Source: an uncultured Candidatus Saccharibacteria bacterium
GTDB lineage: Bacteria > Patescibacteriota > UBA1384 > XYA2-FULL-43-10 > 1-14-0-10-43-13
Direction: 5' to 3'
DNA length: 32,000 nucleotides
Assembly (NCBI GenBank): GCA_964543385.1
Contig: CAZIYE010000003.1
Coordinates: 21,590 to 53,589 of the forward strand
Shown here: positions 1 through 32,000 of the stretch, in pieces
Numbering within the stretch: the first letter of the stretch is position 1
Layout: the number at the start of each line of letters is the position of its first letter
The notes under the pieces: model-generated
Database searches by the model: none
What the model saw: the letters and a program-made list of their open reading frames with translations, nothing else
What the model was told of the DNA's origin: nothing
Program-made: the position numbers and the translations under genes

Positions 1-524
1 TCCCAATATTTTCTCGAATAAGTCATGCCATAATTTTCAAGCTGGCGTTTTCTGTAAATCCAGGCCAGACCTTCAGAGAAATCTGTTGCCTTTTCGAACT
101 CTGATTGACCGTTTTCGGTAACCAATGATTCACCTGTTTCGGTGCAAAATCCATAAGTTTGTTCAACTTTGCCAAACCCACCGTTCTTAGTTTGTTGAAA
201 ACGAACAATGCCATCATCAGAAAAATTGGAAAATCTCTTTTTCTGCCCGGCAAATGTTTCCACCGGCTGACCATCCTTATCAATGATCTTTGAGATCATA
301 CCATCGGGAATTGCAGTCATACCAAGATGAAATCGGTATTGCCTTGGATCATCGTCGGCCGATGTAAGCTTTCTCAAAATCACCGTGCCATCAGTTCTTA
401 AAAATGTAATTTTTCCTAATCTATTTACGGCTGCAACTCCTTCAGAAAACCGATCGGCCTTACCTGGATCAATTACTAGGATACGACCATCAGTCATATC
501 GGGATCTTTAATGAAATTCCCTTC
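1..524 (-). pseudogene. WG-repeat body of an array paralog, cut off from its N-terminal module by an in-frame TAG; runs off the left window edge
   Basis: The minus-strand frame of ORF 525..791 stays open for all 174 codons from 524 to the window edge (checked codon by codon). The translation EGNFIKDPDMTDGRILVIDPGKADRFSEGVAAVNRLGKITFLRTDG...FSDDGIVRFQQTKNGGFGKVEQ...ATDFSEGLAWIYRK carries FSEG(V/L)A-type WG-repeat motifs like the intact paralogs. Track ORF 23..283 is in another frame. Confidence 0.6.
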
Positions 525-791
525 CTAATCGACATAAACATCGCAGACTTTTCGCCTTGCTAGCGCACAGCCGTCATAAAAATCACCAACATAGTCTAGT
601 TCAAGCTTTTTCGACAGCCCCTGTCGCAGTTTGAGGTTGTATGGATATATGTTTTCAATCTCGACGATTGTATTCTGAATTTCCGAAATCAAAAACTGCG
701 CCTTGTCGATATTACCAGGCCGAGGATCAAGCAATATATCCTTTTGGCTAGATATTGACTGAATAAATTTTGTGACTTCTTGGCAATTCAT
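525..791 (-). CDS. N-terminal CxxhT-helix module only (88 aa); ends at TAG where paralogs continue into WG repeats
   Basis: MNCQEVTKFIQ... aligns with the N-termini of the other array genes (closest is MNCQEITNKIS of 14424..15677). It ends ...KLELDYVGDFYDGCALARRKVCDVYVD, just as the first WG repeat begins. The stop at 525-527 is TAG. Confidence 0.6.
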   Translation of the reverse strand: MNCQEVTKFIQSISSQKDILLDPRPGNIDKAQFLISEIQNTIVEIENIYPYNLKLRQGLSKKLELDYVGDFYDGCALARRKVCDVYVD

Positions 792-795
792 AGAT

Positions 796-2232
796 CTATT
801 TTACCTCAATTAGCTTGGTTTTGCTTGAGGTTGCCCGATTATTTTCAGCTGGAACAGGTACACGCATCAAAACAACACCGGTAATCTTGCGATCCATTTT
901 CACTCTTTTTTGCGCTTCTTCATAAGTTAAGTTTGGTGCTTCCAGAATCACAACACCGCCATCCATTTGGCTACAGAAATCACCATCAGGAATTGCTCGT
1001 AAGACCATGATGCCATCTTTTAGTCCTTTAGTTGGGTCACCAGAAATATTTGAGAGATCATCGATGACACAGAGGCCACGTTCTTTTTTCTTCCAATTTA
1101 GTAATTCATCTTCACTAGAAATAATTGGCGGATCTTCGTTTTCCAAATAATCGTAATATCCACGATTTTCGTCATAGCCATAAACCGGTTTTGTGAATTT
1201 ATCCTTAGTCTTCTCGGCCGGATCGGTAGTATCCTCCCTGGGCTGATTTATCAGGACTGTATAGTCAGGATCAGCAATGAGACGGGGGTGCATTGAACGT
1301 GTAAATATGATCGCTCCACCAGTTTTATTGTATGGTAAATGATAATAATAATCACCGATTATAAAAATCGCTCTGCCCGAACCGTTGGCCATATCTCCGC
1401 CAGTGCTTCCGGCCGTAAAGACTCCGCCGGAAGCACACCAACCAAATTTCTCACCGGCTCCTCTTGTATAGATACGGCCTCCTCGCATCAACATGCCAGT
1501 AACTTCGCCAATACTGTCAGCGTGGATCTCACCCCCCGACATTTGCATTGCCGTCATATTACCAATATTTTCTGCTTGAATTTGTCCTCCAGACATATAT
1601 TTTGCGCAAAAATTCCCTATGGATTCAGCCCTAAAAATACCCTTGCCCATATTGAGACCTGTATAATCGCACTTGTTTCGCCCCGAGTAACTGCTTTTCA
1701 CTTCTACATCTGAATTTGATTTGATCAAAGTATTTATAACCGCCGCTTTTATTGCGTCGATCAGCTCGTCTGTTTTGCTTTTTCGATCCTTCTCATCTTC
1801 AATATTTTCAAATAGCTTCCTCAATAAAACCTTATATTCGGAGTCATCTGCCGGATTTCCCAGCTTGTCATAAAACTGATGGATTTCTGATTTGCTGGCT
1901 TTTATCGGTAGCGGGGTAAATAATGCTTGAACCAAAGCATAGTAGGCGGAATTGTCAGTATCAGTTATCTGTTCTTTTATTTGTGGCATCTTCAAAAGCT
2001 CAATCAAGGTTCTGCCGAATTGAGGATCATTTATCCTGTCCTCGACAGCAGAAAGAGAGAAGTTTTCTCGGATAAATTCTTTGACAATGCCCTCTAAATA
2101 TTCTTTGTCTTGAAATAAATCCTTGATCTGACCCTTGCCAGGCACAGCCGTCTCCAAATCACGACAAAATTTATCGCCAGTCCTGGCAATATTTGTCATA
2201 TCTAAAGTAATTGCCTCACAAAATGAATTCAC
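796..2232 (-). CDS. Array paralog: N-terminal CxxhT module + helical region + GXGXG-type beta-helix repeats
   Basis: GTG start with GGAGGG Shine-Dalgarno 5 nt upstream. N-terminus is MNSFCEAIT. About 18-aa repeats follow: MSGGQIQAENIGNMTAMQ / MSGGEIHADSIGEVTGML / MRGGRIYTRGAGEKFGWC / ASGGVFTAGSTGG, as in the GXGXG domain of the glutamate synthase C-terminus and FwdC. The C-terminal ~75 aa are about 80% identical by eye to the next gene. Confidence 0.85.
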   Translation of the reverse strand: MNSFCEAITLDMTNIARTGDKFCRDLETAVPGKGQIKDLFQDKEYLEGIVKEFIRENFSLSAVEDRINDPQFGRTLIELLKMPQIKEQITDTDNSAYYALVQALFTPLPIKASKSEIHQFYDKLGNPADDSEYKVLLRKLFENIEDEKDRKSKTDELIDAIKAAVINTLIKSNSDVEVKSSYSGRNKCDYTGLNMGKGIFRAESIGNFCAKYMSGGQIQAENIGNMTAMQMSGGEIHADSIGEVTGMLMRGGRIYTRGAGEKFGWCASGGVFTAGSTGGDMANGSGRAIFIIGDYYYHLPYNKTGGAIIFTRSMHPRLIADPDYTVLINQPREDTTDPAEKTKDKFTKPVYGYDENRGYYDYLENEDPPIISSEDELLNWKKKERGLCVIDDLSNISGDPTKGLKDGIMVLRAIPDGDFCSQMDGGVVILEAPNLTYEEAQKRVKMDRKITGVVLMRVPVPAENNRATSSKTKLIEVK

Positions 2233-2257
2233 ACTGTCCCTCCGTATATTTGTATCT

Positions 2258-3673
2258 TTATTTTACCTCAATAAGTTTTGTTTTGCCGTCTATTTCCCCG
2301 TCTGTAATTCTCATAAGAACCACTCCTGTAATTTTTCGATCCATCTTAACAATTTCTTGCGCTTTTTTATAGGTCAGGAATGGCACTTCCAAAATCACAA
2401 CGCCGCCCTCCATTTGAGCGCAGATCTCGCCGTCAGGGATAGCTCGCAAGACCATTATCCCATCTTTGAGTCCTGCTGTCGGATCCCCAGAAATGTTTAA
2501 AAGCTCATCGATGAGGCAGAGACCGATTTTCTTTTCCTTCCACTCTGCCAGTTCCTGATCGTTTTTGGGAGAAAATATCTCATTGCCATGCAGGTGTTCA
2601 ATGTATTGCCCTTTTTCATCGTCATAACCGAAGATTTCCCCCTTCGTTTTTAACTCTTTTATCTGTTCCTTGCCAGAAATATTGAGACGGTTCACCAGTG
2701 CTGTGTACTTAATATCTGGCTCCAAGATATTGGCCACAGTAGTTTCGTTTGCAATAAAAACGCCCGATCTTTTCATCATCGGCAAGTCAAAAGCATGTCC
2801 AATGATAAAAATTGAATCGCTCGAGGAATTTCCTGCCGGATGATTAGCATAATCAGCAAAAAACACTCCGCCGCCGGCTATCCAGCCAAATTTTTCTCCG
2901 ACTGATCTAGCATAAATACGACCACCGTCCATCATCATGCCGGCACCATCGCCAATATTTTCACAATGAATTTCGCCGTCTTTCATAAATTGGGCGGCCA
3001 TATTTCCCACAGATTCTGCCTCGATCCGGCCACCCTTCATCGCATAGCCACAATGATCGCCGATGCTTGGCATTTTGATCAATCCTCTGGTCATATTAAA
3101 GCCAATGTAATCGCTCTTTTTTGTAGTTGATCCCTTATCTCCAATCTCAAGACGACCCTGGCTTTCCAGTACTCGATGGATTAGGGCAGTTTTCAAAGAA
3201 TCAATCAACTTCTTGATCTTGCTCTCATCACTCTTCCCCTCAACCTCGGGATATGCCAAAGCGACTACCTCCCGCAGCTTTTCATCCCATCTCATTCTCT
3301 TATAAAAATCATCCAATTCGTCAGCACTGTCGCTCTGAAGTAAGATTGGATATCTGGCAAAGACAAATTTGACCAAACTGTAAAGATTGACTTCATCTTT
3401 CTCAATATTTCGGATCACTTCTTCCTCCTTGAGCAGTTCGCCAAAGAGCCGCCAGTTGTCCGGATTTTCGATTCTCTCCAGATAGCCATTGACTGAAAAC
3501 TTATTTTTCATATATTCCGCCAAGTGCTCTTGAAAGAATTTTTGCATTTCCATGAGCTCAGCGACCTTGCCCTCGCCGGGCTTGGCAGCTCGTAAATCAT
3601 CACAAAAATACTGACCGGCTTCTGCGATCGTAAGTAAATCATTTGTCAGTTCTTCACACAAAGAATCAAACAC
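2258..3673 (-). CDS. Array paralog: N-terminal CxxhT module + GXGXG-type beta-helix repeats (tandem paralog of 796..2232)
   Basis: GTG start with GGAGGG SD. N-terminus is MFDSLCEELT. Repeats are MKGGRIEAESVGNMAAQF / MKDGEIHCENIGDGAGMM / MDGGRIYARSVGEKFGWI / AGGGVFFADY. It has the same C-terminal end, KTKLIEVK, as 796..2232. Confidence 0.85.
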   Translation of the reverse strand: MFDSLCEELTNDLLTIAEAGQYFCDDLRAAKPGEGKVAELMEMQKFFQEHLAEYMKNKFSVNGYLERIENPDNWRLFGELLKEEEVIRNIEKDEVNLYSLVKFVFARYPILLQSDSADELDDFYKRMRWDEKLREVVALAYPEVEGKSDESKIKKLIDSLKTALIHRVLESQGRLEIGDKGSTTKKSDYIGFNMTRGLIKMPSIGDHCGYAMKGGRIEAESVGNMAAQFMKDGEIHCENIGDGAGMMMDGGRIYARSVGEKFGWIAGGGVFFADYANHPAGNSSSDSIFIIGHAFDLPMMKRSGVFIANETTVANILEPDIKYTALVNRLNISGKEQIKELKTKGEIFGYDDEKGQYIEHLHGNEIFSPKNDQELAEWKEKKIGLCLIDELLNISGDPTAGLKDGIMVLRAIPDGEICAQMEGGVVILEVPFLTYKKAQEIVKMDRKITGVVLMRITDGEIDGKTKLIEVK

Positions 3674-3689
3674 TCACCCTCCAAAATAT

Positions 3690-5048
3690 TTATGAGAAAA
3701 CCCGTCTGCCTTTTTTATCGATATAGAACATATTATTATGGCCGTCGCTTAGAATTTTTCCGACCAAGGCAACACCGTCTTTAAACGGCTGTGCTGTTGT
3801 TATTCTCTCGTCAGATTCAATAATGCTTCCGTCTAATGTGATCAACTCCTGCTCACGTACGGTTGTTTGCAGTGCTCTCCCGTCTGATGTCGTGAAATTA
3901 AATTGTTCGCTAGGGCCACTAACAAATCCTAAACCTTCAGAAAAATCATGTATCACAAATCGCTCTCCTTCTCTCTCCAAGAGTATTTTTCCTGTAATGT
4001 CGACTAGGTGGTAGGAGCATATCTGTGGAGGCCCATTACTAATAGTCTTCTCAAAAAGTAGTAAGCCATCCTTTATTTTGCTATGAATAGGATTTATTTT
4101 TCCAAGAGACTCCGTCTGAAATTCACGAATAATTTTCCCATGAATATCAATAAGAAGGGTTTTCCCGTCCGCTGTTTGCACAAAAGCACGATCTTGGTAA
4201 AAATCAGTGGCACTCTCGAATCCTTGACCAAGTACACCTTCATTAAGATTTTCGCCTTTTTGATTTATAAAGTACCAAGAATTATTCGATCTATTTTTTC
4301 CAAATCGATCGCAAACTTTAGCAATACCGGTGTTTAGGTCACCCATACCATCTTCGAAGAATTTACTCGGATCTTTTGGTATCCTTTCCCCACTCGGAGC
4401 AACATGCCAAGCGCCAAAATCCGGCGTATGCAGCCCCAGATACCCAGAACCGCTCCAACGATCATCCATAATTCTCCCTATATCGATCGTCCTAATCTCA
4501 TTTCCTTTGTAATCAATCAGATGATATTTTTGTTTCTCCTCTTGCCCATGATAGCGAACAAGCGCCTGGCCAAATTTATATGAATTAGCTTCTCTATAAT
4601 TTTTATCGTCAATTCTTTTTCCATCAACATCGATATAATAATGTCCTTTTTGACCGCCAGAGGCTTCAATTGAAACCAACGCCAATCCTTCAGAGAAGTC
4701 CGAAATTTTGCATTTCTTGTCATTATCTTCAGAGAAAATGACCTCTCCTTTTTTATTAATCAAAATCTCGGGAGATTCTAGGCCTTCCAGTTTAAAAACG
4801 GCTTTTGCTAGTCCATATTCATTGAACTTTCCGACAAAAGAATAACCTTTTTCTTTGGCGATTCTATCTCGTAGCTCAACTTGGTCGCTGTCTAAAAATT
4901 CTAGAAGCTCTGCAATTTCCGATCTTATCTGTCTTTTTGTTTCCAAAGCAAGATTGAGCGGATTATTTTCGGTGACAACTAAACCAGGCGCGGTTCGAGC
5001 GACTTTTTTTATAAGATTCGTATAGTTTTCACAAGTTGGTGTAAACAT
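3690..5048 (-). CDS. Array paralog: N-terminal CxxhT module + WG-repeat (WG_beta_rep-like) body
   Basis: The track starts at TTG 5051. ATG at 5046-5048 gives MFTPTCENYT, identical to the paralog, and forms an ATGA overlap with the upstream stop. Repeated F-x-(E/D)-G-(L/V)-A ... Y-(I/F)-(D/N)-x-x-G motifs are present (FSEGLALV, FKDGVALV, YYIDVDGKRI, FYIDKKGRRVFS). Confidence 0.85.
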   Translation of the reverse strand: MFTPTCENYTNLIKKVARTAPGLVVTENNPLNLALETKRQIRSEIAELLEFLDSDQVELRDRIAKEKGYSFVGKFNEYGLAKAVFKLEGLESPEILINKKGEVIFSEDNDKKCKISDFSEGLALVSIEASGGQKGHYYIDVDGKRIDDKNYREANSYKFGQALVRYHGQEEKQKYHLIDYKGNEIRTIDIGRIMDDRWSGSGYLGLHTPDFGAWHVAPSGERIPKDPSKFFEDGMGDLNTGIAKVCDRFGKNRSNNSWYFINQKGENLNEGVLGQGFESATDFYQDRAFVQTADGKTLLIDIHGKIIREFQTESLGKINPIHSKIKDGLLLFEKTISNGPPQICSYHLVDITGKILLEREGERFVIHDFSEGLGFVSGPSEQFNFTTSDGRALQTTVREQELITLDGSIIESDERITTAQPFKDGVALVGKILSDGHNNMFYIDKKGRRVFS

Positions 5049-6370
5049 CAACTAAATACCCTTCTACCTTTTTTATCGATATAGACTGGATGACTAACTC
5101 GAAATCCATTCTTATCTCTTTCTACTGGATCATCATACGTGAATTTGGCTACGCCATTTTTGAAACCTATTTCCAATCGAGTCACAGGCTCTTCAATTTC
5201 TGCGAAATTACCATAGGTATCAACAAGATAATTTTTGCCCTCATGGGCCATGAAACTCAATCCCTCATGAAAAGGAGAGAAAACTTGTTGGTATTCTCCC
5301 TGGATTAGGACATTTCCGTTTAAATCCATGACTGTTCTGCCCTGCGTTGCAAGATTGCCATTTCGGTTGATGAAAGTAATTATCCCTTCGGAATAGGTGT
5401 GGCTTGCCTGTACAACCGAGCCGAGCTCTGACCTGTGACCTACCTCTTTAATTTTATCGCCTTTTGAATTGATAATCAAAATGTGCCCTTGGACGGTTTC
5501 GATAAAGGCCCTGTCATTATAAAAATTTGAAATAGCACGAAAATTCAATGATAATACCCCTTCATCAAGACGTTTACCGTTTTGGTCAATATAATACCAA
5601 GTTTGCCGTTCATGATCCGTAACACGTCCGTCCTGGCCCTTACCCAATCGATCACAGACCTTTGCGATACCGTTGTTTAGGTCGCCAGCACCATCCTCAA
5701 AATATTTGCTGGGGTCACTCGGAATTCTTTCGCCATTCGGCGAAATATACCATATCCCAGAACCGCTCTGGTGAACTTTCAAATATCCAGCGTCAGAACC
5801 TTCGAAATAGGCTGCCTCTGGAAGTTCGAATTCCCTGATTTGATTTCCCAATAAATCAATTATGGCATGGTTTTTCTTATTTGTTTCCCCGCGATATCTA
5901 ACAACTGCTTGGCCAAATTTATATGGGTGAGCTTCTTGATAAACTTTACCATTTAACCGTTGTCCATCTTCTTTGATATAATAGCTACCATTGGTTGATT
6001 CAATAATGGCGATTCCGTCAAAGAATTCTTTTATCAAGAAACTGTCTTGTTCACTTGGTAATATCTTTTCCCCACGCGCATTGATCAATACAGATGCCGC
6101 CTTAAAATTAGTATCTAACCTGGCTATCGCTAACCCATGCTTATTGAACTTATCTACAAATTTATAGCCTTTTTCTTTTGCGATCCGATCCCGTAATTCA
6201 ATCTGATCACCATTCATGAATTCAAGACATTGGGCAAGTTCATTTTGTACTTGCTTTTTTGTTTCTATTGCTGATTTGATTGGATGATTTTCGGTGACAA
6301 CTAAACCAGGCGCGGTTCGAGCGACTTTTTTTATAAGATTTGTATAGTTTTCACAAGTTGGTGTAAACAT
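5048..6370 (-). CDS. Array paralog: N-terminal CxxhT module + WG-repeat body
   Basis: MFTPTCENYTNLIKKVARTAPGLVVTEN is identical to the N-terminus of the downstream gene. WG-type motifs are FFDGIAII, FHEGLSFM, FKNGVAKF and YIDKKGRRVFS. The TGA stop overlaps the next start. Confidence 0.85.
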   Translation of the reverse strand: MFTPTCENYTNLIKKVARTAPGLVVTENHPIKSAIETKKQVQNELAQCLEFMNGDQIELRDRIAKEKGYKFVDKFNKHGLAIARLDTNFKAASVLINARGEKILPSEQDSFLIKEFFDGIAIIESTNGSYYIKEDGQRLNGKVYQEAHPYKFGQAVVRYRGETNKKNHAIIDLLGNQIREFELPEAAYFEGSDAGYLKVHQSGSGIWYISPNGERIPSDPSKYFEDGAGDLNNGIAKVCDRLGKGQDGRVTDHERQTWYYIDQNGKRLDEGVLSLNFRAISNFYNDRAFIETVQGHILIINSKGDKIKEVGHRSELGSVVQASHTYSEGIITFINRNGNLATQGRTVMDLNGNVLIQGEYQQVFSPFHEGLSFMAHEGKNYLVDTYGNFAEIEEPVTRLEIGFKNGVAKFTYDDPVERDKNGFRVSHPVYIDKKGRRVFS

Positions 6371-6375
6371 AATAT

Positions 6376-7260
6376 CTAAACCTCACTTCCATCGAAAAAA
6401 TACCAGGCCTTTTCATGGTAAACGACAACCCCATCTGGATGTGCGCTGAAGGTTATATCCTCAGCGCCAAATTTATCCGTTAAATCAACAAGGACTTTTG
6501 TATTGTTTAAATAAATTTTTCCGTCACGCTTAATCAAAAAGCCCCTTGGATGACCGCGCCAGCTTGCTTTTTCGCCGGAATATAGGGCTTGGCCAGTATG
6601 CAAGCGAATTTCCAGATTATTCCAGTCCGAGTAGCCAAGCAATACACCTCTTTCTGTCACATCCCAATTCGACAATTCCATTGATACATTTGATATATTA
6701 CTTTTCTCAATCGGGATTGGATTATCTCTGTCGCCATTAAGAAGAAATTCATCTGTATTTTTGTTATAAACGACACAATCGTTGCCAAAGACACGAAAAT
6801 CAAATTGACCATTGCGATCACTAGTAAAAACCCTCTTTCGGCTTGCCCTATTAAACAAATAATCGAAGTCCATATGCGCATCAGTACTTTTATAAAAGAG
6901 GCTACTCGCCGAAGAGATAACTTGGTCTCGAGGTGCCTTAGATCCAAGCCCATGCCACTGTCCAAGCGGATCGACATAACGTATGCTATCACTATCAGAG
7001 ATCAATATCCCATCTTTAAAAGACTGCCAACTACTATACCTATTATTAGATCGAGCTATAACTTCGCCATTAGTATATTTTTTCCATTCACGATAATGGC
7101 GTTCAGAAAAATGTATCTCTAATAAATCTTCGAGCTCCTGTTTTATCTCTATCGCTTCCTCGACGATTTTGTTTATCGACAAAACATTTTTCATTTCACT
7201 ATCCGTGTCTTGCAGGCCCCTCAAAACGTTTGTAAATTTTTGGCAGTCATACCCAATCAT
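6376..7260 (-). CDS. Array paralog: N-terminal CxxhT module + unassigned beta-rich body (possibly degenerate WG-like)
   Basis: N-terminus is MIGYDCQKFT. The body has weak FKDGILIS...IRYVDPLGQW and FLIKRDGKIYL motifs and no recognisable catalytic motif. Its start overlaps the upstream stop (ATGA). Confidence 0.75.
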   Translation of the reverse strand: MIGYDCQKFTNVLRGLQDTDSEMKNVLSINKIVEEAIEIKQELEDLLEIHFSERHYREWKKYTNGEVIARSNNRYSSWQSFKDGILISDSDSIRYVDPLGQWHGLGSKAPRDQVISSASSLFYKSTDAHMDFDYLFNRASRKRVFTSDRNGQFDFRVFGNDCVVYNKNTDEFLLNGDRDNPIPIEKSNISNVSMELSNWDVTERGVLLGYSDWNNLEIRLHTGQALYSGEKASWRGHPRGFLIKRDGKIYLNNTKVLVDLTDKFGAEDITFSAHPDGVVVYHEKAWYFFDGSEV

Positions 7261-8537
7261 GCGAATACCTTCCTGCCATTCTTATCAATGTAATATGTTG
7301 GCTGGCTCCATTGATCTTGGACTTTAGCCACGCCGTCGATGAATGGTCTGGCGTCAGCAAAATGCTTTGTACCAAAGGTACCATTTCCTGGGAAAAGCGC
7401 TTTGCCAACCTTGTTTATGTAAATACGGCCGCCATCTGTGTTGTCCTCGTTTACCCCTATATCTTCGGGTAAAACAACGCTTGCCCCTTCGTGAAAATCA
7501 TCCACCGAAATATAATTCGAAACACTAAAAGCTTCTCTCTCGTCGGTATCAATAAAAATATTCCTTGTAATATCGTTCTCATATTGATCTAGAGAATCTT
7601 CTCGGACAAGTGCCAAACCGTCACTAAAATCGTTCGCATCCGAATAAACTTCTCCTTCAGTGGAAAAGCTGCCAGTATCAGCGTTATATTTCAAGAAATA
7701 ATGTCCTGTTTCAGAAATTTGATATCGAGCCATACCATCACGGAGCGGATGAATGTCTGTTACGGCCAATAAATTCAAGTCTGTTATGTTACCTTCTATA
7801 TCAACAGCAAACCAATCATTTGAAAAATCGCAATAAAAAGCGTAGTTTTCACTAAATTGAGTAAACTTTTCAACATTTTCAAGCACTAATTTTTCCTTGC
7901 CTGTTTCGTCGATAATTCTGTATTTATTATCTTCTTTTCTTGTCCAGGATCGCCCACAAGCAAAATCTGTCGCTAATTCATATTTATCATTCCATTCAGA
8001 ACCATCAGGATTAAGAAAAGTATATGTTTTACTGCCGCCGGGAGCAAAATTCCACACCAGTCTAGGAACGCTTTCACTGACGGAAACATAGTTTTTGGAT
8101 ATTTTTTCACCTTTCTGATCGACCAAAAAATAGCGATAGGTTCTCTCGGAAGTCATTTCGTCATCGCTAATATCATATTCACCAACAACACAAGTGCCTT
8201 TTTGAAATTTACCAAATGATGCAATTTGCTGGCCAATATAATCCTTGATCACCTCGCCTGAAGCCGAAACAAGGATATAGTCTTCGCCAGGTTTTCGACC
8301 AAAAGCTAATCCTTCGCTAAAATTTCCTAGCCAGGCAAGACCAAGATTTTTTGCAATTTTATCTCTTACGGTAATTTGATCAGGGTCGATTCTTTCTAGA
8401 AGGTGCTCGACTTCAGAATTAATTTCCTTGTATTTTCTCCATGCCTCAGCAATATTGCCTTCAGTAAAAATACCTTTGTATTCGGTAAAAAGGATCTTTA
8501 GCTGTCGTACCCCATTTGTCAGTGCATTACAATTCAT
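7257..8537 (-). CDS. Array paralog: N-terminal CxxhT module + WG-repeat body
   Basis: N-terminus is MNCNALT. The module ends with RDKIAKNLGLAWLGNFSEGLAFG. Other motifs are FSDGLALV, FHEGASVV, FIDGVAKV and YYIDKNGRKVFA. Confidence 0.85.
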   Translation of the reverse strand: MNCNALTNGVRQLKILFTEYKGIFTEGNIAEAWRKYKEINSEVEHLLERIDPDQITVRDKIAKNLGLAWLGNFSEGLAFGRKPGEDYILVSASGEVIKDYIGQQIASFGKFQKGTCVVGEYDISDDEMTSERTYRYFLVDQKGEKISKNYVSVSESVPRLVWNFAPGGSKTYTFLNPDGSEWNDKYELATDFACGRSWTRKEDNKYRIIDETGKEKLVLENVEKFTQFSENYAFYCDFSNDWFAVDIEGNITDLNLLAVTDIHPLRDGMARYQISETGHYFLKYNADTGSFSTEGEVYSDANDFSDGLALVREDSLDQYENDITRNIFIDTDEREAFSVSNYISVDDFHEGASVVLPEDIGVNEDNTDGGRIYINKVGKALFPGNGTFGTKHFADARPFIDGVAKVQDQWSQPTYYIDKNGRKVFA

Positions 8538-8549
8538 ACTGTTTCATAC

Positions 8550-9860
8550 TTAGGCAAATACTTTCTGTCCCTTTTTATTAATATAATAAGGCTCACTATC
8601 TGGTTGATCTTGAACGCAGGCCATGCCATCTTGATATGGCCGTGCCTTGTAAAAATGCTTTGCGCCGTCAATCCCTTCGCCAGAGAAGAGCGGCTTTCCT
8701 TCAGTATTAATATACGTCCAGCCACCAAAACGATTATCAACATCGTCAAGATCTATCTGTACCGCCGCAGCACCTTCAGAAAAATCAGTAATAGAGAGGT
8801 AGGTCTCTAGAAAAGCTTGCTCCCCAGCCTTGTTGATAAAGTAATACTTAATAGGATTGCCTTCGACGCGAGAACCAACCGCAGCAAAACCACAAGAAAA
8901 ATCACCGGCCTCTTCAAAATACTCAGCCTCATCCTCGGATTTGCCTTTGTTCAAATCGTCGAGACCAGCATTCGCTAGTGTCGCATAGCTAAAAAATCTA
9001 TTGTTTCCCGTGACATGCTTGTATTCCCTCCTAATTATGCCCTCCGACAGTCTGTGCAAATCCTCACCACCAAACCAATATTGAGGCAACAAATTTCCCT
9101 GTTGGTCAAAGCATTGCCAAAAAGGAGCAAAACCACGTTCTTTGACTTGTACAAACGAATATCCCTCTGAGAATGGTTTAACTTTTAGATATTTACCTTG
9201 ATGAAGCATGTTGCCGCTTTCATCAATTAATTTATATGGCCCGTTTTCTTCAATCTGGACCCAGGCTCGGTTATCATTAAAAGAAGTAGCGAAGAAAAAT
9301 GAATCCTCGCCATCTACGATAATTTTTTCTCCATCATGCTTAACAAGCGACCATTTATTTTTCAATGTGTCATTCTTTTTTGCCAAATAAATACCACTAT
9401 CTGAAAATTCAACTTGAGCATACCAGTCTCTGCCTAATTTTCCGCTCGAATCAATAATTGACCACTTGGGAAGCGGACCTCTTATTCCAACATATTGAAC
9501 CCATGCTAAACCATTTTTGAATGGCTTGGCATAAATAGCAGGAATCGTTTCGTCTGAAAAGTGAAGGACAATCTCAGCGTTTTCATTCACCAAACTTACC
9601 ATTTTTTCGTGTTGTTCTCTTCCCCAAGCCAAGCCCTCGCTAAATTTATCAAGCCAAGATAAACCAAGTTCTTTAGCAATTCGATCTCTTTTCCTAATCT
9701 GATCGGGCTCTGTTTCTTCAAGTAAATATTCTGATTTTGAATAAATCTCTTTTTTATCATGAAGAGCATCGGCAATTTGCCTGCTATTAAAATAACTCTC
9801 AAGAGATTTAAGAATTTTCCGAATTTCTACTATTCCCTTTGTTATCCCCTCACAATTCAT
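8550..9860 (-). CDS. Array paralog: N-terminal CxxhT module + WG-repeat body
   Basis: N-terminus is MNCEGIT. Motifs are RDRIAKELGLSWLDKFSEGLAWG, FKNGLAWV, FSEGYSFV, FSEGAAAV and YYINKKGQKVFA. A GAGGT SD lies upstream. Confidence 0.85.
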   Translation of the reverse strand: MNCEGITKGIVEIRKILKSLESYFNSRQIADALHDKKEIYSKSEYLLEETEPDQIRKRDRIAKELGLSWLDKFSEGLAWGREQHEKMVSLVNENAEIVLHFSDETIPAIYAKPFKNGLAWVQYVGIRGPLPKWSIIDSSGKLGRDWYAQVEFSDSGIYLAKKNDTLKNKWSLVKHDGEKIIVDGEDSFFFATSFNDNRAWVQIEENGPYKLIDESGNMLHQGKYLKVKPFSEGYSFVQVKERGFAPFWQCFDQQGNLLPQYWFGGEDLHRLSEGIIRREYKHVTGNNRFFSYATLANAGLDDLNKGKSEDEAEYFEEAGDFSCGFAAVGSRVEGNPIKYYFINKAGEQAFLETYLSITDFSEGAAAVQIDLDDVDNRFGGWTYINTEGKPLFSGEGIDGAKHFYKARPYQDGMACVQDQPDSEPYYINKKGQKVFA

Positions 9861-9883
9861 ATGATTATTCTACCTCAAGATAT

Positions 9884-12112
9884 TTATTCATGTGCTTTCT
9901 TTGAAGACCTACTCTCAGAGGATTGGCAACCCAGTAAAACTCCAAAATCGGCCTTGCTCTCCTCTTTTTGACCAATTAAATATTCTGTCAATCTTGGCAC
10001 TATATGATTACCATCAAAGAGAAGTTTGCGTTTTTGCAAAGTACAAATTTTCGCCAAATAATACTCGCGAAGAATTTCATCCTTTATTTTTTGGGTAAAG
10101 CTCTCTGCTTGGACAAGATATTTCATCTGATCCTGACCCGATTCGGCAGATTTTTCGGCCATAAACAAACAAAGTCGTGCCTTATTTCGCTCAAGATGAA
10201 GTTCGCCGAGAATTCGCTCGAAGAGTGAGTCGTCATTATCTGTTTTTTGTTGGATTTGTTCGATTAAGTTTTTAGCAACCCTAAACTCTGAATAATAGAG
10301 TTTTTTGGTGCCGTCGCGTTGTTCAAATATTTTATTAACAGAGGCAAATATTTCATTGACCATCTCATCGTTTTGCCAATCAAGTGCCAACTCTAATAAT
10401 TTTTGGTAGTGCTCGTATCCAGGATAGCTGACACCAGAGCTATACGAATGCGGATTGTCCTCAACATAATTGGCACTATCAGCAGCTAACTGAAAATATT
10501 GCAGAGCCGTTGCTTCTTCTTTTGATTGCATTTTTAGTTTTGCCAGAAATGTGTAAAAATCAATTCTTAGGTTGTTGTAATATCCACAATGATCTTGAAA
10601 TGTTGCCACTGACTTGTCAAAATCTCCCTCTTTGCCAGCGTAATATTTGGCAATTTCCATCCATGACTGTAGAAAGTGGCGATCGCCCCTCAGATGATAG
10701 TCTCCATAAGAAACGTCATACTCATAATCTTTGACAGTATCAAGAGTTTTGGTTGCCTCCTCTGGATTTCCCTGCCGCAGATAAGATTTGACGATCGACA
10801 AATTGATCTCTACTCTTCTGAATTTGTCATGGTCTTTTTGAGGGAACCAGCGTAATGCGCTTTGTATATCATCTATATCTGCATATGCCCTAGATATCGC
10901 AGTCATGGCATCGTCAGTGTTGTCTGACCAGCGTTTGTAATGGGGATAATACAAGAGCGCCGTATCGATATCGCCATCCCTGAGACAACTTTCCATCACA
11001 TTATATGAGAAACGACCGATACGGTCCCCAACCGTTAATTTTGGAATGGAGCCTTCGTTTTTTGTTGCTTGACATACTATTTTGATATTTGTCTCTTTGT
11101 CTGTTTTGGAATAATACCGATAACGTACCCAGGCAAGGCTAATAATCAAGTCATTACTTACTTCTCTACTTTGCACTATTTGCCATGCTAGCTCATAATA
11201 TCGATCGGCTTCAGCATCGTCACCGGCCTCTTTGTAGTATTTGATTGCTTCTAAATAACAGCTATATTTCGCGCTTATATCCTCGACTCGTTCAATCAGA
11301 CTCAGCGCGCTATCTGTATCCTTGTTTTTAAATAGCTCACTAATTTTGTTTTTAATTAATTGATCCTTTTCCCCTAGCACACTTATAATTTTCTTTTGTG
11401 TTTCAACAAACTTGTCGATCTGCCCTAGCTCATAATATTTTTCAGCCATTGTTTTGTAGATATCATCCCGATCGTTGGGGAAGGTTGACTGTCCCATAGT
11501 CTCCAGAAGCTCTTCGGTTTTGACAAAATTGCCTCTTTTTGCGTAAGCTACCGCCAGTTTTTTTCGCAAATCAAAGAGATGGCGATGATCAGTCAACTGG
11601 CCTATAAATTGTTCCGCTTGCTCAACTTCACCTGCTTCGGCTAAAGCATCCGCAATATTAGATTGCCAATGTTCAAGGTTAAATGACCCGCTCGCATTGG
11701 CAGACAAGAGATTACCCAGAGTAATAGCACGGTCGAATTCTTTTGCCTTGACCAATGCTCTACATGCATGGTAACCATACATCGATTTATCTCTCGATTC
11801 AGAGTTTAAAACATCGGCAATCCCATAGAAATCACCAAGCAAGGCCTGGAGTTCTGCCAATGCTTCAAGCGGTCTGGCGAATTCAGTGTCTGATTCATTA
11901 GTCGATGCCAGTATGCCAGGATATGCGGTAACTCTTTTTGCAAATTGTTTAAAAGCGGCCGCTTCGCTTAACAAGAGCTTAATGAGCTCCTCTTCTTCGG
12001 TTTTTAGATATTCTTTTAATTCAAAAAGGCGGAGAGATCCCATCTCTGGTTTAAATTCTCGGGTAGATTCAGCCAGTTTTATTATATAAGAAGTTATTTG
12101 TTCGCATTGCAT
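9884..12112 (-). CDS. Array paralog: N-terminal CxxhT module + long TPR-like alpha-solenoid (742 aa)
   Basis: N-terminus is MQCEQIT. The body is all-helical with recurring A-x-x-Y-(Y/F)-x-x-A patterns (AIKYYKEAGDDAEADRYYELA, ALQYFQLAADSA, IAKYYAGKEG). Confidence 0.8.
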   Translation of the reverse strand: MQCEQITSYIIKLAESTREFKPEMGSLRLFELKEYLKTEEEELIKLLLSEAAAFKQFAKRVTAYPGILASTNESDTEFARPLEALAELQALLGDFYGIADVLNSESRDKSMYGYHACRALVKAKEFDRAITLGNLLSANASGSFNLEHWQSNIADALAEAGEVEQAEQFIGQLTDHRHLFDLRKKLAVAYAKRGNFVKTEELLETMGQSTFPNDRDDIYKTMAEKYYELGQIDKFVETQKKIISVLGEKDQLIKNKISELFKNKDTDSALSLIERVEDISAKYSCYLEAIKYYKEAGDDAEADRYYELAWQIVQSREVSNDLIISLAWVRYRYYSKTDKETNIKIVCQATKNEGSIPKLTVGDRIGRFSYNVMESCLRDGDIDTALLYYPHYKRWSDNTDDAMTAISRAYADIDDIQSALRWFPQKDHDKFRRVEINLSIVKSYLRQGNPEEATKTLDTVKDYEYDVSYGDYHLRGDRHFLQSWMEIAKYYAGKEGDFDKSVATFQDHCGYYNNLRIDFYTFLAKLKMQSKEEATALQYFQLAADSANYVEDNPHSYSSGVSYPGYEHYQKLLELALDWQNDEMVNEIFASVNKIFEQRDGTKKLYYSEFRVAKNLIEQIQQKTDNDDSLFERILGELHLERNKARLCLFMAEKSAESGQDQMKYLVQAESFTQKIKDEILREYYLAKICTLQKRKLLFDGNHIVPRLTEYLIGQKEESKADFGVLLGCQSSESRSSKKAHE

Positions 12113-12116
12113 AAAT

Positions 12117-13277
12117 TTATTTTACCTTTTTCTTTGCCGTATTGCGAAAGATTAATATCCTGCCATCAACTAAGCCAAAAATGATTTTATGGTCGATACC
12201 GATATCAAAAGATTTTATTTTCACGTGATCAATTTCTGATGAAAAATCGATCGAGCCAACTTTTTCCATGGATTTCAGATTAAAAATATCGATCAGCCCA
12301 CCGAAAGCAAGAGCAAAGACGTACTCCTTTTTCGGATCGACCGCAATTTTTTCATACGGATTTGCTTCTCCATTTTCAAGTTTGATTATTGATCGAACTT
12401 CGTAGGAGGAAATATATTCCCCATCCTGCTTGTTTGGTTTTTGAATTTCCAGCCCTTTTCCCGAGAGAACGATATAGTTCGTGTTTTCTAGTGGTTTGAA
12501 ATCTATAACGCCCATCGATTGGTATAGACACTCTTTTTTCTCATGATTCCAGACAGTAAGCTGTCTAGACGTATCCAGAGAATATATAATTTCCTGATTG
12601 GCTGAAAATTCGATATCTTTAAATCGGCGAATTTCGATAAATGACGGCTTTTTAAATCGTTCGCCTTTTTTAAAACCTGCTCCGATGCTGCAGATGGTCC
12701 CGTCATTATCAGAGGCGCCAACCGCAATGTCTGTGCCCACAGCGAAAATATCAGGCAATGTTTGAGGATCAGCCGCATCGTAAGACGACCCTTGCTGACC
12801 AGCTTTTCTATACAGGATTTTTGCCATGCCTTTTCGCTCAGTCCTGATGAAAATAGTGCCCTCTGGATCGATAGCAAAATAAGTAGGGATTCGCTCTTTT
12901 CTAATACTCGCATCCGCTAGAGTTTCTGCCTCATTCTTTAAGTTTATGATATCCACTGTTTGATCATCTTCGACAGTGTCGTCTAGCCGGCGAATTGCAT
13001 ACAACATCTCACCATCCGGCGAGACTTTGACCGGCCAAAAACCTTGATGAAATTTTTCTGCAGTACTTTCACTTTCATAGCCGCCTCTATCAAAAAATTT
13101 TGCAAATTTTCGCCATCGAAAAAATTCTGATTTTTCTTTGACATATCTATTTATAACTCGTATTTGCACTTTTGCTCTGTCGTATTGTTTGCCATCCACA
13201 AAAAAATTATAAGTTCTAAGCTCATTTCTGAGTTGATAGATCAACACTGTTAAGTTTTTACAATTTTCTGTTTCCAT
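12117..13277 (-). CDS. Array paralog: N-terminal CxxhT module + WD40-like beta-propeller (tentative)
   Basis: N-terminus is METENCKNLT. The body shows WD-like strand signatures (QLTVWNHEKKE, GGLIDIFNLKSMEKV, VDGRILIFRN, DGTICSIGAG). The fold call comes from motif resemblance only. Confidence 0.7.
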   Translation of the reverse strand: METENCKNLTVLIYQLRNELRTYNFFVDGKQYDRAKVQIRVINRYVKEKSEFFRWRKFAKFFDRGGYESESTAEKFHQGFWPVKVSPDGEMLYAIRRLDDTVEDDQTVDIINLKNEAETLADASIRKERIPTYFAIDPEGTIFIRTERKGMAKILYRKAGQQGSSYDAADPQTLPDIFAVGTDIAVGASDNDGTICSIGAGFKKGERFKKPSFIEIRRFKDIEFSANQEIIYSLDTSRQLTVWNHEKKECLYQSMGVIDFKPLENTNYIVLSGKGLEIQKPNKQDGEYISSYEVRSIIKLENGEANPYEKIAVDPKKEYVFALAFGGLIDIFNLKSMEKVGSIDFSSEIDHVKIKSFDIGIDHKIIFGLVDGRILIFRNTAKKKVK

Positions 13278-13278
13278 T

Positions 13279-14427
13279 CTAGTACTCGATAATTATGCGT
13301 CCCTTTTTATCCATTTTATATTTCTTGCCTTCAATAACTATTGTTAGCAATCCGCTGCTGCTAAAGCGACCTTTTATTTCTGTATCTGGAGGAAGATTGA
13401 ATTTTTGACGGAAATCAACGCCAACTTCATCGACTAGTTTTACAATTCTTCTTTTTGCATCCTTTTCGACTTGTTCCCAATATAAACAATAACCTTCATT
13501 AAATTCTGGAGTTGTAAATTCGTCTTTGTAAAACTCGTAAGTCTTTATAGTCTTGCCGCTCTTATCTATTTTCTGCCAGAGTCCATCTACAAAGACAATC
13601 GTTGTCCCGTTTTCAAAATGACCAGTCTTTTTATATGGACCCAAAACCTTCTGGAAATTGTGATCGTAGAAGCAATATTCACCGTTTTTTTCTGGAAATG
13701 GCAGCAATCCCTCGGTAAAATAGCTTTCCTTATAACTCCGGCCGACAGTGAATTCGAGCCCCGTCTCAACTATCTGACCATCTTTGTTTATGAAATGCCA
13801 CTCGCCGTTATCCTCCTTTGTGCAGGCCAATCCTTCACTAAATGAGCTGGCATCTTCGAAGCCACCGTTAAAAAGCCCATCATTCTTGAGTTGCCCATCG
13901 ATGTCACTAAAATACCAACGATTCCCTATTTGGGCGCAGCCGGTTCCATCAAGAAAAGGCTTTAGAAATTTCACTCGGGCATTTTTACCAGCAATAATTT
14001 TCCCATCATGTCGCAAGTATTGGGCTGATTGAGTTTTTGTTTTTTCGTCATACAGTTCAGTCACTATAACACCATCAAGAGACCACTTTCCGATACCGAC
14101 AATATCAATGTTAGTCCCCGCAACCCGCTGACCTTTTCGATCTATTAAGATAGGTAAATCGTTTTCATCATACGCAATCGCTGTACCCATTATATTAAAT
14201 GGCCTAACATCTCCAAAATTTTTAGACTTCATAAGAGTGGCCAGAAATAATATATCGCGATCGTACGCATCAACAACCAAAAACTCACTGACACATAACT
14301 TTCTAATTTCGATTTTGTATTGATTTTTCTCGGCTGCTGCTTGAGCGTCATCAAACTGTCCGATTAGTTTACCAGCCATATTAGCCGTCTCAGTGTATTG
14401 ATCACAACTTGGAGTATTTATTTTCAT
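13279..14427 (-). CDS. Array paralog: N-terminal CxxhT module + WG-repeat body
   Basis: N-terminus is MKINTPSCDQYT. Motifs are FSEGLACTKEDNGEWHFINKDGQIV, FTEGLLPFPEKNGEYCFYD, FENGTTIVFVDGLWQKIDKSGK and FNEGYCLY. There is an ATGA overlap with the upstream gene. Confidence 0.85.
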   Translation of the reverse strand: MKINTPSCDQYTETANMAGKLIGQFDDAQAAAEKNQYKIEIRKLCVSEFLVVDAYDRDILFLATLMKSKNFGDVRPFNIMGTAIAYDENDLPILIDRKGQRVAGTNIDIVGIGKWSLDGVIVTELYDEKTKTQSAQYLRHDGKIIAGKNARVKFLKPFLDGTGCAQIGNRWYFSDIDGQLKNDGLFNGGFEDASSFSEGLACTKEDNGEWHFINKDGQIVETGLEFTVGRSYKESYFTEGLLPFPEKNGEYCFYDHNFQKVLGPYKKTGHFENGTTIVFVDGLWQKIDKSGKTIKTYEFYKDEFTTPEFNEGYCLYWEQVEKDAKRRIVKLVDEVGVDFRQKFNLPPDTEIKGRFSSSGLLTIVIEGKKYKMDKKGRIIIEY

Positions 14428-15677
14428 TTTTTAAATACCTTCTTGCCCTTGTGGTCGATATAAAATTCTTTACCGTCTTTCATAACCCAAGCAACACCAT
14501 GTTCGAAACTGTTGGCTTGTTCAAATGGACCAAAAATCTTACTTCCCTCATGATCTATAAAGAAGGTTTTCTCTTTCTGGCAAATAATTGCAAAACCATC
14601 AGCAAAAGTTTGAACTGAATCGTACGTTTCGCCCTCTTTTGGCAAAACTTTTTCACCAATTTCGTTAATAAAGTAATATGGATCGCCAGGCTTTTCACAA
14701 ATGACCGCTAATCCCTCGGAAAAAATACTGTGGGCGTGGAGTCTATCAACTTGGAAAAGCCATTTATTATGGATCGGCTCCACCAGTGAAGTTTTTGTTC
14801 CTTCCTGATACCAGAAACGCCCAGCGCCGGCATTTTGGATTGTATATTGGTCGCTGCTATCGCCCACAAATCTACCTTCTCGGTCAAAAAACTGCGGACG
14901 GCAATCATGTCTTATGGTTAGGGAGATGCCATCCCTAAAGGAGAAACATTGGCTTGCGGGAATTCTTTCTCCGATCGGGTTCATTGTCTCATCGACCAAC
15001 TGTGCAATCGTTTCACTGTCGTCAACACTTCGAACCCATGCTATACCCTCGGAAAAAGGTGTCCGAGGAATAATATTTTCAATTTTTGTGCCGTCTCTAC
15101 GAATAAATGATCTGGCTGCATCTTCTGGTATTCCAGCATCGGAATCGTATACACAGAGTATTTTTTCATCTTTCGAGCCATCTATGTCGCCAAATGGTCC
15201 GGCAATCTTTTCACCGTTTTTATCGATGAGATAAAATTTGCTTTCGACAGCGGCTAATCCGGCGAAACCGCTGTCATCAATCTCGTCATCGCCTAACTCG
15301 GCCACATCTTCAAAATATTCCTCGATCACCGCCGAGCCATCGACAAAGCGATGTGCATGCCTGACTTCACTGCCAAATGTTTTGACGATTTCAGCATGAT
15401 CATTTACCAAAAACTTGGTTTCTTCTTTCTTACCCCAAGCAAGCCCTTCGTGATATTCAGAAACAAACTCAAAGCCATGTTTTTCAGCCACTAGCTTGCG
15501 AAAATTTATCTGCGCTTCATACTTATCGATAACTGGTAAGACTTCTAACAAGGTAGAATTTATCTCCTGCTTGATATTAAGAAAACTGGACAATTCCTTT
15601 TTCTCTTCGATAAGATCGATCGACTTTTTACTGACTATTAGTGACGATATTTTGTTTGTAATTTCTTGACAATTCAT
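14424..15677 (-). CDS. Array paralog: N-terminal CxxhT module + WG-repeat body
   Basis: N-terminus is MNCQEIT, with a GGAG SD 5 nt upstream. Motifs are YHEGLAWG, FSEGIAWV, FSEGLAVI, FADGFAII, FEHGVAWV and FYIDHKGKKVFKK. Confidence 0.85.
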   Translation of the reverse strand: MNCQEITNKISSLIVSKKSIDLIEEKKELSSFLNIKQEINSTLLEVLPVIDKYEAQINFRKLVAEKHGFEFVSEYHEGLAWGKKEETKFLVNDHAEIVKTFGSEVRHAHRFVDGSAVIEEYFEDVAELGDDEIDDSGFAGLAAVESKFYLIDKNGEKIAGPFGDIDGSKDEKILCVYDSDAGIPEDAARSFIRRDGTKIENIIPRTPFSEGIAWVRSVDDSETIAQLVDETMNPIGERIPASQCFSFRDGISLTIRHDCRPQFFDREGRFVGDSSDQYTIQNAGAGRFWYQEGTKTSLVEPIHNKWLFQVDRLHAHSIFSEGLAVICEKPGDPYYFINEIGEKVLPKEGETYDSVQTFADGFAIICQKEKTFFIDHEGSKIFGPFEQANSFEHGVAWVMKDGKEFYIDHKGKKVFKK

Positions 15678-17173
15678 CGTATCTCCATAAATTCAGCTCT
15701 TCTTTTCTTGCCGACTGTTATTTTTCCGATTTTGACTGGCTCAGTCCACTTCTTTAGATACAAAACAACCCCATGACGATCGGAAATAGGAGCAACACTT
15801 TTACAAGCCTCCTCATATGAGATTTTAGGATCATCGATTACGATTGTCCCACCCGTCATCCCGCGCCCGATAGTTTGGCAATTGCCGGCATTCTTGATCC
15901 AGACAATTCCATTTTCGAGGAAAGAAAAATTGGCTTCGGTAAAATTTTCGGGGATGGTCAGCATCAGTAGTCCAGAATCAGTCCGCAAACTATTGATATA
16001 TGGACTGCTTTCAAAATATTTCTCCTCACGAATTTGTGGGGCGCTACAAAATACTAACTCGTCTTTTTCTTCGTCATAAGACATAATCGCCCCAACTGGA
16101 CGCTGGCCCTGTTCTGGTTTATTAATTATTTGATCCCTTTTGCATTTTATTAAGACTGTTCCACCTAATCCACCAACAATGTAACGAGCATCACCTTGAA
16201 CCTTGCCAAAAATAAATGTTCCTCCACTGGAAAATGAGCAAAACTCCGCACCAGTTAGATGCCCGACGTTTTCAAGAGTTGGTCTAAGATCGAAATCCTT
16301 TACGAATATTGTTCCACCCGTCGCACTTGCAGCGATGTTAGCGTTTTCAGCCCTCTCGACCACAATTGTTCCACCGTGAATCTTGTAGCCAATATTTCCT
16401 TCCGCTTTTTTAATATGGATGCTACCACCGGTCATCGATTTGCCTAATTCTGAATTATGCTCACTCCCAATGGTTGACTTAAGTTCTCCAATCTCGACAT
16501 CACCATCTTCCATTTCTTCAAAGGCACTGCCACTAAGTTCATCAATTGCAAGGGTTCCTTTTCGCCAATAGAATCCTTTGAAATTACGTCCGAAATGTTC
16601 TTTCAATTCCCTAGGAAGATCTTTTGATTTTACATCAAAGGCATACCTATGATCAGGCTGGTATGCTTGTAAAAAAGCTGAGTTTAAGTTGCTTCGAAAC
16701 CACTCTACAAACTCCGGGGAATTGGGCGTGATTCTGCTCACATTCCGCCGAATAAAACCTTCGACACTTTTCAGGAATCGACGATATTGAAATTGATAAA
16801 GCTGACAGCCGTTATTGTTTAATTTCAAAGATGACGGCAGTTTATTTTGCAAAAAATCCAAGGCGTGAGGATCGGCTTCAAGCGCATCAAAAAACTGCGA
16901 GTCAAGCGGTAAAATCATATCTTGAAACTGGACAAATTCAAGGTTAATTTTGCCTTTTACAGAATGCAAACCAGCGAGATCTTTTTTTTCACAAAGAAAA
17001 GCAAACGGCATCTCTGCCATCTGTATGTCAATAACTACTTTTGTTAGCTCCTTACAATTCAAAAACCCTCCCGAACTTATGCCTAGATTATACCTAAATT
17101 TCAGAGAGTTTAGAACAGCTGCATCCCAGCATATTTCGTTAGAACCGTTTTCCCAATAAACAACCTGTTTCAT
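15674..17173 (-). CDS. First array gene: GXGXG-type beta-helix protein. The true start is probably TTG at 17062, giving (M)NCKELT
   Basis: Repeats are MTGGSIHIKKAEGNIGYK / IHGGTIVVERAENANIAAS / ATGGTIFVKD ... SSGGTFIFGKVQGD ... MTGGTIVIDD. With ATG 17173 the ORF overlaps the ABC ATPase by 35 nt and the CxxhT motif sits at residue 40. The TTG at 17060-17062 is preceded by GGGAGGG (17066-17072) and restores the M-N-C-x-E-h-T N-terminus shared by the paralogs. Confidence 0.8.
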   Translation of the reverse strand: MKQVVYWENGSNEICWDAAVLNSLKFRYNLGISSGGFLNCKELTKVVIDIQMAEMPFAFLCEKKDLAGLHSVKGKINLEFVQFQDMILPLDSQFFDALEADPHALDFLQNKLPSSLKLNNNGCQLYQFQYRRFLKSVEGFIRRNVSRITPNSPEFVEWFRSNLNSAFLQAYQPDHRYAFDVKSKDLPRELKEHFGRNFKGFYWRKGTLAIDELSGSAFEEMEDGDVEIGELKSTIGSEHNSELGKSMTGGSIHIKKAEGNIGYKIHGGTIVVERAENANIAASATGGTIFVKDFDLRPTLENVGHLTGAEFCSFSSGGTFIFGKVQGDARYIVGGLGGTVLIKCKRDQIINKPEQGQRPVGAIMSYDEEKDELVFCSAPQIREEKYFESSPYINSLRTDSGLLMLTIPENFTEANFSFLENGIVWIKNAGNCQTIGRGMTGGTIVIDDPKISYEEACKSVAPISDRHGVVLYLKKWTEPVKIGKITVGKKRRAEFMEIR

Positions 17174-18896
17174 CGGAATCGGTGAGTGTTAGTACAACCG
17201 ATTTGTCTAATTTATTTCCGAATTCTTCCGATAGTTCTTTCTTGGGGATTGCGTCAGAATTCATAGTACAAATATACTGAAAACCAAACTCGTTTGATTT
17301 TTTTTCTGCGAGCTCTAACGCTTTGGCAACTTGCCGTTCATCAACGCCGTCAAATATAGTCGAATCGTGTATCAAGAACGGCTTGCCATCATTAAATCTA
17401 GACCACAGCTCTGCCAACATAAGGTCATAGCAAAATATTTTCATATTGCTAATTCCCTGACTACCGGCTCTCTTGATCTCAACATCAAATTTGTAGCCAA
17501 AATCAGTTGTTTCTATTGAAAGCAATCCCGGCTCTTCATAGAGGTACTCAGAATTTGCATTAAAAATACTGATTGCCCTATCCCTGTTCGGTTTACGATC
17601 ATCAAAGTCTCTTCTCATGCCTTTCAGGAGTTCTTCTTTCCTTATTCTTAAATCTCCAACACCATCATTAAATTTCTTCAGGTTAGCAATCCTTTGATTT
17701 ATCTCGGATAATCTTTGGTTAAGCGAATTACTCCTCTCTTGAAGTTTGGAATATTCGTCCAGTGCCCCTTGTGTTTGAAGAATACTCATCAACTTTGCTT
17801 TATCTTTGGTGAGTTTCTCAACCTGCTCTTTGTCTTCGACAATTTTATCAGACAGTTTTTTTATCTCAGATGATAGATAGTCTCGCCTATTTTTAACTAT
17901 GTCTTTATGAAATGTCTCTATCTCTTCAAATTTTCGTACGGTACCAGACGAAAAGACTGCGCCTGCCTGTTTAAAAATTCTTTCGATTTCTTCCTTTTGA
18001 AAAGAGAAATCTTCCGAGTCATCTTCTTGGTACTTCTTTGACAGCTGCTCATTTAAATTAATTGTATTAAGCAGTGAATGAGTTTGACCCGTAATCGCAT
18101 CAGCTTCTTTTTGAATCTCATAATATTGAGGATGCACAACAAAAGATGATATTTGTTTCCCAACCTTGTTTATCGTTTCCTCGAGACGCACTCTTTCTGC
18201 GTCCAGTTCTCCGAGTGACCCAAAATAATTTTCTAGTAATCCAGAACTAGCTGCTTTTTTAAGTCCACTTAAGGTTTTTTCATCATCTTTAATTAGTTGT
18301 AACTCTGAAGAATACTCCCAATCTAGCCCCAAAAGATAGCTATTGTTTATCTGTACGTCTGACGAGGACTGTCTTGAGAAATGCCGAAATGGCTCGTCAA
18401 AGGAGCCTGTGCCAGTCCTAATAAAATAAGAGATGAGGCTTCTATAGCTTGGATGATAAGAGAAAGTCTCGCTCAATTTTTCTGTAACACCAAATAGAAG
18501 CTTACCCATTGATACATTAAAGTCTTTAGCCTTAAAAACCGAATGTCCGTTTTCGGCTAAATTCGGCTTTGTTAGCCAATCAGAAAAGTCGCCTTCCCCT
18601 TCAATTTCATTTGGAGAAGAAGTATTTCGTAGAAAAGTATAGACTTTTTCACCAAGTTCAACCTTTACAGAAAAAACAACGTTCTCTAGTTCCTCTTTCT
18701 TCAATGACGAATTAAGATTGGCTCCGAGACAAAAATCTACAATATTGATTAGCGTGGTTTTGCCCAGACCGTTTCTTGAATCTTTGCTTTTGGATTCTCT
18801 GGTTCTTTCTGCTATGACCATGTTGAAATTATTATCCGTATTTAAACGGACACTTCGAAAGGTTTCCTTGCTTGAATTTATTTCTAAAACTTTCAT
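17139..18896 (-). CDS. Coiled-coil ABC/SMC-like ATPase of an ABC-3C-type three-component system
   Basis: Walker A is SRNGLGKTTL near the N-terminus. A long heptad-rich insert covers roughly aa 230-430 (EIKKLSDKIVEDKEQVEKLTKDKAKLMSILQ...). A signature-like GSQGISN and Walker B/D-loop PFLIHDSTIFDGVD follow. The start overlaps the preceding small gene (ATGA). Confidence 0.75.
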   Translation of the reverse strand: MKVLEINSSKETFRSVRLNTDNNFNMVIAERTRESKSKDSRNGLGKTTLINIVDFCLGANLNSSLKKEELENVVFSVKVELGEKVYTFLRNTSSPNEIEGEGDFSDWLTKPNLAENGHSVFKAKDFNVSMGKLLFGVTEKLSETFSYHPSYRSLISYFIRTGTGSFDEPFRHFSRQSSSDVQINNSYLLGLDWEYSSELQLIKDDEKTLSGLKKAASSGLLENYFGSLGELDAERVRLEETINKVGKQISSFVVHPQYYEIQKEADAITGQTHSLLNTINLNEQLSKKYQEDDSEDFSFQKEEIERIFKQAGAVFSSGTVRKFEEIETFHKDIVKNRRDYLSSEIKKLSDKIVEDKEQVEKLTKDKAKLMSILQTQGALDEYSKLQERSNSLNQRLSEINQRIANLKKFNDGVGDLRIRKEELLKGMRRDFDDRKPNRDRAISIFNANSEYLYEEPGLLSIETTDFGYKFDVEIKRAGSQGISNMKIFCYDLMLAELWSRFNDGKPFLIHDSTIFDGVDERQVAKALELAEKKSNEFGFQYICTMNSDAIPKKELSEEFGNKLDKSVVLTLTDSDETGCLLGKRF

Positions 18897-19117
18897 CTCT
18901 TTTGAATTAACAATCCATCTCTTAAATCAACCAAGCCAACAGAAAATAAGAAATCCAACCCATAAATAAACTTATCAAACGAATTTATTTCGGGTACCCT
19001 TCTGGATTTTTCCCAAAGCCTTGTGACAGTGGTTGAATCTTGCATAAATGTCAAAATTCTTGCGCTAATACCCATTATTGAATTATTGAATGATATATTT
19101 TTATCTGGAAAAATCAT
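18893..19117 (-). CDS. Small (74 aa) helical middle component of the ABC-3C-type module
   Basis: Its size and position fit: it abuts the HNH gene stop and overlaps the ATPase start by 4 nt. The sequence is helical and has no enzymatic motif. The assignment rests on gene order in the described ABC-3C architecture. Confidence 0.55.
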   Translation of the reverse strand: MIFPDKNISFNNSIMGISARILTFMQDSTTVTRLWEKSRRVPEINSFDKFIYGLDFLFSVGLVDLRDGLLIQKR

Positions 19118-19858
19118 TTACTCCTTTTCAAAAATATCGCAAATCGTGAAAAAATAGGTAAGGACTGACAGCGCTGCTGCTCTATACTCAAATTCATAAT
19201 GACCATTTGAAGCGAAATTCCACATCTCGTAAAACAAATCATCTCCACTGCAACTGCTTCTTGCCTCTTGGTACTTTCCAACAAATTTATTTCTTACTTT
19301 GTTTGAGAAGTTTACATCAGGATGACGATTAAAATAATCTCTAACCTGATTTTCTTGTAACATTCCTATCTTGACCAAGGTTTCAACGCTATTGCTCAGC
19401 TCATTTTTGGCAATTTTTTCTTTCGGGCTAATTACTGTGTAAGAAACTTCGCTTTCAGATGTATCTTTTAGAAAATCAAGTATAACTTCCAAATCTGAGA
19501 ATGTAACATTCAGGACGGCTGATTTCAGTTTGTCTTCAACAGATTTCTCATGTGTTTCTTTTTGCTTGAGCAGCTTTCCGGTTGTATATGTTACCTCGTC
19601 CTTATCAATTTTTGTGTGGCATGTTGGACACAAAACCATCAGATTGCTATTCTTATTCAATAAATCTACAGGATAATTTTTGTCATAGCGTGCAGCCTTC
19701 GGCTTTTCACCATTAATATGAGCCATTTCTCCAATCGGGAAAAGCCCTTTGCTCGTCGAAGAAGATTCTTCGCAAAGTTCACAGTAGCAAATGGCGCAGT
19801 GATTTCCACATTTGCCCCAGACTACTTTTATTTCCGGCTCGTTAATACGCGATGACAT
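19118..19858 (-). CDS. HNH nuclease effector with C-terminal helical domain (ABC-3C effector architecture)
   Basis: Cys cluster CGNHCAICYCELC, then EMAHINGEKP and NLMVLCPTCHTKIDKD, gives the HNH/zinc-finger core. The C-terminal ~130 aa are helical with no other motif. Confidence 0.8.
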   Translation of the reverse strand: MSSRINEPEIKVVWGKCGNHCAICYCELCEESSSTSKGLFPIGEMAHINGEKPKAARYDKNYPVDLLNKNSNLMVLCPTCHTKIDKDEVTYTTGKLLKQKETHEKSVEDKLKSAVLNVTFSDLEVILDFLKDTSESEVSYTVISPKEKIAKNELSNSVETLVKIGMLQENQVRDYFNRHPDVNFSNKVRNKFVGKYQEARSSCSGDDLFYEMWNFASNGHYEFEYRAAALSVLTYFFTICDIFEKE

Positions 19859-19895
19859 ATTATTATTTTAACTGATTAAGGCTCTTTTTCCAATG

Positions 19896-20519
19896 CTATG
19901 GATTCCCACTCAAAAACACTCTGGGATTAACTGGAATCCCAAATATATTGATCTGAAAATGCAGATGAGGGCCTGTTGACCAACCGGTATTGCCTCTGGT
20001 GCCGATTATTTTGCCAAGTTCTACTTCATCGCCCTCTTGAACAGCGATTGAATCCAAATGCCCATAAATAGTGACTATGTGATGTCCATGATCTATCTCA
20101 ACATGCTTGCCAAAGCCAGTGGCTGTCTCTCCGGCATATATTACTTTCCCCTCCATAAAAGCACCGACTGGATCGCCGACTTCATGAGTCGGGCTTGCTA
20201 TGTCAATGCCGGTATGAAAAAGCTGGTAAGGTGAGAGTTGTCCGAACTCTAGCGAGACTGGTCCGGTAATTGGCCAGATTCTTGGCTGAGTGATTGTCTC
20301 GATAACCGAGCCATCTGCTGGATCATGAATCTCGACTAGTGAAGTAATCGGATTGATGGAAGTTAAGACATCAGAGACAAAGTTAAAACCGGCTTGAGTG
20401 AGAAGTATGACCGTAATCACTGGCAATAGACAGATTATAATGACGGTTGTAAAAAGAAGCTTGATCTCTTTCTTCATTGAAAGAAGAGAGACAATCAGCT
20501 TTAGAGTTTGCGGATTCAT
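19896..20519 (-). CDS. Membrane-anchored M23 (LytM-type) peptidoglycan metallopeptidase, T4SS-associated
   Basis: An N-terminal TM segment (LLFTTVIIICLLPVITVILL) is followed by the M23 motifs HTGIDIA, DHGHHIVTIYGHL and GPHLHFQI. It overlaps the virB4 stop by 4 nt. Confidence 0.9.
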   Translation of the reverse strand: MNPQTLKLIVSLLSMKKEIKLLFTTVIIICLLPVITVILLTQAGFNFVSDVLTSINPITSLVEIHDPADGSVIETITQPRIWPITGPVSLEFGQLSPYQLFHTGIDIASPTHEVGDPVGAFMEGKVIYAGETATGFGKHVEIDHGHHIVTIYGHLDSIAVQEGDEVELGKIIGTRGNTGWSTGPHLHFQINIFGIPVNPRVFLSGNP

Positions 20520-22306
20520 TGTTTCTTTACAGCAACTTCGCTTGGGTCGGTAGTGATGAGCGGATGTTCTTTCTCCGAAGCAGTGATCTTAACGGCGACA
20601 TGATGCTGGTCGGCAATAATGAGAGCCTCGCCTCGCTCACAGGTAAGTAAGAACCTTTGCTCGAACTCGCTTAAATGAAACTCCGAGGCGACACCTTTAA
20701 TAGTAGTGGTGTCCTGCCTCATCAAGAGTCTTAGCGAGCTTTGAGAAGCGATAGCGCGGCCATAAGCATTGCCGAGGAAGTCATTAGCCTGCTGGGAGAT
20801 GATGCTTACGCCCAAATAGTACTTTCTAGCCCGCCTGACCAGGCCTGCAACGAATCTGGCACTCTCTTCGTGCTCGAGGAGCAACCAAGCTTCATCGATG
20901 ACGAGGATCCGTTTACAAGGGTCTGATTTGACTTGATTCTGAACAAATTGAGCGATGACCAGATGCATGATCTGGCGCATTGATTCCGGCAGATCCTTGG
21001 TATCGAAAACTACCAATCTGTTATCTAGCTCGATGTTGGTTTGGGTATCGAATACCTTTGAAAGAGATCCGGTCGTATACTTTTCCAGCCGGCGGCAAAG
21101 CTTGACCTGTTTCATAGTTCGAAGTGTGGCATAAAGATCATAGAGTTTCGGATATGTTCTGGCGCTTTTCTTTTTGATTGAGTTTTTCTGCGTCCAACCG
21201 GCTTTTTGGTAAGTCTTGATGATTGCTTTATCGACAACAGATTTTTCTTCGGCAGATAATCCTTCGGCCATGAGCGAGACTATTTCGGTCAATGATTGGA
21301 TATGGTCGGCGAAGCCCTCTTCCTCTGAAAAAGCATTTACTTCCAAGTCAAAGGGATTGATCTTTTCTTTGGAGTGAACTGAGAGCTTGATATTAGTTCC
21401 TCCAACTGACTCGGCGAGCCTTTTGTACTCCCGTTCCGGATCGATGACGATAACCTTTGTTCCTTGCATCAGATGACGCAGGATTTCGACCTTGGCGGTG
21501 TAACTTTTACCTGAGCCAGATTGAGCAAATAGAATACTGTTGGCATTTGGCAAACTAAACCTGTCCAAAATGACTAGCGAACTGTTGGATCTGTTAATCC
21601 CATAGAGTACGCCTGATTCGTGCACTAACTCTGAAGAGATGAAAGGAAAAGTCAAAGCAGCAGACGAGCTATCGAGATTTCTTTTCTGAGCCAGCTGGTT
21701 ATCACATCTTGGGAGTACCGATTGCAAACCCTCGATCTGCTGGAATACTGCTGGTTTGGTATAGAAAAGTCTTGTTGCCAGGACAGTATCAAGGAGCTTG
21801 ATTGTTTTGTTTAATTCAGCGAGTGTTTCTGCTGATAAAGTAATATACAAAGAAACTTGAAAGAGGTTTTCTTGTCCTCGTTGAATCTTATCTCGCAGTT
21901 CCAGCGCTGAGTCTAATGGGTCGGTTAATTCCGAGCTGATAATCTTGCCAGCCCGCTCCATCGCTCTTTTCGTCGATATTAGTTCAGTAATCTTGCGGTT
22001 CAACTTCGGCAAAGCCAAAGTAGCGTCCACCGGCTCGATATGGTAAGCAATATCGACATTGTGATTGAAGTTAATGAGATGATTAAGCCAGCCGCTTGTG
22101 GCAGTATATGGATAGCCAGAGACATAAAGAGTTCGGACATACCGGCCATCAATTTCTAGATGGTTTTCAGTTTCAGTTAATCCTGAATAAGTAATCAGAT
22201 CGAGCTGATCCTGATCGCCGACATGAAAAGAGATAGCGAGATTCTTGTCTTTAGGTTTGTTGGCTGCTTTTGGTTTTCGCTTTGTTTTAGAAAATATTTT
22301 TATCAT
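20516..22306 (-). CDS. virB4: VirB4-family T4SS ATPase (middle plus ATPase domains)
   Basis: Walker A is AQSGSGKSYTAK and Walker B is RILVIDEAWLLL, followed by SIISQQANDF. The upstream VirB4-type segment is GRYVRTLYVSGYPYTATSGWLNHL...DIAYHIEPVD. Confidence 0.9.
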   Translation of the reverse strand: MIKIFSKTKRKPKAANKPKDKNLAISFHVGDQDQLDLITYSGLTETENHLEIDGRYVRTLYVSGYPYTATSGWLNHLINFNHNVDIAYHIEPVDATLALPKLNRKITELISTKRAMERAGKIISSELTDPLDSALELRDKIQRGQENLFQVSLYITLSAETLAELNKTIKLLDTVLATRLFYTKPAVFQQIEGLQSVLPRCDNQLAQKRNLDSSSAALTFPFISSELVHESGVLYGINRSNSSLVILDRFSLPNANSILFAQSGSGKSYTAKVEILRHLMQGTKVIVIDPEREYKRLAESVGGTNIKLSVHSKEKINPFDLEVNAFSEEEGFADHIQSLTEIVSLMAEGLSAEEKSVVDKAIIKTYQKAGWTQKNSIKKKSARTYPKLYDLYATLRTMKQVKLCRRLEKYTTGSLSKVFDTQTNIELDNRLVVFDTKDLPESMRQIMHLVIAQFVQNQVKSDPCKRILVIDEAWLLLEHEESARFVAGLVRRARKYYLGVSIISQQANDFLGNAYGRAIASQSSLRLLMRQDTTTIKGVASEFHLSEFEQRFLLTCERGEALIIADQHHVAVKITASEKEHPLITTDPSEVAVKKQ

Positions 22307-22904
22307 TTGTCTTCCTTATTATCTCCTTAGCTAAAGGCTGAATCTTGGCTTGTTCTGGCCGGTAGAAGCTGTAGAAGAGGTCCAGAATTTCCAAGCTTGT
22401 TAATGGCCGAGCCGTCATGCCGATCTTTTCTAGTCCTTTGATGATGATCTCCTGTTCCAGCATAAGTTGTTCTTTGGCAGTCTGGAAATCCACCTTGCCT
22501 TTATTGTCATGAGGGATAACCAGATAGAACCTGCGGGATAAAATCTTGTTGCCGGAGACCAGCTTCTTGATAAACTCCGAGTAGTTGGCGAGCTGATGTT
22601 TGTAGATCTCTTGCGTTTCGCTCTGCAGTTTGTTGTGAAATTCTTCTAGGTACCGATCAATGTCCAGCTCTCTGATTCGGACTAAGATCTGTACTGGAAT
22701 GGTCAAGCTGTTCAGGAATGCTTGAAAGGCTTCGACGACGACATCCTGCTCTTCCTCGCTTTGGAGTTCAAAGTTAAGAGAGGAAGTGGATAATATTGCC
22801 CGATAACGGTTGTCCGGTAAAACCAGGAGGCCATCTTTGACCTCTTTGATCCCGATCTGGCTTCTGGCCGAACCCTTGATCTTATTGTTGCTTGAGTATG
22901 ACAT
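22287..22904 (-). CDS. Separate ORF resembling the extreme N-terminal domain of Gram-positive VirB4/TrsE/Orf16-type ATPases
   Basis: IKEVKDGLLVLPDNRYRAILSTSSLNFELQSEEEQDVVVEAFQAFLNSLTIPVQILV matches the start of long VirB4 homologues (remembered pattern: pinf-L-s-eE ... f-fLn-l). It overlaps virB4 by 20 nt in another frame. Confidence 0.6.
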   Translation of the reverse strand: MSYSSNNKIKGSARSQIGIKEVKDGLLVLPDNRYRAILSTSSLNFELQSEEEQDVVVEAFQAFLNSLTIPVQILVRIRELDIDRYLEEFHNKLQSETQEIYKHQLANYSEFIKKLVSGNKILSRRFYLVIPHDNKGKVDFQTAKEQLMLEQEIIIKGLEKIGMTARPLTSLEILDLFYSFYRPEQAKIQPLAKEIIRKTNDKNIF

Positions 22905-23388
22905 CTACGCCTCCTTTCTTGGATGGTTTAAAAGAGATGGACAGAGAATCGTTGTCGAAGATCTTATCTATATTGATCGATTCGACTAAGGTTAGGGATT
23001 CTTGTTTATCTTTCTCTGTCATTTTGTTTTGAGTCCGTTCTACTGGAATCGTCACGTTTTCTTTTTCTTCAATAATTTCCCGATAGATCGGATCATTCTT
23101 GGTAAAGATATATTGCCGAGGCCTAGCCTTGAATCGCAAGAAGACGATCAGCCAATCAGCTACAATCTTGCCATTTATTCTTAGCGCCAAGCCGCCGAGG
23201 AATGAAAATTGAAGCAAAATTAGTACAAGCTTAATCTGGGACAAATGCATCTTTGGCGCTAGCATTGCATAGATACCTAAGCCCACGATCATAGAGAAAA
23301 CCAAAAGGACAATTTGTTGCAAGGTGAAGCTTCCAGCGATCCGATCCTCAACAGTGGTAATTTGTGCTGGTACTACCGTAGTCTTCAT
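22882..23388 (-). CDS. PrgI/VirB3-like small T4SS membrane protein
   Basis: The N-terminus is ...TTVEDRIAGSFTLQQIVLLVFSMIVGLGIY, followed by a second TM segment (LVLILLQFSFLGGLAL). It sits immediately upstream of the VirB4 genes, as in Gram-positive T4SS loci. Confidence 0.6.
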   Translation of the reverse strand: MKTTVVPAQITTVEDRIAGSFTLQQIVLLVFSMIVGLGIYAMLAPKMHLSQIKLVLILLQFSFLGGLALRINGKIVADWLIVFLRFKARPRQYIFTKNDPIYREIIEEKENVTIPVERTQNKMTEKDKQESLTLVESINIDKIFDNDSLSISFKPSKKGGVDVILKQQ

Positions 23389-24671
23389 CGAGCCCTCACT
23401 CTCTTGACCGCTTCTTTGGCTGCACCGGCACTAGCTTCACTTTTAACATTGGCACTGCTGATCACATTGATTATCTGTCCGCCGAGTTTCTTCATTGAAT
23501 TGGTTGTACCGCTGGCAAGAGCCAGCTGTACAGTCATGGCCGTACTCTTTAGGAGGATTGAGAATAAGGCAATGCCGATCAGAATTGAGATAACCGGATT
23601 GGCGCCGACCTGATCGGGCACAGTCAGAAATGCTGAGGCTAACTGAATAATCACAACATGGATAAAGACTGTAAAAATTGTGACAAAATATGCCTTGAAT
23701 AGGTTTCCGGCAAAGTCAGCCATACTTGGAATCAAGGCCAAAGAGCAAACCAACGGCGAGATAACGGCGCCAAAGGCTAGGATCATCAGCCTCGAGATGT
23801 AGAACAGCAGTAGGATTGCCGCCAGAACTATGAAGACAATCGTAAAGATTAAAGTTATCAATGCGGTTTGTCCGCTTAGAAGAGCCGCCGGACTAAAAGC
23901 GTTCATAATCCAAGCACTGCCAAGTCCGCCAGTAGCATGAAGTACGGCGTTGACCATTGTTTGGCTAAGCTGAATAATCCAATCAATCAGAAAGATCGAG
24001 GTATTAGCGCCAACAAAGGCTAGAGCTACTTTTGGCCAGATATCTTTCAAAGTCAATTCTTCCATACCGAAGGTTGGAGAACTCATCACCCGAAAACCGA
24101 GAAGAGCAATGACAATGGCAAAGAGCGAATCAGTAATTCCAACCATAATTAGCCAGAAGTTAAAGACAACCGAATTACTGGCCAGCCCTGGCGTACTGGT
24201 CAAAAACCAAGTAATACCATCAAAGACCGGCTTAGTGGCAGACTGGATGATGTTCTGCAGAAAGCCTGAGATAGCGTCCATCAAGACCTGAGCCAGTGAG
24301 TTATCGTGAGGCGCAAGCTGAATTTCGCTAAGGCTCAAAGTAGTGCCGACAGCATTGCCGGCAGGATTAGTCATGGCATCGCCTAAGATTCTAGAAAAGA
24401 CAAAAGCGCCGATGACAATCACCAAACCGATCAATGCATTCTTGATCGTTCTCTTTGCTTCATCGAGTGCCGCCGGATTACCCGTCGAAGTGATATATAA
24501 ATATCCTCCCCTAACGAGGAAGAAAACTGTGGCAACAGAAGCTAGACCGACCAGAGCGGTCATAGCATCATGCGTAAAGTTCTCAACTTCAAGATTGGAT
24601 GCGGCAAAGGCAGTCGCAGGCAGGAAGATAAGTACAGCAAAAAGAATTAATTTTGACCAAAATCTTTTCAT
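23385..24671 (-). CDS. VirB6/TrbL-like polytopic T4SS membrane protein with an N-terminal pilin-like domain
   Basis: It has a signal peptide MKRFWSKLILFAVLIFLPATAFA and several later hydrophobic spans. Residues ~36-105 (VENFTHDAMTALVGLASVATVFFLVRGGYLYITSTGNPAALDEAKRTIKNALIGLVIVIGAFVFS) parallel the adjacent pilin-like protein. Confidence 0.7.
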   Translation of the reverse strand: MKRFWSKLILFAVLIFLPATAFAASNLEVENFTHDAMTALVGLASVATVFFLVRGGYLYITSTGNPAALDEAKRTIKNALIGLVIVIGAFVFSRILGDAMTNPAGNAVGTTLSLSEIQLAPHDNSLAQVLMDAISGFLQNIIQSATKPVFDGITWFLTSTPGLASNSVVFNFWLIMVGITDSLFAIVIALLGFRVMSSPTFGMEELTLKDIWPKVALAFVGANTSIFLIDWIIQLSQTMVNAVLHATGGLGSAWIMNAFSPAALLSGQTALITLIFTIVFIVLAAILLLFYISRLMILAFGAVISPLVCSLALIPSMADFAGNLFKAYFVTIFTVFIHVVIIQLASAFLTVPDQVGANPVISILIGIALFSILLKSTAMTVQLALASGTTNSMKKLGGQIINVISSANVKSEASAGAAKEAVKRVRAR

Positions 24672-24678
24672 CAGCCGA

Positions 24679-25029
24679 TTAATTAAATGCGTTTTTGGCT
24701 AAATCGGTGACGATGTTCGAGATGACAAAGGCAGCGATCGATACTGCAAGACCGATGCTTGAGTAAAGAATCGTTTTTTTTGATTTATCCAAATTCTCAG
24801 GATTTCCAGAACTTGTGATATATCCGATGCCCCCAACTACAAAAAAACCGGCTGCTAACAGGCCGGCAAGTGTGACCAGAACTTGGATAACATTTTGAGC
24901 AAAGTTTTGAACTTTTCCAAGATCCCCAGAATCAGCAAGCGCAGGTGTTGCTGAAAGCAAGAGGACAATTAGTGAGAACCCAATAGAGCAGAGACGTTGT
25001 AACATGACAAACCAACCTTCTCCCCTCAC
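24679..25029 (-). CDS. TrbC/VirB2-like T4SS pilin-like protein
   Basis: A signal-like segment LIVLLLSATPALA precedes two hydrophobic helices that flank GGIGYITSSGNPENLDKSKK. The track start is GTG 25029. ATG at 25003-25005 (MLQRLCS...) is an equally plausible start. Confidence 0.7.
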   Translation of the reverse strand: MRGEGWFVMLQRLCSIGFSLIVLLLSATPALADSGDLGKVQNFAQNVIQVLVTLAGLLAAGFFVVGGIGYITSSGNPENLDKSKKTILYSSIGLAVSIAAFVISNIVTDLAKNAFN

Positions 25030-25174
25030 TTGTTATTTAATTGTTTGCCTTTGTCTACCTAAAGATGAACGAAGGGTAAGCAATTAAACTTTGGAGGAAA
25101 TATTTGTATGAAGTTGTGTGAACTAAGTTCAATATATGTAGCAATTGCTTGCTTGTCAAGAGGCAGTGACAAAT

Positions 25175-25246
25175 TTGACAGATAAACAGTTATTTATATG
25201 ATATTTTCATACATTATTTGACAACTCCTAAATAGTTCGTTAGATT
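25175..25246 (+). promoter_or_regulatory. Two tandem candidate sigma70-type promoters for the coupling-protein gene
   Basis: The first is TTGACA (25175-25180), 16 nt spacer, TATGAT (25197-25202). The second is TTGACA (25218-25223), 17 nt spacer, TAGATT (25241-25246). Both lie upstream of the GTG start at 25304. Confidence 0.4.
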
Positions 25247-25303
25247 GTAGCCAATTGCTTCAATAAGTTTTAAGTAGCTTAATGGAGGTGGGAAAGGGGC
25301 TAA

Positions 25304-28300
25304 GTGGCTAACAATGAGATTGCCATAAATTACTCACAACTGTTGATTGAGAGATTTTTAGAGACTCATCCGACTGCAACTTCCAACAGTCAGTTTGCTA
25401 TCGATCTCTACACCGCTTTGCAAAATCATCAACCTTTAACCGTATTTCAAAAGGCATTTCTCCTCGCCTCATCGGGGTTGCCATCAACATATGATTCAAC
25501 ACTCTCATTTTTCTCATTCTTATACTCTCACCACTCAATCACTTTGCCATTACTTGTAATTTTAGGGCTCATCTTTGTCCTAATTGTTCTAAACCTAATC
25601 TACAAGTTCGCATGGCGTTGGCTCCTCAAGAGGGAGTCATTTGTTTTTATGGAGCTTGTTTTTCCGGCGGGTAATAACAAAAGTGCCTACGCAACGGAAC
25701 AGTTTTTTACTTTACTTCATTCTTTAGCAAAGCCAAAAGACTTCCTATATAAAATCTTGGGATTTAAAAAGCAGTATTCCTTGGAAATTACCGCCAGCAA
25801 AGACCAAGGAATCCGGTATATTCTCGTAGCACCACTCAGCGATACTGAGACGCTTAAAAAAGGACTTCTTTCTTATCTCCCAGGATTAAAAATCAATGAG
25901 GTCAGTGATTATTTACCGACCGGCAAACAAGACAGAAACAAATTAACAGGACTAAAACTCGCCTACGATTTTGCCTTGCCATTAAAAGACAACAAAGTTT
26001 TGGATGAACATGACCCGATTGCCTATCTGACCGGCAATATGACAAAGCTTAAACCCAATGAACTAATGGTGTTTCAGATTGTGGCAAGTCCAGTTATATC
26101 CTCCAGCCATCGCGATGAAATTGGCCATATCAAGAAAATTAACAAGTTGGTTTTCGAGGGCCAATCGCTCAAAGGAGAGCTTAATCAAAATCCGATCTTA
26201 AAATTCCTGGCTTGGCCGTATGCAGTATTAAAAGTAATCCTTTTGGTTTTCTCTTTTTGTCTAAAATATCTTATCAGCATGGTGGTCGCTTTTTGGGACA
26301 CAAAGGGCAAATCCGTGCCGTTCCTTGCCAAAGAACCGGAGAAACAAAAACTAATCTTGAGCTTGCATGAATTGGAATTACAAAATGCGATCAAAGGGAA
26401 GATTGAGAAACCACTGTTTGAAACCTCCATTCGGCTTTATGTTGAAACCGATAATTTGAAAGAGGGCAGGCAAAGAGTTAATGGCTTTATGGCATCGATT
26501 GGTCAGCTTACGAGTCCATATCAAGCATTGATGGCGAAACCGCTCATTAAAATATCCCCATTTTTTAGTTTTTCCGTTAAACCATTTGCGAAAAGAGAAT
26601 TATCCTTATTCAACAATCCTATTCTTTCAAGCTCAGAATTAACCGACCTGTACCACTTTCCTTATGCTGGAACGACCAAAACAGAAGATATGGTCAGGGG
26701 CAAAAGCCAGCCGTTGCCAGCACCTTTATCTTTTAAAATGAGTGAGAATAAATTTGACAATGTCTTTGCCAAAAACAATTTCGGTGGAACTGAAACCATA
26801 ATTGGACAGACATTAGATGAGCGCCGAAGACATACATATATTTTAGGGGCTACTGGCTCAGGCAAGACAACTTTGCTTTCCGATATGATTTACCAGGATA
26901 TTATAAGCGGCAAAGGGGTAGCAGTCCTTGATCCTCATGGTCAATTAGTGGAAAAGATTTTAACTGTAATTCCAAAAGAACGCATCAAAGATGTCGTCTG
27001 GTTTGCGCCGGATGATGACGGTTTTCCAATTGCTTTAAACTTACTTGAGTTGCCCAAACCCAAAGACGGGTCATTTACAGCAAGCCAATTGCAAAAGCAA
27101 AAATCACTTGTTGCCAGCAGTATTATCTCCATTATTCAAAAGTTTTATGATGCCAAGTTCTTCGGCCCAAGAATGGAGTATGTCTTAAGAAATACTATTC
27201 TTACCGCTTTAGAAACGGAATCTCCAACCTTACTTACAATCCTAGATATCCTGACCAAAACGCCATATCGGAAAAAGGTTGTGTCCGAATTACAAAACCA
27301 AGTTCTAAAAGACTATTGGGTTTATGAATTTGAGAAGCTTGGCGGTATGCAAAAAAGTAGCGTGATCTCGCCAATTACAAATAAGATTGGTGGTATTCTT
27401 AGCTCTCCGATCAATTACAATATCCTATGCCAAAAAGAGAGCAAACTTGATTTTGAAGATGTTATTAATAGCGGCAAGATATTGCTCTGCGATCTTTCCA
27501 AAGGAAAAATCGGCGAAGATGAATCGAGTTTCTTCGGTTCATTAATCGTTGCCAAAATCCAATTAGCCGCTTTGCGAAGAGCTTTAATATCAGAGGATGA
27601 TCGCAAAGATTTTTATCTTTATATTGATGAGTTTCAAAACTTTGCAACTAATACTTTTGCCGAACTTGTTTCCGAGGCTAGAAAATACCGGCTGTCGACT
27701 ATTCTTGCCCACCAATCAATCTCTCAGATCGAGAACAGAGATATTATTAAAGTTATCCTTGCCAATGTTGGTACAGTCATTTGTTTCAAAACAGCCAACC
27801 CAGAGGACGAACAGTTTATCCTGCCAATCTTTTCTCCCGAGGTGTTAAAACATGAGATATCAAATCTCCCTCTATACAACTTCTATATGAAAGTCTCAGT
27901 CGGCCAGGCCGAAGATACTTTCATTGCTCAAACAGATAATTTTACCGTTGAAGGTGATGAAAATATTGAGAATATGGTAATCGAAGAATCAAGAAAACAT
28001 TTTGCCAATCCGGTGGTAATATTGCCGATAAAAGATGAAAAAACCGATAAGCAAATGATACAAAAAGCAATTGATACAAAGTATCATTTGGTCAAAACTA
28101 ATGATACAGAAAAAGGGCAAATTCACGCTCAAAATGCCGAAAATTTTAGCACCTATCCTATACAGGAAGGGAGTAAGGACGGGATTGGCATAATAGTAAA
28201 TATTAATGAAAAAAATGTCTCATCAAAAACTCAAAAAGAAACCATACCTACAACCCCACAGCAACAACAAATCTTATCCCTCCTCTACCGCTTCAGATTC

Positions 28301-28996
28301 CTAGACCGAACCCAAATACAACAATTCCTAAATCACAAATACCACAAACAAATCCTCGTCTGGCTAAATGATCTAATAGATAACAAATCAGTTGAAACAA
28401 CCAAACTGCCTAAAAGTAAGGCTAAAATATATTACTTAACCAAAAACAGTATCCCCCTCCTATTGGAAGAAGACGGCGACAACAAACAATTGCTTCAAAA
28501 GCTTTATAGTGAGAATGAACGATCAAACTCTTTTATTGAAAGCTGTCTTCTCCTCGCTGATATTTACCTTGATCTGCAGAAAAATGCCAATGATAGCAAA
28601 AAGACCGTGATGTATGTTAAAAGTGATTATCACAACATGCCATTAGTAGAAGTATTAAATGACCTCTCGCCTCATGCATTTATTGAACAAAATAGCACAG
28701 ATGAGACAAAGTGCTGCTTTTTGGAAATACTTGCCAATTTGCCAGAAGAGAGATTACGACAAAGGATTAAAAAATATCTCAGATTCTACCAAGAGAATAC
28801 TTGGGAAGCCGAAACCAGCAAACCGTTTCCGACAGTTTTGATAATCTGCCCAAGTGATGAAAAATTTAACTATGTTAAGTCGTATACCAAATCAAAACTC
28901 AGATCACTCGATGAACCATCTTTAACTGTTCGTTTGAGTACAGTTAAGAAGATTAGGGAATTTGGGATTGGCGGAGATGTTTGGGTGACATTGTAA
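25304..28996 (+). CDS. virD4: VirD4/TraG-type type IV coupling ATPase fused to a C-terminal replication-relaxation-like wHTH domain
   Basis: N-terminal TM segments are present. Walker A is ILGATGSGKTTLL followed by VAVLDPHGQL, Walker B is FYLYIDEFQNFAT, and then ARKYRLSTILAHQSISQI. The C-terminal part (from about nt 28250) reads QQQILSLLYRFRFLDRTQIQQFLNHKYHKQILVWLNDLIDNKSVE...IYYLTKNS...CFLEILANLPEERLRQRIKKYLRFY, resembling the Replic_Relax family. Confidence 0.8.
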   Translation: MANNEIAINYSQLLIERFLETHPTATSNSQFAIDLYTALQNHQPLTVFQKAFLLASSGLPSTYDSTLSFFSFLYSHHSITLPLLVILGLIFVLIVLNLIYKFAWRWLLKRESFVFMELVFPAGNNKSAYATEQFFTLLHSLAKPKDFLYKILGFKKQYSLEITASKDQGIRYILVAPLSDTETLKKGLLSYLPGLKINEVSDYLPTGKQDRNKLTGLKLAYDFALPLKDNKVLDEHDPIAYLTGNMTKLKPNELMVFQIVASPVISSSHRDEIGHIKKINKLVFEGQSLKGELNQNPILKFLAWPYAVLKVILLVFSFCLKYLISMVVAFWDTKGKSVPFLAKEPEKQKLILSLHELELQNAIKGKIEKPLFETSIRLYVETDNLKEGRQRVNGFMASIGQLTSPYQALMAKPLIKISPFFSFSVKPFAKRELSLFNNPILSSSELTDLYHFPYAGTTKTEDMVRGKSQPLPAPLSFKMSENKFDNVFAKNNFGGTETIIGQTLDERRRHTYILGATGSGKTTLLSDMIYQDIISGKGVAVLDPHGQLVEKILTVIPKERIKDVVWFAPDDDGFPIALNLLELPKPKDGSFTASQLQKQKSLVASSIISIIQKFYDAKFFGPRMEYVLRNTILTALETESPTLLTILDILTKTPYRKKVVSELQNQVLKDYWVYEFEKLGGMQKSSVISPITNKIGGILSSPINYNILCQKESKLDFEDVINSGKILLCDLSKGKIGEDESSFFGSLIVAKIQLAALRRALISEDDRKDFYLYIDEFQNFATNTFAELVSEARKYRLSTILAHQSISQIENRDIIKVILANVGTVICFKTANPEDEQFILPIFSPEVLKHEISNLPLYNFYMKVSVGQAEDTFIAQTDNFTVEGDENIENMVIEESRKHFANPVVILPIKDEKTDKQMIQKAIDTKYHLVKTNDTEKGQIHAQNAENFSTYPIQEGSKDGIGIIVNINEKNVSSKTQKETIPTTPQQQQILSLLYRFRFLDRTQIQQFLNHKYHKQILVWLNDLIDNKSVETTKLPKSKAKIYYLTKNSIPLLLEEDGDNKQLLQKLYSENERSNSFIESCLLLADIYLDLQKNANDSKKTVMYVKSDYHNMPLVEVLNDLSPHAFIEQNSTDETKCCFLEILANLPEERLRQRIKKYLRFYQENTWEAETSKPFPTVLIICPSDEKFNYVKSYTKSKLRSLDEPSLTVRLSTVKKIREFGIGGDVWVTL

Positions 28997-29004
28997 CAAT
29001 AAAA

Positions 29005-29035
29005 AAGCCCGAGAATCGCTATGACTCCCGGGCTT
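29005..29035 (-). terminator. Rho-independent terminator for the downstream DUF3768 gene; may also stop the convergent coupling-protein gene
   Basis: AAGCCCG (29005-29011) pairs with CGGGCTT (29029-29035). On the minus strand the stem is followed by TTTTTTATT. Confidence 0.65.
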
Positions 29036-29042
29036 GAAATAT

Positions 29043-29366
29043 TTAGTACTCACTAGCTAGCATTACAGTGATTAATCGTTTGCAGTCGTCCGATAATGGA
29101 TCAACAAAGTGCTTTAGCTCAGCATCATAATAATCAATTTTCCAAAGGACACTTTTACCACTCCATTCAAGCCGTCCCAGATCATGCCAACCGTACTGAT
29201 CGTCCTTTTGCGTAAAGCGATCGAAAGAACGGACAGCATAAAGCAACTCTTCGATATCTGGTAATTCAGCTGCTTTATTAGTAAACACAACATTCAAACC
29301 GAGCTGTCTTGCAACATCGTTTCTTCGAGCCATTTCTTGAAATTTCTCTTCTTGATTCATCTTCAA
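29043..29366 (-). CDS. DUF3768-family protein
   Basis: FTQKDDQYGWHDLGRLEWSGKSVLWKIDYYD...CKRLITVMLASEY matches the family hallmark (DNDPYGEHDFG ... FWKIDYYD ... MLAxEY). Confidence 0.8.
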   Translation of the reverse strand: MKMNQEEKFQEMARRNDVARQLGLNVVFTNKAAELPDIEELLYAVRSFDRFTQKDDQYGWHDLGRLEWSGKSVLWKIDYYDAELKHFVDPLSDDCKRLITVMLASEY

Positions 29367-29391
29367 TCCTTAGTATATTATTAAAAGTAAT

Positions 29392-29430
29392 AAAAGGCCT
29401 GAGAATCATGCATAGACTCCCAGGCCTTTT
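29392..29430 (-). terminator. Rho-independent terminator for the upstream DUF3768 gene
   Basis: AAAAGGCCTG (29392-29401) pairs with CAGGCCTTTT (29421-29430). The minus-strand stem is followed by TTTTATTACTTTT. The loop sequence is related to that of the 29005..29035 hairpin. Confidence 0.65.
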
Positions 29431-29432
29431 GG

Positions 29433-29747
29433 TTAGTACTCCTCAGCAAGCATGACTGTCATTACTCGATGGCATTCTTTAGTGAGCGGATCTGCCCATC
29501 CATCGAAAGTCGCATTGTAGTAATCGATCTTCCAGAAAACCTTATCGCCGTGCCAGATTACCTTACCGAAATCGTGCTCGCCGTACGGATCATTGTCTTC
29601 TGTAAAATCGTCATATTCTCGAATAGCATCAAGCAAACCCGGTAAATCACGTACTGCTTGCACTCCGCAAGTAAGTGTAACTCCGAACCCGCTCTTTCTA
29701 AACTTATCATTTAACATTGAGATCATTACAACCTTTACTAAAATCAT
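29433..29747 (-). CDS. DUF3768-family protein (tandem paralog)
   Basis: FTEDNDPYGEHDFGKVIWHGDKVFWKIDYYN...CHRVMTVMLAEEY. An AAGGAG SD lies 4 nt upstream of ATG 29747. Confidence 0.8.
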   Translation of the reverse strand: MILVKVVMISMLNDKFRKSGFGVTLTCGVQAVRDLPGLLDAIREYDDFTEDNDPYGEHDFGKVIWHGDKVFWKIDYYNATFDGWADPLTKECHRVMTVMLAEEY

Positions 29748-29812
29748 AAAACTCCTTCCTAATTATAAAAAATGGGGCGGATCGACCTTCCCGCCTGTCT
29801 AATGAAGGACTC

Positions 29813-29888
29813 AAAACAATAAGATTGATTGGGTCAAGGTGGAGTCGGTAGCTTGGAACTACCTTGAGGCAAGCAATCTTATTGTTTT
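29813..29888. repeat. 76-nt nested inverted repeat (long imperfect hairpin) in the intergenic region
   Basis: The outer 15-bp perfect arms are AAAACAATAAGATTG (29813-29827) and CAATCTTATTGTTTT (29874-29888). The inner 7-bp arms are TCAAGGT (29834-29840) and ACCTTGA (29861-29867). An alternative inner pairing is GGTAG/CTACC. Confidence 0.8.
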
Positions 29889-30041
29889 ATAAAATTAGAA
29901 GACAGGGGGAAGAAGAAAATCCTTGTGTTCTAAATATTCAAAAAATAACCATCTCTACGCACTCAATATTGAACCGCCCATTATCCTTTGTAGGACTAGA
30001 CTTTTTGCTCAAAAACTATTGCTAATTTCTATTGACACTAT

Positions 30042-30070
30042 CCCTTTGGGTATATATACTATACGCAAGG
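30042..30070 (+). promoter_or_regulatory. Near-consensus sigma70-type promoter for the small-ORF/recombinase operon
   Basis: TTGACA (30042-30047), 17 nt spacer, TATACT (30065-30070), about 20 nt upstream of the ATG at 30092. Confidence 0.6.
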
Positions 30071-30091
30071 GGATAGTTAAGAGAGGGATGT

Positions 30092-30436
30092 ATGGGACCG
30101 GTTAAAACCCAAAATTTGAACCAAAATATGCAGCAACAAGGCTCTTTTCGATTGAGCTCGCCTGCTTCACATGAGACATCGGCATTTGGTGGACGAATTG
30201 AGGATTACAAGACCGGCCTTGAGCTTACTTTGCAGTCGATTTTTCCAACGAAACAAGATGAAAACAAGCTCCAAAAAGCCCGTCGAATCCTTGGTGAGAT
30301 TGCAACAGATATTCCAGATACCGAACTTGAGTCAGATATCGCTGAATTTCATTATCTCGTTGACTCTTGGCTCGATGAGTTTGAGAAGCAAATTTTTGAT
30401 AATAAAACATTAATAGAGGTATTAAGGGAGGGGTAA
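30092..30436 (+). CDS. Hypothetical 114-aa protein translationally linked to the recombinase (possible accessory or directionality factor; speculative)
   Basis: A GAGAGGG SD lies upstream. The stop is 1 nt before the recombinase ATG, whose SD (AGGGAGGGG) lies inside this ORF. The C-terminal half is helical and acidic. No family was recognised. Confidence 0.6.
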   Translation: MGPVKTQNLNQNMQQQGSFRLSSPASHETSAFGGRIEDYKTGLELTLQSIFPTKQDENKLQKARRILGEIATDIPDTELESDIAEFHYLVDSWLDEFEKQIFDNKTLIEVLREG

Positions 30437-30437
30437 A

Positions 30438-31979
30438 ATGAGTCAAACATTACTCACAAGAAACCAGGCCGCCGGAAAAGCAGTAGTCTATTTAAGGGTC
30501 TCGACTGAAGATCAGGTGGATAATTATTCACTCGACACTCAGGAAACAATTTGCAAGAAAGAAGCCGAGAAAAGAGGGGTCGAGATTCTAAAAACCTTCC
30601 GAGAAGAAGGTAAATCGGCCAAAACGATCACTGGAAGGCCGTCATTGTTGGAAATGCTGACGTTTTGTCAGAAACACAAAAGAGAGATCGATATGATCAT
30701 TGTCTATCGACTGGATCGAATGTCACGCCAAACAGCCGATTATTTGGCAATCAGGAAGAAGCTGGCCGAGTGCGATATTAAACTTATTTCGGCGACTGAG
30801 CCAACAGGAAACAGTCCCACAGAGAAATTTGTTGAAACTATGCTGGCTGGCTTTGCTCAAATGGATAATGATGTCCGAAGCGAGCGGTCAAAGAATGGTA
30901 TGCGAGCAAGATTTATGTCCGGTCTTAACAATGGCTATGTTCCGCTTGGATATCTCAACCAAAACGGCTATGTCGCAAAAGATCCAGCCACTTTTGAAAT
31001 AATGGAAGGTGCTTGGAAACTAATGGGTGGTGGTAAGAAGACACTCAGAGAGATGACTGTAATCTTGGCAAAGAAGGGTATCAAGGGAGGGAATCGTCAT
31101 GGCAGAGAAACTGTTCTCCATCCTCAAATGTTAAATAGAATTTTTCGGAATAAATTTTACACAGGTAAAGTTGTGTCAAAAAAATATGGTCTTGAAGTTC
31201 AAGGTCAACACCCGCCAATGATCACAGAGGAATTATATTACAGAGTCCAAGCCGTTTTAGATGGCAGAAATACGAGCGTAAATGTTCAGTTGGCAAGACG
31301 GAACCGAGACAATCCCGACTTCCCATTACGTCGAATCGTAAAATGTCCAAATTGTGGCGCTTCTATTACCGGCGGGTGGAGCAAGGGCAGGACTAAACAC
31401 TATGCCTATTATTTCTGTCCAAAAGGCTGCAAGGGCTCGACAGTGGCAACAGGAAAGCTTGAAGAAGTAACGGCGAGTTTAATTGGAAAAATTGAATTAA
31501 AACCAAATGCAATCGAATTACTTATTGCCTACTTGCGCAAGAAATATTTTGAGAGAATCTCAAGCTTACAAAAGAGACGAGAGCAGGCTGACAGCGAGCT
31601 TAAAAAGCTTTATGAGTTCAGACAGGCACTAATCGAAAAAAACCTCTCAGGAATTTACTCTGATGAGATCTTTAAAGAACAAAATAAGATGATTGAAGAA
31701 AAAGTTAAAGATATCCAATACACAAAGAACGACGAACTTATAGAAAAATATAATTTAGAAAAAATAGTAAAATTTATCAAAGCCAAGCTTTTAAATCTTC
31801 CTGAAACTTACAGTAAATCCGATCTTGGACAGAAGCGTGTCCTCTTGGGTTCAATATTTTCATCTGGATTGGTATATACTGGAAATGACTATTTGAATCC
31901 GGCAATTAGTCAATACTACAGCGCAATATCCGATCTTTCAGGACCTAGCGTCTGTTTTGGTAGCGGGGGGGAGATTTGA
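30438..31979 (+). CDS. Large serine recombinase (integrase)
   Basis: The N-terminal resolvase domain has AVVYLRVSTEDQ (catalytic Ser) and YRLDRMSR. A recombinase domain follows, then the zinc ribbon CPNCGASITGG...YYFCPKGC and a coiled-coil tail (ELKKLYEFRQALIEKN). Confidence 0.9.
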   Translation: MSQTLLTRNQAAGKAVVYLRVSTEDQVDNYSLDTQETICKKEAEKRGVEILKTFREEGKSAKTITGRPSLLEMLTFCQKHKREIDMIIVYRLDRMSRQTADYLAIRKKLAECDIKLISATEPTGNSPTEKFVETMLAGFAQMDNDVRSERSKNGMRARFMSGLNNGYVPLGYLNQNGYVAKDPATFEIMEGAWKLMGGGKKTLREMTVILAKKGIKGGNRHGRETVLHPQMLNRIFRNKFYTGKVVSKKYGLEVQGQHPPMITEELYYRVQAVLDGRNTSVNVQLARRNRDNPDFPLRRIVKCPNCGASITGGWSKGRTKHYAYYFCPKGCKGSTVATGKLEEVTASLIGKIELKPNAIELLIAYLRKKYFERISSLQKRREQADSELKKLYEFRQALIEKNLSGIYSDEIFKEQNKMIEEKVKDIQYTKNDELIEKYNLEKIVKFIKAKLLNLPETYSKSDLGQKRVLLGSIFSSGLVYTGNDYLNPAISQYYSAISDLSGPSVCFGSGGEI

Positions 31980-32000
31980 ACTCCCGACCCCAGGCTTATG
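31958..32000 (-). tRNA. Partial tRNA (3' two-thirds) with anticodon CAT, i.e. tRNA-Met or tRNA-Ile2; continues beyond the window
   Basis: The minus strand reads CAT-AA / GCCTG / GGGTC / GGGAG-TTCAAAT-CTCCC / CCCCGCT-A-CCA. That parses as anticodon plus loop end, anticodon-stem 3' arm, 5-nt variable loop, canonical T-arm, acceptor 3' arm, discriminator and encoded CCA. Confidence 0.8.

Follow-up and report, generated by a model that had tools for sequence, protein, structure and literature searches.

The 13 genes that fill the left half of the window, by which we mean the whole 32,000-nucleotide stretch of DNA analysed here, are paralogues in tandem that belong to a fast-evolving, hitherto undescribed protein family. 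Their products are soluble, two-part proteins in which a three-helix module of ~65 residues, consisting of a helical hairpin and a short third helix, precedes a binding scaffold. The family is new, and its modular logic is familiar. We tentatively read the N-terminal module as a shared docking handle that would present alternative binding bodies to one partner.

The gene array

The 13 genes lie on the minus strand and run from 17062 to the left edge of the window as one closely spaced, partially overlapping operon (Table 1), in which, for example, the ATG of G4 and the stop codon of G5 overlap as TGATG. At the left end, an earlier call of G1 as a gene of 88 residues at 525–791 does not stand, because the reading frame meets a TAG at 525–527 and then continues in-frame as a WG-type body to the window edge. 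Either G1 is a pseudogene, or the TAG reflects a sequencing error or is read through, and since its body reaches the edge, the array extends beyond it. At the other end, a TTG start for G13 at 17062 is plausible: GGGAGGG is found 4 nt upstream of it, and the alignment with the family profile begins there, at residue 44 of the open reading frame. If the ATG at 17173 were used instead, the protein would be 37 residues longer. A counterpart of G13, 32% identical, begins MTCKELT.

Table 1. Coordinates and properties of the array genes, with one gene of the adjoining ABC-3C system
Gene	Coordinates	Strand	Body	N-terminus	Remarks
G1	1..791	-	WG type	MNCQEVT	N-module = first ~65 codons; family HMM i-E 2e-21
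G2	796..2232	-	GXGXG/FwdC-like beta-helix	MNSFCEAIT (GTG start)	same body cluster as G3 and G13
G3	2258..3673	-	GXGXG/FwdC-like beta-helix	MFDSLCEELT (GTG start)	TIGR03122 FwdC E 2e-6, sub-threshold
G4	3690..5048	-	WG beta-propeller type	MFTPTCENYT	ATG at 5048
G5	5048..6370	-	WG beta-propeller type	MFTPTCENYT	
G6	6376..7260	-	unassigned; singleton in clustering	MIGYDCQKFT	294 aa; family HMM i-E 3e-16
G7	7257..8537	-	WG beta-propeller type	MNCNALT	WG_beta_rep 35.4 bits
G8	8550..9860	-	WG beta-propeller type	MNCEGIT	N-module ~9666-9860; WG_beta_rep 60.2 bits; modelled reference
G9	9884..12112	-	TPR type	MQCEQITS	742 aa; family HMM i-E 3e-11
G10	12117..13277	-	WD40-like beta-propeller	METENCKNLT	weak beta-propeller matches
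G11	13279..14427	-	WG type	MKINTPSCDQYT	
G12	14424..15677	-	WG type	MNCQEIT	WG_beta_rep 49.6 bits; 36% identical counterpart in locus L042
G13	15674..17062	-	GXGXG/FwdC-like beta-helix	(M)NCKELT (probable TTG start)	open reading frame continues to ATG 17173
MC6	18893..19117		ABC-3C middle component	 	separate gene, 74 aa; E 1e-15

A conserved N-terminal cysteine motif

The pattern C-x-x-[VILFY]-T, which the initial annotation had read in all of these proteins, does occur exactly once in each of the 13, at residue 3, 5, 6 or 8, and in none of the 13 other proteins of the window within their first 13 residues. By composition it is expected at about 1.3e-3 per protein, and in 5000 composition-preserving shuffles it was reached by at most 2 of the 13, against 13 of 13 in the real sequences. 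Both the Cys codons (TGT/TGC) and the Thr codons (ACA/ACT/ACG) differ between genes, so what is under selection is the protein and not an element of the DNA or RNA.

Conservation was counted over 64 member proteins with about 18 body classes. The Cys is kept in 64/64 and is the only residue conserved in all, as well as the only conserved Cys of the module; the Thr position holds Thr in 55 members and Ser in six, and the residue directly before the Cys is N, D, S or T in 51. Hydrophobic residues recur at +3, +7, +10, +14, +17 and +21 relative to the Cys. Identity over helix 1 is about 20% between paralogues, whatever the body or the genome, and N-modules are slightly more alike within one body class. 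The first 30 codons of G4 and G5, with 97% nucleotide identity, form a gene-conversion tract of ~90 nt that is the sole recent exchange seen.

Structure of the module and nature of the bodies

The helical character ascribed earlier to the N-terminal segment is borne out by AF2, which places three helices in the first ~65 residues. In the model of G8 (pLDDT 86) these span residues 3–26, 29–50, and 55–65, that is 24, 22, and 11 residues, and are followed by an all-beta body predicted to be beta-propeller-like; the helices themselves have pLDDT values of 77–92, both in the full-length model and for the module alone. Helix 1 begins with the Cys, which lies within the a/d hydrophobic stripe and, given this register, could simply be a packing residue. 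Foldseek comparisons of the module with PDB and BFVD gave no match to a described family, with best E-values of 1.4 and 0.16; a helical hairpin is a generic fold, and the weak structural neighbours, coiled-coil hairpins, are not informative.

The proteins are acidic, with several free Cys. Their most hydrophobic 19-mer scores at most 1.3 on the Kyte-Doolittle scale, against 3.2 in a VirB6-like control, in agreement with the reported lack of signal peptides and transmembrane segments. Lipoprotein, Sec or Tat export was considered and rejected, as there is no hydrophobic stretch and the Cys follows Met1 by 2–7 residues.

Regarding the bodies, the tally of seven WG, three GXGXG beta-helix, one TPR, one WD40-like, and one unassigned was upheld by Pfam, NCBIfam and local clustering. 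The WG group comprises G1, G4, G5, G7, G8, G11, and G12, of which only G7, G8, and G12 exceed the gathering cut-off of WG_beta_rep (PF14903, 25.6 bits; scores in Table 1); G4, G5, and G11 fall below it and are grouped by BLAST with the above-threshold WG bodies. The beta-helix matches of G2, G3, and G13 are all sub-threshold, while the body of G9 reaches or exceeds the cut-offs of TPR_19, TPR_14, and PPR, and G10 clusters with WD40-like members from loci L029 and L037. As first noted, Pfam and NCBIfam scans of the 13 proteins find no catalytic domain, and among the 64 members, whose body classes are unrelated to one another, no enzymatic or NTPase body occurs. The shared helical module on unrelated bodies is a real common unit. 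The description of the bodies as interchangeable or swapped goes too far, for the paralogues are old and show no trace of recent domain shuffling.

Search for a known family and occurrence in other genomes

By sequence, the module fits no described family, in keeping with what had been proposed: Pfam at E<=10, NCBIfam, PADLOC, and the PDB sequences are without match, and the Pfam scan of 22 N-modules at that threshold returned only scattered single unrelated matches. That the module is not of LXG/WXG type also proved right, with no Pfam profile match in N-modules or full-length proteins. T7SS genes (EssC/FtsK-type ATPase) are absent from the window and from 8 other array loci, and no toxin or Esx-type C-terminus is present, the bodies being all repeats. 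Neither the 13 proteins nor their N-modules match a Pfam EAD or bacterial Death-like profile. An F-box is absent from the Pfam and Foldseek matches alike, and was rejected because it would be a fold of ~45 residues with three short helices, unlike the helices modelled here. The anti-sigma zf-HC2 motif (H-x3-C-x2-C) was likewise discarded, with no Pfam match and a single conserved Cys.

Scanned in full with HMMER, a set of 1.84 billion representative proteins gave 19 matches, 10 of them from the window itself, and the named matches outside the window come from Candidatus Berkelbacteria. As far as these databases show, the family appears confined to ultra-small, Berkelbacteria-like bacteria of the Candidate Phyla Radiation (CPR). 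Homologues do occur in arrays elsewhere: several genomes have tandem arrays, with at least 18 members (L029/L039), at least 16 (L037), and 6, 5, and 5. A variant array on IMG/VR contig 3300021600_000632, with N-C-P-Q-L-K starts, keeps the Cys and replaces the Thr.

Neighbouring genes

In the window, the array begins 76 nt downstream of the ABC ATPase gene of an ABC-3C system and on the same strand, and a T4SS module lies 2.7 kb away. A functional link to these two neighbours had been considered, and it fails. The ABC-3C system is complete without the array, since its HNH-CTD10 protein (Pfam E 2e-8; PDC-M68A 2e-63), its MC6 protein (Table 1), and its ABC ATPase (PDC-M68B 1e-176, PADLOC) are all present; none of the 13 array proteins matches an MC or CTD profile, and 23 homologous loci across many phyla, which share the same upstream gene and a ~220-bp spacer and differ in their downstream genes, have no array. 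Conversely, arrays elsewhere adjoin genes such as enolase, an NTP-transferase gene, or UvrD/CysRS, with neither T4SS nor ABC-3C nearby, and in L042 a G13/G12-like array continues upstream with further family members in place of ABC-3C. The array is thus shown to be independent of both systems. The idea that it provides a repertoire of sensors or third components for this Lamassu-like defence system draws on their adjacency and on the resemblance of the repeat-scaffold bodies to sensors of other defence systems, but it is largely refuted by these loci and we regard it as extremely improbable.

The only genes that recur beside arrays encode an AAA_5 ATPase and an HExxH/vWA protein, and they do so in two divergent lineages. 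In a Berkelbacteria MAG the array terminates at an HExxH protein, a vWA protein, and the ATPase, and on the IMG/VR contig named above a homologous ATPase and a fused HExxH-vWA gene are embedded among family members, with short gaps or overlaps. Homology between the two loci amounts to 35% over 791 aa (E 1e-150), 32% (E 1e-86), and 35% (E 6e-57). The ATPase, of ~1000 aa, is of the MoxR/midasin type and exceeds the AAA_5 Pfam cut-off of 22 bits (33 in L039, 32.7 in L040) in a single, partial profile match. The vWA and peptidase assignments are putative and rest on motifs, with no significant profile match: DxSGSM, GGT(D/Q)D, and ISDG were recognized by eye in the vWA part, and VWA_CoxE gives E 0.19. 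The association is known from these two array loci; such genes are not visible in the window, L037, L030, L032, L028, or L042, and the ends of most arrays lie outside the DNA examined.

Possible functions

As a docking handle, the common module would give a single shared partner access to a range of alternative binding bodies. The usual N-cap residue (N, D, S, T) before the Cys, the place of the Cys at the start of helix 1 and in the a/d hydrophobic register, and a Thr one turn on would be expected to yield a reactive thiolate, and the Cys may be the key contact with the partner, for instance as a ligand to its metal site. The best candidate partner would be the AAA_5 ATPase together with the HExxH/vWA-MIDAS protein. 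In a more specific and rather doubtful version, the family members would serve as clients or adaptors of a new type of AAA_5 ATPase / vWA-MIDAS / HExxH machine in CPR bacteria, into which each paralogue would plug the Cys at its helix tip, for example by coordinating the zinc of the HExxH site or the metal of the MIDAS, much as in a cysteine switch. If true, a single ATP-driven device could draw on dozens of different propellers, beta-helices, and TPRs to bind its targets, and would be a prokaryotic counterpart, based on Cys, of F-box-type substrate receptors or of Rea1 and its propeller clients.

CPR bacteria rely on attachment to a host, and the module might instead mark proteins for a non-Sec route, through the adjacent T4SS or another CPR-specific system, so that the binding bodies act on the surface or in the host cell of the episymbiont, by the logic of PE/PPE, LXG, and MIX-type effectors. 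A conserved N-terminal hairpin with variable C-termini in multigene arrays, the lack of a Sec signal, and the T4SS module in the window fit such an export handle. We nevertheless consider it unlikely, as no T4SS genes lie in the DNA covered, up to 10 kb, around the arrays in L028, L029/L039, L030, L032, L037, and L042, toxin or enzyme bodies and T7SS-type genes or LXG/WXG matches are missing, the proteins are acidic with free Cys, and known T4SS signals are C-terminal.

Homotypic assembly would have the handles of co-expressed paralogues join, for example in a coiled-coil bundle with a metal-binding or disulfide Cys layer, to yield multivalent hetero-oligomers of differing binding bodies. The clean a/d heptad pattern of helix 1, into which the Cys of the first turn fits, the translational coupling of the genes in one operon, and the coiled-coil hairpins that are the weak structural neighbours agree with this, yet AF2, with good confidence, folds the three helices against one another, alone and full-length, and the divergence of helix 1 between paralogues is high for a common homotypic interface; we judge this distinctly unlikely. 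Finally, the N-segment may be an inherited structural cap with no function of its own, and the arrays a plain lineage-specific expansion by duplication and divergence. The age and divergence of the paralogues, the slightly greater likeness of modules within a body class, and the generic fold accord with it. However, one module precedes all-alpha TPRs, beta-helices, and beta-propellers, which can have no single capping need, the Cys is invariant while the rest of the helix diverges, and the related array retains it even where the Thr is replaced, so that this explanation too seems improbable to us.

Comparison with known systems

The docking-handle reading can be set against several known architectures. 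PE/PPE and LXG/WXG100 proteins also combine a conserved N-terminal hairpin and a short signature near the N-terminus with variable, often repetitive C-termini in multigene families, but the present family lacks Pfam matches, WXG, LxG, or YxxxD motifs, T7SS genes, and toxin domains, and belongs to a different phylum. EADs and Death-like adaptors (Aravind group) are short N-terminal helical adaptors of bacterial conflict systems, and they resemble the family as all-helical modules on TPR, WD40, or other repeats in diversification-prone clusters. They differ in that the same adaptor is shared by an effector enzyme and an NTPase or sensor of one locus; no such pair is seen here, the family HMM at E<=1 finds no match in the adjoining AAA_5/HExxH proteins (L039 genes, L040 open reading frames), and members occur instead in arrays of up to 16–19 paralogues. 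F-box, BTB, and SOCS-box proteins share the plan of a small helical docking module with WD40, Kelch-like, or other repeats in large tandem families, but they match the module neither in sequence nor in fold, the helices of the module are much longer, and no ubiquitin-like machinery is nearby. The ABC-3C system (Lamassu-like, PADLOC PDC-M68) is a physical neighbour on the same strand, but a self-contained three-gene system whose homologous loci lack the array.

The comparison closest to the proposed partner is with midasin/Rea1 and its clients Ytm1 and Rsa4, and with MoxR-vWA chaperone pairs, in which an AAA_5 ATPase and a MIDAS domain act on client proteins. Genes for an AAA_5 ATPase and a putative vWA/MIDAS protein stand inside or beside arrays in two lineages; this likeness is one between genes, and this gene pair is missing from the window. 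Unlike midasin and MoxR-vWA systems, the candidate partner also bears HExxH. The clients of Rea1 are beta-propeller proteins held via a small N-terminal handle, which is a ubiquitin-like domain whose MIDAS ligand is acidic, whereas the present family has three helices and an invariant Cys in its handle; the layout of handle and propeller nonetheless parallels the architecture of the family.

The Array and Its Shared Start

The left 17 kb of the window is taken up by 13 consecutive minus-strand genes, numbered from G1 at the left edge to G13, which are spaced by −4 to +25 nt and often overlap their neighbors by the stop and start codons. The initial annotation had credited all of them with one N-terminal pattern, C-x-x-[VILFY]-T, and this stands: the motif is found at residue 3, 5, 6, or 8 in 13/13 proteins, recurs nowhere else in them, and is absent from the 13 other proteins of the window (0/13). 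From composition, the expected rate is about 1e-3 per protein; across 5000 shuffles, no more than 2/13 proteins had the motif. Since the codons used for the Cys and Thr differ among the genes, the motif is conserved at the protein level, and these varied codons, along with zero Rfam matches, rule out a DNA- or RNA-level cause of the conserved 5′ ends.

The gene set was likewise read correctly in outline, and three of its details are revised here. G1 has an in-frame stop codon, after which its WG-type frame runs on for 174 more codons to the window edge, so that the array continues beyond the window; either the gene is a pseudogene, or the stop reflects an assembly error or read-through. The other two revisions are the starts of G4 and G13 (see the table). 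G4 and G5 are nearly identical over their first 30 codons and fall to 36–69% further on, a pattern that points to a short gene-conversion tract over helix 1 of the N-terminal part. This is the sole recent exchange among the paralogues, and strong concerted evolution of the shared N-termini is not seen outside it.

Behind the common start, the variable C-terminal bodies comprise seven WG, three GXGXG/FwdC-like, one TPR, one WD40-like, and one unassigned. Pfam, NCBIfam, and clustering uphold the tally first proposed, with several of the Pfam scores below cut-off. The earlier statement that catalytic domains, signal peptides, and transmembrane segments are lacking also agrees with the results, as the Pfam and NCBIfam scans gave no catalytic match in G1–G13 and the proteins contain no hydrophobic segment, which rules out reading the N-terminal Cys as that of a lipoprotein or signal peptide. 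The body of G8 resembles WD40 repeats by sequence profile, and its modeled fold is similar to that of large β-propellers (sortilin Vps10p, eIF2A; TM ∼0.5).

Structure of the N-Terminal Module

The helical character ascribed to the N-terminal segment is reproduced by AlphaFold2, both in full length and for the module, i.e., the first ∼65 residues, alone. The model of G8 with 14 relatives (pLDDT 86, pTM 0.81) has helices at residues 3–26, 29–50, and 55–65 followed by an all-β body, and the module modeled by itself adopts the same three helices, a generic fold in which a helical hairpin is followed by a short helix. When 64 family members were aligned by anchoring on the Cys, this residue was kept in 64/64. 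It is preceded in 51/64 by N, D, S, or T, typical of a helix N-cap, and followed by E, Q, or K at +1/+2, by L or I at +3, and by T (55 members) or S (6 members) at +4. Hydrophobic residues at +7, +10, +13/14, +17, and +21 form an a/d stripe, and F-D is frequent at +17/+18. Alignment and helices taken together make the Cys the first residue of helix 1, in phase with the hydrophobic stripe, and put the Thr one turn on. A cysteine at a helix N-terminus near a hydroxyl tends toward a reactive thiolate; the invariant Cys of the module is probably of this kind.

The module had been judged to fall outside any described family, a view that searches in Pfam, NCBIfam, PADLOC, the PDB, and Foldseek bear out. 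Pfam at E ≤ 10 gave scattered single unrelated matches for 22 modules, and the matches of full-length proteins in Pfam, NCBIfam, and PADLOC were confined to the bodies. A profile search of PDB sequences returned coiled-coil noise (E ≥ 0.045), while the best Foldseek values were E 1.4 against the PDB (ClpL/ClpC M-domain hairpins, McsA) and E 0.16 against BFVD. Identities as an anti-sigma zf-HC2, F-box, LXG/WXG, or EAD domain were each rejected for want of profile or fold support.

Relatives in Other Genomes

A filter-only HMMER scan with a profile of the 13 modules (1.84 billion representative proteins, E ≤ 1e-3) returned 19 proteins, 10 from the window and nine foreign. All nine are of the WG type and start as the window's proteins do; two are NCBI proteins of the Candidatus Berkelbacteria MAG GCA_026397135.1, recorded as “WG repeat-containing protein” and “hypothetical protein”. 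G8 itself lies on a 53.6-kb NCBI contig, and a metagenome scan added only three marginal loci. Many further, more divergent members were collected by running a local HMM over the genomic contexts of the matches, and arrays, whose presence elsewhere had been in question, do occur in other genomes and contigs (see the table).

In total, the family has 64 members with about 18 body classes (WG 18, GXGXG 14, WD40-like 6, a ∼235-aa class 6, and many singletons), none of which carries an enzymatic domain. Identity in helix 1 is about 20% regardless of genome or body class, and the family is thus old and fast-evolving. The six ∼235-aa members at locus L030, which start with N-C-E-N-L-T, have in common a short C-terminal body in which a TTGK segment is conserved; a similar body follows a WG gene in L025, and no family match was found for either. 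A small GIY-YIG nuclease ORF sits within the 16-gene array of L037, and an IS200-type Y1 transposase immediately follows that of L032; such mobile-element genes may play a part in rearranging the arrays.

Positions and contents of the features described, by stretch of DNA
Stretch	Feature	Position	Strand	Remarks
Window	G1 in-frame TAG	525–527	minus	
Window	G4 start	5048	minus	ATG; TGATG overlap
Window	G4/G5, first 30 codons	4959–5048; 6281–6370	minus	97% nt-identical, 93% of codons identical
Window	G13 start	17062	minus	TTG; supported by GGGAGGG Shine-Dalgarno and family profile
Window	DUF2326 ABC ATPase (PADLOC PDC-M68B)	17139–18896	minus	E 1e-176
Window	MC6, 74 aa	18893–19117	minus	Pfam MC6, E 1e-15; overlaps both neighbors
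Window	HNH-CTD10 protein (PDC-M68A)	19118–19858	minus	
Window	Conjugation module	19896–28996		Conjugative T4SS: M23 peptidase, VirB4-like ATPase, unassigned 205-aa protein, PrgI
Window	VirB6-like protein	within 19896–28996		T4SS-pilin domain
Window	VirB2/TrbC-like pilin	24679–25029		Conjugation module
Window	Coupling protein of the conjugation module, 1230 aa		plus	C-terminal Replic_Relax domain, unusual fusion
Window	Two tandem DUF3768 paralogues	29043–29747	minus	
Window	Large serine recombinase, 513 aa	30438–31979	plus	Right edge
L025	TTGK-type body	2291–2641		
L028	Array			5 members; adjoins enolase
L029/L039	Array, contig JAPLVL010000060			At least 18 tandem members
L030	Members alone or in threes, dispersed			
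L030	∼235-aa members in two clusters of three each	82–2431; 17304–19462		
L032	Array, other contig of the L029/L039 MAG			5 members
L037	Array, 971-kb JGI contig			At least 16 members
L037	GIY-YIG nuclease ORF	6377–6664		
L039	773-aa, 367-aa, and 1059-aa genes	14409–21062		HEFAH motif; MIDAS-like motifs LLIDNSGSM, GGTDD, ISDG; AAA_5 ATPase
L040	1002-aa AAA_5 ATPase; 1008-aa HExxH-vWA protein	1960–4968; 6645–9671		
L042	Array, 6-kb contig			6 members

Neighboring Systems in the Window

To the right of the array lies a three-gene ABC-3C system (Lamassu-like; PADLOC candidate PDC-M68; 17139–19858, minus strand), for which PADLOC has models A and B only. The 221-bp “gap” between its two large genes is the MC6 gene, which makes the system complete independently of the array. 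In 23 homologous loci (L002–L024) from many phyla of bacteria and archaea, the upstream gene is the same and a spacer of about 220 bp, sized for an MC gene, recurs, but the downstream genes vary and C-x-x-h-T arrays are absent. Arrays elsewhere adjoin housekeeping genes, without T4SS or ABC-3C, and in L042 further family members, not ABC-3C, lie ahead of the genes that correspond to G13 and G12. The position of the array beside ABC-3C and T4SS is coincidental, and the tie to these systems considered in the initial annotation is abandoned. The same evidence, namely the MC6 gene and the arrayless homologous loci, disposes of the idea that G1–G13 serve ABC-3C as sensors or as alternatives to its middle component; a sensor repertoire of this kind is effectively refuted, with almost no probability left to it.

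The GC content of the window rises from ∼0.37 to ∼0.45 at about 20 kb. The T4SS genes, the DUF3768 pair, and the recombinase suggest an integrative conjugative element.

AAA_5, HExxH, and vWA-like Genes beside or within Two Arrays

Three genes mark the end of the Berkelbacteria array (L039 in the table). An IMG/VR scan led to the 57.6-kb contig IMGVR_UViG_3300021600_000632 (L040/L041), where 13 or more genes, some with WG bodies, form a variant array. Their starts read N-C-P-Q-L-K/R, with Cys and heptad kept and Thr replaced by Lys or Arg, and they form a sister family. An AAA_5 ATPase gene and an HExxH-vWA gene are embedded among the variant members with short gaps or overlaps. The HExxH motif and the vWA/MIDAS-like part belong to separate proteins in the Berkelbacteria MAG (773 + 367 aa), whereas the IMG/VR contig joins them in a single 1008-aa protein with the vWA/MIDAS-like part at the C-terminus. 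Homology between the two sets is clear (35% over 791 aa, E 1e-150; 32%, E 1e-86; 35%, E 6e-57). No relatives of these genes were found in PDB, phage, or plasmid collections, and none of the genes lie in the window or the other loci compared, where most array ends fall outside the available DNA. Their tie to the family is a lead, not a result.

IMG/VR labels the L040/L041 contig as viral; upstream are genes for an unassigned 748-aa protein and a 151-aa ORF, amidase-like by eye only, and with this class they make an origin from a CPR phage or prophage possible. The module as an anchor of phage receptor-binding proteins was rejected, given no fold match in BFVD and an associated ATPase without homologue in phage and plasmid collections; one related array, however, is on this contig of viral class.

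Proposed Role and Analogies

The array proteins are soluble and two-part, with one invariant helix-tip Cys and many binding bodies, operonic, and independent of the neighboring systems. We tentatively propose, as a possibility short of even chances, that the module serves all members as a docking handle, linking the set of binding scaffolds to one partner in common and making its critical contact through the Cys. That this partner would be the AAA_5/vWA/HExxH machine is unlikely taken by itself, although it is the best candidate. A handle for export is also doubtful, because secretion genes are not consistently beside the arrays. Homotypic association of the modules, mediated by the heptad helix and a layer of Cys, is rather less probable still, as the AlphaFold2 bundle is closed and helix-1 identity is low. 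The module could instead be an inherited cap without function, which is improbable in view of its invariant Cys and of its presence on all-α, β-helix, and propeller bodies alike.

CPR bacteria have very small genomes. The family takes at least 17 kb of the 32-kb window, and in L037 at least 16 of its genes in tandem occupy 21.5 kb, about 2% of a contig that may amount to much of a genome. So large a share points to a central role in lifestyle, for instance in dealings with host or phage or in protein quality control. The family offers a defined object: a 65-residue domain, a single invariant and probably reactive Cys, a repertoire of scaffolds, and, as candidate partner, the ATPase/vWA/HExxH set. 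Should the tie to this partner prove true, bacteria would have a modular recruitment system of a new type; if it is false, the domain is still undescribed and worth a profile in domain databases, which would improve the annotation of Berkelbacteria genomes.

Regarding known systems, the nearest functional analogy for proteins joining a handle to a propeller is Rea1 with Ytm1 and Rsa4, where a MIDAS-bearing AAA_5 ATPase grips β-propeller clients by a small N-terminal handle; an alternative analogy is a cysteine that ligates the zinc of an HExxH site.

Follow-up and report, generated by a model that had tools for sequence, protein, structure and literature searches.

A tightly packed same-strand gene run in a Patescibacterial mobile element is probably a mosaic of three separate modules

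We analyzed a 32,000-nucleotide stretch of a Patescibacterial contig (hereafter the window), in which T4SS genes, ABC-3C genes and an array of paralogs follow one another on the minus strand. This run is probably a mosaic of three separate modules inside a ~53-kb ICE of an ultra-small bacterium, a Patescibacterium, and not one functional unit. Its module borders are distinct, its modules are distributed independently of each other and its T4SS promoter is conserved. Module 1 (25159-19896) would be the mating-pair-formation operon of the element, starting from this conserved promoter and closing with the stop codon of M23. What follows M23 would be the variable cargo slot of the element family, in which two unrelated cargos seem to have settled here in the same orientation, the ABC-3C genes and then the array. 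Module 2 (19858-17139) is a self-contained ABC-3C / PDC-M68 cassette, a putative small anti-phage cassette, and module 3 (17062 to beyond the window) would be a repeat-protein family with its own chaperone.

Architecture of the same-strand run

The sequence-only reading had described a gap-free, one-strand run of 22 genes. The run is real and longer than stated, with ~37 genes and 44.5 kb on the contig; it extends past the T4SS, ABC-3C and array genes of the window and goes on for 19.4 kb more beyond the window edge, to C3:2154. The window has 23 ORFs of the run, two of which are one paralog interrupted by an in-frame TAG (525-527); their spacing varies between -35 and +76 nt, and no gap exceeds 76 nt across all ~37 genes. 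When same-strand runs with all gaps of at most 80 nt were compared across the 0.9-Mb genome, this one was the tightest (28-37 genes vs 12 for the runner-up), and its length exceeds chance expectation.

On recomputation, 4-nt overlaps were recovered at the seven positions given earlier (23385, 20516, 18893, 15674, 14424, 7257 and 5048), but they are not all ATGA: the one at 5048 reads TTGA, and shrinks to 1 nt with the paralog-supported ATG. Two junctions overlap further, by 23 nt at 22882-22904 and by 20 nt at 22287-22306, and the remaining in-window gaps, other than the 76-nt one, measure 0-37 nt. SD-like motifs were found at ~16 of the 22 starts of the in-window run, as had been claimed for most downstream starts. 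The proposed translational coupling holds within each module, the same overlaps being present in related T4SS blocks and in ABC-3C triplets elsewhere. The largest two in-window gaps, of 37 and 76 nt, are exactly the two module borders, a match expected by chance once in 231 (22 junctions).

The T4SS block and its promoter

Module 1 comprises the following features:

25131-25159, minus strand: T4SS operon promoter (-35 TTGACA, 17 nt, -10 TATATT; 11/12 consensus positions)
24679-25005, minus strand: VirB2/TrbC-type pilin (Pfam T4SS_pilin, TrbC)
23385-24671, minus strand: 428-aa membrane protein, pilin-like at its N-terminus (Pfam T4SS_pilin, residues 31-94)
22882-23388, minus strand: PrgI-family T4SS membrane protein (Pfam PrgI; in 72/80 elements)
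22287-22904, minus strand: 205-aa conserved T4SS-block protein (in 77/80 related elements)
20516-22306, minus strand: VirB4-type T4SS ATPase, mobile type (Pfam TraG P-loop, AAA_10, CagE_TrbE_VirB)
19896-20519, minus strand: M23 peptidase, cell-wall hydrolase (Pfam Peptidase_M23), the final gene of the conserved T4SS block

The control region proposed at 25030-25303 does contain a promoter, whose -35 box CTTGACAAG is unvarying in 10/10 aligned related elements. This promoter sits in a divergent control region common to the T4CP-relaxase gene. The pilin gene stands as first read, but its start most likely lies at ATG 25005 rather than at GTG 25029, since related elements conserve this ATG together with its upstream ribosome-binding site. 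The six T4SS genes recur with the same overlap pattern in related T4SS blocks. Among them, the 428-aa membrane protein shows 62-79% identity across the 12 fetched relatives and was found in 67/80 further elements, and the 205-aa protein gave no family in a Pfam search. The mobile-type VirB4 was found at 75-95% identity in 13/41 relatives, across families, while the chromosomal paralog is ~40% identical.

Module borders and internal promoters

The first border separates the T4SS block from the ABC-3C genes:

19859-19895, minus strand: module border 1, 37-nt gap with a promoter-like TTGGAA-17-TAAAAT and no SD
19118-19858, minus strand: ABC-3C effector, HNH nuclease N-domain + CTD10 (Pfam CTD10 2e-08; PADLOC PDC-M68A 2e-63; HNH effector matches)
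18893-19117, minus strand: ABC-3C middle component MC6 (Pfam MC6 1e-15)
17139-18896, minus strand: ABC-3C ABC ATPase, DUF2326/YydD type (Pfam DUF2326 5e-41; PADLOC PDC-M68B 1e-176)

In blastn, homology to each of the 12 fetched relatives breaks off at 19892-19924, around the M23 stop codon (19896), and GC, GC3 and G-C skew all step at this border. GC amounts to 0.41-0.46 in the T4SS genes, 0.31-0.375 in the ABC-3C genes and 0.39-0.43 in the array genes, and G-C skew is ~0 in the T4SS genes and +0.09 to +0.26 in the ABC-3C and array modules. The three genes after the border qualify as an ABC-3C system: ATPase, middle component and effector with the matching C-terminal domain are adjacent. PADLOC lists this type as the candidate system PDC-M68.

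The gaps of the run had been held too short for a terminator plus promoter. Contrary to this, a complete -35/-10 pair (9/12 consensus match) fits into the 37-nt gap, and its -10 box ends 6 nt upstream of ATG 19858, the start of the SD-less HNH gene. Genome-wide, -10 boxes peak 6-8 nt upstream of SD-less starts, and this geometry is ~3-fold enriched among SD-less genes. The ABC-3C cassette probably runs from its own leaderless promoter in this gap, the RNA structure of which is non-significant (z = -0.7).

The second border precedes the array:

17063-17138, minus strand: module border 2, 76-nt gap with a perfect TATAAT (17092-17087) and a hairpin
15674-17062, minus strand: first array gene, N-terminal Cys-helix module + GXGXG-like beta-helix (TTG start, paralogs)
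3-15677, minus strand: twelve further array genes (Pfam, paralogy, Cys motif), one split by the TAG at 525-527

As first read, the gap measures 76 nt because TTG 17062 is the start of the first array gene, backed by the SD GGGAGGG and by the family's N-terminal Cys motif. The CUCUCU of the hairpin pairs with this SD (fold z -2.2 to -2.6); a U-run follows, and the -35 of the promoter-like site is weak. Each paralog begins with a Cys-led three-helix module, continued in the twelve further genes by WG beta-propeller, beta-helix, TPR or other bodies. For these further genes, there is an AF2 model (pLDDT 76) with beta-propeller fold matches. The array reaches past the window, with ~24 paralogs in total.

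Terminator and promoter predictions at the junctions bore out one half of the earlier expectation. Strong intrinsic terminators were predicted nowhere inside the run, only weak hairpins in coding sequence, and two DUF3768 terminators used as controls fold at z near -6, vs -0.7 at the M23 border. The other half failed, with promoter-like sites in both border gaps. From consensus matches, we infer internal promoters in the 37-nt gap, in the 76-nt gap (TATAAT) and before a 1095-aa gene, which would not fit a single operon. With no strong terminator among the predictions, transcription of the T4SS genes may continue into the cargo. Such read-through, if present, would be a by-product of the packing and not a sign of common function.

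A stricter form of this idea is that modules of unrelated origin lack any working promoter in the cargo, so that ABC-3C and array genes are expressed by read-through upon induction of the conjugation operon only. The missing terminator after M23 and the merely moderate internal promoter matches suit this explanation, and the hairpin of the 76-nt gap could, in read-through RNA, modulate rather than block expression. We nevertheless consider it unlikely. It leaves aside the leaderless geometry at the HNH gene, the perfect TATAAT upstream of the array leader and the 10/12 promoter-like site with extended -10 before the 1095-aa gene, and a defence cassette active solely in transfer would protect little.

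Distribution of the modules

The three-module mosaic was then set against 92 related T4SS elements, the 12 fetched relatives and 80 further elements. Each T4SS gene was found in 63-80 of the 80 further elements, in which a search for ABC-3C, array and trio proteins (see below) at E<=1e-3 gave zero matches; over both sets, ABC-3C or array genes were present in 0/92. Gene-order conservation is likewise restricted to the six T4SS genes, with continuation into ABC-3C or array in 0/92. In the relatives, the gene after M23 keeps the strand of the block at 35 loci and is on the opposite one at 23, and same-strand runs after M23 comprise 1-9 genes only. The slot holds, on either strand, restriction-modification systems (type I RM among them), GmrSD with MmeI, a KAP NTPase, the recombinase or unrelated genes.

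Among these relatives, it is unusual for unrelated cargo to be packed so tightly on one strand, and some selection for co-expression in this element is therefore possible.

Both cargos also occur on their own. The ABC-3C triplet is present in 1/44 genomes of the order, this genome only, and has 797 homologs over bacteria and archaea, the closest of which is 51% identical; in three contexts elsewhere, CTD10-MC6-ABC forms an isolated three-gene cassette with the same order and overlaps. The array was found in 2/44 genomes of the order, the other one (G002) belonging to another genus. G002 carries a 65-kb array of ~50 genes, which ends in homologs of the 1095-aa, 975-aa and 109-aa proteins, and a search of its assembly for a mobile-type T4SS and ABC-3C found neither. 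In seven metagenomic contexts, an AAA_5 protein, a small protein and a ~1100-aa protein stand together with 0-12 Cys-motif paralogs amid housekeeping genes, and ABC-3C or T4SS neighbours are absent. In one array context, L065, a TrwB-like gene lies at a distance of 8 kb, which we counted against the mosaic reading.

The constant partners of the array are a giant MoxR-like AAA+ ATPase (~975 aa), a ~1100-aa HExxH + VWA protein and a small acidic protein, a trio encoded here 10-17 kb past the left edge of the window. The ATPase gave AAA_5 and GvpN-like matches, and the ~1100-aa protein carries both an HExxH and a DxSGS motif; an AF2 model of its 58%-identical homolog gave 64 VWA fold matches, including NorD. 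A MoxR-type AAA+ ATPase adjoins a VWA protein with a MIDAS motif, as in MoxR-vWA systems. By analogy with MoxR-VWA pairs, we infer that this machine docks, remodels or processes the array paralogs via their common N-terminal module.

These distributions bear on the proposal of a single polycistronic operon, transcribed from 25030-25303, in which the array serves the T4SS (as substrates or accessory proteins), the ABC-3C system (as sensors or targets) or both. It is what the tightest one-strand run of the genome, with gaps of at most 76 nt and no strong terminator predicted, would suggest at first sight; in addition, no signal peptide was seen in the array proteins, which would need a dedicated route if exported. 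We judge it very unlikely, given the absence of both cargos from all 92 related elements, the self-standing ABC-3C triplets, the array's own constant partners and the promoter-like sites in both border gaps. The functional tie to secretion or defence fails because arrays occur without T4SS or ABC-3C neighbours (G002 and the seven other contexts), the very finding that the sequence-only reading had named as decisive against it when it called for a comparison of homologous elements. Co-occurrence across genomes gave no support for T4SS substrates either, the array being missing from 92/92 T4SS elements and present in G002, in whose assembly no mobile-type T4SS was found. A second, chromosomal T4SS is present in all but one of 41 sampled related genomes; it could in principle take array proteins as substrates, a link that gene neighbourhood would not show.

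The mobile-element frame

Two plus-strand genes complete the frame of the mosaic:

25304-28996, plus strand: T4SS coupling protein with a fused Replic_Relax domain (Pfam TrwB_AAD_bind, TraG-D_C, Replic_Relax)
30438-31979, plus strand: large serine recombinase at the contig end (Pfam Resolvase, Recombinase, Zn_ribbon_recom)

The whole contig appears to be a ~53-kb ICE lodged at a tRNA-Met locus. By Pfam, mating-pair-formation genes and a coupling protein are both present, the coupling-protein gene being part of the ICE backbone and divergent from the T4SS operon; the relaxase-type match consists of the fused Replic_Relax domain alone (8e-07). The serine recombinase adjoins a 44-nt copy of the tRNA-Met 3' half. 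Both contig ends carry tRNA-Met-locus sequence and the chromosome junctions lie outside the assembly, which makes the ICE boundaries deduced ones. T4CP-Replic_Relax, serine recombinase and PLD genes accompany the T4SS block in 29/80, 24/80 and 37/80 loci, respectively. The distribution is patchy and points to horizontal spread, with VirB4 at 67-95% identity in loci that carry the labels Berkelbacteria, Saccharibacteria, WWE3 and Microgenomates.

A chimeric contig joining an ICE to a chromosomal array is hardly credible: the sharp composition step, the homology break at a single point and the metagenome-type assembly in four contigs with k-mer overlaps between ends would fit it, but ICE-associated genes flank the array on both sides (M23, and a PLD-family gene with homologs near the T4SS block), no gene is broken at the junctions, which fall in clean intergenic gaps, and the tRNA-Met-locus sequence at both contig ends means that two independent misjoins would be needed.

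Comparison with known systems

The element resembles monoderm-type ICEs (MPF-FATA-like T4SS, ICESt3 / Tn916-class) in its compact coupled transfer operon of pilin, PrgI, VirB4 and cell-wall hydrolase, in the coupling protein and recombinase at one end with an adjoining tRNA gene, and in a variable cargo region with defence genes and a patchy spread over genera. It differs from them in its Patescibacterium host, in the fusion of the coupling protein to Replic_Relax and in the share of cargo (~39 of 53 kb), all of it co-oriented with the transfer operon. In Patescibacteria, published work found most T4SS clusters to be without relaxases (PMC12102498).

The module 2 genes match ABC-3C systems in having a CTD10 effector, MC6 and an ABC ATPase that ends in DUF2326, in the same order and with the same overlaps; there is no structural difference, and what sets this copy apart is that it is the sole one in the 44 genomes of the order, 51% identical to its best homolog. 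ABC-3C (ABC three-component) conflict systems were reportedly defined by Krishnan, Burroughs, Iyer and Aravind in NAR in 2020.

[quoted passage not shown] Both pair a MoxR/AAA_5-type AAA+ ATPase with a VWA protein, are tied to fast-diversifying beta-propeller/TPR repeat proteins and to small helical proteins that do not occur elsewhere, and lack a conventional effector. The published systems come mainly from multicellular bacteria, and the word Patescibacteria is absent from that paper (PMC7159879). The known systems are defined by a third component, which is VMAP, iSTAND, FtsH or a beta-propeller on the VWA protein itself; a corresponding Pfam family was found in no gene of the run. Unlike in those, the ATPase here has ~975 aa (vs ~300 aa for a typical MoxR), the VWA protein has an N-terminal HExxH domain and no detected beta-propeller domain, and the third component consists of 0 to ~50 paralogs sharing the N-terminal Cys-led helix module.

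The packed run and its gene starts

The sequence-only reading had taken the genes from 25029 to the window edge as one same-strand run, and this was borne out by an ORF listing, in which all substantial ORFs from 25029 down to base 3 lie on the minus strand, together with the arithmetic of the junctions. According to Pfam, the run comprises three modules:

Minus strand, T4SS block, in order: pilin, pilin-like 428-aa membrane protein, PrgI, 205-aa protein without Pfam assignment, VirB4, M23 peptidase
Minus strand, ABC-3C triplet after the M23 gene: CTD10 effector, MC6, DUF2326 ABC ATPase
Minus strand, array after the triplet: paralogs with WG repeats, GXGXG-like turns, TPR or beta-propeller signatures

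Four-nucleotide overlaps were found at 23385, 20516, 18893, 15674, 14424, 7257 and 5048 as proposed, except that the junction at 5048, read as ATGA, is TTGA, or a 1-nt overlap if the paralog-supported ATG is used. The longer overlaps at 22882-22904 and 22287-22306 were both present when recomputed, and the remaining gaps measure 0-37 nt, plus one before the array. This gap is 76 nt, since the start codon of the first array gene is TTG 17062, which is preceded by GGGAGGG and gives a product opening with the N-terminal motif of the array family. The run does not end at the window edge. The window is the final 32 kb of a 53.6-kb contig (C3) in a 0.90-Mb genome of four contigs (G000), and on C3 the run goes on to C3:2154, for a total of approximately 37 genes and 44.5 kb. 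In a crude whole-genome ORF map, where a tight run was defined as genes on the same strand with all gaps of 80 nt or less, the next tightest run of G000 contained only 12 genes compared to 28-37 here, and the packing is therefore not a chance feature.

Two details of gene structure concern the ends of this stretch. For the pilin gene, the most probable start is ATG 25005 and not GTG 25029, judging from a ribosome-binding segment before ATG 25005 that is kept in most related elements and contains the GTG. At the left window edge, ORFs 525-791 and 3-497 share a frame with one TAG (525-527) between them and form one split WG paralog, with an 88-aa N-module ORF (525-791) and a 325-aa body that continues past the edge (C3:21109-22086). 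This in-frame TAG could reflect a pseudogene, a sequencing error or read-through. An Rfam search of the window returned zero matches.

Promoters, terminators and read-through

There is good support for the promoter expected upstream of the run: TTGACA-17-TATATT (25159-25131) agrees with the consensus at 11 of 12 positions, and all ten aligned elements carry its -35 box, CTTGACAAG, unchanged. By contrast, the claim that the gaps are too short for a promoter did not hold. The two largest in-window gaps of the run (37 and 76 nt) coincide exactly with the two module borders, and the 37-nt gap contains a predicted -35/-10 pair, TTGGAA-17-TAAAAT, whose -10 box stops 6 nt short of the ATG of the SD-less HNH gene. 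In those SD-less genes of G000 that have 60 nt or more upstream, -10-like hexamers show a frequency peak at 6-8 nt ahead of the start codon, with 14, 12 and 10 cases compared to about 4 at other distances. Because of this peak, leaderless promoters can be regarded as a real class in this genome, and a complete promoter thus fits into the 37-nt gap. By the same pattern, leaderless mRNAs would make up a sizeable class in this Patescibacterium.

The 76-nt gap holds a perfect TATAAT (17092-17087) with a predicted 18-nt leader that includes an SD. Around it, a two-tier hairpin is predicted on the minus strand at 17063-17111 (z -2.2 to -2.6), with an upstream CUCUCU pairing with the array SD and the TATAAT in the loop, an arrangement in which translation could vary with the transcription start site. 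In RNA begun further upstream, the hairpin is predicted to pair with the SD; tentatively, translation of read-through transcripts might then be damped. Beyond the window, the 67-nt gap before the gene of a 1095-aa protein carries a promoter-like site (10/12 match, extended -10).

Two terminators outside the run, each following one of two paralogous DUF3768 genes of C3, served as controls:

29005-29035 and 29392-29430, minus strand: strong intrinsic control terminators with 13- and 16-bp stems, z -5.9 and -6.1

Within the run we observed no strong terminator, as no hairpin came near these controls, and folding at the M23 border (z -0.7) was no better than that of shuffled sequence. By these predictions, T4SS transcripts may therefore read through into the cargo. 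A hairpin at 19943-19920 was considered as a T4SS terminator and rejected: it sits within the M23 coding sequence, where it encodes the conserved peptide GIPVNPRVFL; its pairing register, compared by eye, is not kept in relatives; and the region folds no better than shuffles. Translational coupling, proposed for the run as a whole, stood within modules, where the overlap pattern recurs in related T4SS blocks and ABC-3C triplets.

The T4SS block belongs to a probable conjugative element family and ends at the M23 gene

A VirB4 search of 41 related genomes returned two kinds of copy. One is chromosomal, about 40% identical and present in 40 of the 41 genomes, G000 among them. The other is 75-95% identical and present in only 13, scattered over genera and families, which is the pattern given by a mobile element. 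All 12 elements that we fetched carry the pilin, pilin-like protein, PrgI, 205-aa protein, VirB4 and M23 genes with an identical overlap pattern. Gene content after M23 differs from each lineage to the next: five relatives have a serine recombinase there, three have type I restriction-modification genes (opposite strand every time), and one has GmrSD, an MmeI-type enzyme and a helicase (same strand). DNA homology between the window and all 12 elements ends at 19892-19924, around the M23 stop codon at 19896, and base composition steps at the same place, from T4SS genes with a GC content of 0.41-0.46 and no G-C skew to ABC-3C genes (0.31-0.375) and array genes (0.39-0.43), both with a coding-strand G excess.

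A wider scan, with one genome per species, gave 380 VirB4 relatives, and the best 80 of the 380 are 67-95% identical and come from records labelled Berkelbacteria, Saccharibacteria, WWE3, Microgenomates and others. Several relatives from the same order as G000 also stand in records labelled Candidatus Berkelbacteria. The T4SS genes are each present in 63-80 of these 80 loci, accompanied by a PLD-family gene (37/80), a T4CP-Replic_Relax fusion (29/80) or a recombinase (24/80). None of the 80 had any match to ABC-3C, array or partner proteins, even at E<=1e-3. Of these loci, 58 extend 3 kb or more beyond M23; the gene following M23 shares its strand in 35 of them and is on the other strand in 23, and same-strand continuations are 1-9 genes only.

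C3 also carries the following genes:

25304-28996: coupling protein fused to a Replic_Relax domain
End of C3: large serine recombinase
Far end of C3: PLD gene, with homologs in the cargo ends of related elements

A relaxase has been reported absent from most Patescibacterial T4SS clusters (PMC12102498), and the T4CP-Replic_Relax fusion may be this missing relaxase. Apart from one mismatch, the last 44 nt of C3 (31957-32000) are identical to the 3' half of a tRNA-Met gene located where contig C4 ends. The 55 nt with which C3 begins occur also at the ends of contigs C1 and C4, just downstream of another tRNA-Met (C1 end). Judging from these matches, the apparent location of the element is a tandem tRNA-Met locus, with a flanking repeat of at least about 100 nt. 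We infer that C3 is one integrated element, with chromosome junctions absent from the assembly, and that all of the approximately 39 kb from M23 to PLD is cargo.

The ABC-3C triplet

The triplet corresponds to the candidate system PDC-M68, and PADLOC assigns the N-terminal half of its effector to an HNH nuclease; PDC-M entries such as PDC-M68 find no mention in the PADLOC guilt-by-embedding preprint. The ABC-3C ATPase occurs in one of 44 sampled genomes of the order (G000), and at least 797 homologs, the best 51% identical, were found across bacteria and archaea in a large protein collection. In three other contexts inspected, the identical three genes stand together with identical overlaps, preceded by intergenic gaps of 150-430 nt and neighboured by housekeeping, toxin-antitoxin or restriction-modification genes. 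Judged by these neighbourhoods, the triplet is a free-standing cassette.

The paralog array and its constant partners

Both main paralog families of the array are found in 2 of 44 genomes of the order, G000 and a member of another genus of the same family (G002). In G000, a regular expression for the Cys motif recovered 21 genes, all on C3, and three more were recognized by eye; no array paralog has a signal peptide or membrane segment by hydropathy. A structural model of a WG paralog (pLDDT 76, pTM 0.70) shows three helices from the Cys followed by a beta-propeller, and literature searches gave nothing relevant on the WG-repeat family. The tandem WG paralogs 3690-5051 and 5048-6370 share an identical N-terminal peptide (MFTPTCENYTNLIKKVART...) and are 43% identical overall as proteins. 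This suggests that gene conversion or recombination took place at their conserved 5' module.

The partners of the array lie on C3 beyond the left window edge, as a trio seen with the array in all lineages examined:

C3 4487-11065, minus strand: 1095-aa HExxH and VWA protein, 975-aa MoxR/AAA_5-type ATPase, 109-aa acidic protein

Two further Cys-motif genes follow the trio (C3:2154-4484). G002 carries on contig C46 a 65-kb same-strand array of about 50 Cys-motif paralogs, roughly 6% of its 1.1-Mb genome, with intergenic gaps of up to 450 nt, far larger than in the ICE-borne array. This array ends in homologs (36-47% identical) of the three trio proteins, and an M3/M2-family peptidase gene lies at the end of the contig; neither mobile-type VirB4 nor the ABC-3C ATPase was found in the G002 assembly.

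The AAA_5 ATPase has 28 relatives in the large protein collection, and we examined seven contexts. In all seven, an AAA_5 protein (about 1000 aa) stands together with a small protein (66-122 aa) and a third one (1000-1130 aa). Adjacent to this trio are 0-12 genes whose products open with a short leader followed by an invariant Cys and a helix; the Cys motif varies by lineage, for example NCQEIT, NCPQLK, TCLQLK and LCPELT. Identifiable flanking genes are mostly housekeeping (PGI, transketolase, ClpB, Mur ligase, CysS, SecA). None of the seven adjoins T4SS structural genes or ABC-3C, and in one a TrwB-like gene lies 8 kb off. A 246-aa gene at C3:1386-2126 shows a weak match (30% over 81 aa) to a neighbour of the closest trio, which is a hint only.

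In the 1095-aa protein, HExxH is at residue 145 and the VWA MIDAS motif DxSGS at residue 852, and the family of approximately 1100 aa shows an invariant HExxH together with a DxSGS motif, the G000 protein included. A fold search with the AlphaFold model of a homolog of 58% identity (mean pLDDT 65.5) returned 64 matches at E<=0.001, and all of the top 50 contain a VWA domain, NorD of the NorQ-NorD complex among them. The VWA assignment is based on DxSGS and this fold search, because Pfam gave only faint VWA and metallopeptidase hints for the family. PDB sequence and profile searches with the 975-aa and 1095-aa proteins returned nothing useful. Taken together, the seven contexts, G002 and the structural evidence identify a MoxR-type ATPase with a VWA co-factor as the constant companion of the array.

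Significance of the packed cargo

The sequence-only reading had suggested that co-transcription would tie the array functionally to secretion, to the defence-type module, or to both. When homologous loci were compared, as that reading had asked for its refutation, this tie failed in all three directions: neither the 80 loci nor the 12 fetched elements continue into ABC-3C or the array after M23, G002 and the seven trio contexts have no adjoining T4SS or ABC-3C, and the triplet stands alone in its three other contexts. Most likely, a defence cassette and a complete paralog-array system both entered the cargo slot of an ICE, with the same orientation.

We give a low probability to a fuller scenario, in which a broad-host-range conjugative element captured whole an otherwise chromosomal Patescibacterial system (about 24 Cys-helix paralogs, a giant MoxR-like ATPase, an HExxH-VWA protein and a small acidic protein), which now lies head-to-tail after the transfer operon; read-through would then raise its expression whenever conjugation is induced. 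On this view the array would supply a transferable set of binding proteins, with a chaperone-peptidase machine to service them. They would be used for host-cell or partner recognition or, as a novel type of diversified sensor set, in immunity, and the element would spread them among ultra-small bacteria.

Tight same-strand packing is often taken as a sign of shared function. In the compact genomes of Patescibacteria, these comparative data show that such a reading can mislead. The operon finding itself is ordinary; the element family, the MoxR-VWA partners and the leaderless promoters are by-products worth pursuing. The conjugative element family spans many Patescibacterial lineages, with VirB4 67-95% identical; its transfer operon of six genes is fixed, and the cargo slot immediately after the M23 hydrolase is rich in defence genes. 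The family bears on whether Patescibacterial T4SSs still conjugate (PMC12102498). What is added here is the array partners outside the window and the comparative tests, and this defined partner set (MoxR-like ATPase and HExxH-VWA) provides a concrete hypothesis for the array. The defining third components of the MoxR-vWA conflict systems (Kaur et al., PMC7159879) are absent from the array system; the likeness between the two lies in the pairing of a MoxR-type ATPase with a VWA co-factor.
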